Part shown: piece after piece, positions 1-64,000 of the stretch
Layout of the letters: each line of letters begins with the position of its first letter
Position numbering within the stretch: the stretch's first letter is position 1
NCBI GenBank assembly: GCA_964658305.1
Contig: OZ210885.1
Span: 24,800,001 to 24,864,000, forward strand
Direction: 5' to 3'
DNA length: 64,000 bases
From: Leptogorgia sarmentosa
Lineage: Eukaryota
The notes under the pieces: generated by a model
The model's input: the letters and a program-made list of their open reading frames with translations, nothing else
What the model was told of the DNA's origin: nothing
Databases searched by the model: none
Translations under genes and position numbers: made by a program

Positions 1-207
1 AGCTCCATGGAATCCGGTTCAGCATTTGGACAATCTGTTTCTACATTTATGTTTTGAAATGTTGAACCAACAGTACTCCAGAAATGCTGTAAAATATGTT
101 GCAGTACGTTTTTATGGAGTTATATCGGGGACAAAATTCATAACATATATTCGAACGTCGCTTTCGGATGTTGTGGCGTTTCATTTGAGTTTTGGCGAAG
201 CGTTTCA

Positions 208-273
208 CATATTCGAAACACGCGATGTGCATATTCGAAACACGCGAAGTGCATATTCGAAACACGCGAAGTG
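208..273 (+). repeat. 3 x 22-bp tandem repeat inside the TIR (CATATTCGAAACACGCGAWGTG), mirrored in the right TIR
   Basis: Directly visible. A transposase-binding role is inference. Confidence 0.85.
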
Positions 274-513
274 CATAATTCGCAACGCGTGCTTCACATA
301 TTCGTGACACGCGCTTACATACAGACGACGCGACATTTGTTTTTTCACCGAGGCTTTCAAATTGTGTCGGCGCGGCCTGCGTTCATTACGAACAGCGGTT
401 ACCAATTTGTATTTGGGAGTACTCGATTTTGTTGTTAATTTTTAAGGCTTTGCTTTGGAAATTTTAAACCATTTTGTGATAGACTGATAGTCTGATAGTT
501 CACTTTCCGGATC

Positions 514-2009
514 ATGACATCTATGATCAGTGCAGCAACCTCTCCAGAGAATAATTTAAAGCAATACATCACCAGCAGTTTGACAGAGGTTATAAGATTA
601 CTTGAATCAACAGGAAATGATAGAAGTGAGTTTGAATATGCTGTTTATAAAATGGAACAAATTGTTCATATTGGTGTCCGACCAGTCAAGAGCAAGGAGT
701 GTGGGGACGGTCTTTTCCAGAGTTGCTGCTGTGTGACCTCATCGATGCACACAAATTGTTGGATTTGGAATCTGCTTCGCTGAATGTAGCACATTCCCCT
801 ACTGTCTTGAATACTGGATGTGCAGGTCGCCCATCCCTAGACATACCAAAGGAGACAATGAAGTTCTACCTGAATCATGGCTTTTCATTGAGCAAAGTTG
901 CTGAAATTTTAGGTGTGAGTAGAAAAACAATTAGTAGAAGAATTAAACATTTTGATCTATCAGAAGAAATTCCTCGTTACAGTGACATCTTGAATGAAGA
1001 CCTCGATATAACTGTATCAAATATTTATAAAGATTTCCCTAACTGCGGAATACGTCGGATGAAGGGATTCCTGACATCAAGAGGCATACGTGTTCAATGG
1101 CACAGAGTAAGATCGTCTCTGTGGCGAGTCGATCCAGAAGGTGTCCTATTAAGAACCATGCAATTGAATATAGTTAGTCGCCGGCATTATTCAGTACCAG
1201 GCCCTCTCTCTCTATGGCACCTTGATGGTAACCATAAAATTATTCGATGGGGTTTTGTTATCCACGGTTGTGTTGATGGATATTCCCGAAGGATTATGTT
1301 TCTCAAAGCATGTACCAACAATAAGGCAAGCACAGTTTACAAGTATTTTTTGGATGCTGTTGAAACATTTCGTCTTCCTCACAGGGTTAGAGGGGACCAA
1401 GGTGTTGAAAATGTGGATGTGGCTTGGTACATGTTTTCAAATCCAGCTAGAGGGCCTGGAAAAGGGAGCTTTATTGCAGGAAAAAGCTGCCACAATCAAA
1501 GGATTGAGCGGTTCTGGAGGGATCTGTTTCACGGGTGCACTTTCCTTTTTTATCATGTGTTCTGCTACTTAAAAGAAAATGGGCTACTGGATATAAGTAA
1601 TGCAATTCAATTATTTTGCCTTCACTACATCTTTGTGCCAAGAATCAACAGGCATCTGGAACTTTTTCAACAAGGATATGACAATCATTCCATTAGAACA
1701 GAGTCAAATATGACTCCTGTGCAACTATGGGTACTAGGTCTCAGTTCTTCACATAGTACATACATAATGGACAACTTGGAGTTAACAAGTGTGAATGCTT
1801 ATGGTATTGATTTTGATGGACCTTTGCCATCGGCAGGATATAGCAGAGACACATGGAGGGATAATGCAGTGGAAGTTCCCGAGATTCCTTGCCCATTAAG
1901 TGAAGTGCAGCTTCAGCAGCTTCATTCACAGATAAACCCATTAGGTGAATCATCATGTCATGGGATAGACCTATTTATCAGGACAGTTCAAATTATGCAA
2001 GAAGTTTAG
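514..2009 (+). CDS. IS3/IS481-like DDE transposase of element 1, intronless, frameshift near 680-700
   Basis: HTH (SLSKVAEILGVSRKTISRR). Catalytic motifs WHLDGNHK, RVRGDQGVEN, NQRIERFWRD. ORF 514-783 N-terminus resembles the element-3 transposase N-terminus (LTEVIRLLE..YKMEQIV vs [16 protein letters not shown]). Confidence 0.9.
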
Positions 2010-2315
2010 ATATTTTTGAGGTGTGCTGTAACTAACGTGCAGTTTCATTCATATTTAAAAGATAACTGCAGATACCATGAAACCCTACATTTAATGTCTA
2101 TGAAAATAACAACCTTTAATAAGACAACAATTCTGTTCAATAATCAGATCATTGTTTCCTTCAGCTTTTTTGCATGAATCACATTCACACAACAATGTTA
2201 ATATCAATGTTAATACTCATGTCCAATATTAATTCTGTAACATGTGCATGATTATATACATATGAGAAAGTATGTTTGATGTCAATTTTTTTCTATCCGA
2301 AAAGGAAATGTGTAT

Positions 2316-5302
2316 CTATGGATTTGGGAATCCAACCTTTCCATATTTACAAGCAATATCCATTGCCTCAAAAAATTTTGATTTTGAGCTGTGGACGGTT
2401 GGTAGCCGCAAAATTGCTGTGCATGCCGATGCAGTCGGTAGGCTATTCTTATCATCATCATCAAGAAACACGATTTTCAGCCTTTTTGCAAGACCACCAA
2501 ATGGAACAAAAGCCCAACCAGACCAGAATTGCAGGAGTGAACGGCAGCGACTATCACCTGGAAACTCCTGATCTTCTTCCTTATTCATGTAATCAAGTAA
2601 CCACTTGTACGACTGTTCTTCAGCAAAGTTACACGGTTTGACATCCAGAATCATATCTTTGAAGCTTTCTGAATCCAATGGCTTTTTGGCTGTTGCACAG
2701 AATAAGACTTCACAAACTTCTTTATTCTTTGATACAAGTTCAAGGAAACCCAGAGATTTCATACCTTCTTTAAACTCGTTGAGTTCATTTTTTCTTGAGA
2801 CAAGCAACTCGTGATGTATCAAGTGCTGAATTAGATAATCCTTGTTGTTGATAGTAATAACTTGTTCTTTAGGCCACCTAGAGGAATTGATTAGTTGCCA
2901 GAATGCTTCACTGGACTTATTTCCTTCCAAAAGAACATCGATATCTGCACTGGTTTTGCATGACTCCAAGCCAGTGAGTAGATCATGTAATAGAGATGTA
3001 CTTGCATCTAATGGGATAAGATCCTTTTTCATGAGAAATTCAATCTTTTCTTCTGGTGAGCCGACAATGTACTCGTACACATATGGGGCGACAATAGGAA
3101 AACCAACAGAAGCTTTAAGGTAAACAGAATGACTAATAATTGTCCCAGCTATCTGAAATAAAACACCCTTTGTAGCATCTTTGATTGGTATAACATTTTC
3201 TTCTTTTCCTTCAAAAAGCCTCTGCTTTACTTCTTGGAGAGCTAAGGTGAAAAATTCCACTTTCATTGCCCCACCATCCAAGCCATCTTCATTCTTAAAC
3301 GAAACACAAAGATCTTTCTTCAGGATATCAGGTTTCGACAGCATTTTCTTGTAAAATCTTATGATGTCCATCCAGATAGACTCTCTGTCAATTACAAGAC
3401 GTTCGTCATCTGATTGACCTGGAGAATTCTTCCTAATAAATAAATCAACAGCATCCTCCAGCGATTGAATATTACATTGATTCTCCATTATGAAACAAGC
3501 TGCTTCATCCACTGATGCTGACAACAAAGCTGCATCCTCCAATTCAGCTACCTCAACATCAGGAAAAATATCTTTCAGCTCTGTAGACCAAGTTGCTTTT
3601 GAGGGACCTGCCCCATCATCAGACAGTACCACAACCTCTTTACATGTAGGAGAAATGTCTTGATAATCTGTTCCTCTGTGTGTCGCGTTCGTTGTACTTG
3701 TTGATGGTCCTTCATTAATTTGCCCATTTTGACTCCAATACTCATCAACACAATTTGAGTCCTCATCACTACTCTCATTTCCATCAATGTTGACTGGATT
3801 GCATGTTATGTTGTGCATACGAAGATTTGAAATGGGTACCATTTCTTTACATTTCATACATTGAGTGGTAGGTGAAGATGCACTAGAATTCACAAACTTT
3901 TCCAATGACATAGTGCTTTTAATTGGCCTTATGTAGATAAGGGTGCTTGGACCAACCATATCCTTAAGATAGGAAATGCTATACCCATCTGAAGGTATTG
4001 GGATAAGACACAGTGTCCTATTACAACCACCACCCTCAGCTCGCAAGAACTCAAAGGCACCATCTTGAGTTGTGAGCTTTGGATATTCTGTTTCAAGAAC
4101 TTGCTTAACTTTTAAAAATTCAGCTTTTTTGTCTGGAAATACAATTCGCTTTCTTCCCAATCCAGCATCCTTAAGTTTTGCCAATTGCTTCACAGAAGGT
4201 GTAAGACATCTATTCGGGTCTGATAGCAAACAAAAATCATGTGTGTAAGATTTCCTTGGCTGAAAAAAAACTTTAGCCCTTTTGTTTCCACGATTGGGGA
4301 TCGCAAAAGGAGTTCTTTTCCCACCACAACCAAGACTTGGAAATGCTAAACTGGAAAATAATTTAGCATTACGTAAATAATAAGGCAATCTTCAGAATTA
4401 GAAGCTGAGGAAGAGCCAAAGAGCAACAGGTTACACAAGTAGGTTATTTTGAGACGTACCAACTACCCTTTTACTCTATTCAGCCCACAACCTTCATTTA
4501 GCCCCCCCCCCCCCACCCTCCTTAAGAGTCTTCTCAGGCCACTGGAAAGTATAGGGCAGGATGAGAAGAACGTAGCTGTTGGTTTTGATATTACAATATC
4601 AGAAGAGAAAACGTATTTGAAGCACAACTTCTCATTAATGACAATGGTGAAGAACTGAATGTAGTATTATACAAAATGTGCTGATGTTGTTTTATCAATT
4701 CAATATTTATATATGTACTTGATTAGGTGTATTTTAATACAAATTGATACACGTGTTGTGTGAATTGTTATACTTATGGTACCAAATTCAGGTCAAAATT
4801 TATTGAGCCCCACCCACACTCCCTAGCTAGTAAAAGTTTCAAGGGGGAGGGGGGGTTAAATAGAGGAAATACAGTACTGTATAAAATATTATTTGTCAAT
4901 TATAAATGCCAATTGGTTGAAAACCTTATTAAAATATATGTACTCCATATTAAACATGAAGATCAGAATGTTTAAAATTTAACCTCTATAAGACTATAAA
5001 TTCCTCTACTCTATGCATAACACAGAAAAGTAACATTACAGTATACGTTTGATAAAAAAGGCTAATAAATTCATGATTATGATCAACAATGCTTCCCTAA
5101 CGGACAAATCTTTTGACAAAATATTTGTGTACACGGAAATATACCTGAAATCTCGTCTCGCAGTGTCAATGAAACGGTGTCCAGTTTGTTGCGGTTGTGA
5201 AGTTACGGAAGAAACTTTAGGTTGTATGCTTGTAGTTGTACTTTGACTATTTTTTTTTACTATAACGTTTTGAATGGTTCCTTTCTCCGAATTTTCGGCC
5301 AT
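2316..5302 (-). CDS. HECT-domain E3 ubiquitin ligase of element 1 (Ubl-like + UBZ-like + CUE-like + HECT); main exon 2316-~4390, probable first exon 5302-5145
   Basis: HECT start FKNEDGLDGGAMKVEFF and end LPTASACTAILRLP...GF. CMKC..H...C finger. LKDIFPDV..LEDA CUE-like motif. ATG at 5302 with an AG|GTAT donor. The 5' exon structure is uncertain. Confidence 0.85.
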
Positions 5303-5741
5303 ATTTAATGTTGTTGTATTTTATGTTTGCCGATTTTGCCTTTTGGACCACTGTTCGACACTTGCCTCGTGTGTGAAACCGTGGTGAAACCGGAAATGCG
5401 ATAAAAAGCGGCAACAATGAAAGATTCGAATTAAATCAAGTATCACATTGTATTGCATATTATCCGCTGTTCGTAATGAACGCAGGCCGCGCCGACACAA
5501 TTTGAAAGGCTCGGTGAAAAAACAAATGGTCGCGTCGTCTGTATGTAAGCGCATGTCACGAATATGTGAAGCACGCGTTGCGAATTATGCACATCGCGTG
5601 TTTCGAATATGCACTTCGCGTGTTTCGAATATGCACATCGCGTGTTTCGAATGCTTCGCCAAAACTCAAATGAAATGCCACAACATCCGAAAGCGACGTT
5701 CGAATATATGTTATGAATTTTGTCCCCGATATAACTCCATA

Positions 5742-6022
5742 CGTTTTCAGTTGACGAACTCTTACTCAAATCAGCTGTTGTTAAAATATTGTTCCAGGAA
5801 GTGTTCACTATTACAGAATTAAATCTTTCCACCATGAAATTCTTCTCAAGCTCGCTTGCTCGCACATTAACCTGTTTCTTGGGTGATTTTACATTCACAA
5901 AACACCTTTCAAAAAAGCTGGCAACAGAGTCTAACAAGTTTTCAAATTTATGCACATGTGATTCGCCTAAATTTAACAGTTTTAACACAGCAGCCGCAGT
6001 CGTTTGTTCTTCTTTTATAAAG
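5742..6022 (-). pseudogene. Uncharacterised reading frame split by element 1; continues in 1-106
   Basis: Removing element 1 and one TSD gives an open frame ...LSKSSSTENV-LQHILQHFWSTVGSTFQNINVETDCPNAEPDSME. Confidence 0.6.
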
Positions 6023-6378
6023 TTAAAGTGCCTATCGCACTTTTTCGGTTTTTGCATATTCGTATACTTTCGACGGTTCTGAGCAACTTTGCAATTTATC
6101 TTCATAGACAAAAACTTCATCTTCCCCTTGTTTTTCGCGATCAAATTTCGATTTTTACCCCCGCCGCCTAAATGGCTATTACTGGTGACGAATTTTCGCT
6201 GATGACGTCGATAGGGTCGGAAGTAAATTTACATGCCGCGCGGAAAGCTGATATGCTAGTATACAACACAAAGTTACAAACCACGCTTACACATTGAGAG
6301 TTCTACCGTTCTACCAGTGTTCCAAGTCTGTTTTAAGTAAATATATTCGGCTGTGACGACAAAAATTGAGCCACAAGC

Positions 6379-9300
6379 ATGCCAAAACGATGCGTCGTGT
6401 TTGGGTGCTCTAATGTGCCCAATACCAAAGAGGGAATATCTGTCCACAACATACCTTTTGCCGAAGATGAAAGGCCAGAGGCAAAGAAGCGACGAAAGAG
6501 ATGGGTGAATTTCGTTGAGCAAAAGCGAGCGAATTTCACTCTGTCGAACACATCGGTGGTTTGTTCGAAGCATTTTAAGCCGGAGGACTTTGAGAGACAA
6601 TTTTTGCTGGCACCAGAGTCAAGCAAACCAGCCATTCCTCGCTTGAAACGGGATGAAATCGGAGTGTGCGTTTGGCCAACGTTGTTTGAAGAGCCAAAAG
6701 AAGCGCCAATGACGGCAAGGGAGGCTCGTCGTTTGGTAAGATTTTAAAGGAATTTGTAATATATATTCAAGGTTCTGTCATAAGAGTGTGTTCGCAAGTG
6801 ATTAAGATCGAATTTTGTTTTTGAATACAGGCCTTTCGTGCCAGATTTGGGACAACCGCAAGTGAAGAGGCCGGTGAAAGCTCGGACGTCGCAGAAGAAG
6901 GTACAGCACCTTGCACAGATGTTGGAGGAGAATCAATGGAAGTAAGACTGTATATATTGAGTTTTAATGTATCTGCATTTATTTATAATCATTGTTTACA
7001 TTATGTATATGGTATACCTCATTCTTACAGATCGAAGAACCAGAAGTGAAGGACGCTTGGATGCAGACCAGTGACATAATTGTATGCAACAATTGTAATG
7101 CATATAATAAAAAAGTTAGGTCACTGGAAAAAAAGATTGCTCTCATGGAACAACAGTTGGCTACAGACTCTCAAGAAGGTACAAAGCAATTGTTTTCATG
7201 TTCTTGATAACTGTTCCTCTATTATATTGTGTTTACTTCACTTTTTTGTCCATTGCCATGTAATAAAGATAGTGCAGCCAGTGCCAGCAGTGATGTGCAA
7301 GATGAAGGTGATGGTATTGGTGGTGATGATGACAATGATGGTGTCAGTGAAAGTGGTGATGAAGAGACTGAAGATGACCATGACACAGAAGAGGAGCCAC
7401 CATTAGAAGAGTCATCTTCAGAAACTGATAGCAGTGAAGATGGAACAACTGGGAATAGGTTAGTTATTAAATTTAAACCCATCAGTGCACATGATGTCTA
7501 CTGTAGCAAGGTTATTGTTATCTCATGAAAGATGTTTGAGTGGATTATTAGTGCACAGTATGACAGAACACCCTGTATAACCAAAACAGATACATGTTTT
7601 AGTACCCCGATTATCAAACGGTCAACAATCATTTGCAGTGCCAGCTGAAACCAACTGCAGATAATATACATAGTATTACTGGCTCAGTTATTACAATTTA
7701 TGGGTTTTTTACTTATATTTAGAGTCTTCGTGAAAGATGATAATCTGCGGACACAGCCAAAGTTTGTTGTCTTCCTGTCACAATTGTTGCTGTTGTTTAA
7801 TGTCTGTCAGTCATGCAACACACCAGATCCTTCAGTTGATGTAAGACAGACTGGGACAATGGCAATAGTTGTGACAAGTTGCAGCAATCCATTGTGCAAG
7901 AAAAAGGAGAACACATGGCGAAGCCAGCCTTCCATGCCTAGTAGTAATGTTGCAGCTGGTAATTTTCTGCTTTCCTTTGCAATTTTGGTTGCTGGAGGTT
8001 CAGCGAGCAAAGTCTTGAAAATATTCAATCATATGGGATTGTGCTGCATTTCCCTGGCAACATTTTTCCGGCACCAACAGGTATGTATTCTATTATACCA
8101 TCTCACATTCAATTCCAGTTAATGTGTTCCAGTCAGTAATAATTCCTTCACATCAGCAGATACTGTATGCAGGAACCAATGTCTAATAATGTCACTTTAC
8201 CTATTTTTGTCTAAGTTATATACTTTCTTATACACTCCTCTTACTTTGACCCAAGTTTGTATTTATTTTTTGCAGACAAAGTTGTTTCCTGCAATCCATT
8301 TATTTTGGAAGGCAAAACAGAAAGGGATGATGAACCACTTAAGAGCCCAAGCTGATGTTGTTGTGTCAGGTGATGGAAGGCATGACAGTATGGGGCACAG
8401 TGCGAAGTACTGTGCCTATACAATATTCTCATGCACAAAGACAACCAGTATAATACATTTTAATGTTGTACAGGTGATTAACATTACACAGTTATTACAC
8501 ATTGTCAGTTGGTGTTTATGGCATCAGGATTAATTCAATCTCTATCCCTCATCTTAACACTTACCCCAAACCTATGTAACCCTAGCCATAAAAGTACGTA
8601 ACTTTAAACCTTAAAACTAATAACAACAACTGATGATGTAGTCTGTGGTGTAAATTCTTCTATGCGAGGAAATATACCCTGTTCTAATCTCTCAATGTAA
8701 TATTTATGGTACCCTGTTTTGTTCCTAGCGAAATGAAGCTGGTAGCAGCCAGGCCATGGAATATATGGCCTTCCAGAGGTGCATGGACTTCATGCTAGAG
8801 GACGAAAAGTTGGAGGTCGCTACCTTGATTACAGACAGGCATTCTTCAATCCGAAAGCATATGCGAGAACGCCTTCCAAAGATAAAACATTACTTTGACC
8901 TCTGGCATTTGAAGAAAAGTAAGTTCACTAAGTTTACATGTAATGTTTTGCCAATTGCCACAATCACATGATACACTGAAATCACTTAATCACAGTTGAC
9001 AATATTTTTACTACTGTACTTTTGTCATCAGAGATTCACAAAGTTATGGACAAACTGACAAAGACAAAGGAGGGTGAATGTTTAAAGGAGTGGATCAAGC
9101 CATGTGAAAATCACTTGTATTGGTCTGCAACAACTACATTTAATGGTGATGGCAGAGTCATCCTTGCCAAATTTGAATCTTTTTTAAGCCACATTATTGA
9201 TGAGCACACAAACTTGGATAACCCCCTCTTCAATAGATGTGCTCATGATGACAATATCTTGGAAAGAAAGTGGCTTGATAAAGGTAAAGCACCAAAATTG

Positions 9301-12011
9301 TTAATCCACATTTGACAGCATTACTTACTGTCCCCAGCCATCAAACCTCTCCTCATCAGCCGGATTTGTAACTACAGTGTACTATGTTTTTTTTTGCTAC
9401 TATTAATGATATATTGTTTTATGTTATATGTTATACACAGATGGTGTTGCCTACGAGAAGCTCTGCAACGAGCTTACGAAAAAAGATTGAGGACAGGAAT
9501 CTCCCAAGCATCACCACTAGCTCAAACCAGCTGCTTGGAGGGATTCCACTCTGTACTCGACCATTTTGCACCGAAAATGATCGCCTTCTCGTTTCAAGGG
9601 ATGTACTGCAGGTCAGTTTATGTTCTACAATAAACACTACTGATATTATTATAAAAGGCTTTATTCCAAATTGATGTTCATACCATCCAACATTGCCTCA
9701 ACTCTAAACTATACAGTAGGGTTATCCTATGAAACCCCAGATGATAAAAACTTCCCACCAGCACCTTCAGTAAAATAATGTGAAATACTAGTACAGTAGA
9801 CTTAACAATATTTTTTGATTGTATTATGTCAATGTTGTAGACATATTCTGGCAACAGTACATTTCAACTGTAATCTGCAACGTGAGGTCAAGACGTTGGA
9901 GAATGGGACAGAGCAGATCAAAGTGGTTTATCCCAAATTCAAAAATGGACAGGCAACTGTCAGAAATGTGAGGATTGCCCCAAATTATGGTAAGGAAATG
10001 TTAATCAACTACTGTATGCTGCTAACACCATGCATATTCAAATAATGTCGTTATGAAATACAGTTTCTCACAATGGGTTACAGTAGTTCATTTACAGAAT
10101 ATCATTATATGTTATTATTTTAGAATATGTTCAAGAAATTTACGAAGTTTTGTTAGCATTTAACAAAGATGAATTTGATGGTGCGCTCAAAGAATTGGTG
10201 GACATGTGCCCACCCACAATGACTGACATGCTTGAGAACAAGCAGTCAGGAGAGGAAGCAGTTCAACATAGAGAGTTAAGGCAAAGTCTGTCAACTCAAG
10301 ATATACCACCCACCGAACCAGGTCAGTCTACATGAGATGAAAAAATACAAAATTAATGTATCATGATCATCTACCCCGTGTTGTCCATTTTTAGTGCAAA
10401 GTTTCAAAGAAACTTTGCAGTATTGTGATGAGTGGGGAAAATTCACATCAGTCATCGAGTAATCGAGTCATCGAGTAATCGAGTCATCGAGTAATCGAGT
10501 CATCGAGTCATTCAGTCATAGTGTAAACTCCGGGGGGAGTGTCCCAATTTCTCTTGATGTGCGAAACTCCGTAGTGTACCGATGTCCTTTCAATTTTTAA
10601 GCAAAAATTATCCAATTGTAACGTTATACTATTGTTCATCATTGTTTGCAGCTATTTGTATGGATAAGAAATTTAACTGGGGAAGTAATGTAATCTAAAA
10701 TGCCTCGAGTTATAGTACACAATGCCGCAAAGCCCCTCCGGAATTTGGATTTTTGCGAAAATTGCAAGCTCAGCACGTGTTCGTGGGATGAAATATTTGT
10801 GTAATACAATATGGCGGACGCTAAGGAGTGCGACATTGAATCAGTAATGTGGCCAAGTTTCAACAATGTTTGAGCATGTTGCCAAAGCGGTTAAAATGTT
10901 ATTTGAATATCTGCGATGAATCTAGAAAACAAGTATGGGTTGTCATGAACAAAAATAGCCATAGCCCATACTATCAACTGCTGCCGTGGATATTATAAAT
11001 CTGCATACATTTTTAGTTTGCCGTCTTTGCCTTGAGGGTACACTTAATGCAGTAACACAGTAAACTCGTCGCAACAAGAAAACCATAATTTTAAATCTTA
11101 TTTAGTTCATACGATTGATATATAATGGTTGATATATTCGCTTCACGCATTTATTTGAACGTGTTTGTTCCATTTGTTCTCGCCATAGTCCCAGCCTAGC
11201 TGTTATGGAAATATTCCCATTCATGTACTCCCAATGTAAAAGAATAATTTACTACAATCAAATTCAGCCAGTTGCTCGCTTTTGCCTTGTAATATATTTT
11301 AGTCGACTGAATAGACGACATGATTCATGATCATACTGATAGAAAATAGTCAACAGGACAACAACTTCAGTAAGCTTGGGTTGCTTGTCTAGATTGTTTA
11401 CATATTAGTGGCGGCGACTCTTCAATTTCGCAGCAAGTAGAATTAACTATATATGTAGGCGAAGAAAAGTAAATTTAACGTTGGCCTAAAATTGTGATAG
11501 ACTGAATTTCTATTACAACGCAGAGGTAGCCTACAGGTTGTACATTTGTCGAGTGCTTTATAATCGCCCGTTCATTGTTACACTCCGTTTTATTATTATA
11601 CCGTGAGGGTCAGAGGTCAGAGATTCAACAAAATAATGTCGAGCACGCGAAATTTGAACGTGCGGATTTCCTTTTTTGGCTATAAAATCTTTTAAATTAT
11701 TTTATTATACTACATCAAGCTTTTCTTTGAGCTGATGTTACATGGAATGATTTTTAACGGCAATTCGGATCACAACAGGGCCGAACAGGCCGCCAAGCGA
11801 CATTAGCTTTAGCTCGATATCTTCGTAGAAACTTTGCACTATCCTTGGATTCCTAGTTATATTTCATGATAATACTATTCTTTCTAGTTCCTCCTCTTGT
11901 ACCTGTACAACCTCAACAGCCCTCTCAAACAAGAAAGAAACCTCACTGTACAGAGTGTGGTAACCCCATGAAAGGGCATCGATTGGTTGATTGTCCTCGC
12001 AATCAAAGATG
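6379..12011 (+). CDS. Multi-exon THAP-domain Kolobok-type transposase, partly degenerate
   Basis: THAP MPKRCVVFGC...W...VCSKHF. Exons with GDGRHDSMGHSAKYCAY, LITDRHSSI, HYFDLWHLKK, NHLYWS, TSCLEGFHSV...FAPK, ATVHFNCN. Last exon ~11888-12011 has HCTECGNPMKGH in a shifted frame. GT-AG introns. Confidence 0.8.
10390..11858 (+). mobile_element. DINE-1/HINE-like non-autonomous Helentron-type element in the last intron of the Kolobok transposase
   Basis: subTIR TAGTGCAAAGTTTC at 10392-10405, adjacent inverted copy GAAACTTTGCA at 10409-10419, 8-mer tandem array, 3' subTIR GAAACTTTGCACTA at 11828-11841, short hairpin TCCTTGGA, then CTAGTT. T-rich flanks. Confidence 0.7.
10451..10510 (+). repeat. Tandem 8-mer array GT(C/A)ATCGA
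   Basis: Directly visible, ~7.5 copies. Confidence 0.9.
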
Positions 12012-12659
12012 ATAGGATAAGAAATGGGCTGCATGTTGGAGTCCACATGGCTGTATATGTAGCATAATTTATTTTGATGTTACTGTTTCATGAAACCCTA
12101 ATAAAAAAAACATTCCTTAATTAACAGAAAGACAATCATTTGTATTCTCAAACGTCGCACACGGAGGTGTTACGTCTCCTTTAAAAAACCTCACGACTCA
12201 CGAATTTTGTATTTTTATTTAGCAACTCAACTGGACTACTTCACTGTTTTTTACTCCCTTCTAAAACCACACCCCCTATACTCTTCGCCCGCGCACAGGC
12301 TGTCTACAGGAGTGGCCCTAAACCCACCATTCTAATATAACAATAACATGAAGCTTTTTTACAGTATGTCACACAAACAAACAAATCAAAACTGTATAGT
12401 AAGAATAGTAAGGCATTCATATTGGTGTATAGAACTTACCACAAAATCCCCCATCCTCGAAGAATTCTTTCCGGATGGCATGGTATACACATGCTGGTAA
12501 TGGAATTCTTTTCCTTCCAATGGTACCATAGACAAGCTGTATAAACTGTCTGTAAGCAACACTTCTGAAGAAACTATAAAGTAGCTATAAATTATTGTTT
12601 GCAGACATTGTATTTTTATTATTAGTATTCCAATTTCTGATAGTGATATTATAAACAAA

Positions 12660-13298
12660 CATACGATTGTTCAGATGAAATTGCTTCATATTTTCTTCCA
12701 TCAATTGTTTTAAACTTTCGCGCAGCGAGTCTAAGAGCCCATCAATTTAGGCAAACTGTTTGGAAACCAGGATGGAGCGTGATGCACAAAGGGGCTTCTC
12801 CAACTTCTTCGACTACAAGTTCGCTTTCTAAAGCTGGTTGACAGCCACCGATTTCATGACAGCATTGGCACTACTTCGGATTTTGTAAATACTCTGTGCT
12901 GCAGTTGCCACATTTGCACCTTAAAATATGAAAATTGGAATTCCATTGACAATTTCTGTTTATTTCTAGAATTTTGATATTTTGCCTGCGTAGTATGTAG
13001 TTTTAAATGTCGCCTTAGACATTTGTCGCCTAGTTGTTATTACATACCATGTATCTGAAGCTTGTAACCCATCTAAGCGGTTTTGAAGAACGTGAACGCG
13101 TTCTTGTTCGGCATTCTTTCTGGCTCTATATTACCTGCTCCATTCTTCGTCCGCAATAGGTTCTCCCATGTATGGCTGAATGAAGTCATCGACATCGTCG
13201 TCATGATTTGTTACAAGTATTTCCACTTCTACTTCTGTGGTGTCTGCATTACTTTCCCTTGAGCCTGTACTGGACTTTGATGATTCAGAGGACGACAT
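12660..13298 (-). pseudogene. P2X7 C-terminal ballast-like (KolX-type) Kolobok accessory gene with in-frame stops
   Basis: Exon 1 has IQPYMGEP and a TAA at 13131-13133. Exon 2 reads WCKCGNCSTEYLQNPK*CQCCHEI...CITLHPGFQTVCLN*WAL. Confidence 0.75.
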
Positions 13299-14061
13299 GA
13301 TTCCACAGTCCACACAATTCAAGCCAAAATATTCGATAATATATCTATCAGACTGATCACTTCTCGCACAAGGCTGCTTTGTTTACTGTACAACATGGTC
13401 TCATACTCAGAATTACCGATAATCAGTAAGTCAGCATCTCCCTAGAATTACTGATAATCATACATTCTGAAACTATCCCCAGTAATTTATACAGTAGGCG
13501 CAAGCGCAACCGTATCAAAATGGCGGAAGAACAAGGAGCGTTCGAAAATGTCTCTACAGGTAAAAATATTATGAATAATTCATTAGTTTTTACAGTGTTA
13601 TAAAAGTAATTTGCATAAGATGCATATTGAAAGATTAATAACGAAGGTCTTTTTTATATATCGCCACGAAAGGCAATTTAACATGTAATACTAAATGAGT
13701 GGATGTACTGTCACATTAAATGTGTGTTGTTGTGTATTGATTTTTTTACGCATTACACCGGTTTGGACGGTATGGGGCGCCGTTTGTTTCAATAATACTT
13801 CTTTCAAATATATAATACTTGTTTCAATATATAATACTTCATTTCATATTCATACAACTTTGTGTTGAATATATAAAGGTTGTTATCCGAAAATATAAAC
13901 AATATCTCACTAAATAGAGTTCACAGATCACATAATAGAACTTTGTTTCAAATATACAACTCTGTTCCGAATATAAAACTTAGTTTTAAATATATAAAAC
14001 TTGTTGTGCAATACCTAATTAGTTACATGAGGCACAACATGAAGTACTGACGCTCGTAAAC

Positions 14062-16804
14062 ATGGCCGACGAAGCGTGTCGATCTTCTTCATTTGCATCA
14101 CAAAATAGTCTGGTAAACCAGCTCTGCAGACTTGCCGATACCTTACGCGAACAAAATAATACCACCCAAAGACAGGCAGAAACAAACGACAATAGAGGAG
14201 AAACTGTTGGGGCAGCTATCGCTCGGTTGTTTCCAAGTGCAAATGGCAGATCTAGCTGCTCTAGCACTAGCCGTAACAATGCTGCATTAAGAGGTCAAGC
14301 AACTACTTCAAGCAGTCAAAGTGACACAGATGACAGAGCACCAAGAAGTAGAAATACCATGTCAGTGCCTCCTCGGTTTGACCCTAGGAATACAACAACA
14401 GAAAGTAAACGAAAGAAGCCATATTCTAAAATAAAGTCTGTTGCCAAATCTGCCACAGGCGCAGTAATGAAAGATGTGTTTCTTTTACCAAATCCGAGAA
14501 TGAAAGACGTTCCGCGCGGTCGTACTAGGGAGGAACTGTACGTTCGCGGATTTGTCGCAACCGCCTTCAGTCTTACAAATGAACTGACGGCCTCTGAAAT
14601 ACAAACACAGTTTGCTTCATTGTTTAACAATAAATTAAGAGGAAGACCATTTACCATCGTGAGAGCTGTCGGAAACAAGATCGTGGACATAAATTTGTCT
14701 CAGGAGATCAATGGAAAGATCCTTAAGCATATTTGTGGACAAGGCCCAGTGTATTTACGATGCTCACGCCCCACCGACACCGAATATGCATGGGTGGAAG
14801 AAGAGGAATCAGAAGAAGAAAGTGTGGGTGTTGAAAGTGATGAAAATGATCTTCCAGAAAGTGGAATAGGCAGTGTTAATAACACCGTGTCTCCAATTTT
14901 GACTCATTCATGCAGTTCCAGCATAGTGCATGAGTCAATCACAAGCAGTGAATTAGATGCCATTGAATCACAGTCCCCTTCTACATCTAGCACCAGTTCA
15001 ATAGGCACTGTTGCTTGCCCAACATGTAACCGAAAATATCCTTTGACTGAGATTGCAGAGCATGCTGATCAATGTTGTGAGAATTCAGAGGCATCTCTAT
15101 ATGGTACCTGGGTCCTAGACTCTATAGATTTGACACATGATGATATATCGGATGATAATATTCGTGAGAATGATGTCCCAGTAAACATAACTGCTGTCCC
15201 AATAGACACAACTGCCAGCCCAACTGAACTGATACAAGCAGTTGCACACAATATATCAGATGAAACACAGTTGGTATCTATTAGAAGAAAATTTATATGG
15301 GAGGACTATGTAAACTGCAGGAAAAAACCATGGTTTAAAACAGATGCATGGCTGCGTGTTAATTTCATTGGGGAGGAAGCAGTAGATGGTGGTGGACCCC
15401 GTCGTGAGTTTTTTACAGGTACGTCACTATAGGGAAATAAAAAATGGTAATTGCTATGGGTATAAAATAATTATTACATTAATTCATCAGTAGATATTGT
15501 GCTTTGTTTAGAAATGCTTGATGTGATTGAATCCCGTCTTTTTGTAAGTGAGGCTGAAGATTATTGCAACCTGTCTGGAAAGGTCCCAGATGATAGCACT
15601 GTTGCAATGACCAATGGCCATTTCAAAGTTGCTGGAGAAATAATGGCAACCTCAATAGTCCAAGGTGGTCCTGCACCAGATTTCTTAACAGACTGGGTAT
15701 ACAAGTACCTTTCATCTGGAATAGATGGTATCACTGTTGATGAAAGCAAAATCCAAGATCAGTCAGTCACACAACTTATTAACAAAGTGAGTCTGTTTTT
15801 TCCACTTTGTTAATCCCATTCTTATCAAGTAGAAAAATTATTTGTATGCCATTATGATTACTGTAATTTTGATGATGATATAGCTTTTTTGCTTTTCATT
15901 TGTAGCTGAAAAGTGTAGACACAGACAAAGCATTTCAGGACTTGCTTGTATGTGATGATGTTTTAGATCAGCTTTCAAAAATTGGGTATAGAGGTGTGCC
16001 ACACAGGGAATTACTGAAAAACCGAGATACTATAATAAGGTATGATTATGAAGAGTACGCTTGTGAACAAAATATTTCACTTGGCAATTATAAGTTCATC
16101 CACCATGGTGAATGTTTTTTTAATTAAATATTTACAGTCAAAATGTTTACCCATAGGTCCTTGTTTATGAAGTACTATGTCACATCAAAGTTGCCAATGC
16201 TTGATCAGTTAGTGGAGGGCCTGAAAATGTTTGGTGTACTGGAGCTGATCAAAAAACATGAAAACCAGATGAAATGTGTTTTCACGCCTGTTACTAACAG
16301 CTGCATTACAGTTGGGCAAATCATTGACCTCATGTCACCAAGCTATAGTGATAGCAGACAAATGAAAGACAAAGAAATTAACACCTATAAAGCTATGTGT
16401 GATTTTGTAGAGGAATTATACCATAATGGTGAGTATTGGTCATATTAGCTTTTACTGCAAATTGTATTAAGATGCAGGCACAACGGTTGGATCAACTTGG
16501 ACTAATTGGGCTTGGACTGATTTGTTTCACTGATAATATTTTAGCAATTCTGGGCTGTGATTTGACAGTCGGTGACCTGCTCAAGTTCATTACAGGCGTG
16601 AGGAAAATTCCACCACTGGGTTTGCTAAAGAAGATCACAGTTTATTTCATCCATGAATGTCGTGATGACCGATGCAAATGCCGTCCAAAAGCTTCAACAT
16701 GTGATTTGCACCTTAGATTGCCTGTCCATTATCAAACATCAGAAGGCATGACTTCAGCATGGGTGTCTGCTCTCAAGGAATGCAAAGGGTTTGGCCACAT
16801 TTAA
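14062..16804 (+). CDS. HECT E3 ligase of element 2, 5 exons (14062-15418, 15512-15786, 15906-16039, 16157-16428, 16545-16804), apparently intact
   Basis: Phase-compatible GT-AG introns. UBZ4-like VACPTCNRKYPLTEIAEHADQC. HECT FIGEEAVDGGGPRREFF, LLKFITG...PPLG, RPKASTCDLHLRLP...GFG. Confidence 0.88.
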
Positions 16805-17315
16805 ATATTTAGAACTCATAGAAGAGGACACATATAAAACATTTAAATTTACATTTATTTGCATGTTGCGTTACATTGTTTTTGTTTTGTTAGTCACTTA
16901 ATCATTGACTTGGTTTTCGCAGTGATACACATGATTTGTTATCTTAAAATGGCATTGAAGATAGCAATATCATTTCTCACAGACTTTCACAATCACTCTA
17001 TATGCAGGCAATTAATACAGGTGCTGCCTGGCAATTAATTGACTAATTGTAAATATGGTCACTGTGCTAAATATTTGTACATGTAGCATTAATGCAGAAC
17101 TGTTATCTACAGTGAAAAACACGACTGTTCATGTATTATATGTACATATGTTCACAATTAATTTATTTAAAAAATTGTGGAAACACCCTGTTAGTTTAAT
17201 TGATTTCATAACAACTCTGAGCTCTCAGCCCATCAGATTTTCAGGCCATTAATTAAACTAACAAGGTGTTTCTACAAATTGTTATAATTAATTTTATTAT
17301 CACCATGTAAACATC

Positions 17316-19036
17316 CTAAAATACTATCCCAAAATTTTGGTCATCTTCAAGGGGATTAATGGTGAGTAGCAATACAGCCTCCTGTTCATCAGTGAGTTGT
17401 ATTGATGATCGAGGCACTGTAACATGATTGTTTGTCTGCAGTTCAGTGAGTGGCCCATAATCATCAACTCCATAGTTAACAGAATCGACAGCTGCACTTT
17501 CTAATGCTAAACGCACAGCACGTTGGCTTGAATTAGCTTGGCTGTAAAAACCTTCAATCCATATTTGGTAAGGTGTCTTGTTCTGCTCTGAGCTGAGTGG
17601 GTGGTTATTCCACTGTAAAACAAATTCTTCAATGGATCGTCGGATTCGTGGCAAGTATACAAAGTGTAGTGCATACATATGGACTTCATTCAAAGGATCT
17701 AAGATTCCCTGTGATTCCATAAAATAGAATAGTCGATGATATATACCAACAAAGGATTGACGTGCATCACGCCAGAGGCGTTCAATTCTTTGGTTATGTA
17801 CGGACAAACCTGTTAGTACAGGATTGGATATTGTTCCATGATGACCGAGCAACCACTTTGCAACTTCTATGTTTTCAGTTCCATGATCACATCTAAGGCG
17901 ATGTGGCACATGAAACTGATTTATAGCATTAGCAAATAAACCCATGACTGTGTTTGCTTCATTGTTTGTGTGGCAACCAAGATATACAATTGTACGTGAA
18001 AAACCATCAATTCCACCGTGAATTACTATGCGCCAGCGTATGAGTTTGTGATTCCATCAATATGCCTATTTTTGAAAACAAAACAATGTTGGGAAACAAT
18101 GAAGTATATAATTGAGATATTTCAACAAGGACATTGTTCAACAATGGTAATTTAATCCAGAAAACACAGGTAGGGGTGTCAGGATTAACATTCCTAATTT
18201 TCAAAAAAATGTGTCAGCACTGTGTCCAAGGGGTAAATTTTTAAAAGATCTTTTGAGGATGTGGAATGAAATGGTCCAATTGATACATACCACAAACTGT
18301 TTGGGCCAGGGACTCTATAAACTCGTCTCTTTATTCTAAGCCGCCTTCTACATTCAGTTCCAGCAGGATCAACTCGCAACATTGACTCTCTTATTCGCCT
18401 CCGTTGGATCCGCAAACCCCGACCAAGGAGCGCACCTCTCATCATAACTTGGCCACAATTGGGCGATTGCTCAACTATCCCCTGGACCACACCGTCCAGT
18501 TCTGAATCAGATATATCATTGTAACCATGCTCATATCCAATCTCAAGCTCTTCCCGGCGCCTGTACAAAGTAGCTCTGGAAATACCTATCAGTTGGGCTA
18601 TTTTGGTCCAAGAGAAACCAATCTTTCTCAGACCTTCAATTTGCTCCTTGGGTACATGGAACTTTGGTCTTCCTCTCTGTCTATCCTCATTAGTTTCCCT
18701 ATCCTCATTAGTTTCCCTTTGGCACTGAAAGTGTATTTCCGTTTCTCGCTCCTGAATTGTTTGAAATACTTCGGCATATCGGTTTTTAACTTCTTCATAG
18801 CCAGCAAGAAGTTCTTGTAGCTTTTGCACTATTTCTTGGGAAATATTATCTTCTCGAGAATTAAACATAGAAAGGAAAATGATAATCCAGGTACATATTC
18901 CCTCAGAAGAAGTCAGCATATTATCGGCTTCATTTAACTCTTGTGTTAGAAAATTCGATTTAAGTTGTTGATAAAGCGGGGGTAATTGCAAAAGGAATTG
19001 AATAAATTCGTCTAACACAACCTGTTCGTCTGCCAT
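17316..19036 (-). pseudogene. IS3-like transposase of element 2, 2 exons (19036-18291, 18065-17316), 1-bp deletion after the first catalytic Asp
   Basis: GRPKFHVP, HTH WTKIAQLIGISRATLYRR, W|HIDG(N)HKLIRW with GGAAT where GGAAAT is needed, LRCDHGTEN, NQRIERLWRD. Confidence 0.85.
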
Positions 19037-19468
19037 GATGTTTTTCTTTTTTCCTGCGCGCCACTGAGCTAACGTGTACTTCATGTTGTGCCTCATGTAA
19101 CTAATTAGGTATTGCGCAACAAGTTTTATATATTTAAAACCAAGTTTTATATTCGGAACAGAGTTTTATATTTGAAACAAAGTTCTATTATGCGATCTGT
19201 GATCTCTGTTTAGTGAGATATTGTTTATATTTTCGGATAAGTTTTATAAATTTTCCAACAACCTTTATATATTCAACACAAAGTTGTATAAATATGAAAT
19301 GAAGTATTATATATTGAAACAAGTATTATATATTTGAAAGAAGTATTATTGAAACAAACGGCGCCCCATACACGTGTGACTCGCTGTTTACGAGACGAGA
19401 AGACAAAAGGTATGAATTATTCATGGTTTATTATCAGCAAGGTCGAAAGAACATTAATATAACATGTA

Positions 19469-19625
19469 CAGGTGTCCCAGAAAAAAGTCACCTCTATAGA
19501 AATCAGCTCTTTTGTTGTCAAACGTGCGTTGTTATGCCTTTGAGAATATAATTGATGATTCACGATAACACGAGGTTAACAACAAAACAGGATTTCTATA
19601 GAGGTCACTTTTGGGGGACACCCTG
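19469..19625. mobile_element. Small Tc1/mariner-type MITE
   Basis: TA|CAGGTGTCCC...AAAAGTCACCTCTATAGAAATC versus GATTTCTATAGAGGTCACTTTT...GACACCCTG|TA. Confidence 0.7.
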
Positions 19626-20114
19626 TATAGGAAACTCACTCGGTGGAGTCGAAGGGGGGTTCCTATTCCCATTTCCAGCCCAAATTTTGACTAAATCCCA
19701 TCGTCCCAGGGCACAAATCTCATCATCTCAGTAGTTGCCTTGCTCAAATCGTAATCCCATTCCAATTTTCTATTGTTTTTTGGCCAATGATTCACAGTCC
19801 AGGTGTATGAAATCCCATTTTCCCAGCCAAAAATAAGCAAATCCCAGATCCCATTTTACCCCTTCAGGACCATCATAATTGTAACGGAGGGTCTATCATT
19901 GGAGCTAGCTGGCAGCTCTTCAAGTCATCAACACTCAACATGACAAGTTTTTAATGGTGTTGTATAATTTAAACAGGGTGCACTGAAAAACTCCGATGAT
20001 CTTACATTGTGTTTAAGTACTCCCTTAGTAAATAGTGTAATGACAGACAATTTTATAAAAAATCTCTGATCAATGCCTAACTTATCTAACTATGTTGTGT
20101 AGACTGTAGTCAAG

Positions 20115-23100
20115 ATGAGTCAGGACCCAAAAGATTTGCTCAGAGCTTGCGCACAGAGTTTAATGAATGCAGTGAGCAATCTTGAAAACAGGACATCTCC
20201 ACAAGCGTCCAGACAAGAAGCTAGTAGGGAAGTAGCCATTTCAAATTCAGTGACAGAGTCAAACAGTTCACAACAACAACTGCAGGCAAATCGGTCAACA
20301 AATGCACCAAGTCCCATAGAAGAACATCGAAATCTATTTGGTTATCGACCACCTTCTGTGACCAGGAACAGCAATAGACAACCTGCTTCAAAACGTAGAA
20401 TGGTTACAACATCAACTGGAGAACGTGTATCCATTCCAGTCCGTAATACATGGTCAAGAACTTTCGTTTGCTTACCAAATAAGAATGCCACAACTGTTCC
20501 ATCTGCCTCACAAAAGATAAACATGGCTCTTGCAGGATTGGATGAAAGAACAATTTGCTTCACAAAAGGAGGAAACAGTGAACATGTTCATAAGAAGATC
20601 TTGGAAGCATTTCCTATGCTTAGTGATGTGGGTGGTTACCACATTTTGCGAACTGGGGAACGTGGTAATCGGCAGTTGTTAGCCCTCACTATTCCTCCAG
20701 GTGGATATACAGTGTCTTTTCTGAAATCTACCATAGCATCAGCAAAGGGTTACATACGACCTTATCAGAAAGACATTGTTATAGACAACAATGCAGTCTT
20801 GAGCCAAGGTCAAACTCAGGTTTGCAATTTCTTAATTGTTCATTTTCAGTTACCATACTTGCAAACCTTTTTTTGTATGATATACATCTCAGTATGCTCT
20901 ATTACATGGTAAATTTTGTGAGCCCCTATATTTACAATTCCTCACTTGATACATGTCTTGGCTTTAGATTCCGTCTAGTCCAAAAGTGGCATGTGTAAAT
21001 TGCCATGCATCAGTTGCAATGGACATGTTACAATCACACGATGAAGTTTGTCGAGGAGGGAGTTCAACCTCAGGACAACGCACCACTGATGAAAACAGGT
21101 AATATAATGTTTGTAAAAAAAGATTCAACATGTTTTTTGTATCTACTTTGCAAATGAAATATCACTGTTGTGTTAAATATGTTGCTTGCAGCCACTCAGT
21201 GACCACTGTAGATACTGGCACTGAATTGGCCAATCAGCAATTAGCATAGAACATTTCGAAGATGTTCAAGGTGGAACCAGATCAATAATTTTGCAACTAT
21301 TTTTGGTTACAAACTTACTAGTGCCATTCTTGTATCTTTGAAGGGCTATATTACATCATTTCATGTTACCATGACCATGAACTCATAGATAGGGAGTAAA
21401 ACCCTTACAAAACCACCACCAGCAATGTGGTATGGAAGGGAATGCACAGAGACAGAAACAGTGCTAATAACGGTTCTTCTGTAGTGACGTTGATCTTGTG
21501 GAAGCAACGGAAGAGAATTTTGAAGAAACAGGTAACACAGTTTTTTTTTGTAATGGTTTGAAATGTTTTTGTGTGCTAGCACACATGCGCAGCTAGAAGC
21601 CAAATGTGGATGTTTGGATGTCCACTGCCAGGCGCGCTGGGTGTTCATGAAAACCCGATCGTAGGTTACTAACGGAAATATATAATATATCTATCACTGA
21701 TCAGTAATTTTCATCAGGCTAATATATTATCGGTAATATCAAAATTCAATCGGAACATGTGTTCTAAATCTAGCAGCGTTTATCAGTCGATTCGATCGAC
21801 CTTTGAAATGATCATGCAAGCATTTCAGCGTTGTTTCAGAATATTTATATATTACAAAAACGTTGCATTCTTGAATCCTTGTTGCATGATTGCAAAATGC
21901 ACAAAAAAATGAAATTTTACAATGGTTATGTTCTGTGGTAGCTCAAAATAAACTTCGTGGTGTCAACCAACATGGCACCCAAGTAGGTTATGATGTAACG
22001 TGCAAACAATGAATGCTCGTGCCGGCACAGGCTAGCCACATGTACGCGCTATGCGTACCTATTTTCACCAGAATGGCTATACCCCAGTATGTTATTCCTT
22101 AACTATAGGTTTCGGTCAACTGAAGAACATTTTTCCAAACATGGATTCCAACGCAATAAGGCAAGCACTTGCAAGTGCTAATGGATCCATCGATTTGGCG
22201 ACTGAAACTCTGCTAGATAATGACGGTAAATTTATATGGCATTGTTTTCCCTTCATAACTATTCTTAGGGAACGCAAACTGTGTTGCAGCGTGTTATATT
22301 TTTTCTTTTGTTCTATGGTTTAATCCATTAATTAATGTCGTTGGTATTTTTGCATTCTTACACAGTGCTGAATGATGAGATTGAAATTTTATCGACGGTC
22401 GGAATTGGTGCTGCTTGCAAAAGTATCACAGTGCTAAAGGGCGACAAATTGGACGTAGATGCGTTCAGACAACAAGCTGTTGATGAAACATTGCAGAGGC
22501 AACGTTTTTTTGTATCAAGAGAGGATGGTATCGAGGAGCTGAAGAAGGATATTCTGAGCCATTACAAAGATAGCCAGTGCAAGTTGAAAGCTAAACCTCG
22601 TGTAAGATTTGAGGGTGAAGAAGGTGTGGGGAGTGGCCCCGTTCGGGAGTTCCTGTTGTGTGCCATGCTAATTCCCCAGGACGGCATTGGTGGAACCAGA
22701 AGACCAGTTATATTTTTTGAAGGTGAAGAAGACCATCTTGTTCCAATTCATGACCAAACATTGAGGTGTACTGGTTCATTCAAGGCAATCGGGCGTATCA
22801 TTGGTCATTCTTTTATTCATGGTGGTCCGGTGTTGTATGGCCTCTCCCCAGCGGTGAAGCGTTACTGGGCGTTAACAGCTGAAGCAGGTGACCGAGATCC
22901 AAATTGTGAAAGTCTAACTGGCAGTATTAGTATCTCCGATTTGCCCGATGTCGATCTAAGACAACGTATTTCACAGGTACAGTAATGTATGATTTATCAG
23001 ATTTAATAAAGAAACATGCATTGAAGTTTTTACTCTTGTACAAACATTTTTTTAATTATATTCTACGTAGATAGGTATTTCATGCTATTTTGATGAATTG

Positions 23101-24181
23101 TTTCAACTGCATGAAAAGAACAAAAGTATTTTGCCTCTTTTTCCCCGAACAAAGTACTCAGCAAAAAGTGGCGCGGTTTGTTACTGTAATATTTTCACTT
23201 AATGTGTTAACCCTGAGTATATACCATTCCAGCTTGAAAGTCTCGAACCTCATGTAGAGTTGCCATCGGAACTTAACGATGCGATCACACCGTACCTTTT
23301 CGAGTCTGGACTTGACATCAGTCGTTTGAACTCCGACAGGCGGCTGGCCATTCAAGGTCTTCTAATATATCAAGTAATCGACAAGAGAAAGCGAGAACTA
23401 GATGAAATAGCTAAGGGTGAGTAATTATAACTGTTTGGTAATTCAGCTATAGTTGAGTTACTTGAGTAGTTCTCAGAATTCTCAATTTATTTACCATTTT
23501 GCAAGGCATGAATGAAGTGGGATTACATGATTTTATTGGAAAATGTACACCTGAAGTTTTGGATTCCATATTTCCCACGTCTGCGAAAAGGCGAGTCACT
23601 TTTGAGCAAGTGGAAAACGCCATGATTTTCGTGGAGACGGAAGGGCACGAGCAAACTATCAGCTACTGGTATAATTATTTGCACAAGCTAGCCAAATATG
23701 ATACAGGTAATGTGATATTGTGGCAAACATCTAAAACATTAAAAAGCACAAACTGTAACAATTTTGTTTAATCGGTAACAAGCTTGAACATTATCTTATA
23801 TCATGGTATGCTGCCCCAGCCACATTTTACATATTTGCCTCTTCCAGCTGGACGTATTTCCCCTTTTCTGTTGTATTCTATAATCATAACCATTTAATTA
23901 TAACCATTGGAAAAATGGAAACAAATCTAAATTTCTTGCTTATATTTCTAGGCAAACCTTCTCTTACCGACCTGTCTTGTTTCTGGACAGCCAGTAATCA
24001 GCTTCCATCGCGGGGTGGAACGATACAGGTGAAGTTCAACGATGGCGACAGCAAGTTGCCTCTAGCGGAAACATGTTTTTCGATTATCACGCTCCCCACA
24101 GTCCATAAATCATTTGAAGACTTTTGTAAATCCATGGACACTGCGCTTCTTTATGGTTCTATGGGGATTGATATTCCGTGA
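20115..24181 (+). CDS. HECT E3 ligase of element 3, multi-exon (20115-20819, 20969-21098, possible small exon ~21192-21270, 22110-22225, 22365-22976, 23233-23416, 23506-23706, 23952-24181)
   Basis: Ubl-like WSRTFVCLP...GYIRP. Zn finger VACVNCHASVAMDMLQSHDEVC. CUE LKNIFPNMDSNAIRQALASANGSIDLATETLL. HECT FEGEEGVGSGPVREF...LPLAETCFSIITLP. Confidence 0.82.
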
Positions 24182-24335
24182 TGCAGTAGTGTTAGATAAG
24201 AGATACTAAATTTAATTAATGTTTTGTTAGTGTTCTTCCACAAACTGATTCGTAAGCACCATGCAGGAAAACGTTGCAACTAATGTATTTTACAATTTAT
24301 GGGCACGGGTTGTAAGTGTTTTATTTATTGGAACA

Positions 24336-26202
24336 CTAAACTGTGTGAGTGTTGACATATTCCATTGTCTCCAAATATATGTCGATACCGTAGGAATCGC
24401 TGTTCCTCAGTGGGTCGACAGTGCGAGCAAGTTCATCAACATGTTCTCTGGGCAATGGACAAGCTATTTCTGGCACGTTCACGGCATCAACATCAAAATC
24501 CTCGGCTGGAACAGGGCTTTCCCAATCTATTCCATATTGCTCAAAGTCGTCCTGTAAAATATGAGATATTACTTTTAGTTTGAGAGTCTAGTAGATTGTT
24601 TGTCGGGCGATGGAATTGTGGATTAAGAAATGCATGAAATCTCATTTCATTTCTGTGATGGCTCGGTATGATCTGATAATGCATAGTATTACTCCCTATA
24701 TGTTACATTCCAACACCCCAAATGATAAACATGTGAGGTCAGAATGCAAATAATGTTTTATCAAGGTTCTAATTTCATTTATATGCATTGTGCATTTTCT
24801 CACCGGTGTGGCAGGCTCGTAAGCGTCACGTATTGCGGTATGCTGAGAGTTTCTTAACTGAAGAAGACCCTGAATATAAAGCTGCATTGGACTTCTATTC
24901 CCAGCAGTTCTGATTTTATGCTGAATGTAGCCTTGCCTCCAGCTTTCTATATGTCGGTTAATTCTCGGAATGTATACATAATGCAACGCGAAAAGGTGGG
25001 ACGGATTTGATGAATCCAGTATACCATTATCCTCCAAATGGTAGAATAAATTGTAGTAAATGTAGGTAACACCTTCGAACAGATCTCGCCATAACCTCTC
25101 AATCTGTTGATTATGGACACTTCTGCCTGTAATCATACTTCCCCGGCCTGGGCCTCGCAATGGGTGCTGCAGCATGTAGAGCGAAACTGCGGTATTTTCC
25201 CCTCCCTTATCCGAGCGGACACGAGATGGCAATCCATACGCGTTTACTGCATCCAGGAAACAGTTCAAAACGATTTCAGCACAGTTTCTTCCATTGCATT
25301 TCAAAAAGACTGGGATTCTGGTGTATCCGTCAATTCCGCCATGTATTACAAGTCTCCATCTAAAAAATAAACAATTACAAACTTTCATGTCACTCACAGG
25401 AAATGATCAGATGGTAAATAGCCTTTTATATACCTTTAACATTGCAGACGTGACCTCACATACAAATCAATATTTTGGTTCTGTTTATTTTGTACAGCTG
25501 CATGATGTTGATTTCCTACCTTATTAGTTTGTGGTTGCCATCTATGTGCCATAACGCCAGGGGACCTGAGACACGATATTGCCTCCTTGGCGTTAATCTC
25601 AACCACCTTACAGCAACCCCTTGTGGATCAATCCTCTGCAGTGTTTGTCGTACTCGCATTTGAGATGGCCTCAGCCCAGCGACAGCAAGTTGGGAAATTA
25701 CCCTGCGATATCCAGCATTGGGAAATTCTTGTAAAATTTCCCTTACTTTATTATCAAGCTCTTCGTCTGACAAAGGGGGTGAGTATTGGCTTTGTGACAG
25801 CCCGTAAGTACGCATTCTGCGAGATATTGTACTTTGAGATACACCCAATGCTTTTGCAATGTCAGGAACTGAAAACTGATAGCTGAGGAAGTAATTTAGC
25901 TGTTCACGACTAATATCAAAACAGGGGCGTCCTCGCTGACCAGACTGAAAAATGTCTACTGTGTATGAGTTTTCAGTTTGAAGCTCTTCTACTTGCTGCA
26001 AATAGTGCATTGCCAGTGTGACATCATGCTGAATTGCATCATCAACAAGGCTAATGTCGCATAAGCGTATAATATGAGAAGCTAATTGTTCAAGCCTAAA
26101 AATAATGGCATCAAGCTGATCATTGTCTGGGTTCTCCAGCTGCCTCAAAATGTCTAACAAGGCCCCCCGTAACTGCACGCTCAAAGATTGTACTTCACTC
26201 AT
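24336..26202 (-). CDS. IS3-like transposase of element 3, 3 exons (26202-25520, 25359-24804, 24551-24336), apparently intact
   Basis: [46 protein letters not shown]-terminal YGIDW...[14 protein letters not shown]. Splice phases are consistent. Confidence 0.9.
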
Positions 26203-26417
26203 TGAAACATCATATCCAAATATCCAAAAATATAAAAAATTGTCACAGCTGAAAGAGAATAATTTATTCTGCATTTAGAATAGCAGATGTTTTCAGGTAC
26301 TGTATGCTGTTCTATGGGGGGGGGGGTGTCCCCTATTCCGCTATGTGCATTTTTTGTCCTAAAGTCGGCATGTCAAGTACACATGGTTCAGTAGATTTTG
26401 TCCACAAATAGGTCAAG

Positions 26418-26571
26418 CAGAGGCCGCGGAAGATCGATAATTGGGGGGGCACATATTCATATATTCGTGTTGTGCATTACTGATTTCCTTTGAAATCAAT
26501 TGTTTTCAAGGTCTTTGAACACGAATATATGAATATGTGCCCCCCCAATTATCGATCTTCCGCGGCCCCTG
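26418..26571. mobile_element. hAT-type palindromic MITE
   Basis: Arms of ~55 bp, CAGAGGCCGCGGAAGATCG...CGATCTTCCGCGGCCCCTG. 8-bp TSD aGGTCAAG / tGGTCAAG (7/8 match). Confidence 0.75.
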
Positions 26572-26838
26572 TGGTCAAGCACTATAAAGAATCAATTTTA
26601 CAAATAATAAACTATTGAGCAGAACATTCCCACGCCACACCCCCAAACGAGGGAGATAGGTAACGATAGAAACGGGAGAACGAAGGGAGTGGGAGTCGAG
26701 AGCGTGATTGTGTAAAACTTTAAGAGATAAACGATTAAATATTTGAAATTTACGAATTGGTAGTGTGCAATACAACTCGCCAGCACACTTTGGTGCCGTG
26801 ACCAGGATTTATCTGGAGATTTAAGCAATACTTTCGAT

Positions 26839-28402
26839 ATGACAGACGAGCGGAGCGAGGAAGGTTTACAACTTGAAATCAACAAGGAGATAGAAAAGCT
26901 GAAATATTACGTTGGAAATGCCGACGAGACGATTAAGGAAGGGGATTTTCTGGAGATCAAGATCATAAACGATCGAGCAGCAACGATTTTGGATAAGATA
27001 AATACTCTTGTAGCGAATGTTCAAGAGTTAAAAATCGATCGCGGGGAAACGGCAAGAAACGTGCGAGTTGCGACAGTGGAAAAAGGAAATTAAGGAAGTT
27101 CATAAGCCGCTAGTGGAAAACATGGGAAAATTATCGGAAGCTTACAACGAGAAACAAAGACAAACAAACGAGGAAATCGAGCGAAAGAAGCAACAGCTGG
27201 AATGGGAGAAAGACGAACGTCGTCGACGAGAAATACGTGAGCGAGAAAGAGAAATGTGGGAGGAAAAATTCAACGCAGAACTGCGAATGACCGAGAGAAG
27301 GATAGAGATGGAAACACAGGCGAAGGCCAGTTTAGCAAAACTACCACGTTTGAAGATTACACCATTTAAAGGCACAGCGGCCGATTGGGTCCGGTTCGAG
27401 AACATGTTCCTGACTCAAGTGGATAGCAGACCGATATCAGAGGAAGAAAAATTCGGATACTTGTTAGAGTCCGTGGTACCCAAGGTAAGAGACAGAATTT
27501 CTAATCTTAAACCAAGCTCGGTGGGGTACAAAATGGCATGGGACCGTTTGAAAAGGGAGTATGGGGAAACAAGAGTGGTGATCAGTGCACATCTAGATGA
27601 GATTATCAATCTGCCAACCATCAAAGGGACAAATACGGAAAAAATTCAGGAGTTTTACGACAAACTAAGCAACAATTTTGATGCTCTGCAGACACTGGGA
27701 GAGGGGGACAAGTTACAAGGGTTTGTTATGAACACTTTAAATAAACTTCCACATGTGAAGCCCGATTTAGTAAGGGTGGATGACAGTTGGGAAGGGTGGA
27801 AAATGGAAACCCTTGTCAGTAACTTACAAGCATGGTTAAAGAGAAACAACCTCAAATGGAATACACACGTTCATCAGACTGTTCGCAAAGCCTGTAAAAA
27901 GCTATTCCACCTACGAGAATGCCGTAGATCCAATCTCCCTATAGAAATTGGACTCACTACATATATATCGAAAATAAGACCTATCCTGGAATATGCATCC
28001 CCGGTATGGGGAGGCCTTCCCAAATACTTAGAAGATGAAATCGAACAAATACAAACTAGAAGTATGAAGATCATTGGCCTGCCGAAGAACCACCTACCTA
28101 CCCTCAGGGAAAGAAGAGTTGAAGCAACTAAGAGAGAGCTTTTGAAAATTCAGTCTGACACTAATCACCCATGTCGTGTATTTTTACCTAGTCGAAAGAT
28201 TCATAACTATAATCTTAGAAGTAAACCTAAATTTAACAAAACAATATCAAATACGGATAGACACAAGAACTCGTTCATTCCTAGGGCCTGTTCACTAACT
28301 GATTGATGTAATTTTTTAACAATGTACTATATCCAAATATTTTTAAATGTAAATCCATTGTATTTTTTGTCTAAAGATGGATAATAAAACCTACTACTAC
28401 TA

Positions 28403-28435
<33 letters not shown>

Positions 28436-31400
28436 GTGAGGATAGTCCCATCCAGAAGAAAGAAAGGAACTGGTTTGGTGGTGATGGGAAACCCAAACCA
28501 AAGTGCATATATTGTAGTGGGGAACACTGGAGTGATGAGTGTAAAACAGTAGTTTCACAAGATCAGAGAAAGAAGTTCTTTGTTGACAAGAACTTATGTT
28601 TCAATTGTGGGCGGACTGGACACAGAGGGTCTCAGTGCCGCAGTCGAGGTTGCTTCAAGTGCGGTTCGAAGCATCATACCAGTATATGTGATAAAAGGAA
28701 AGATTCAAAATCTGGGATGGGAGGAGTACTCAATGGTTATAGCAGGTCTCATGATGGAAATTCGTTGCCAGCCATTATTCCAGTTAACGTTCAAGGGGAA
28801 GTCATGTGGGCATACCTAGACACTGGTTCAGCAAGGAACTTTGTTTCTCGGGATGCAGCAAAAATGTTGAAGTTAAAGCCAAAACGCCATGAGCCAAGGG
28901 AGATCGTTACCTTAAATGGGGTCACAAAGCAGTCCATGCCAATTTACGAAATAGAAATCAATGCTCTTGATGGGAAAGCAAAAGAAAGAATCGAGGTTAC
29001 TGGAGCAAAACTACCAGACTTTACGACAGTCAAAAGACCTGATATCCGCGAGCTGAAATTGAAGTATGAACATACAAAGGACAAAACATTTTATTTTACG
29101 GAGAATGGGAGATGTCAAATCCATCTCATTATTGGAGACAAAACATTTAGTCGAATACGGACAGAAACCGTTTGCAAAGGTGAGCAGGGAGACCCGATCA
29201 TCGAAGATACTAGCTTCGGATGGGTAATTCATGGAGGTGATGACTACACGGATGATCAGTGCATGTTCGCTAGAGAGACAAACAATTGTGAGAGACTGTA
29301 CAGTTTAGACGTCTTAGGCGTGGAAGATCGAGGAGACACAAACAGTGAAGTCCTAAACGAGTTTAAGGAGAACATTTCGAGGAAGGAAGATGGAAGATAC
29401 GAGGTCAGATTTCCATGGATTTCGGGAAAGGGCCTGTCAGAGACAAACGAGCAGCAGAGCAGGAAACGGTTACAATATGTGAATAGGAAATTAGATAAAA
29501 CACCCGAGTTAAAGCGAGAGTATGATAGCATTATAAACGAACAGTTAACCGAGGGAGTGGTAGAAGTAGCCCCAGAGATACCAACTGGAGACCGAATCTA
29601 TGACATGCCGCACAAACCAGTTGTACGTCAGAACGCAACCACGACGAAGGTACGAATGGTATTCGATGCAAGTGCAAAACCTAGTGCATCCACTGAAAGT
29701 ATAAACGATTGTATGTATACTGGTCCACCTTTGCAGCCACATCTATGGGACATACTGGTACGAGCACGGATGATGCAGAATCTTCTACTAGCAGACATCG
29801 AGAAAGCTTTTTTGCAGGTCCAAATTAAAGAGGAAGATCGCGATTCCTTTAGATTCCTATACAATGTGAATGGCATGGAAAGCCATCTACGATTTACACG
29901 CGTACCGTTTGGAGCGGAGGCCAGTCCTTTTATATTGGGTGCAACATTGCAACATCACTTCGAAAACCAACCTCCAGAACATCAAGATACCGTGGATGCT
30001 TTAAAGAAAAATACCTATGTGGACAATCTAATGTACGGTGGCGAGAATCTCGAAAGCTTGATGAAGTTCAAAGAGGAAAGCAGCGTGATTTTGGAGAGCG
30101 GAAGGTTTCCTGTTCACAAATGGGAAAGCAATGTCGAGTCGTTAGAGAGCAGCGGCATGCCAAACCCTACGAAATTCCTAGGACATACCTGGGACAAACG
30201 TGAGGAAACCCTGGAGATAACAGTCCCAAACTACGACGGGAAAGAAGCAGTCACCAAAAGAAATATCCTCAGCCACATAGGAAGCATATACGACCCGCTT
30301 GGAATAATTTCTCCCACCCTAGCTGAGGGAAAACGAATCTACCGCGACGTGTGCGACGAGAAGAAAAATGATTGTCAGTGACAATGAAGAAAAATGTCAG
30401 TGGTTGAAATGGACTAGACAGTTGAGGAACGTTAAGATACCTCGGAGCATAAACAAGAATGTGAGTAATGCGAAGGCGGTTCATCTCCATGTGTTTGCGG
30501 ACGCAAGCACCTTGGCTTGTTGTTCGGTAGCTATTGCTGTCGTGGAAGGTGATACGGGCGTAGTCGAGGGCCTCTTAGCTTCAAAGTCACGAATATCAAA
30601 ACGGGAAACATCGATCCCAAGACTCGAACTTGTCAGCGGTCATATGGCCACAAATATGGCAAGAAATTTGTGTAACGCTCTACAGGGATGGCCTATCAAG
30701 TCAGTTACGATATGGATGGACAGCCATGTTGCTCTATTTTGGATAAACAACCCCGGCAAAGCTTGGAAGGTGTTTGTAGCAAACAGAGTGAAGAAAATAG
30801 CAGAAACAACCGACGGATTGAACGTCATTTGGAAATACTGTCCGACATAAATGAACTTGGCTGACCTAGGCAGTAGGGGTGCGACCATAGATAAGCTCGA
30901 GAACCAAGAGTGGTTTACAGGACCAAGGTGGCAGTTGAATGAAAGCCAGTGGCCTGATCAACCTGAACTGGTGAGGAACAAAGAGACGAATTGCGAGTAT
31001 AAGGCTACAGAGCCTAATTTCTTCTCTGAGGAGCACGCAATGGATGAATGGGATGATCTACTCGACCGAAGTTCGTATTGGCGAACTTTACGTGTCACAG
31101 CGTGGGGTTTAAGGTTCGTCAGTAACTGTCGTTCCAAAGCAACGAAGGTCAAGCGAAAGAAAGGTCCACTGAATACGGACGAAATCATGAGCGCCAGAAA
31201 TAAATGGGTGAGGAGAGTGCAAAGGAATGAGCAACCAATCATGCAGGCGCCAGGATGGAACTTGGAAAAGGAGCCTGAGACGGAGATACTCAGATGCGAA
31301 GGACGAGTAACGAATTATAATCCAATATATCTTGGAGAGGGAACGTTCACGAATAAGCTTATTGTTCATGTTCATCATCAGATTATGCATCTCGGCGTTT

Positions 31401-32578
31401 CCAACACCATGGCAGCTCTTCGAGAAACGTGGTGGATCCCTAGGTTGCGTGAGAAAGTGAAGGAAGTCATCAGCAAGTGTAACGTTTGTAAATTGTACTC
31501 GGCGAAGCCTTTCGAAGCCCAAACTACTGCGAAATTGCCAAGGTTTAGAACCGAAGGCGACCGGCCATTTGAAGTGACGGGCGTGGACTTCGCGGGTCCT
31601 TTACAGTATAGAATTGCCAAGAACGAAAACGGAAAATGCTACGTGTTAATATTTACATGCGCGGCTTCAAGAGCAGTCCACTTAGAAGTGACGAAAGACC
31701 AAACGGCAGAAGGGTTTCAGAGGAAACTCAACTCCTTCGTTACCCGCAGGACTAGACCACGTATGATAGTATCGGACAACGCGCAAACGTTCAAAGTCAC
31801 GGCGGAGTGGGTGAAGATCATAAGGAAGAGCGAGAAAATGCAGAATCATCTTGCTAGCGAAGAAATCACATGGAAATTCAATCTTGCAAGATCCCCATGG
31901 TGGGGAGGGTTTTACGAGAGACTCATTAAGGAAATCAAGAAAACTTTGTATAAAACTCTGGGGAAATCTCACCTGTCATTCGAGGGGATGGAGCAAGTTG
32001 TGATGGACATTGAAAAGAATTTGAACAACCGTCCGTTGACGTACGTCGAAAGTGAGACAGAGTCGGAGGTGCTGACTCCTAATGTTATTATGTGGGAAGG
32101 AAACGCGTACCCACTCGAAGAAATCGAAGCACACACGGACGAGTTGACAGGTATGAGGAAGAGGTTGATTAACGCGAAGCAACATGCATGGCAACGTTGG
32201 AAGAAGGAATACATTCACGCTTTAATGGAAACACATCGATCAAAGACGAAAGGCGGAGGACGGATACCAGAGGTCGGAGACATACTCTTGATCGTGGGTG
32301 ATGAGAAAAATCGGGGCGAGTGGAAGAAAGGTCGAGTACTGCGCTTGGTAAAGGGAAAGGACGGTGTTGTACGGGGTGTCGTTCTTTGCCATAACGGTCG
32401 GAGAATCGAACGGCCGTTACAACTAGTTTGTCCATTGGAACTTCAAGTCGGAAAACCTGTCGAGGAAGAAGAGCAGAGTAAGGAGGTGGCTGAGAACGGA
32501 AGAGTACGGAGAAACGCAGCCAAACGGGCAGAACAACAGATACGGACACAGTTTGAAGAAGAAGACAATGAACTGTAG
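26839..32578 (+). pseudogene. BEL/Pao gag-pol polyprotein; frameshifts at ~27065 and ~30365, TAA at 30848-30850, LINE insertion in gag
   Basis: Gag LPRLKITPFKG. Zn knuckles CIYC/CFNC/CFKC at ~28505-28690. Protease YLDTGS. RT ADIEKAF, PFG, YVDN. RNase H HVFADAS/IPRLEL. Integrase GVDFAGP, SDNA, WWGGFYE. Confidence 0.9.
27850..28433 (+). mobile_element. 5'-truncated non-LTR retrotransposon (CR1/L2-group-like RT 3' end)
   Basis: LKWNTHV...YISKIRPILEYASPVW...RHKNSFIP, then AATAAA, (CTA)n and ~29 A. Removal restores gag AAG AGA AAC AA|G TGT GAG. Confidence 0.85.
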
Positions 32579-32889
32579 ATACGTATAGTTACGTTCATAT
32601 TGTTTGTTAATGTTTAGGGTAAAAATTGACTTTAATTTTTAGGGGAGTGTGAGCAGAACATTCCCACGCCACACCCCCAAACGAGGGAGATAGGTAACGA
32701 TAGAAACGGGAGAACGAAGGGAGTGGGAGTCGAGAGCGTGATTGTGTAAAACTTTAAGAGATAAACAATTAAATATTTGAAATTTACGAATTGGTAGTGT
32801 GCAATACAACTCGCCAGCACACTATGAATAATTCATACCTTTTGTCTTCTCGTCTCGTAAACAGCGAGTCACACGTGCACCACTAGTAC

Positions 32890-33294
32890 ACACCACGTGG
32901 TTGTGAAAAAGAAGCTTTCACTTTCCACGCAGCGGCAATCACGGAAGTAGAATTCGCGATTTGAAGAAATTAAGGAATTCTTATGAATTTTCATTTTCCA
33001 TTCATCCAAGGAAATTTAGGGAGTGAAAATTATTTTCCAAAAATGGAAACACTGCTGCACAAATGATGTTCGATTTGAGAACGCAACATTTGCGCGTTCG
33101 ACTCGAGTAAGTGTTGATTGGTTTGAAAATATGACGTTCGACGCGACTACGATTTGCTCGAATCGACTATTTGTTATTCAGCTTTAATTGTTAAGTTATT
33201 CATTGACCAGCTCGATTCGAGTAAGTGTTACTCGATTAGCATGTTTGTCGTTTGATTTATAGTAATTGAATTTTGACACTAATAACGCGCCATA
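32890..33294 (-). mobile_element. Orphan IS3EU-like terminus (TATGGCGCGTTATTAGTGTCAAAATTCA... on the minus strand)
   Basis: Resembles the element-1 TIR (TATGG, then CAAAATTCA at the same offset) and has internal CGAGTAAGTGTT repeats. Truncates the Harbinger CDS. Inner boundary approximate. Confidence 0.55.
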
Positions 33295-33948
33295 GATGGG
33301 ACCCATGTGCATATAATACAGCCAAATGAGAATTACTCTGATTACCTGAACAGGAAGGGGAAATATTCAATAAACGTACAAGCACTTTGTGATTACAAGT
33401 ACTGCTTCACTGATGTTGTAGTCAAATGGCCTGGGGCTGTCCACGACGCCCGAATCTTTGCTAACTCTAGCTTGAATAAAAAAATGCGTGACAATATCAT
33501 ACCTAGTTGTCCTAAAATTATTGTTGAAGGAGAGGATGCAGTTCCCATCTGTATACTTGGTAACCCTGCCTATCCCCTTCTTCCATACGTCATGAAAGAA
33601 TTTCCAGCTGGAGGATCCGATGTTAGCGAGCAATTCTTTGGTTATCGATTGTCGTCTGCTCGAATGACAATAGAATGTGCTTTTGGTCGACTAAAAGGTA
33701 GATTTGGTTCACTACGTCGACCTATGGACATTAAATTATCAGAACTACCAATGGTTATCTATTCTTGTTTTGTGTTACACAATATTTGTGAGCTCAACAA
33801 AGAACAAGTGCATGATGGCCTCATACAAGCAGCAAATGTTTCAGAAAGTCAACTTCAGCCACCATGTGCTGCAAATAGATGTACAACTGGAAATAATGAG
33901 GCAGCTGGCAAAAATGTACGATACATATATGTTAAATATTTTGACTAA
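33295..33948 (+). pseudogene. Harbinger/PIF DDE transposase (HARBI1-like), 5'-truncated
   Basis: [34 protein letters not shown] (catalytic D appears as N), [15 protein letters not shown]. Confidence 0.88.
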
Positions 33949-34341
33949 TGTGCCATCAATCAAGTACACAAAATGCGTTTTCAACAAAGTTTATAACATT
34001 GTGTTCATTTCATTAACTGTATCTTTACCAATATCTGAACTATTGGAATCAAAAGTCTAAAACATAACATGAACAACTTATCTACTTCAGTTACTATTGT
34101 AAAACAATTGCTATGTATTTTGTTCTCCCCCTTGCTCCATTTGATAATCTAGTTCTGTGATCTGGGCAATGTTCAAAGGTGACTGTAGTTGTTGTGGCAT
34201 TTGGGAAATTACAGGAGGTTGAAAACCACCAAATGGCATGTATGGGACTGGCTGATACTGGCTACCTGTATCAAAATAATGACAAAAAATATTTATAAAT
34301 ATAAGCTGGTATGTTAGGAGTTTGAATTTGCTGGTACATAG

Positions 34342-35208
34342 CTATATATATACTATACCTATTGGATGTTGATACTGTGCACCTGGTTGAACATGCTGTT
34401 GGAATTGACCATTTGGCTGCTGTTGATGTTGTCGACCTGTGATTGCAGCTGTCAAAGCATTGGTCAGTCCAACCATAGACTCTGAAAGGGTTTTCATTTG
34501 CTTGTTATGTTCAGCTTCCATATGTTTCATGTGTTCCATCATCTCTCTTTTCAGCTCGAAATCCTTTTTTGTTATATCAAGTATTTGTTTATCAACTGGA
34601 ATCTTTTTTTTCAGCTTGGCATTTCTGCTCTCCTGTAGATGCTTCACCAGATCTCTTCGATGATGATCAGGACTTTGAGTTCTACTTTCACTTTCATCAC
34701 TTGAGATAGCATCATTTGGAGCTTGTGCCGATTCTGTTTCTGTTGTTGTGTTTTCTGACGTAAGGCTGCTGTCAATACCTCCTTCAATTGCCTCTGCAGC
34801 AGGACTTCCACTCCAGATTTTTGAACAGATATCATAGAACTGAGCAACAACTCTTCCACCTCCACTCCTTCTACCAGAATCTAAAGCTTTTCGGTACTTT
34901 AATCGCAGAGCTTTTACTTTGGCAACAACACGCTCCTTTGTTAACTCTTCGGATGGATCCTTCCCCTTTCCCAAAGGGAATTCTCTTTGATCGTCTGCAT
35001 CCTGATTTCGAGGATATCTCGCTAACAACAAGGCCCTGATTTCATCATATTTTGTCTTGATTGATTCCCAATCGAATCCCTCTGATTCCTTACTGCTTTT
35101 ATATTCGTAAATTACTGCAAGCAACAACTCGATTTCGTCGTCAGTCCATGTAAAATTGCTATGTCCTTCGGCTTTATTCAAGGTTTTCTTGCTTTTTTTG
35201 GGCGCCAT
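34342..35208 (-). CDS. Harbinger ORF2, Myb/SANT-like DNA-binding protein (further small 3' exon likely)
   Basis: FTWTDDEIELLL...WESIKTKY...YRKALDSGRRSGGGR...CSKIW. Convergent with the transposase. Confidence 0.8.
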   Translation of the reverse strand: MAPKKSKKTLNKAEGHSNFTWTDDEIELLLAVIYEYKSSKESEGFDWESIKTKYDEIRALLLARYPRNQDADDQREFPLGKGKDPSEELTKERVVAKVKALRLKYRKALDSGRRSGGGRVVAQFYDICSKIWSGSPAAEAIEGGIDSSLTSENTTTETESAQAPNDAISSDESESRTQSPDHHRRDLVKHLQESRNAKLKKKIPVDKQILDITKKDFELKREMMEHMKHMEAEHNKQMKTLSESMVGLTNALTAAITGRQHQQQPNGQFQQHVQPGAQYQHPIGIVYI

Positions 35209-35377
35209 GTTTGTTGTAATGCACGTGTTGAGTCAGCGTTATTTTCGTCAATAAATTTCATTGGACAAGGAATATCACATGACAAACCGTCATTAATTTT
35301 TACCGGCACCGTGTAAACGCAACAGGTAAACGGCACATTCGCAAACTATCGTAATTTTTCTACCGTTTTCACATAAT

Positions 35378-35400
35378 ACCGGCATCGTGTAAACGTAGTC
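35378..35400 (-). repeat. Harbinger right terminus (GACTACGTTTACACGATGCCGG on the minus strand), followed by TGA
   Basis: Harbinger-type TTTACAC terminus and a TNA target. The left end is absent. Confidence 0.55.
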
Positions 35401-35845
35401 TGAAGTCGCTATTGCGGAGGCAACTGTACGCATTGGACCAGGATTGTCAAGGACATTTTTCAAACAATGTGGATATATGTAAAAAGTTTCAGAGCTTTGT
35501 ACAAATATCTTGTTTCTTCAAATTAGAAACTGCATCTATATCTATTGATAGACAATAAAGTCCATGTTGTTTACTAGTGAGCTCGAGTTAATATTTAAAA
35601 CTTTGTACATTTCATCATTTTCACCCGAATATTAAACCATATTTATTAACACTTTTTTTACAAGATTCCGGTTTACTTTACATACAAGAATTCGAATCAT
35701 AACAAAATGTAAATTTACCGTAAAACAACAAATTTTAGTGAACTGAATTTTCGGAGTAGGTACAATTCTGAACACTCCTACTGCATAATATAAAGTCATT
35801 AAGCAGCATTATAGCTTGGCGACTCAGTCTACTTATTAACTGTCA

Positions 35846-37496
35846 TTAACTGTCATTAACAATGTTTTCGGACAATTCTACAGCTGTAAGCAGTGCATCA
35901 AATGGCCGATTGCCTTTGGTCATAGAATGAGTGTGTTGACTGTTCAGGTTTGGAGGCTGAATCGAATTCTGCTCTTTAGGTGTACCCAAAAAGCCATCCA
36001 ATTTTGGCGGACAATTATAATTGTACGTAGCGCCAAATTCCCCATGTGGAATTATTTGAGACGGGAAATTAGGTCTTGGTACTCCAGATATACCAGTGAA
36101 CGGCATGCCAAAGGTTCCTTGGTAATCGGATGGCATATGAACCATACTATATGGCATTGGGTAATAATTTGCAGGGAAGGTATCATATGGCTGTGTATGG
36201 CAAACAGGGAATCTATTACCAACATAACTGTTCCCTCTTGGAAACATACATGTATCCATGTTATCTGCTCTTCTTTTTTTCTCCTTTCTTCGACGACGCT
36301 TTTGTTTCCTACGTTTTCTTGATTTCCTGTCATCGCTGCTATCAGACGAAGAATCATCCGAATCATCTGGGAGGTTAACTCCATTGCTTTTGACATGGGA
36401 TCCTTCTTTAGAGGGTTTCCCAGGACTGATATTAAAAATATTCACGCTAGCTTTCGAATGCCCTTTCGCAGATGTACAATTTGTCTGATTATTTTTGTAA
36501 ATAGACGTATTGTTTGTTTCACTTGTACCATCAGTGAGTTCGTCATACTCATCGCCGATAGATTGTTGCATTTTCTTATTACACTTTTTCAACAAAATTT
36601 GTAACTGCTCTCCGTCGTTGCACGTAATGGGTGGAATTTTCCCTTTCAATTCTGTACGCAGAAGCCGCAAATGTCTCATCAACAGTACTTTGTTTTGCTC
36701 GTATGATTTATTCATTGCAATAAGACGTGGTTTCATGCTTTTTATAAATTGGTGCTCACTCTGCGACTCAAAATCTTTTAGTGAGTTCAATTGATTCTCT
36801 AAGTTTTGAATCTTATCTTTTGTTTTCTTTACTAAAATTTTGACATGGTTTGTCTCTGCGATATATTCTTGGTGTTTATCTTTGATACCACAATACGTAT
36901 AACCAGGACATGTGTTCATATTGCACGGTTTTGATGCGCTGTTGCGGTGGCCTCTATGGTGGCAGTGGCCACAAATAATCTTAGATTTGCCAATTGCTGG
37001 TGGTTCTCGTATGTTGACACTTTCGCGAGATTCTAAATTTACTTTCAGTTCGTTAAGTTCTTCATTTAAACTGTCCAACTCATCTTGCAGACGTTCCTTC
37101 TCAAAGTCTAGAGCTTTGAGGCCTTTACTTCCTTCCTAAATTATAGTGGAAAGTGCTTCAGTAAGCAATGCCTGTTTACTACAACTATAATGTACAAATT
37201 ATATTTCTTACCGTTGGCGTAATCTTTGGATTTGTGACATTGCGTTTTCCTTTAACCAAAGGAGACTCTTCATTTAACTGGCTTAACTTAAACTTTAAAA
37301 CAGCCATCGTCCCCAAACCAAGTTTGTTTGATCCGCTGAACATTACCTCCAGTTGTTCATTGGTAATTAGTTTCAATTTGAGTCTGGTCGTGAAATGATT
37401 TGCTTTAAGTGTGTCGTAATACGTGTATTTGCGTCATCTAGTTCAGTTTTCATGTCTTTCAGCCAATGACTCATGTAATCTTCGCTTTCCATCATG
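35846..37496 (-). CDS. Uncharacterised 2-exon gene: SAM-like N-terminus (frameshifted), coiled coil, Cys/His cluster, basic NLS-like tract
   Basis: ORF 35846-37078 with CGHCHHRGH...PC....CPGYTYCG...H. Intron ~37211-37137. The upstream exon needs a frameshift. Confidence 0.5.
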
Positions 37497-40400
37497 AAAA
37501 ATATTGAAATTTGTAATTCCGATTTTAATAAACGACGAACTTTTTACCGATTTAGTGTTTGCGCATACAGAATAATATTTTACAGAATAATATGTAATAT
37601 ATTTATGTACAGAATAATAAATTGCGCGTAATTCTAAACAGGACGATTTGATTGGCTAGATAATTATATTAACCAATCACAATGCTAGAATCTTGACAAA
37701 CTTCGGAACGAACATCGTAAATCTTCAAAACGAACTTCGGAACTCTGAAATGAACATTCTGAACTTACCTACGAATACTCAAAGCCAGTTTTCAAAAGCA
37801 AATTGAAATCGAGAGTAAGGCCATTTGTTGCAAAAGGACAGAAATCGAAAAGGGAAGATCTTATTCGGTTATTCCTTAGAAGTAGTTATTTGAGTAGTTG
37901 TTTAAGCGTGTATGTACTTTAATTATTCATCATAAGCATTGAAGATATGCATAAATGCATAATACATTATCAAATACTGTCTATGACTGGATTTGAATTG
38001 TGCAACCAAGCAAGGCAAGCATGCCAAGCATAGACAGGACAAATTAGACATTTTGTATTATCGCGATTTGGGGAAATAAAAACATATATTTATTAATTTG
38101 TTCTTGATTTCTTGCCATACAAATGTTTAAACCTGTATATGAAATTTGTGTAATATGTGTAATTGTGTATAGTAGCAGTAAATAGAAATGTGTAATACTG
38201 TATGTGTATAGTAATTAAAATAAATTATTGTATATACTTATTACTATGAACTGGTCAGTGGCTATGAACTGGTCAGTTGTAATTTTATTCATTTTTATAG
38301 CACAATGGAATTCGACAAAGGTAAAAAAAAATGTGTGGAATGTGTGGTTGAGGAAAATATTACTAAAGAAGTAGACAGAGATAAAGGTAAAATACTTATT
38401 TTTCAGCTAGTGGATTTATTATCAAAGTTCCTGGTGACCTATCATAGTTATATACCTCTAGCCTTGTAGACATATAAATGGGCATCAACAACCTTGAGGG
38501 TGATTTTTCTTGGAAACCACTGGGATTATATATTTTTCTTATTTTTCTGGGACATGTTCCATTAACTAAGTATACCAAGTTACCATAAAACCGAAGAACT
38601 AGTTCAAATTGTAAAACAAGGAGAAAACTTTATGTGAAAAATGTGTGACTCATGTGACCCCAAAATGAGGGTGTTTTTACTGCCGTCTAATACAAAGCCG
38701 AAAATCCATTTTGCAATGTTATTCATGAAATTAGTTTTTAAACAACATAGATAAGCTGGGATCATTAAATATTGAAAAAGTTTAGCATTGTTGTAAGTGA
38801 TAGGATCTTTTAGTATGAAGTAGCATTTCTTCTCAAACATGTACAACACTATTCACATTATTTAATTATGTTCCCACAATGCCCTAGGGTAATTATGGTT
38901 AATTCTTTTTTTCAATCAACAAAGGTAAGGTACTGTGGCCTCCAAAAGTATCAAAAAGTATCATTGTCAGTTATGTAATTTTAATATGATTTTTTTTCTA
39001 ATGATGTGTCATTTCTTGGGAATGGCTGTTATGGGTAAGATATTATTTTATGCTGTGTGTGCAAAAATGAAGCGACTGGTGCCCATAGTTGCATTGTCTG
39101 TGAAAGGAAGACACATGTAATATGTGGTACACATCCAGATGGAGAAGAAGAGGGTCATGGCAGTCGTGTTATCTGCAACAATTGCAAAGATAAACCAAAC
39201 AAAGGTGAGAAAATAAATAGAAATTCACACAAGGAATACAGTGTACTTTAATAATTTAAATGTTTATTTATTTATTTGTAGGTCCTAATACAATTACAAA
39301 AGCCAGTGAAAGCAATAAAAGAAAATCAACTACTGGTAGATACCTTAGATACACATATATTAATTTTTTATTTGTATGATTTTGGAAGTGACATAATGTT
39401 GATTCATTTACTAAAACTAAATACCTTTATGTTACTCAACCTTACAGACATTCAACCGTGGTGGATTAAATCAAAAATAGCTAAAGTTTCAGCAGTAGAT
39501 GCCAAAAATAAGGACCCATCTAACAACTGGGGCATTTGTTTGACATGTTTTAGGTGAGGAAAATATCAGTTGCCATTCAATGTTTGTATAACAATAAATA
39601 AATACTAGTTAGTATAATTAATATATTAATAATATTATAATATTACAATAACAATAATAATAATATTTTTAATAATATTAATAATAATAAAAATAAGAAC
39701 AAGAATAGTAATAATAAATATCTAATATCTAATATAATTATCTTCAAAGAGCCCGTTTCACAAATGGGGCATCTCAATAAGGGCTTCAGATCTATTATTA
39801 TTCACAGATATATCACTGTTGTATTTTTGTCCTTTATTTTTATAGCGCTGGAGAAACTCCAGATGTCTTTAAGCTTTGCCGACGGGACGAATCAACAAAA
39901 GTGAGACATTTTCGACGTAGACATGAGGGAAAGAAGTCAGTAATCGTGGCATTCAACGACAAGGATGAGAGTATTTCAAAAGCGCGAGAATATACAATCA
40001 ACTGGGATAATGATAAAAAAGCAAACGTGAAGGGGGAAAAAAACATAACACAAAAAGTAAAAATTCCGACAGCAACACCATCACCAAAAACTGTCATTCC
40101 TTCTATTTTCAATGTTGTAAAGCCAACAGCTCTTCAACCAGCTCCTGAAAGTGACCAATCACCTCTCTCAAATTATGACAAAGAAACCGGTCAAGATAGG
40201 TCATTACATCGTTAGATTGATGCGCTGACATCAGAAATTCAGGACTTGAAGCTTCATTTAAAGACTGGTAAACAAGTCCCAACCACCAGCAGTACTCCGT
40301 TGGCAGCTGTTGATGGGAAATGCGTCCAGAAAATTTCCCAAATATTGTTAAAGTGGCCTGAAATCAAGAATATTATTGACCTTGTCAATATGTGTGACCA

Positions 40401-40563
40401 CATTCGGTTTTTCGCTGGAGATGAAATTGATGGTGTGTTTTCAGTTGTGCGATGCGAGACATGTTATAAATTTTTACTTAGCAAAAGAGCTGGTGCCACT
40501 CGAATGTCAAAACCAGATGCAATCGCAAAGAAGGGACTTGGAGGGTATGTTAATCGTGATATA

Positions 40564-41327
40564 CAGGGTGTATCAAAAAAAAGTTTACTCGCGAAAAATG
40601 TCTTTTAGGCTGAAGCGCACGCACCCCATTGCAAACCATTGGTATATCTAAGTAGTTTGAGCCCTTCGGATACATCCTACGCTAAAAGTTTGCAGAAAAC
40701 GACCATTTTACGACTACGAAAAGTGTTATAAAAAGCCGTAGTAAAAATGGCTTGCGCGAAAAAATGTGAGGCGAAAAATGCAATTTGATTTGACAGCCTA
40801 AATCTATCGAACAAGTTTCATAAGTTGTTCAAGTTTTGAGAAATTTGGTGCACGCTGAGACGAACGTGCGATGTCCGAAAACTGGATTTTGCGTTCTTTC
40901 CTGCGTGATTACCGATTAATTTATGCATAATTGGATATTTGCATTAATTACCAATGCAAATTGGAAGCTAATTCCCAAAGGTACGTAATTACGCGAAGAA
41001 ATTGCGGAAAATCCAGTTTTCGGACATCGCAGGTTCGTCTCAGCGTGCACCAAATTTCTCAAAACTTGAATAACTTATGAAACTTGTTCGATAGATTTAG
41101 GCTGTCAAATCAAATTGCATTTTTCGCCTCACATTTTTTCGCGCAAGCCATTTTTACTACGGCTTTTTATAACACTTTTCGTAGTCGTAAAATTTCTGCA
41201 AACTTTTAGTGTAGGATGTATCCGAAGGGCTCAAACTACTTAGATATACCAATGGTTTGCAATGGGGTGCGTGCGCTTCGGCCTAAAAGACATTTTTCGC
41301 GAGTAAACTTTTTTTTGATACACCCTG
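40564..41327. mobile_element. Foldback Tc1/mariner-type MITE (~340-bp near-perfect arms) in an intron
   Basis: TA|CAGGGTGTATCAAAAAAAAG...CTTTTTTTTGATACACCCTG|TA. Confidence 0.88.
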
Positions 41328-42164
41328 TATTTAGTAACCTGTTTTAATTCGTACCATTTAGAGAACAAATTAATATAATTTTATGTGATTTCGTTTTGCT
41401 GTAAATTTTCTAAGACCATTATTCCGGCCTGTAGGTACTGTGGATCACTGGCAACGGGACTCGTATTTGACCCAGAAAAAACGACACGGCTTTTAGAAGG
41501 AAGTTGCCAAGAATTTTTCAATTTAAAGAGCACAATAAAAAGTCATATCACTCTTGCAGGAGGCCATTTGCATTTCGAAGCGCTACAGGTAAACGTTCCT
41601 TTTTAGATAAAAAATTCGAACAGCTACCTGTATTTCAAGTATATTTATGCAATAGACGTGTTGTCATTGAATTTGTTTGTTTCATACATTTTAATTACCG
41701 GTACTTATTAAAGTATATTCATCGAGTGTCTTCTTTTTTAACTGTTTTATAGTATATGAACAAGAAAGACTCGGGACCAAACAGTGACGGAGAACTTGGT
41801 TGGTATTGCTCTTACGGTCGTAAAAGTAAAGGCGGCCGCACTTCATTATGAAACGCTTATCTTGGCTCATGCGTATACTGGTTCTGATGTCGGAGAACTT
41901 GGACATGGACGTAAACAGTTCGTCGATATATTGCGATGTGCAAATTTATGGATCAATAGAGAAACTGAAAAATTTCTGGCCACTCCACTTCTTGCAACGC
42001 AGTTGCCACCTCATTTTTACGTTACTAGCGACAAGTCGACACCACATCGGATAACAAACCATGCTGTAATGCTGTGCTTGATGGTCGAAGGTAAGCGTTG
42101 CGCTATTCCTGTAAATGCAGCCGAAGTGTATTCTGATTCAAATTCTGCCACCCAGGGGGATGTG

Positions 42165-42239
42165 CAACCTCGTACCCAGGGTCTTATGATCTCCGCTCGC
42201 AGCGGGAACGGAGATCATAAGACCCTGGGTACGAGGTTG
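42165..42239. mobile_element. 75-bp hairpin MITE (CAACCTCGTACCCAGGGTC...GACCCTGGGTACGAGGTTG)
   Basis: Perfect 9-bp TSD GGGGATGTG at 42156-42164 and 42240-42248. Confidence 0.9.
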
Positions 42240-43300
42240 GGGGATGTGTCGGGAGCCGAGGCAAAAGAACTAGCCGAAGGCATTTATGGCGAAATTCAAA
42301 GTGCTTACCCATCCCTTTCAAAAGACCTGATAAATGGTTCGTATCAAGGTACGGTTTGTGACGGTGCGTATCAAGCCGCGGAATTCGAGTCTTTTTACAG
42401 TCTTGTGGGATCCTCCGCATTATGTCGATATTGCTCTCAAAGACGTATTTGAAGGTAAAAGTGGTTCCTCGAAAGAGTTTTTTGATCGGGTGGTTAAACG
42501 ATCGAGTATTATTCACCGAATTTTCCAGAGAGGAAAAATGCTGAGTCATGCCATAGCGATGGCCAAAAGTGATGATGATTTGCTGTTGAGATTGACAAGC
42601 CGATCATGTAGTACAAGGTTTTCTGCCTCGCAGTATGTCGAATTTCGGAAACTGATCAACAGTCTTCCCCTGTATATCAAAACGTTCCGGGAATTTAAAT
42701 ATACGGAGGTTAGTTTCAATAATCTTTTTCTTTATTATTTATACCTCTTTCATAGTGGAGACGGACTCAAATATTCTCTTTAATATTTAATTCATCTTGA
42801 TATGCCTTCCTAGCCTCATTTAGTTGTTCAATTTGAGCTACTGAAACGAGGCATATAAAAGATTTATTAAGATGCACGTAAAAGAATATAAAATAATTTA
42901 ATATAAAGTCATCTATTGATTTTATATTTTTGATATAGGTAATAGGAACCACATTGTTGCCGTATATTTCATGTGGTAGCAGTATTGTGTAGGTTACGGA
43001 CAAAGGGGATTATTGCATGCGGTAAAACATGTTTCCGTTTGGCCTGTCACCTAAACTGCACGTTCTTAGGGTAGATATGATGGACGCATTATGTAAAAAC
43101 GACTAAAATGCTTGTATATATGTATACTTATAAAATGCGTGGATGCCAAGGTGTAACCATATACATAGAGTTAAGATGTGTGGTGCGTAAAAAGGGATCA
43201 AGTCCAATTCGGAAATGATCACGTTGAAATAAAAAACTTGTAGGATACATGTAGTTTCGATAAAAAGGTAGAGAAGGAAGAGTATGTGCGTGATTCAGTG

Positions 43301-43345
43301 TCCCTGGACGCGGCGTTTCGTCCTCCGTGGACTCATCAGCAGGGA
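43301..43345 (-). ncRNA. Inverted copy of the type I hammerhead ribozyme
   Basis: Exact reverse complement of 47810-47854. Confidence 0.85.
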
Positions 43346-44561
43346 GTTGGGGTTGGCGCATGTTAAAAGATAGAGGATAAGGAAGCTTAAACAGGAGTGT
43401 ACACAAACTAAAATAAAATTTGCTATATAAGTATAGAATGTTTTAAAACGTAATCATACCAAATTGTTTCATGTTGCGATGCAGGCCAACGCGGAATGCC
43501 ATTTTAGTAGAATAAACTTTAGAAGTGTTTGCCAGGAGATGCTTGCTGTGACGCTTGCTGTAGCAAAAGGGTCGAATGTCATGTGCGCACGTGTGTATAA
43601 ATTGCGTGTTAGGGGGCGCCTTGGGCATGGCTGTTGTTGTGTGGTTAGTTGGGGTCTTAGGGGGTGAATGTTGTGTAGCTAGGATAGTTGTTTGTTACTT
43701 CATGTAGTATGTTGTAAATGTTATTGATTTTGGGAATTAATTGTTTGTGAAATGTGAAATTGGTGGATGTATCCAGAATAATATAAGACGGGTCGGGAAA
43801 AATGTCATATATATATTTATACAGAAATTTATAAGTTCGTGCAGCTGAAGAAGGATTCTATGTACAAGGTGTGAGGCTATATAGTATAGTGATGTGTTTG
43901 TGTCTTGAATATATATATAATAGATGACTAATTATAACCTTATAACATGATGCTGTGTTTCGATGTAATTGAACAGTCTGTGGTCCATACGGTGTAAAAA
44001 CTCCTTCTGTGCATATATGATGTACAGGTCAGATTGTTATATAGTTGATGTGTAGGCTTTTTGTGAAAACGTATTGGTGTAGAGGTAATTAGAGTCTCAA
44101 TAGGAAGTGGATTGTATCTGAGGATACATTAAGGCTGCAAAATGTAAAACCAATGTTTGAATTTAAAAATTACACTTTAAAAATTACAGGCCAGCCAAAT
44201 CTCAATGGTGTCTAGTTGTTGCAATTGTTCTGCATGGTTAGGTTAGGTTATCGCCCCTACCTCTGTGGGCATGACCATGTAGTATTTAGTAGAATGTACA
44301 TAGAAAGAGATGACATGGTGCAAGGTCATTGTGAGTAGATGAGATCTCTTTCTATGGCTTCAGTATACCGTGAAACCCTAAATTGCAGTGGCATATCTGA
44401 CTATACAATGATTGCTTATAATAGTGTATGTATGGTGGTCTTACAATATTCCCTGTATTTAGTTTCTTCAGATTGTCCTTCAGCTGTGCATTGTTCATGT
44501 GAGGTGTTTTAAATTGGTTTGGAATCTTGATTTTCAGGTTGCCAGTGTGTGGAGGCTCTGA

Positions 44562-46315
44562 GAACTCTCTTAAACTTACCCACATCCACCATAAGCACTC
44601 TCACCAAAGGACTTAACTACATCCCATCACCCAAACCAACACCCTATGAACAAGTCTACACCTCATTCCTAACATACAGAAAGAACATGTACAACAAATA
44701 CTATTTCAGACATTCAGAAAAAACAACCAAACACCACTTCAAACTACCAACAAAATTTACTAGCGCTCCAACACCAGATAACAGTAACCTACAGGAATAC
44801 ATATCCAATGTTTATCATGACATCAAGACCTCACACAATATGCAACATAAATCCCAACCACCAAACCTATCGAAACAGGAACTAGACTCCATATACAATC
44901 TTAAGAAAGATAATGACTTGATAGTCAAACCAGCAGATAAAGGAGGGGCCATTGTAATCTGGCCAAAAGACTCTTATCTTGCTGAGGCATACAGACAATT
45001 AAACAACTCAAATCATTATCATAAAATTCCACATGACCCAACCCTCGAAATACTAGCAGAAACAAAAAAACTTGCCAACATGTTACACAAATCTAACATT
45101 ATAGACAACACAACACACAAATTTCTCACAACAGACTCAATTGCAAGAACACCACACCTATACCTCTTACCAAAAATCCACAAACCAGATATTCCAGGAA
45201 GACCAATCATTTCAGGTTGCGGAGGGCCAACGGTCAAGCTTTCTCAATATGCTGACCACCTCCTCAAACCGATCCTCAAAAACATTCCATCATATGTACA
45301 AGACACAACAGACTTTCTCCGCAGAATCTTCACTCTAAACCAAAATCTACCAAAAAACATCATACTTATCACAATTGATGTTAGAAGCCTATACACCAAC
45401 ATACCTAATAATGAGGGCATTCAGGCCTGCATAGATATGTTGGAAGAACATCACACAATAACTAGTGAACTAAAACAATCCGTGAAGGAGATCTTATCAA
45501 CTGTACTAAACAAAAACACCTTTACATTCAATAATGAGCACTTTTTACAAATTCATGGCACTGCCATGGGATCTCCCATGGCACCCACATATGCTAATAT
45601 ATTCATGGCTGTACTAGAAAGGGAGCTACTTAAAAAGGCACCTAATAATCTTGTACCAATTGAGTGGATAAGATTTATAGATGACATATTTGCAATTTGG
45701 ACACATGACACTGAAAAACTCCAACTATTCCTGACATACATCAACCAATTCTACCCGACCATTAAATTTGATTACACACACTCACATAAATCAGTTAACT
45801 TCCTGGACACAACCATTTATATCAACCCCAATAACAAACTTGAATCAGACCTTTACATTAAACCCACTGACAGAACACTCCTACTACACCACAACTCCTT
45901 CCATCCCCAACCCTGTAAGAACGCAATAATATACAGCCAAGCACTAAGATACAGACGTATCATAACAGACAATGACAAACTGCACAATAGACTTAACCAT
46001 CTCCTTGTCGCACTCATACATAGAGGATATACACATAATAATATAATAACTCAATTTAACAAAGCACTTACATACAAAACACAAAGCGAACTGCTCAACA
46101 ACACCAAGTGCTCCAAGACTAACAACAGCCCCATTTTCGCTATACAATATAATAACAACACAAAACACATAGCACACATACTTCGCAAACACTGGAGTGT
46201 CATTGAGAATGATCCTACATTACGAGTTCTATGGCCTGAACCTCCTATTGTAGCGTATCGTAAAAATAAAAACCTCAGAGACACACTAGTTACTGCAAAA
46301 CGCAACACAACTTGA
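44562..46315 (+). CDS. Penelope-like reverse transcriptase, N-truncated, no C-terminal GIY-YIG
   Basis: LTKGLNYIP, KPADKGGAIVIW, LPKIHKPDIPGRPIIS, DVRSLYTNIP, GTAMGSPMAP, RFIDDIF. Ends YRKNKNLRDTLV then stop. Confidence 0.9.
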
Positions 46316-47809
46316 CAACTTTGTGACACCATCAATCATGGGCGGCAACCACTTGGACATCACCAACACCACCTCAACTGCCAACACCTAATTAAACCAC
46401 TCCCACAAAACTCCCACTGAATCCACCATCTTGAAACCAATTTCAACACCAACCCACAATTCATACATCCCCCCCAAGACCCACTCACCACCCTGACCCC
46501 ACCGAGACCACCCAACCCATCCCACCTCCCCTCCTCCTAAACAAGACAAATAAAACCAACACGGATGACAGAAGACACTGACATGGTCGAGGTACCACAC
46601 AATCAGAGCCTCCACACACTGGCAACCTGAAAATCAAGATTCCAAACCAATTTAAAACACCTCACATGAACAATGCACAGCTGAAGGACAATCTGAAGAA
46701 ACTAAATACAGGGAATATTGTAAGACCACCATACATACACTATTATAAGCAATCATTGTATAGTCAGATATGCCACTGCAATTTAGGGTTTCTGAAGCCA
46801 TAGAAAGAGATCTCATCTACTCACAATGACCTTGCACCATGTCATCTCTTTCTATGTACATTCTACTAAATACTACATGGTCATGCCCACAGAGGTAGGG
46901 GCGATAACCTAACCTAACCATGCAGAACAATTGCAACAACTAGACACCATTGAGATTTGGCTGGCCTGTAATTTTTAAAGTGTAATTTTTAAATTCAAAC
47001 ATTGGTTTTACATTTTGCAGCCTTAATGTATCCTCAGATACAATCCACTTCCTATTGAGACTCTAATTACCTCTACACCAATACGTTTTCACAAAAAGCC
47101 TACACATCAACTATATAACAATCTGACCTGTACATCATATATGCACAGAAGGAGTTTTTACACCGTATGGACCACAGACTGTTCAATTACATCGAAACAC
47201 AGCATCATGTTATAAGGTTATAATTAGTCATCTATTATATATATATTCAAGACACAAACACATCACTATACTATATAGCCTCACACCTTGTACATAGAAT
47301 CCTTCTTCAGCTGCATGAACTTATAAATTTCTGTATAAATATATATATGACATTTTTCCCGACCCGTCTTATATTATTCTGGATACATCCACCAATTTCA
47401 CATCTCACAAACAATTAATTCCCAAAATCAATAACATTTACAACATACTACATGAAGTAACAAACAACTATCCTAGCTACACAACATTCACCCCCTAAGA
47501 CCCCAACTAACCACACAACAACAGCCATGCCCAAGGCGCCCCCTAACACGCAATTTATACACACGTGCGCACATGACATTCGACCCTTTTGCTACAGCAA
47601 GCGTCACAGCAAGCATCTCCTGGCAAACACTTCTAAAGTTTATTCTACTAAAATGGCATTCCGCGTTGGCCTGCATCGCAACATGAAACAATTTGGTATG
47701 ATTACGTTTTAAAACATTCTATACTTATATAGCAAATTTTATTTTAGTTTGTGTACACTCCTGTTTAAGCTTCCTTATCCTCTATCTTTTAACATGCGCC
47801 AACCCCAAC

Positions 47810-47854
47810 TCCCTGCTGATGAGTCCACGGAGGACGAAACGCCGCGTCCAGGGA
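47810..47854 (+). ncRNA. Type I hammerhead ribozyme, minimal stem III
   Basis: TCCCTG-CTGATGA-GTCC(acgga)GGAC-GAAA-CGCCGCG-TC-CAGGGA: intact core, stems I and II, GUC cleavage triplet. Confidence 0.88.
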
Positions 47855-48241
47855 CACTGAATCACGCACATACTCTTCCTTCTCTACCTTTTTATCGAAA
47901 CTACATGTATCCTACAAGTTTTTTATTTCAACGTGATCATTTCCGAATTGGACTTGATCCCTTTTTACGCACCACACATCTTAACTCTATGTATATGGTT
48001 ACACCTTGGCATCCACGCATTTTATAAGTATACATATATACAAGCATTTTAGTCGTTTTTACATAATGCGTCCATCATATCTACCCTAAGAACGTGCAGT
48101 TTAGGTGACAGGCCAAACGGAAACATGTTTTACCGCATGCAATAATCCCCTTTGTCCGTAACCTACACAATACTGCTACCACATGAAATATACGGCAACA
48201 ATGTGGTTCCTATTACCTATATCAAAAATATAAAATCAATA

Positions 48242-51200
48242 ATGCTGAAAGCAGAGAAGGAAATGTCCCGAGGCCGAGTGAAGATGATGGCAATGTCAAT
48301 ACGGAAATTGAAAAACAGTCTGAGGTAAGGCAACACCGAACACATATGCTCGTTCTTTTTTTAATATAGAAATAATATTTATCGTATATTCTTGCGATGT
48401 ATGGATGGAATCTGTAAGAGCATGTAAAAACTCATTGGCTATTGCAATTGTTCTTATCTCTCTAAGGAGAAAGAAAGCATAGTTAACCAGCCAGTCTCAG
48501 AGACAGAGAAAGAACCAAGGCAACCAGTATCTTTGCCCTCGTTCATAGAATGTGAACAGGCATCTTCACAATTTCAAGAGACGGTTGTTTTGGAGGGAAG
48601 TTGTGACAATGAGGTAAACTGTTCCTAATGCAAAATTGGCATTTTTTTTCATTTTTATTTATTTCGAGTACTTACTTTATGTCGCATTTTTTAAGAACGA
48701 AAAATCAGAAGACACCTGGCTAACCTGTGCAGGCGCACTTGCGTATCTACTCGGCGATTTAGAGGAAGCAAATGCTTTATCGCTGGAGTGCAAAACATCA
48801 ACCTGCCTCAACATAAACGAATTCCTTTCACGAAGTGTTACTATAGCCAACAAAATCCAAGCAAATGCCACCATACTTTTAAACGTATCAGAAAATGCTT
48901 TGCAACGATACGAAGAGCAGGCTGGTGACGTGATTGAAACAGAAGAATGTACAACATTGCCAAGTAGAGATCCTGGCCAAAGATGTCATAAATTGAGTGC
49001 CAATCAGAAAAAATACCTTATTACGCAAGGCCCGCAACAACCAAAACTGGCTACGTTTCCGCCCAAGCAAAACATCCCAGCTTCAAAACAAAGACAGTTT
49101 AGCGCGAGCTGGTATGAGGAATATGCGCACCTTGAATATAGCGTATCGAAAGATGCAGCGTTTTGTTTTATCTGCTCCTTGTTCCATAAAGAAAGACAGG
49201 ATCCTGCTTGGTGTGAAACCGGTGTTTCAGCATGGGAGAAGATGAAAAGCAGAGGAACAGCAAAAAAAGGAAAACTTGCAGAGCATTTCAGTTCGGAAAG
49301 TCACAAAGAGGCTTTAAGCGCATATGTTAGCTTTTGTTACCCTTTAGGCCACGTAGATGTGATGCTTGACAAAGCTGTACGAAATGCCAAAATTCAAGAA
49401 GCAAAAGACAAACAGGAAAATAAGGAAGTTATCAAAATCTTGCTTGACATTGTCAGAACACTGGCCCATCAAAACATGGCATTTCGAGGTGATGGAAAGG
49501 AAGAGGACGGGAACTTTTGTCAGATCGTAAGACTGGTTTCAAGGCACTGTCCTTTGCTTCAAAGGTGGATAGAAAGCAAGCGATCACGCTCATATCATGT
49601 CACATACATGTCGCCAGAATCACAGAATGAAATGATTCAGTTACTAGCAGAAGATGTCCGACGTCAAGTAGTGAAGGAAATAAAGGATGCGAAGATGTTT
49701 GGTGTTTCTGCAGATACTACCCCTGATCTGTCTAGAAAAGATCAGTTGGCAGTGGTGTGTAGATATGTAAACGAAGACGGTGACGCAAAAGAACGACTTC
49801 TGTGCATAAAGAGCACTACATCCAAGACGGGCGCCGGAACTGCTGATGAAATCATCACAGCATTGAACAGTCATGCGTTGAACACAAACGAGCTTTGTTT
49901 CCAGTCATATGATTTCACTGCCTCAATGTCTGGTCAATTCAATGGCGCTCAACAAAAGCTTCAGGAGAAATTGAATCAAAACATTCCATACGTTCCTTGT
50001 CAAGGTCACAGAACAAATACAGTTGTGGAACACAGCTGCGACGCAAGTGTTATCGTGAAAGAAATGTTCAATATCCTCGAAAGTTTATACGTATTTTTTT
50101 CGAGCAGTACTAAACGGTAGGATCCGTAACTAATAATTACTAAATTAAATAATCCTTGTCATTTTTATTTCTGTAATTTATGTTTAGTTCTGCTTGTGAA
50201 TAAAACTTAATAAAATGGAAACATTTCTTAAAGTGTCTCCTAAATAATTCTACTTTTGATCTAATATTTATCCTCATCTTAGGCATGGAGAGTTGGAAGA
50301 AAACATCAAGGGAGTGGGGAACGCCTTAAAGCTGAGAAATCTGTCAAAGACAAGGTGGACAAATCGAGCAGAATCTATACGTGCAGTTTGGACAAGCTAC
50401 GAATTGATAATAAACGCTTTATCCGCCATTCAGAATTCTGGTGACTTTGACAACACCACGAAAGTGGCAGCGAAAGGCCTTTATGATAAAATGATGTCAA
50501 TAGATTTCATTTTGTCGATAATGTTTATGAAGAATATCATGTGGAAAACAAAGCAGATGACCGAAGCATTACAAGAGGAAGAATTAAACATCCTCGATGC
50601 TATGACGATTATCATGGCGACCATTGATAGTCTCAAGAGAATCAACGAAGAATCTCATGCCATGGATGATGAAATTCATGCCGGTATTGCGTATGCAGGC
50701 AAGCTAGGCGGTGATCCAGAACGACCAGAAGCAGAATTCAATCGTAAACATCGCGTGAGAAGACCACCAAGAAGGATCGATGACAACCCCGACTCGCAAG
50801 CGACGCTAACAATGATGCAGTTTTACAGGCGTGAATTCAAATCCGTGCTCGAAACGCAAATTGTTCAGTTGGGAGAAAATTTAATTCAGTGCTTTGAGGC
50901 GGTTAAGCCACTTGCAACTGTGTTGCAACCACCACTAAAGCATCCGGACTTTAAGGATGTTTAAGAACTTGTTAGCCTCTTTCCCTCAAACATTCCAGTG
51001 GATCCTTTTGTTTTGTATGCAGAATTCGGCAACTTTGTAAGTCATGCTCTGACACACGAACGTCAGACAAAAGAGAAGCTGGATACCGTCGCTAAAGTGG
51101 CCAACTCTCTGAAGATTTCAAATCAGCTTTCCCACTTACCAACAAAGCGTACAGACTTCTCTTGACGGCGCCTGTGACAGTGGCCAAGGATGAGCGAACA

Positions 51201-52139
51201 TTCAGCAGGCTCAAACTAATCAAAACATACCTAAGAACGTCAATGAAGGAACAACGATTGGAATCGCTGATGCTTATTTCTTGCGAAAAGATATTACAAA
51301 TACCATTGACATTGATGCAATCGCAGCCAAATGGGTGGAACTTAAATCTCGAAGAATCACATTTAGATGAGCAAACTTAATTGACTTATAGTAGGTCCGG
51401 ATAAATTTTACTTCAGATCTGTTCAATAGTAGGTTATCACAAATTCATAGCCGAAAATAACACTAATCACTGTGCACTAACCACCAATAAAACATTCATT
51501 GACATTGTAGTTAGAAACATTAAGCGAAAAGACAAAAGAAGAACATAACTTTGTATATAGGGTGATTTTTTAAGTGCGTCTTTTCTTACAATATATTCCA
51601 AATGGCCAAACCCAACTGTCAAATATGAAATAACAGTACTTTACCTTTAGTTAAAATACTAACATTATAACGTTAAATGCAATGTTATTAATTCTTCTTG
51701 ACTTATAAGTCCACCAAAACTCTCGTAATATATGTCAACGTTAAGATATGTTGTGCTGTGAAATTATAGCAGAAATTAAATGGCCTAACTACTATGCCCT
51801 CGGACCGGGCAGTCCCGGGTGCTTTCAAAGTCAATGATCCAAATGGGAAAACCCAGTTTAATTAATATATCATGCTAAACAACAAATTTAAATGTGTTAA
51901 AACATTGTTTTCTGACCGTCAGAAGTCTCCAAAATCATCCCTTCAAGTAAAAAAATGGCATTTCACAGACCGCAGATTTAAAAATTTTCTGGGGGAGCAT
52001 GCCCCCAAACACCTCGATATTCCTCACGCAAACGGCGCTCGGATCCAGCCTTCGACAGGAGAACCACACCCAAACCACATTTTGTCGGCACATTTTATAC
52101 TCACACCCCCCCTGCTTAAACTTCCTCGCTACGGCCCTG
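48242..52139 (+). mobile_element. hAT transposon (ZMYM1-like transposase), left end missing
   Basis: Right terminus ...CTTCCTCGCTACGGCCCTG at 52139. No matching left TIR in the window. Confidence 0.7.
48636..51380 (+). pseudogene. hAT transposase (TTF Zn finger + DUF4371-like + dimerisation domain), intron ~50118-50282, stop at 50962-50964 and later frameshifts
   Basis: RQFSASWY..LEYSVSKDAAFCFIC, AFRG, SADTTPDLS..DQL, YDFTASMSG, PCQGH, SKTRW, PVTVAKDERTFSRLKLIKTYLR. Confidence 0.88.
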
Positions 52140-52715
52140 ATCATTCTCCTTCACAAATCGGTATGCTGTAACGGTGAGGAACATCGAAAAGCCTTTCCAC
52201 GTATCTTTGAATGAAGACGCAGTTTACAAAAGCATCTATACGGAGAAGATGCTTTATGAGGCTATTGGAATGGAAGCCTGTATTTGCGTAGACATTGCTC
52301 TTGCCAAAGGTGGTACAGAAGCTGTCGTGGAATCGTATTATCGTACTACAGCGTTATGGCCTCGAATAAGATGCCTGGCGGTCAAAATAATGAAACCTTG
52401 GCGCTGAGGTTTGTTTCGTACTTGTCTTGCAGATTTATTTCAGGTGTTCTCTCCCAGTTGTAAACAAACATTATTATAATATAATCTTTCCTGTTTAGAA
52501 CGAAGATTGACTGGAGTTTGCCAGCCTGTCAAAATGCGAATCGCGCAGTGAGGGAGATTGCCAATATATATTTAGAAGGAGACGACTCAGACAAAGACCA
52601 CAAACTCCCAAGGCATACAGCTCCAATTTTAGGTGACCGTGCCAAATTTAGAAGAGAAAGCAAAGTAATAAAGCGTCTCCGGCAAGAGGACGCACGTCTT
52701 AACTATTTGTTATAA
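52140..52715 (+). pseudogene. C-terminal exons of a hAT-like transposase, probably the end of the 39057-42708 gene
   Basis: IALAKGGTEAVVESYY (candidate catalytic E), intron ~52409-52498, TKIDWSLP. Linkage to the upstream gene is inferred. Confidence 0.5.
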
Positions 52716-53462
52716 CTTTAATAAGTATTTAGGCTGACTTTACAAGATTTTTGTATTCAGTAGTTCTTGTTCAAAATGGAAAAAGAATAGAAAGACTATA
52801 TACAAAAGAATAGAAAGAGTTGTACATTATTTCTGTCAAAGTTAATATTTAAATATATATTCCTTGTGCCTTGGCGGGTTGGCGTCCCGGTTTCTAGCAT
52901 TGCGCTGGCGCATTACTTTTTGACGCGAAATTTTAGCGTAAAATCTATGGCGCACGAAATGAAATTTCCCCGGAGGGTCTTACCTGAAGGGGAGATGTAG
53001 TTCTCCGAACTTCTTCGTAGACTGATATTCACAATACTGATGCAGACCGCGCCGCGAGAGGTCTGGATACCACGTATATAAAATTCACTGTATGTCCCTT
53101 GTTATCCCTCTTTTGACGAGTGCTCCCTAAACTCCACTATATACGAATGGCAGTAAAGGGTGGGGAGGAAGAGAAGCTTAAGAATATTCCTGTGGTTACT
53201 CACAGAACTAGAGTAGGCCTTCGATGACCCCCTTGGTTGGGGAACAGTATTGCTCATATCAGTCTACGAAGAAGTTCGGAGAACTACATCTCCCCTCCAG
53301 GTAAGACCCTCCGGGGAAATTTCATTTCTCCTTCACTTCTTCTCCGACTGATATTCACAATACTGATGCAGATTACAAAGCTACTGTCATGAGTACTACT
53401 GATTATTCAACGTTTATTAGTAACGATAAGTCATAACAACTATATGATTGTGCATGCAAATG

Positions 53463-56294
53463 TCATTGTGAAATAACAGTCCGTGCAAAAGTTTCTCGAG
53501 ACGTGGGCCGTTGGTAAAATGTCCTAAAGGTCCCAGCCGATGCCCAATCTGCTGCCTCGAGAATGGTCTCTAGGGCAATTCCAGATTCAGCCGCTGCCGA
53601 CGTTGAAGCACTACGTGTAGAATGGCCACTATAGGTAGGGCTGATCCCAGCGCTAGTCAGTGCATCTCTCAGCCACCTGGAGACCGTCTGGCTGGAAATG
53701 GGCCTATGTGGGGACACCATGGCTAAAAGAAGGCGAGATGAACGCCGCTTTGCTTCCGTTCTCTTCCTATACTCTTTCAGAGTGTGTACTACACAAAGAT
53801 GTTGGCATTCTTTGTACACCGGAAGAAAAATCTTCCTGCCCGGATGATTAGGACGTGACTGTTTAGTGTGGATATCCAACACAAATTCCCATGAATCTTC
53901 CTTTTCAGCCAAATAGGCTAAGTCTAAAGCCGCTAGTTCATGTGCCCGAGCTGCTGATGTTAGAGCAAGTAACAAGATCAATTTATGGGATAACTCTTTC
54001 AGGGAGAGTTCTGCTGCTGGTTTTTGCCCTCTCATGTATGAGAGTGCGACCTTGACTTCCCATGTGGTACACAATTTCGGTTTCGGTGGATCTTGTCGAA
54101 ATATCCCTTTCATAAAACGAGAGACGATAGGCAGAGTTCCCAAGGACGCTGAGCCTACTGGGTCGTGTGTCTGGGATATAGCGCTCTTATATACCCCAAT
54201 GGTTCGGTAAGAGAGCTGCTGCTGTTGGAATAATCCAGCGAGGAAGTTTAACACTTCATTCACAGGAGCAGTAAGGGGACAGAGACCCCGTTCAGCACAC
54301 CAGCTGGACCAAGCCGTCCATGGCCCTGCATAGCGCTTTTGGGTGGCTTTGCTCCAAGATGATAGCAGTATGTCTGTAGCCGCTTGCGAAAGGCCTCCTG
54401 TTCGGAGGCCTTCCCTGATACCGGCCATACGGTTAGGTGCAGTTTGTGATGGAGGGGATGCTCTCTCTCCGGGTCGAAGGGAAGTCTGATCAGTCCCGGC
54501 TGTTGAGGAAGTTGTCTGGGGTAGTCCACTAACATGTCCAGCAGTGTAGGGAACCAAGGCTGTCCTTTCCAGTGAGAAGCCAGGATGAGGGCCGTAGCTT
54601 TGTCGGCACTCAGTTTTCTCAAGATCCTCGGGATCAGAACCACTGGAGGAAATATCCAACTCCTCCACTGATTCCAATCGCAGAGGAACGCGTCCGTTGC
54701 CACCGCTCCTGGGTCTGGATATCGAGACACATACTGGGGAAGCTGGTTGTTGATTCTGCTGGCAAATAGGTCCACTAATGGTCGATAATACCTGCGGACA
54801 ATCCTCTGAAATATCTCTGTGTGAAGTTTCCATTCGGAATGACTGTTGAATTGACGAGACGCCGTGTCTGCCACCTCGTTGGATGTGCCTGGGATATGTT
54901 TCGCTGTAACCCAGGAACCGGCACTCAGGACTGCCGCCCACAAGTCTGTAGCTTGCATTGACAAGGTGTGCGACCGTGTGCCCCCTCGCTTGTTGATATA
55001 GGCTACAGCCGTGGAATTGTCCATCTGGAGGAGAATGTGTTGTGGCACTGGAGTGGTGGACTTGAATAAGGCTAATAGTGCCAGGTAGGCTGCTTTCAGT
55101 TCCAGAAGATTGATGTGTAACTGAGCTTCCTCGGGTAGCCATTGATTGCCAATCGTTGTCCCTGGCCAGGTTGCACCCCAACCCCGTAACGACGCATCTG
55201 TTGAGACTACCATCTCGATAGGGCATGTTTGTAATGACTGGCCGTTGAAGGTCTGGATGTTGGGAGATGTCCACCAACGGAGTTCGTCGATGCTCGATGG
55301 GGAAAGTGTTATCTTCATTAGTTGTGATGGGCTGCTGGACGAGTGCAATGCTTTGATCTGATCTCGTTGCAGGCTTCGGTAATGCAGAGGGGCCATCCAA
55401 AGTCCGGTTTGGGATGCATGATTCATCCGTCCCAACAGGGTGGACAATGTTCTGAGGGACACTTCGTGTGAGTGGAGAATTTCTTGTGCTGTCATGGTGA
55501 TTGCAGACAGTTTCTCCTGAGGCAACGATAAGTTCATTGTTACCGAGTTGAGAAGGGCCCCCAGAAATATCAGTTGCTGTGTCGGAAGAGGTGAGCACTT
55601 TTCCTGCTTCACTGTAAAGCCAAGGTTCTGGAGTAAGTCCACCACTTGGTGAAATATCTTCCAGAGTTCGTCTTTGTTCTGATGTAGGAGCAGAATGTCG
55701 TCCAGATAGAACACCACTCGAACCCCCAGTGAACGAAGGAGAGCTGCAACCGGTTTCAAGATCTTGGTAAACGCTCGTGGGGCCGACGACAAGCCGAATG
55801 GCAGGCAACAGAACTCGTACAGCTTGCTTTGGTAAATGAACCGGAGGTAGCACCAGTGTTCGGAGTGGACTGGCACTGTGTAATAGGCGTCCTTCAAATC
55901 GAGCTTCATCATGTAGTCCCCAGGCTGAAGAAGACCCTTTGCTACCTGGAGACTTTCCATCTTGAAAGGTGTACATTCCACGAATCTGTTCAGTGCTTTC
56001 AGATTGATCACTGGTCTGTACTGTCCGTTTCCATTTCCTTTTTCTACCAGAAATATTGTTGAGGTGAATTGGTTCTCGGTTGGTTCTACTTGCACTACTG
56101 CTCCTTTCGCCACCAGGTCCTTGATTGCCCCAAGCATTAATTGTTCTTCCTTGGGGGAGTGAGTTCTCGTCACACGAGTTCGAAATTGGTATGGTTTCTT
56201 TGTGAAGGGTATTTTGTATCCTTTGACTGACTGGAGGACCCAGGGATCCTGAGTGATCCGTTTCCAATTTTGAAGAAAGTTTGCTAGACAGCAT
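53463..56294 (-). CDS. DIRS tyrosine recombinase ORF, overlapping RT in another frame; the YR domain is the C-terminal ~340 aa
   Basis: SAARAHEL (R), HTKQ, GHSTRSAS (HxxR), ADW...TFRTFY (Y). Confidence 0.9.
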   Translation of the reverse strand: MLSSKLSSKLETDHSGSLGPPVSQRIQNTLHKETIPISNSCDENSLPQGRTINAWGNQGPGGERSSSASRTNREPIHLNNISGRKRKWKRTVQTSDQSESTEQIRGMYTFQDGKSPGSKGSSSAWGLHDEARFEGRLLHSASPLRTLVLPPVHLPKQAVRVLLPAIRLVVGPTSVYQDLETGCSSPSFTGGSSGVLSGRHSAPTSEQRRTLEDISPSGGLTPEPWLYSEAGKVLTSSDTATDISGGPSQLGNNELIVASGETVCNHHDSTRNSPLTRSVPQNIVHPVGTDESCIPNRTLDGPSALPKPATRSDQSIALVQQPITTNEDNTFPIEHRRTPLVDISQHPDLQRPVITNMPYRDGSLNRCVVTGLGCNLARDNDWQSMATRGSSVTHQSSGTESSLPGTISLIQVHHSSATTHSPPDGQFHGCSLYQQARGHTVAHLVNASYRLVGGSPECRFLGYSETYPRHIQRGGRHGVSSIQQSFRMETSHRDISEDCPQVLSTISGPICQQNQQPASPVCVSISRPRSGGNGRVPLRLESVEELDISSSGSDPEDLEKTECRQSYGPHPGFSLERTALVPYTAGHVSGLPQTTSSTAGTDQTSLRPGERASPPSQTAPNRMAGIREGLRTGGLSQAATDILLSSWSKATQKRYAGPWTAWSSWCAERGLCPLTAPVNEVLNFLAGLFQQQQLSYRTIGVYKSAISQTHDPVGSASLGTLPIVSRFMKGIFRQDPPKPKLCTTWEVKVALSYMRGQKPAAELSLKELSHKLILLLALTSAARAHELAALDLAYLAEKEDSWEFVLDIHTKQSRPNHPGRKIFLPVYKECQHLCVVHTLKEYRKRTEAKRRSSRLLLAMVSPHRPISSQTVSRWLRDALTSAGISPTYSGHSTRSASTSAAAESGIALETILEAADWASAGTFRTFYQRPTSRETFARTVISQ

Positions 56295-56599
56295 GCAGTT
56301 GTAGGTGGTTGTAGTGGAGGAAGTGGAACCAGATGGGGGAAGGCATAGTCAACTTTTGTTGTTGGAACTGGATTTGGCGAAGCGACGCTTTGACGGTCCG
56401 CCTGCACTTGCATTGTTAACACTCGAGCTGTAGTTCCACTTGCGCTTACGCCAACTTGGTTTGGCTGCGTAGGTGGAGTTGGCACGAAAGGGCTTTTGGT
56501 AGGTTGGTCTACTACCAGAGAATTGCTGTCGATCTGGAGGTTTGCTGATGAGGTTGTTGTTGGTGGTGGAATGACTGTGCTCACTCTTAATTCTTTCAT
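54260..56599 (-). CDS. DIRS RT-RNase H-methyltransferase-like ORF
   Basis: RPVINLK, LDLKDAY, LPFGLSSAP, YLDD. TDAS..GWG, HINLLEL, MDN. VDLFAS...DAF...FPP. Confidence 0.93.
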   Translation of the reverse strand: MKELRVSTVIPPPTTTSSANLQIDSNSLVVDQPTKSPFVPTPPTQPNQVGVSASGTTARVLTMQVQADRQSVASPNPVPTTKVDYAFPHLVPLPPLQPPTTACCLANFLQNWKRITQDPWVLQSVKGYKIPFTKKPYQFRTRVTRTHSPKEEQLMLGAIKDLVAKGAVVQVEPTENQFTSTIFLVEKGNGNGQYRPVINLKALNRFVECTPFKMESLQVAKGLLQPGDYMMKLDLKDAYYTVPVHSEHWCYLRFIYQSKLYEFCCLPFGLSSAPRAFTKILKPVAALLRSLGVRVVFYLDDILLLHQNKDELWKIFHQVVDLLQNLGFTVKQEKCSPLPTQQLIFLGALLNSVTMNLSLPQEKLSAITMTAQEILHSHEVSLRTLSTLLGRMNHASQTGLWMAPLHYRSLQRDQIKALHSSSSPSQLMKITLSPSSIDELRWWTSPNIQTFNGQSLQTCPIEMVVSTDASLRGWGATWPGTTIGNQWLPEEAQLHINLLELKAAYLALLALFKSTTPVPQHILLQMDNSTAVAYINKRGGTRSHTLSMQATDLWAAVLSAGSWVTAKHIPGTSNEVADTASRQFNSHSEWKLHTEIFQRIVRRYYRPLVDLFASRINNQLPQYVSRYPDPGAVATDAFLCDWNQWRSWIFPPVVLIPRILRKLSADKATALILASHWKGQPWFPTLLDMLVDYPRQLPQQPGLIRLPFDPEREHPLHHKLHLTVWPVSGKASEQEAFRKRLQTYCYHLGAKPPKSAMQGHGRLGPAGVLNGVSVPLLLL

Positions 56600-57813
56600 G
56601 CAGTTCGTCTGGGAATACGTGCTTATCAGTAGGTATCTCGTCCTTCAAAGTACGCTTTCCAATAGGTGTGAGAAAGTCAGCAAACCGACGCTGGTGCCAG
56701 GAATTCAGGCGAGCGTTGGCATTGCCCAGCAGCACCAGTGCGTCTTCCAACATTCCGCGGATTACGTCTGGGTCCGGGGCCTCATCCTCATCTATGTCCT
56801 CCCCAGTCCCATCCAAGGTTGTAAGCGCTGCCAAGATGGGTCGTGCTGCCAGGAGGAAGGCCGACTGTTTCTCAGCAAGGCCATCATCAAAGGAGAACAC
56901 CTCCTTAGTCTTGGAGTGTCCATGCTTTTTCCGAATATCCTCCTTCATACCAGTCTCCATGGTGGGTGCGACCAGGACAGACTCTGTACCCTCAATGTCA
57001 GGGTAATTTTCAGTCAGTCCCTTCCAGGTGTCTTTAGGAAGTGACTTAGCAAATGCTTGAGTCGTCAAGGAAAGTAACTCATTAGATAGTTGTACTTTCT
57101 TTTGTGGCGTATAAAATCGCTCAAATCGTGAGCTGTGAGGAGTGGGTATGTCTCTAGGAGACTGTTCTTGGACTTGGGACTGTTCTCCAGTGTCAGGTAG
57201 TCCTGACTGTGCATCATTGGGTGGGGCCTGTTGAGGTACCCCTGTGGACAATGATCTAGCCAATCCTGAGGGCAAGGATTTTTCCAGTGCCTCGGCCACC
57301 AGTTTCTCAATATCCTGACGGGAGAACCCGCCTGGCACATCACCCTCCTTATGGATAGGGTTGGATGGCCCATTGCTATCCTAAAGGATAACGGAAGGTG
57401 GTCAATGACTCATACCTTCATTTTTTTAATTTTTTTTTTTGACGGTAGTTAGAGCAAGTAGCAACAAACCACTCAGTGTATGTAGTCAACCATTAACTTT
57501 CCAAGCCTAATATGTATATAAAGTGTATACCTAAAAGGCCGGTTACTGCTAAAAAGATGTAATCAAGTATTTACTGTTATGGCCCTGGTGCTGACAGAGC
57601 AGGTTGCAGGCTCGCGACTACGAAAATAAGCTGTTAATTCCATGCGCGAAAATTTTTACCAGTAAAAATAATGTATTCGTGTCAATTTCATTACACCAAA
57701 ATCGTATTGAGACTATCCATCTGTCGCCTAATTCTCGACTAAAAAAAGCCTCCCATATGAAGTTTAAGCGATAGGAAATAAAAACTTACGTTAACTTGTT
57801 TCTCAGAAGCCAT
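56349..57813 (-). CDS. DIRS gag-like ORF1, probably spliced (57813-57790 + 57380-56349)
   Basis: 329-aa ORF (LAEKQ...ARPI...ALVLLGNANARL...RR). Upstream ATG mini-exon with a GTAAGT donor and an in-phase TTTAG acceptor. Confidence 0.75.
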
Positions 57814-58180
57814 TTTTACTTTAATTTCACGGTTGAAGGGACACCAAACAAAGAAATTCGACGAGCTGTATTAAAGCGTGGTCAACCTTCGCGAAGCACG
57901 AGAATAAAAGAGGGATAACAAGGGACATACAGTGAATTTTATATACGTGGTATCCAGACCTCTCGCGGCGCGGTCTGCATCAGTATTGTGAATATCAGTC
58001 GGAGAAGAAGTGAAGGAGAAAAGCGAACTTTCCAGTATGGGTAGTTGTATTGTGTGGTGCTTCCTCTTGGAACGATCATGGGGCGTAGAAGGAAAAGGGG
58101 AAGTTGGAGTTGTGCAAGTGGAAGCAGGCGTGATGATGGTCTAAGGGTTTAGGTGCAGGATTTGGATGGGGGTTGGCTTT

Positions 58181-59665
58181 CAGGGGCGGCGGAACATATT
58201 CTATTTTGGGGGGGCTAAATTTAAAAAAGTTTATCGTAGTTTTTGTCTAGGTGGAAACACAAACGGCATAGCGTGTAGTCACTGTAGTGATGTCTCCTAC
58301 TTTGAAAAATTGTTCAAAATCTACAAAAATACGGATATCAGGATATGCAATTGTGCATAGTGCATACTGTAGAGTGTAGATTATTTGTTCATCTCATGAC
58401 TCAGTCAGGGGCGGATCTAGGGGTAGTCAGATTAGTCACGCGACTAACGTGAAAACAAAGGCATGGGGGGAAAATTTGGACCAAGGTTTCGAAATTATTT
58501 TCCGACTGATTGAAACTGTACTCAAATTTCAATTACGCAATACGCAATCAAAATCCATCACACTCCAGCGTTCAACTTCGATCAGTTTTTGCACATTTTG
58601 AGCCACACATTACAGGCGTGTTGATTGGTCAAAAAGATTTTGACTAATCATTGCGAAATTTTGACTAAAGCACGTGGATTTTTTGACTAATCCAGCAGTT
58701 AGATGGAGGGTTGTGATTGGATTATTTTGCGCAAAGTAAGGTAAAGAACGTCTCCTCTGATTGTGGCTTCTTGTAACTTGTTGATTCTCATATCAATACA
58801 ATAACAAGTTAACAACATAAATTTTCGAATTGAAAATGTTAGGATTTCGCAGCCGATGAAATGTTGTGTTGATTTCGCGTGCATCGGATGGGTTTCGGCG
58901 TAGATTTCCTTTATATCTCAACAGACCAAGAGATGTATGTATATATGGCGATAATAAGGTAATGCCGTTAGCATTTTAACAAATCGTTCGATTGAAAGGT
59001 TAAACTGCGTACATAATTACATATAAATACTTATGTGTTTATATTATACTAATCGAGTAATCGTTGAATTGTATTAAAATTCAGTCTTCAGGTTGCTAAT
59101 AGTAGCTTTGATATGTAATGTATCTTTGGTCTGTAACACTTTATGCAAGATATATTCGAAGACACCTTTGTCTTCTAAATTTGATATTTTGAGGTGAAGT
59201 CTTTGAACACCTCAAGGCCGACTAGCGGAAATTTGACAGCGTTGGATATAAATTTCGAACATATTTATCACACAGTTTAATTCGCAGGTGGCTGAACAGC
59301 AAATTACCGATATATATACTTAGAGCATGGTTGAATTATGGAAAATGGAGAAACTAAAGAATGCATATGTGCTTTATGTTAAAACATGCTCTGTCATTTG
59401 CATAACTTACGCTATTTACGCGCGCGTGGTAGCATATTATTATCTGCGCCTGTTGCTTGATCATATGAAACAACCGTCATGACGTCATCAGGACATATGA
59501 CGTCACAGAATTTTGACTAACGTACGAAAAATCCTAGATCCGCCCCTGGACTCAGTGTCTCGCATTCTGACATTCTTTATGTATTTTTTGGGGGGCTAAG
59601 CCCCCCCCACTTTTACTTCTGGGGGGGCTTTTAGCCCCCTAGCCCCCCCTGTTCCGCCGCCACTG
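58181..59665. mobile_element. Non-autonomous hAT-type element
   Basis: CAGGGGCGGCGGAACA...TGTTCCGCCGCCACTG with perfect 8-bp TSD TTGGCTTT. Confidence 0.88.
58406..59548. mobile_element. Second non-autonomous hAT-type element nested in the previous one
   Basis: CAGGGGCGGATCTAGG...CCTAGATCCGCCCCTG with perfect 8-bp TSD GACTCAGT. Internal (T)GACTAA subterminal repeats. Confidence 0.9.
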
Positions 59666-61123
59666 TTGGCTTTAAGGTGTAGTTTTATGACTTGGGATGG
59701 ATCGGTTGGGGTCAGGATTGGGTTTTGGGAAAGGGTGTGATTTGATTTGGACACATTTATCCGATTGATCGTGGTTGTTGGTGGGTTCAGCTGTCTTGTG
59801 TGGTGCTTCCACTTGGATCGGTCCAGATGTTGGGGGAAAGGGGAGGATAGACGGGTGGAAACCACTGAGCTATAATAGAATACTGGAGGAAGCGCACGAG
59901 GACAAAGAGTGTCTCCAGGGCGGACATATACCGGGCGGTGAAACGCGCGTGACGGAGCGAAACATGTGTGATATGAGGAGACTGGGTTCGACCAACAGAA
60001 ATTCGAAACAAACATGGCGAATGCGCTCGGAAATCTGGATGATATAAGCAGCTGGGAAATTTGTTGCGCATGCGTCAAATGTGACTTGCGTGGGCTCCAC
60101 GAACTAATATCGCGCGCGGGATCTTTAAAATTTGTAAACAAAAACATGAGCGGGATTTTTTTCTCTTGTGCCTCGTTTCTTTGGCTGTTTTTATCGCTGT
60201 TTTTGCAGTTGCAAATAGGAAGGACCTTTATTGTGCCGTATGCGGCAAATGCTGCAAAAAGGATTAAATTCTGCAAGGAATAGCTTCCGCAAAGCGCTGT
60301 TTTCGAGAGCTGTTTCGGTGTATCCTACGACGAGACAGGGATATTATGCTCTACCTGTCGAACTTTAAAGGCGAAATTCAACTTGAAGCGCAATTTTCCC
60401 CTCAAAACGATTAGGTATTTATTTTTCCTACCTATCCAGAGAATTCAAAAATAGGATCAAGATTTTGGAGACTTCGGTTAGATTTTTTACAATTTTGCCG
60501 AGTTTCGACCCAATTTAATTCCTGATTGAGACGAGAAAATATAGCGAGATATAGTTTAAAATATTTTTTGTTCTAAAAGGAGTAACAGTTTGATTTCTTT
60601 ACACAAGTATTAATACATTAGTACCAGAAACTAGAGCAAAAAATGAACCAACTACATCCAATTGATTCGCTATCGTTCGTCTTGATATGGCAGACATCAA
60701 AATTCAACCGATATGCAATGTTTGACATAGATTCCACGATTTTGGTCGGAAGGGCAATTTTCATATCAACAAAATGCTGTTTATCAAAAACAACAAACGA
60801 TGTGAATATCAAATTTAGTAACAAAACTTTGGAGATTTCGTCTAGATTTTGAGCTTTCGAAGCTTGCCCGCCATACGTCTGTCTTGGGTCTATAACGTCA
60901 ACAGATGCGAAGCAATGTAAACTTTTGCTCACCCTGAACAAACGTAAAATTATCTGGCAAAAACAGAACCAGGGGTGACACATGAAGTTGTAAGGAAATA
61001 TTATACACTCTTTCCAGTTTCAAACACCCACAAGTGGCAGTGAATCTTTACTCAAAGCACGCGCACACGGTTATAAAACAACATGAAAATCAACCGTTTC
61101 ATGACAGGCAGTATGTATTTGCA

Positions 61124-62292
61124 GATGGTTTTTTCCAATATATTCAGCCTACAGAAAGCACTGATGATGATGGAAATATTATTAAGATCAGTAAGTGCCA
61201 GTGCACTATTATTCCCTATTCAAATCTCTCTAATTTGAAAACAATTAGGAAAAATAAGATGTTTCAACAAAATTGAAACATTACGGTACAACAAACATTT
61301 TGCTGTACATGCTCTACTGACGTGTTCCTCTAGTATGCCAGGTAACTTAATTTACTTATCAGTGAGTCAAGTGTTATACATTCTCGTAAGATGCTATAAC
61401 AATAGGCTGTGCCCTATTTCAAAACTCTTTTTTGTTTGCTGTGTTAGGAAAGAGTTACCCATTTTCTAAATGTACACCAACACCCTGTTCAGTTTGTGGA
61501 AACTGTGAGTTTGACATCATATATGCAGAAAATCGTATGGTATATATTACTCTAAAAGGTAAGAGGTATAAACTGAATGAAAAAAATATCAACAACACAA
61601 GTTATGTTAAACTAGTTATGTCATGTCATGTCATTAAATCTTGCTGTATGTATAGGTCGCTTTGATTTGGATCTAATTGCTGGGTATAAGTGCAAAAACT
61701 GCTTGAATGTTTGCCCAAATGACTTAACTGTTAAGAAAGCTGTTGCTTCAGGATTTTGGCCAGGGACTCCAATATCGTATTCACAACTGTTCAGTCAGGA
61801 TCTGTTTGAATATTGGGATATCATGCAGAAGCGAATGCCCGGTGTTTCTGAGCGCTCATTTGTTCTTGGCTTACAAGATTTTTCTTCGAACAAGAACAGG
61901 GTAAATCATTTCATACCAAAGTACATACTCAGTAAGACTGTATTCCTATATTTGTTATCAGTTTTACTGTGTTTTTTTTCAGTTCCATGTAATAGTTGGT
62001 TTTTGCCCTGAAATATGTGCCTTCAAGGCGGTTCAATTTGTAATTATTATTCTTAATGTAAATTGCAACAATTTCCTTTATTAGTAATATTACAAGCCTT
62101 TTTCTGTCATATGTAGGTTGCCACAATAAATGTGTCCACCTTTAGCAGATCTTTCAAAGAGTGGAAGTTCTGCAAATTTGAAATGGAAGCTCTTCAGCAA
62201 AAGAACTGGATGGAGTGTCCTCCCTGTAGAATTAGTCAGCATTCTGGACATGTGGATGGAAACATGAAGCTATATCGCTTTAGATCAGCTGG
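61124..62292 (+). pseudogene. KDZ (Kyakuja-Dileera-Zisupton)-type transposase fragment with CxC3-like cluster, multi-exon
   Basis: PCSVCG, ITLKG|RFDL, YKCKNC, SGFWPGTP...LFSQDLFEYWD, FSRSFKEW, MECPPC...HVDGNMKLYRF. Confidence 0.65.
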
Positions 62293-62400
62293 ATAGTAAT
62301 AATTATTTTATGATATTTAATAAACTTAGAGTTACTGAAAGTAATGAACGTCTGTACTCTCTAATAACAAAAGATCAGGATCAGGAAGAGTGGGCAACAC

Positions 62401-64000
62401 TATGGTGTCCCATTAGAGACATTCATTATTTCACAGTTTTTTCCAAAAAAAAAAGAATTTCTTTCTAAATTCTCATTTTGAAATTCTCGTTTTGAAGTAG
62501 TTGGGTTCAAAAAAAAATTAACTGATCTAAAATGAAATTTTACATGTCCCATTGGAGACATTGAAATATTCATACAAAACTCCCTAAATTGTGTGCCCGA
62601 AGATTAGCCTGAACATTCAGGTTGAGTAAAAACAAAAATGGCGGGTGTTCGTGGAGGATTATGGAAAGACGACATCGATCTTAAGATTGCATTGCAAGAT
62701 CTTGTTAAGAAAGATTATAAAAGGAGTGAAATTCTAGTAACTATACAAAAAGATTTTCCTCAATATACGTGGGGCTGTGTCAAAACCCTGGATCGCCGTC
62801 TCCGCCATTTTTCAATCAATTATATCGAATATGACACCCCTTTAGAAACAGTGCAGGATGCTATAGCGAAAGAACTCGAGGGACCAGGTTCTCTTTTGGG
62901 TGTGCGAGCCATGACAAAGAAGTTGAGAATGCATCATGACATCAAAGTTCCGAGAAATTTAGTTAATGCTGCCATGTTTGATGCTGATCCCGAAGGACTC
63001 GAGGATAGACGACCTGCCAACAGAAAGAAAAAACGGGATGGAAAATTTGTCACCATGGGAGTTAACTGGGCTTGGAGTCTCGACGGACATGACAAGCTAA
63101 TGGGGTTCCAGAACTGGACATTTCCTCTAGCAATCTATGGTTGCTATGATACTGCATCAAGGAAAGTGATTTTCATAAAAGTTTGGAAATCTAACTCAGA
63201 TCCCAATTTTGTAGGACGTTGGTATTTTGACCACCTTTATACATCGCAGCGTATCCCATCAAAATTAAGAGTTGATCGTGGCACTGAGACTGGTATTCTT
63301 GCAACACTACATGTATTTCTGCGGCGCAATCATGGAGATATGGCTCCTGAGGACACAGTTGAGTATGGACCGTCTACCAGCAATAGAATAGAGCGTTGGT
63401 GGCGCGAATTGCATGAGAGATTGGGCAAATTTTTTAAATTTCAGCTACAACAACTGCTGGAGCAAGGCTTGTATGATCGTGAAGATGAGAATGATCGCAA
63501 GATGTTGGCATATGTTTTTATCCCCATTGTGCAAAGAGAAATTGATCTGTTTGTTGATATGTGGAATAATTCACGAACCAGGTTTCAAAGAAACACTTTA
63601 ATGCCAGATGGAATCCCCAACGTTATTTATAACTCTCCAGAAGAGTATGGTTTGGAAGATAAAGGGTGGAATCTTAGTAGAGAAGAGCTTGCTGAAGCAG
63701 CTGAGGCCTCTGGGGTTCTTAATGTACCAGATGACTTTGTGGATGAAGCTTTCCGAGCTGAATGCTCACGTCACTTACCAGATGTTGAAAGTGTGCAAGC
63801 GAAAGATGCTGCTAGGAAATACATAGAATTACGAAACATTATGAAAGCATAAACAAGATATTCTAAATTTAGTCAGTAGTAAAACAAACTTGAAAGGCTA
63901 ATTGTGGCCAATTCATTGATAATATAACTTCTTATTTTAATTGTTTGTAAACAAAGGTTAGCTGTCACAACATTAATTCTGTGGAAATTAATGTATCCAT
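62401..64000 (+). mobile_element. IS3EU-like element 4, left part; continues beyond the window
   Basis: TATGG at 62401, with TGTCCCATTRGAGACATT repeated at ~62546. Transposase ATG lies 237 bp inside. Confidence 0.55.
62638..63852 (+). CDS. IS3/IS481-like DDE transposase, intronless and intact, divergent subfamily
   Basis: WSLDGHDKL, IYGCYDTASR, LRVDRGTE, NRIERWWREL, FVDMWNNSR. Helical/HTH N-terminus KTLDRRLRHF. Confidence 0.9.
   Translation: MAGVRGGLWKDDIDLKIALQDLVKKDYKRSEILVTIQKDFPQYTWGCVKTLDRRLRHFSINYIEYDTPLETVQDAIAKELEGPGSLLGVRAMTKKLRMHHDIKVPRNLVNAAMFDADPEGLEDRRPANRKKKRDGKFVTMGVNWAWSLDGHDKLMGFQNWTFPLAIYGCYDTASRKVIFIKVWKSNSDPNFVGRWYFDHLYTSQRIPSKLRVDRGTETGILATLHVFLRRNHGDMAPEDTVEYGPSTSNRIERWWRELHERLGKFFKFQLQQLLEQGLYDREDENDRKMLAYVFIPIVQREIDLFVDMWNNSRTRFQRNTLMPDGIPNVIYNSPEEYGLEDKGWNLSREELAEAAEASGVLNVPDDFVDEAFRAECSRHLPDVESVQAKDAARKYIELRNIMKA

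Follow-up and report, generated by a model that had tools for sequence, protein, structure and literature searches.

The window, by which we mean the whole 64,000-nucleotide stretch of Leptogorgia sarmentosa DNA analysed here, is in its entirety a nest of transposons. Three of its elements, E1, E2 and E3 (given without strand), each carry within TIRs one DDE transposase gene and one convergent HECT ligase gene, and their TIR sequences differ. This bears out the original observation of three such units, with the two genes matching Pfam profiles PF24764 and PF00632, respectively.

E1, an IS3EU-type DNA transposon at 113..5741, ends in TATGG..CCATA, and its TIRs are 94.8% identical over ~290 bp. 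As had been claimed, it is flanked by a perfect 6-bp TSD, CGTTTT, at 107-112 and 5742-5747; the chance of such a match is ~3e-4 for one element, and within the window E1 alone among the three has one. No contig join over the E1 empty site appeared among the matches listed. The transposase T1 (517..2009, + strand) combines an HTH with a PF24764 DDE core, has D237/D294/E331 in an X-bridged model and, compared with three full-length relatives, is frameshifted near 682. The HECT gene H1 (2316..5302, − strand; predicted exons 5302-5145 and 4350-2316) is open and encodes 730 aa comprising a ubiquitin-like domain, a C2HC finger, a CUE/UBA-like domain and a HECT domain with the motif PTASAC, which aligns with the catalytic PTSHTC of E6AP. 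Its HECT domain matches PF00632 at E 1.6e-18 and the HECT fold in Foldseek at E 3e-14, and compares with UBE3C at a VIA Z of 19.8 (rmsd 3.7 over 283). Residues 45-160 match the ubiquitin-like fold, with many Ubl rows and a middling Z of 6.4 to the TBK1 ULD (rmsd 2.7 over 81), and UBA/CUE rows matched at residues 257-318.

E2 (13771..19370) has the same TATGG..CCATA ends and TIRs that are 91.6% identical over ~280 bp. Its right end adjoins E3, and its flanks, GGACGG on the left and CACGTG on the right, form no TSD. The HECT gene H2 (14062..16804, + strand) is open over five predicted GT-AG exons and encodes 765 aa with a Ubl-type N-domain, a UBZ-like finger and a HECT domain with PKASTC, whose C-lobe exon matches PF00632 at E 1e-9; unlike in H1 and H3, no CUE domain was seen. 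The transposase T2 (17316..19036, − strand, two predicted exons) is frameshifted at 18053 in the reference copy, and the frameshift is absent from contigs of three of the four sequencing runs. Alternative splicing was considered as a way to restore the frame, and no option rescued it.

E3 spans 19369..32879, the left end being approximate, and measures ~7.3 kb once a nested retroelement is subtracted. Its TIR of ~65 bp starts T(A/G)CACGTG; the two copies can be followed for 57 bp before the retroelement and for another ~10 bp after it. The left end reads TACACGTG, sharing its TA with the end of E2, and the right end reads TGCACGTG (reverse complement). A start farther in, at a TAT at 19411, was discarded, since the 40 bp on its outer side continue as inverted copies. 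A TSD was sought for E3, and for E2 and E3 as a composite, and was found for neither. The HECT gene H3 (20115..24181, + strand) is open over eight predicted GT-AG exons and encodes 741 aa with a Ubl domain, a UBZ-like finger, a CUE domain (PF02845, E 6e-9) and a HECT domain with PLAETC, whose C-lobe exon matches PF00632 at E 8e-6. The transposase T3 (24336..26202, − strand; three predicted exons, 484 aa, D221/D278/E315) is open; it reads HNQQIER in the reference copy, with Q replacing the R of its relatives' HNQRIER motif, and HNQRIER in contigs from three runs. The retroelement, a BEL/Pao LTR retrotransposon on the + strand (26616..32823, right end approximate), lies within the right TIR of E3 between 5-bp duplications of ACTAT. 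A copy of E3 lacking it exists: in run X1, one contig passes directly from 26610 to 32821.

The three ligases share one layout and a common N-domain at only 21-29% identity to one another: ubiquitin-like domain, C2HC zinc finger, CUE (except in H2) and HECT. A catalytic Cys, 33-34 aa from the C-terminus, was rightly predicted for all three, but the predicted N-lobe motif fails in H3, where it is degenerate (FEGEEGVGSG, without the D). Single-sequence fold prediction of the N-domain gave a pLDDT of 40, and its structure-atlas matches were unnamed eukaryotic clusters only. T1-T3 match PF24764 at E 1e-69 to 6e-75 and keep a D/D/E triad with 34-36 residue spacing; two of the three are broken by frameshifts. 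Searched against the PDB, the transposase profile matched HTH domains only. Fourteen small variants (6 synonymous, 8 not), including 10 in the coding parts of H2, H3, T2 and T3, are too few to be informative.

The assignment to IS3EU held up. Like described IS3EU and GingerRoot elements (PMC10045372, PMC6839031), those in the window have TA..TA termini with a 6-bp TSD (in E1), long TIRs, and an HTH plus DDE core without HHCC, and by eye T1-T3 resemble the IS3EU-1_CVi, IS3EU-1_SK and IS3EU-3_DR motifs, including RVRSDxGxEN and HNQRIERLW (PMC10045372 supplement). The expected termini are present in E1 and E2 but not in E3, whose short, TAC..GCA-type ends are nearer to the TG..CA ends that have been described in some GingerRoot elements. 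What sets E1-E3 apart from the described elements is a complete Ubl-finger-CUE-HECT second gene. The term "HECT" does not appear in the main text of either paper, and our search, confined to published papers, found no report of a HECT-IS3EU pairing. A further transposase in the window, T4, is of the other, "YDKL"-like type, as is the rust-fungus element IS3EU-1_PGra.

The pairing recurs well beyond this genome. Among 80 metagenome loci found with transposase patterns, a convergent HECT gene accompanied the transposase in 30 loci and 21 of 29 informative clusters (each with at least 1.5 kb downstream of the transposase) when profiles excluded the locus sequences, and in 32 loci and 23 clusters with the library profile. 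By contrast, no locus had a downstream HECT on the same strand, and reversed-sequence controls gave no HECT matches. Pfam HECT was found in 14 clusters, 10 of them above the gathering score. A downstream HECT was absent in 6 of the 29 clusters; the L012 transposase instead faces an AAA+ ATPase, and a TIR-bounded 4.2-kb family (L034/L052, with the L052 transposase broken) gave no HECT match. HECT also occurs upstream, in either orientation, in L015, L032, L038, L045 and L050. TIRs with a matching 6-bp TSD enclose both genes in four of the five loci with two flanks (L016, L026, L040 and L073), extending the module to four other assemblies, and TAYGG..CCRTA-type ends occur in six relatives. The 6-bp TSD typical of IS3EU is present in these four and in E1, and not in E2, E3 or L053. 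Scans of viral contigs with HECT and transposase, and of prokaryote genomes with HECT, found no relatives. Three longest-contig sizes (4392, 5151 and 10225) were common to the HECT and transposase match lists, which is circumstantial only. The module is demonstrated for the "NHKL" sub-lineage of IS3EU alone, the only one that the scan patterns covered.

The ligases themselves appear to have been kept rather than captured by chance, as originally proposed. The catalytic Cys is retained, with constant C-terminal spacing, in 32 of 32 covered rows, in all 29 rows of alignment A1, and in 145 of 151 rows of the broader HECT tree alignment. At 41-54% protein identity, synonymous sites are saturated. 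The dN/dS comparison called for earlier was favourable in eight diverged pairs (pN 0.32-0.45 vs. pS 0.74-0.88) and mixed in close pairs (0.07, 0.28, 0.60 and 1.37, on few changes). The HECT-transposase pair is found in relatives of these elements across many other genomes, and has therefore probably been a functional component of the transposon lineage for a long time.

Still, the claim that the ligase is the transposase's own is not supported if it is taken to mean strict co-descent. Agreement between the two trees exceeds chance (p~0.0003), yet they are not identical: an AU test on the HECT alignment rejects the transposase topology, and 14 conflicts remain among splits with at least 95 support. 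One HECT clade with 100% support (L001, L024, L035, L043 and L048) stands next to transposases of several clades. The HECT rows used here are fragmentary (157-346 of 346 columns), and the apparent swaps involve L001, L035, L048 and L061, where both genes have not been demonstrated within one TIR pair. The ligase and transposase lineages are linked but partly reshuffled, and elements appear to have exchanged their ligases.

We put at roughly 45% the reading that the second gene of IS3EU elements is a predicted active HECT ligase that tags a host chromatin protein or a silencing or repair protein. Its parts differ in strength: the ligase is very probably a conserved functional second gene, it is probably active as an enzyme, and a host protein as its substrate is a tentative choice, preferred over the transposase because one ligase can apparently stand in for another alongside transposases that are only distantly related. 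Traveling inside the element alongside the transposase, the ligase would mark its target for removal, allowing the element to transpose. The N-terminal ubiquitin-like domain would pick the substrate, given that host-named relatives swap in Neuralized or FN3; the C2HC finger and CUE would bind ubiquitin and so recruit the ligase to chromatin that carries it, for example at excision breaks; and the HECT Cys would take ubiquitin from a host E2.

It is less probable that the ligase ubiquitinates its own transposase, either stripping the post-integration complex off DNA through p97/proteasome, by analogy with the remodelling of MuA complexes by ClpX, or capping activity. The constant convergent placement beside a single transposase lineage and the significant co-phylogenetic signal are consistent with this, as is the presence at the same position elsewhere of other enzymes that modify or remodel proteins: the AAA+ ATPase of L012 and, in rust-fungus IS3EU, an alpha-kinase encoded opposite the transposase (PMC12730594). 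However, the rejection of co-descent and the supported HECT clade beside several transposase clades argue against it. The rust-fungus elements also resemble ours in that accessory genes, there TET/JBP, are exchanged between transposons, but they carry a kinase and a dioxygenase rather than a ligase (PMC12730594).

More doubtful is the view that the protein hardly works as a ligase and serves instead as a scaffold or decoy that binds ubiquitin, which would tether the transposition complex to ubiquitinated chromatin or soak up E2s. Three ubiquitin-related modules precede the HECT domain, N-lobe motifs are degenerate, and the related G2E3 HECT is reported as non-functional (PMC3673628), but the Cys and its spacing are conserved, and fish NHRE3 promotes K48 ubiquitination with ligase-dependent effects in cells (PMC13623101). 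Very unlikely, and already largely refuted, is that the HECT genes are repeatedly captured host genes or mere neighbors without a role for the element: GingerRoot elements do capture gene fragments (PMC6839031), the trees differ, the window is transposon-rich and some HECT genes lie upstream, yet these are whole open genes of one divergent layout with a downstream strand bias of 32 to 0, TIRs and TSDs around both genes in five independent elements, dS at saturation, and a long branch parting them from HERC domains (one outgroup family only).

Returning to the ligase as an element gene, the original suggestion that "G2E3-like" annotations may be transposon genes gained one named example and one fish protein, and true G2E3 was not reached. 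In the HECT tree, P0391, which a database names "G2/M phase-specific E3-like", falls together with the ligase of E3, and a fish Neuralized+HECT protein (P0409), which from its architecture may be the NHRE3 orthologue, nests within element-linked ligases (support 0.95). Host-named relatives bear Neuralized or FN3 where element ligases bear the ubiquitin-like domain. Class IV HECTs (G2E3, GL-Metazoa, GL-Bikonta) are likewise highly divergent with varied N-termini, and are treated as fast-evolving host families, with transposons unmentioned in the available text (PMC3673628, PMC2837046). G2E3 itself differs in having N-terminal PHD/RING-like fingers, whereas H1-H3 start with a ubiquitin-like domain followed by just one finger, of the C2HC type; such fingers occurred in none of the 56 long matches scanned (at least 580 aa, from 146 new representatives), and the protein search did not reach a PHD-bearing G2E3. 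NHRE3 is likewise a "G2E3-like" HECT; it is a host gene with an NHR domain acting on ISG15, and the available text of its paper does not mention a transposon link (PMC13623101). The IS3EU lineage is likely the source of some host "G2E3-like" genes. A broader idea, which we consider improbable as it stands, is that the whole animal class is an IS3EU gene family, a swapped ligase required for transposition and repeatedly domesticated by N-terminus replacement, with Neuralized in fish NHRE3, FN3 in hemichordates and possibly PHD fingers in vertebrate G2E3.

IS3EU is barely studied, and its second protein had no described function in the literature searched; a conserved E3 ligase gives that protein a testable one, and a single genome supplies three divergent open ligase genes, H1-H3. 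If this reading is true, IS3EU would be a rare DNA transposon that brings its own ubiquitin-writing enzyme, odd and fast-evolving animal "G2E3-like" HECT annotations would be re-explained as mobile-element genes, and host ligases such as fish NHRE3 may have an element origin.

Each of the three IS3EU-type elements in the window (E1, E2, and E3) encloses a transposase gene (PF24764) and a convergent HECT ligase gene (PF00632), as assigned by Pfam. By comparing the window with itself, we located terminal inverted repeats (TIRs) at 113-401/5461-5741 in E1 (94.8% identical), 13770-14047/19076-19371 in E2 (91.6% identical), and 19371-19427/32821-32877 in E3. Together, these results bore out the original prediction of three units with differing TIRs, each pairing a transposase with a convergent HECT gene. 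The 6-bp target-site duplication (TSD) noted for E1 was also confirmed, with CGTTTT flanking both ends. The proposed likeness to IS3EU held, with exceptions: E1 and E2 have TATGG..CCATA termini and E1 has its TSD, but a duplication is absent from the flanks of E2, and E3 likewise lacks one. If the last TA of E2 is common to both elements, the left end of E3 reads TACACGTG, and its right end, as the reverse complement, reads TGCACGTG. A BEL/Pao element interrupts the right arm of E3, with the TIR match extending for ~10 bp past the insertion. Because a contig of sequencing run X1 joins 26610 to 32821, E3 also occurs without this insertion. E2 and E3 abut exactly at 19369-19371, possibly sharing a TA dinucleotide and with a TSD for neither; adjacent deletion and end-targeting are candidate causes.

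Exon models predicted from GT-AG sites gave open ligase genes of 730 aa in E1 (H1, two predicted exons), 765 aa in E2 (H2, five), and 741 aa in E3 (H3, eight). Pairwise identity was 21-29% among these ligases and 37-44% among the transposases (T1-T3), and the closest named relatives were cnidarian, which points to a probable cnidarian host. All three transposases contain D, D, and E, the last two 34-36 residues apart. T3 is open, reading HNQQIER in the window vs. HNQRIER in three runs. T1 has a frameshift near 682 relative to three relatives, with the same reading in a contig of X1, possibly the source sample, and T2 has one at 18053, where contigs of runs X1, X4, and X8 have one extra base and X5 matches the window.

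The window also holds other mobile sequences. A THAP-domain element (PF05485, ~6230-13379) lies between E1 and E2; contigs show a junction between its ends on opposite strands, and a 1.47-kb high-copy insertion within it (10390-11857) is missing from one contig. At 33286-35232, a DDE_Tnp_4 transposase faces a Myb/SANT-like gene in a Harbinger-type pair. A reverse transcriptase ORF (44531-46315) sits between the arms of a 1.65-kb near-perfect inverted repeat (42914-48241), in a region holding hAT-like ORFs (DUF4371 at 48618-50120), and a DIRS-like retroelement occupies 52956-58033, where the minus strand encodes both RT and tyrosine recombinase and the repeats are inverted and internal complementary ones. 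The stretch 61616-63852 ends with T4 (62638-63852; 404 aa, open), a fourth transposase resembling IS3EU that is 22-27% identical to T1-T3 and has the other motif type; ahead of it on the same strand is a gene of several exons encoding a CxC3 (KDZ-associated) domain, and the window stops short of any downstream partner gene.

The element ligases share a layout of ubiquitin-like domain (Ubl), C2HC finger, CUE, and HECT with a catalytic Cys, except that no CUE was seen in H2. The predicted structure of H1 (mean pLDDT 74) matches HECT structures, with residues 257-318 resembling UBA/CUE and residues 45-160 resembling ubiquitin-like folds at a middling best Z of 6.4 (rmsd 2.7 over 81), on which many Ubl rows concur. 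In H3, Pfam detected a CUE (E 6e-9); its UBZ matches, in H2 and H3, were weak, and a C-x2-C..H-x3-C finger is common to all three. An N-domain profile of the H1 family matches H3 at 1e-16, and iterated search from the H2 N-domain reached H1 at 2e-12, with an accompanying profile-profile score that is partly circular. As anticipated, the catalytic Cys is kept: all 29 rows of the ligase alignment have it, it aligns with the E6AP Cys, and it is present in all 32 covered rows (of 36) in the survey of metagenome loci.

The transposase-HECT pairing is real and recurrent. One metagenome scan with the transposase alignment as query, its patterns restricted to IS3EU transposases of the "NHKL" type, matched at least 599 stretches and at least 513 relatives, of which the best 80 loci were taken (62 clusters at ≥85% nucleotide identity). 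Profiles from the H1 family, H2, and H3 found a downstream HECT on the opposite strand in 30 of these 80 and on the same strand in none. By cluster, 21 of the 29 with ≥1.5 kb downstream were positive, and upstream matches (E≤0.001) occurred in 2 of the 21 with ≥1 kb upstream. A library-protein profile gave 32/80 loci and 23/29 clusters, with upstream matches in five loci; reversed-ORF controls produced no matches with either profile set. Pfam, applied to 146 of 158 opposite-strand ORFs (12 were omitted, likewise the 121 same-strand ORFs), identified HECT in 14 clusters, 10 of them above gathering score. Among 24 loci inspected, both genes lay within TIRs in L016, L026, L029, L040, L053, L073, L054, and L057, and matching 6-bp TSDs were present in four of the five having both flanks (L016, L026, L040, and L073, but not L053).

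No HECT match was found in L013, L027, L066, the TIR-bounded 4.2-kb family L034/L052, or within 3 kb in L003, which clustered with HECT-positive L001; L045 had HECT upstream only. In L012 (2665-4475), an AAA+ ATPase gene (PF00004 and AAA_lid_6) replaces HECT opposite an NHKL-type IS3EU transposase, and TIRs were not found inside the contig. HECT-like genes lie upstream of the transposase in variable orientation in AT-rich L015, L032, and L045, and AT-rich L050 has a Ubl-CUE-HECT gene (88-1863) divergent to the transposase. A weak Ulp1-type protease match (L038:14180-15085, E 0.0013) lies near an IS3EU-HECT pair.

An element-ligase profile returned 5,111 matches among 1.84 billion representatives at E≤1e-10, a count that takes in ordinary HECTs as well and should not be read as the size of a family. 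Neuralized was joined to HECT in one fish protein among 56 long matches, and FN3 in three proteins (two hemichordate by name plus a third); one bears the label "G2/M phase-specific E3-like." When 151 HECT domains were placed in a FastTree rooted on a HERC protein, the one outgroup family and thus too little to test monophyly, these proteins nest among element-linked ligases, which a long branch separates from both HERC domains. The idea that "G2E3-like" host names mark transposon genes gained one named example, the "G2/M phase-specific E3-like" protein, along with the nested fish Neuralized-HECT protein, but the PHD fingers of G2E3 occurred in none of the 56 long matches. Database labels on other element proteins include SMURF2-like, TOM1, leucine-rich repeat, and an evidently wrong toxin name for P0146, a fish protein in which Pfam finds a transposase domain.

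Eight diverged ligase pairs had pN of 0.32-0.45 and pS of 0.74-0.88, giving no dN/dS ratio because dS was saturated. Four close pairs had dN/dS of 0.07, 0.28, 0.60, and 1.37, and a fifth was identical. Across 23 transposase-ligase pairs (five clusters excluded for <150 columns), the two trees agreed beyond chance, with 4 of 20 splits in common vs. 0.27 expected (p 0.0003), which among kin is no proof of co-evolution; Mantel rho was 0.23 (p 0.006) and 0.33 (p 0.0005). However, full congruence failed, as the HECT alignment rejected the transposase topology (delta logL 479; AU run of only 2000 replicates). Well-supported splits conflicted in 14 cases, and in L001 the transposase is sister to T1 while the ligase groups with that of L048. 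Judging from these trees, ligases were likely swapped between elements, likely rather than proven because the pairs lack TIR verification and rows are fragmentary.

HECT-bearing IS3EU was not found in print. Literature covered in part, including PMC10045372, PMC12730594, PMC11934779, PMC6839031, bioRxiv 10.1101/2021.09.26.461848, PMC2837046, PMC3673628, and PMC13623101, yielded no report of IS3EU with HECT, a transposon-encoded HECT ubiquitin ligase, or "G2E3-like" genes with transposons, and "HECT" was absent from the portion of the PMC12730594 supplement covered. Repbase Reports and the Kojima 2019 review lay outside this search, and it is rather doubtful that either already labels the second ORF as HECT.

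While enclosure in the elements, domain layout, and the Cys are observed, we infer that the ligase would be active on some substrate and benefit the element. Other transposons bear SUMO-protease and OTU cargo, and ClpX acts on MuA; both offer analogies for the ligase. Its substrate could be the element's own transposase, which we consider less likely than a host protein. Because the ligase seems exchangeable, we favor a host substrate, at a probability of roughly 0.45: the ligase may act on a host chromatin, silencing, or repair protein.

Follow-up and report, generated by a model that had tools for sequence, protein, structure and literature searches.

Transposons of the IS3EU/GingerRoot superfamily, which has already been reported in corals, share TA..TA termini, a 6-bp target site duplication (TSD) and an integrase-like DDE transposase without HHCC. 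In fungi, IS3EU elements carry an alpha-kinase or TET as cargo, and the rust-fungus elements described in excerpts of PMC12730594 have an alpha-kinase gene, not a HECT gene, opposite the transposase. Because these fungal elements carry the alpha-kinase instead of a HECT gene, a ligase must be dispensable for mobility in the superfamily as a whole. The terms HECT, ubiquitin and ligase are absent from the main texts of two IS3EU/GingerRoot papers, whose supplements, like Repbase entries, might name a HECT gene. A literature search retrieved no paper joining IS3EU with a ubiquitin ligase, and further searches, on transposon-encoded HECT or E3 ligases with transposases and on G2E3 with transposition, gave nothing on topic among the papers listed. 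Among HECT ligases, UBR5 (UBA) and HUWE1 (UBA, UIM and UBM) have a flexible, tethered ubiquitin-binding module upstream of the HECT domain, and the UBA of UBR5 holds the acceptor ubiquitin (PMC13196369, a review whose main text contains neither CUE nor UBZ nor G2E3). The class IV HECTs G2E3 and GL-Metazoa are animal proteins with highly divergent HECT domains, G2E3 combining RING/PHD-like fingers with an inactive HECT (PMC3673628, in part).

The window, which is the whole 64,000-nt stretch of Leptogorgia sarmentosa DNA that we analysed (GCA_964658305.1, OZ210885.1, 24,800,001-24,864,000; all coordinates below are window-relative), holds three elements (E1, E2 and E3) that resemble IS3EU/GingerRoot-type DNA transposons in their DDE transposases, in the termini and terminal inverted repeats (TIRs) of E1 and E2, and in the TSD of E1. 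E1 (113..5741) has TA..TA ends, TIRs of ~290 bp, as compared with 100-150 bp in GingerRoot, and the TSD CGTTTT at 107-112 and 5742-5747. E2 (13771..19370) likewise has TA..TA termini (TATGGGG..CCCCATA) and TIRs of ~280-295 bp, and its flanks (GGACGG and CACGTG) are unmatched. The probable extent of E3 is 19371..32877, on the basis of an inverted repeat at 19371-19427 and 32821-32877, and an LTR retroelement (26616-32826) is inserted at its right end; neither E2 nor E3, which adjoin each other, shows a TSD. All three transposases are integrase-related DDE enzymes without HHCC that match rva_4 (E 1e-69 to 1e-75) and have an N-terminal HTH. They are encoded at 514..2009 on the plus strand (E1), at 17316..19036 on the minus strand in two coding exons (E2) and at 24360..26202 on the minus strand in three coding stretches (E3). 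The E1 copy is probably frameshifted, as the reading frame of its N-terminal helical part (514-~690) differs from that of the main ORF (651-2009).

In all three elements of the window (3/3), the transposase gene is paired with a convergent gene for a HECT ligase. The E1 ligase gene (2316..5302, minus strand) is modelled as two exons (5302-5145 and 4350-2316) that give an open frame of 730 aa, or of 743 aa with the alternative acceptor at 4389. For the E2 gene (14062..16804, plus strand), our putative splice model has five exons (14062-15418, 15512-15786, 15906-16039, 16157-16428 and 16545-16804), with every intron GT..AG and an open frame of 765 aa; the transposase gene of E2 appears open as well. 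The E3 gene (20115..24181, plus strand) was fitted with an eight-exon model whose third exon (21192-21270) does not keep the frame and contains a stop, which probably breaks this copy between the finger and the CUE. Reading the N at 21213 otherwise does not open exon 3, since the stop persists, and an in-frame 26-nt mini-exon was rejected as unsupported, its acceptor being weak. Introns 22977-23232 and 23707-23951 of the E3 gene were observed spliced, and spliced ligase introns occurred in contigs from two sequencing runs; a 198-bp deletion variant of the E3 ligase has lost half of the N-terminal domain described below. Coverage of E2 in X4 and X5 was close to nil, an uninformative result. Scanning viral and prokaryote contigs for the transposase gave no matches, and none of the five loci from a metagenome scan had a transposase match (0/5), so the linkage of ligase and transposase is known from this window.

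All three proteins are putative HECT E3s by domain and catalytic Cys. Pfam HECT scored 67.8 bits for E1 (2316..3410, minus strand), 38.5 bits for E2 (C-lobe) and 26.2 bits for E3, against a cut-off of 23.9, and the catalytic Cys lies near the C-terminus in TASAC (E1, 2421-2435), KASTC (E2) or AETC (E3), with Phe at position -4 in E1 and E2 and Ile in E3. The HECT domains of E2 and E3 are distant relatives (~22% identity). As in G2E3 and GL-Metazoa the HECT domain is highly divergent, but unlike that of G2E3 it keeps its Cys, a comparison of features rather than of a tree of those sequences. In common with UBR5 and HUWE1, a tethered ubiquitin-binding module would lie upstream of HECT, yet the ligases here are small (730-765 aa), borne by transposons and equipped with CUE or UBZ4-like candidate readers.

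Across the six-frame translation of the window (127,996 residues), the spacing CxxC-x11-H-x3-C occurs exactly three times, once per ligase gene. It is not diagnostic of the ubiquitin-binding UBZ4 finger, because the fingers of RNF125, TRAF6, FLN29 and Sgf11 match it too. Judged by their residues, the three fingers are two different modules. UBZ4 fingers of WRNIP1, RAD18 and FAN1 share this CCHC spacing with all three (PMC4370504, in part), and the ubiquitin-binding residues of WRNIP1 and RAD18, a Pro in the beta-loop and an Asp two positions after the His, are kept in 15/15 members of the E2 lineage, in which Val22 of WRNIP1 is replaced by Thr (in E2 itself) or Ser. The E2 finger (type B; C-P-T-C ... 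H-A-D; 15016..15078, plus strand) scored 24.4 bits with zf_UBZ (cut-off 25.6), had WRNIP1, RAD18 and FAN1 as its best PDB matches (E 0.04-0.11) and is likely a UBZ4-like ubiquitin reader. Type A fingers, those of E1 (C2HC; 3801..3860, minus strand) and E3 (C-V-N-C ... H-D-E, with Glu for Asp; 20992..21051, plus strand), lack both residues: Pro was found in 2/64 and Asp in 1/64 (2/32 and 1/32 among 50%-cluster representatives), and both together in 0/60. They resemble instead the C2HC fingers of RNF125 (PMC4944129, in part), TRAF-type proteins and Sgf11, which have equal spacing, and keep an L/M-R before the His that recalls L109/M112/R113 of RNF125, although these sequence matches are weak (E 0.01-0.4); unlike the RNF125 finger, which follows a RING, finger A follows the predicted beta-grasp domain. 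R or K at the position two before the His is present in 56/64 type A and 0/15 type B fingers, and the median distance from the beta-grasp domain to the finger is 22 residues for type A versus 99 for type B. The original prediction had correctly placed the finger, the end of the N-terminal domain and LKDIFP/LKNIFP, but its view of the three fingers as one common UBZ fails, as the UBZ4 binding residues occur in E2 alone and the fingers sit in different slots. It also overlooked the loss of frame in the E3 gene copy between the finger and the CUE.

The hallmarks of a CUE domain are an FP motif and a C-terminal dileucine-like pair. A CUE had been proposed for both E1 and E3, and for E3 this stands: its CUE exon (LKNIFP; IFP ... 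LL; 22109..22225, plus strand) scored 39 bits against the Pfam cut-off of 21.1 and best matched Tollip (E 0.007) and CUEDC1 in the PDB. The E1 module (LKDIFP; IFP ... FI; 3480..3590, minus strand) reached 12.3 bits, below the cut-off, and draws its support from its family, in which relatives pass (P0030, 25.5 bits) and FP is kept in 48/51 members. Among 46 proteins with both the N-terminal domain (N) and the start of HECT, we counted 32 with the order N-A-CUE-HECT, 11 with N-B-HECT, one with N-A-B-HECT and two with N-A-HECT, and none (0/46) in which a CUE and a UBZ4-like finger B occur together. On the basis that the two never coincide, most of these ligases have a single likely reader. As most of the 46 belong to two clades and some are near-duplicates of E1 or E2, this exclusion amounts to about two lineages plus one mosaic rather than 46 independent cases. 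In that mosaic, P0035, an E1-type beta-grasp domain and finger A are followed by finger B and by a HECT start of E2 type (91 versus 16 bits), from which it follows that the reader moves along with HECT. Relatives without a reader also exist (P0017 and P0193, and, judged by eye, P0123 and P0130). The earlier description of the ligases as reader-writers is thus a fair label, except that each has one likely reader (CUE in E1 and E3, UBZ4-like in E2) and not UBZ plus CUE. Such a natural exchange of CUE for UBZ informs what readers do in HECT enzymes.

The N-terminal domains of E1 (3918..4265, minus strand) and E3 (20442..20768, plus strand) are homologous (HMM E 1.4e-16), and that of E2 (14467..14766, plus strand) is a distant homolog linked to them by a deep profile only (hhalign probability 82, E 1e-5; 0.7 with a shallow profile), so the resemblance first noted among all three is strong for one pair and remote for the third. 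Because it is kept in all three despite their distant HECT domains, and in 2,103 clusters with conserved Gly, Pro and Tyr positions, this domain is the constant part of the ligases. AlphaFold models of the E1 domain (pLDDT 90; best Z 7.3, rmsd 3.0, 85 aligned) and the E2 domain (pLDDT 70; best Z 6.2, rmsd 3.1, 79-84 aligned) are predicted to adopt a beta-grasp, a five-strand sheet gripping a helix, and Ubl, RA, UBX and FERM-F0 domains dominate both lists of fold matches, which for E1 do not extend over the finger. At 6-7, these Z scores are of middling size and name no subfamily. Of the check suggested with the original prediction, AlphaFold followed by Foldseek, the first half bore out the guess of a beta-grasp (for E1 and E2 by model, for E3 by homology) and the second returned no match to the domain model at E<=0.001. 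The predicted topology is that of integral ubiquitin-like domains (TBK1 ULD, SAP18, the RING1B C-terminal domain, UBX and USP7 UBL; Z 5.5-7.3), from which it differs in its length of ~115 aa, an additional helix between strands 1 and 2 and an identity of 4-18%. It also differs in lacking a Pfam family: Pfam assigned none to the three isolated domains and, across 148 members, nothing but one weak DIX match, a PDB sequence search with the profile gave nothing under E 1.3, and an atlas search returned unnamed clusters only for E1 and a best named-filter match of 0.78 for E2. The domain is therefore a predicted beta-grasp family of >2,000 clusters missing from Pfam. The domain does not look like a conjugatable ubiquitin-like modifier, since it ends in YIRP/YLRC and continues into the linker without the C-terminal diglycine after the last strand.

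Taken as a whole, these features suggest that the three transposons assemble ubiquitin chains of their own on some target. We hypothesize, with a probability of about 0.42, that IS3EU elements carry their own HECT ligases in which the beta-grasp domain would grip a target protein, and the CUE (E1 and E3) or UBZ4-like finger (E2) would hold ubiquitin while HECT extends the chain, the target being most likely the element's own transposase, to which the linkage of the two genes points. The reader would serve chain building as the UBA of UBR5 does, finger A would pack onto the beta-grasp unit in the way that the finger of RNF125 does onto its RING, and a basic patch before the beta-grasp domain may take the ligase into the nucleus. 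If the transposase is what carries the chains, they would help to remove the integration complex once it is spent, or keep transposase levels down. Such a compact ligase would offer separable parts, namely a substrate domain, a ubiquitin reader and a catalytic Cys. A bolder version, which we regard as somewhat doubtful, is that IS3EU encodes a dedicated clean-up ligase, with the new beta-grasp family as the part that recognises the cognate transposase and with an exchangeable reader, CUE or UBZ4, through which HECT can build chains that strip the spent transpososome off DNA, and that this ligase is the source of many orphan 'G2E3-like' animal genes. ClpX remodels MuA, and a clean-up ligase would be its self-encoded eukaryotic counterpart. 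The question bears on how eukaryotic cut-and-paste transposases leave their product complexes and on the second genes of two-gene transposons.

Alternatively, the ligase might keep the element expressed by ubiquitylating silencing or heterochromatin proteins of the host, which in some lineages it would recognise by their SUMO marks, a possibility that we consider unlikely. The motif [VI]DL[TS], which forms the core of the type-b SUMO-interacting motifs (SIMs) of RNF4 and PIAS (PMC3901395, in part), occurs in 9/56 linkers versus 1.0 +/- 1.0 after shuffling (0/1000 shuffles reach 9), including the SIDLT of E2 (15121..15135, plus strand), a possible SIM recognised post hoc and followed by acidic residues. 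The motif was, however, picked after being seen, it is present in a minority of linkers, and one of the nine lies at the end of a CUE helix. Broader SIM patterns are not enriched (14/37 versus 13.2 shuffled; 6/56 versus 6.5), and a general SIM enrichment was rejected. Other DNA transposons carry TET dioxygenases, which are thought to counter silencing (PMC12730594, in part), and the top Foldseek matches of the N-terminal domain include the chromatin adaptors SAP18 and RING1B (C-terminal domain), but these matches are weak and not significant.

Quite unlikely, in our estimate, is a model along the lines of the original prediction, in which UBZ and CUE recruit the ligase to transposition breaks by way of ubiquitinated PCNA or chromatin, and the ligase then steers repair there. 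The resemblance of the E2 finger to those of WRNIP1, RAD18 and FAN1, including the Pro and Asp, speaks for it, as does the need for the equivalent Asp of Mgs1 in damage-related functions (PMC3245944, in part). Since the E1/E3 type of finger lacks the WRNIP1/RAD18 contact residues, such targeting rests on E2, and a UBZ, while indicating that ubiquitin is bound, does not single out the protein to which that ubiquitin is attached. In most relatives, moreover, a CUE fills the reader slot, and CUE is not known as a damage-focus module. The CUE swap and the UBZ joined to an E2-type HECT in P0035 would fit chain building at least as well as they fit PCNA/chromatin targeting, and by analogy with UBR5 the reader probably serves the former. 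Very improbable, finally, is that a host gene was captured and the ligase rides along as a passenger, without a role in transposition and with relic domains, a reading that would accommodate the frameshifted E3 copy, its deletion variant and the fast-evolving G2E3-like HECT families of animals (PMC3673628, in part) but sits poorly with the same domain order and catalytic Cys in three very divergent elements, with the open frames of the E1 and E2 ligases and with a large, conserved N-terminal domain family, decay of single copies being usual for transposons.

The window is a transposon-rich stretch of an animal genome, with named relatives in Paramuricea and Oculina, and in each of its three ligase-bearing transposons (E1, E2 and E3) a gene for an HTH and rva_4 DDE transposase is convergent with a HECT gene. 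E1 (113-5741) has TA..TA ends, terminal inverted repeats (TIRs) of ~290 bp and a 6-bp duplication (CGTTTT), E2 (13771-19370) has TA..TA TIRs and flanks that do not match, and E3 probably spans 19371-32877 with an LTR retroelement inserted. These features fit IS3EU/GingerRoot, judged against the accessible portions of the published descriptions (PMC10045372, PMC6839031). The right end of E2 directly abuts the left inverted repeat of E3 with no spacer (19369-19371), and target duplication is absent in both. One contig (depth 3.7) from sequencing run X4 follows the flank up to the E2 left end (13770) and continues into other sequence, which weakly suggests polymorphism of this insertion.

With splice signals as the guide, the inferred gene models of the E1 ligase (2 exons, 730 aa) and the E2 ligase (5 exons, 765 aa) have open frames. 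The E3 ligase has 8 exons with GT..AG introns, and its exon 3 is out of frame with a stop inside, so that this copy is probably truncated downstream of the finger; a diverged E3-type copy in run X3 shows a length difference in exon 3. In E1, the N-terminal helical part of the transposase sits in another frame. Contigs from runs X4 and X5 (one study; kind of run not on record) skip the E3 ligase introns 22977-23232 and 23707-23951, those from X3 do not, and E3-type copies are therefore likely transcribed.

The original prediction had guessed that the N-terminal domain of each ligase (E1, 3918-4265, minus strand; E2, 14467-14766, and E3, 20442-20768, plus strand) adopts a beta-grasp fold, and structure prediction supports this for E1 and E2. 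The AlphaFold model of the E1 N-domain and finger (24 rows, pLDDT 90) runs strand, helix, strand, helix, strand, strand, helix, strand; among 48,161 chains compared, the ubiquitin-like domain of TBK1 ranked first (Z 7.3, with 85 aligned at rmsd 3.0), and beta-grasp domains dominated the best 50. Foldseek with this model returned the same class, no match being significant. The E2 model (18 rows, pLDDT 70) gave a similar match list (best Z 6.2), the E3 domain is homologous to that of E1 by sequence, and a 175-sequence profile joined E2 to both (probability 82). When 1.84 billion representatives were searched with the N-domain profile, 2,103 clusters reached E<=0.001, of which the best 150 were inspected; no Pfam family matched. 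The N-domain has no diglycine and is therefore an integral domain of Ubl fold. The fold alone reveals no function, and the domain as modelled is itself no ubiquitin reader.

Upstream of each beta-grasp (e.g. 14062-14460, 20115-20440), relatives have in common an N-terminal amphipathic helix, a basic patch and a short helix with (L/A)FP or LFG at its end. Matches to loosely defined patterns for this region numbered 62/92 and 76/92, and the stretch is a further candidate interaction or nuclear-import module. One gene model (P0055), in which a reverse transcriptase is fused with part of an E2-type beta-grasp, is probably a mis-joined annotation. A 198-bp in-frame deletion variant (20616-20813) removing the second half of the E3 beta-grasp is present in all five runs, DNA-like included.

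A six-frame translation of the window contains the CxxC-x11-H-x3-C pattern three times, with one instance in each ligase, but its spacing is common to UBZ4, RNF125, TRAF-type and Sgf11 fingers. The prediction of one UBZ finger shared by the three ligases is not confirmed: all have the spacing, but the Pro and Asp of UBZ4 ubiquitin contacts stand in that of E2 only. Of Pro21-Val22 and Asp37, through which WRNIP1 contacts ubiquitin according to the accessible text of PMC4370504, the Pro and the Asp have equivalents in 15/15 fingers of the E2 lineage (finger B; best matches WRNIP1, RAD18 and FAN1), whereas the E1/E3 lineage (finger A) has the Pro in 2/64 and the Asp in 1/64. In 56/64 of the latter, Arg/Lys stands two before the His, a resemblance to RNF125, whose R113 packs its finger against the RING (PMC4944129). 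The best Pfam family for E1 relatives (E<=1) was zf_C2HC_14 in 15/24 and zf_UBZ in 2/24. Finger A lies 19-38 residues downstream of the beta-grasp and finger B 78-130; one relative, P0035, has both in series, and A and B are therefore different modules.

A CUE-like motif had been proposed for E1 and E3; that of E3 passes Pfam, whereas that of E1 is weak alone, though its family keeps FP in 48/51. Among 46 proteins with N-domain and detected HECT start, a count that keeps near-duplicates and omits proteins whose HECT start the pattern missed (E3, P0056, P0123, P0130 and others), 32 had finger A plus CUE, 11 finger B only, 1 both fingers and 2 finger A only; CUE and finger B coincided in 0/46. 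The HECT start of P0035 is of E2 type, which argues that finger B is tied to the HECT. For this reader slot (CUE or UBZ4-like finger), the data represent roughly two lineages plus a single mosaic, and in some relatives the reader is missing.

On the basis that the beta-grasp is constant across ligases and the reader varies with the HECT, we infer a beta-grasp that would bind substrate and a reader that would hold acceptor ubiquitin, by analogy with the UBR5 UBA (as described in the accessible part of PMC13196369); gene linkage makes the cognate transposase the first-guess substrate. We give this tentative model as a whole a probability of about 0.4. That the ligase serves anti-silencing, perhaps guided by SUMO, is rather unlikely; [VI]DL[TS], a motif chosen post hoc, occurs in 9/56 linkers against 1.0 in shuffles, but broader SUMO-interacting patterns were not enriched. 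Targeting to ubiquitinated chromatin or PCNA at breaks, as originally envisaged, could apply to E2 only and is unlikely. That the ligase is a passenger is very improbable.

Literature searches, with Repbase and paper supplements outside their range, returned no report of an IS3EU and HECT pair, and HECT goes unmentioned in the accessible portions of PMC10045372, PMC6839031 and the fungal PMC12730594. What the window adds is domain anatomy, namely a putative new beta-grasp family, two finger types and, judging from sequence, an apparently exchangeable reader.

Within the minus-strand E3 transposase gene, a plus-strand GT..AG intron (25414-25527) is skipped in X4 and X5 contigs, marking an antisense transcript. 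A minus-strand intron (24159-24803) that reaches into the ligase's last exon is likewise skipped in a single contig of X5; convergent E3 transcripts seem to overlap. At 62626-63852 lies one more transposase of this type, the fourth in the window and a more distant one (28% to that of E1). A THAP-domain ORF and then exons of another DNA transposon occupy 6370-9633. The LTR retroelement at the E3 right end (26616-32826; LTRs 99% identical, frame breaks) is presumably BEL/Pao-like. Inverted repeats of ~1.6 kb with 100% identity (42914-48241) enclose a reverse-transcriptase-like ORF (44531-46315) that we take to be Penelope-like, and an element with minus-strand ORFs for reverse transcriptase, tyrosine-recombinase-like and gag-like proteins and with split inverted repeats (52956-58021) is one we assume to be DIRS-like.
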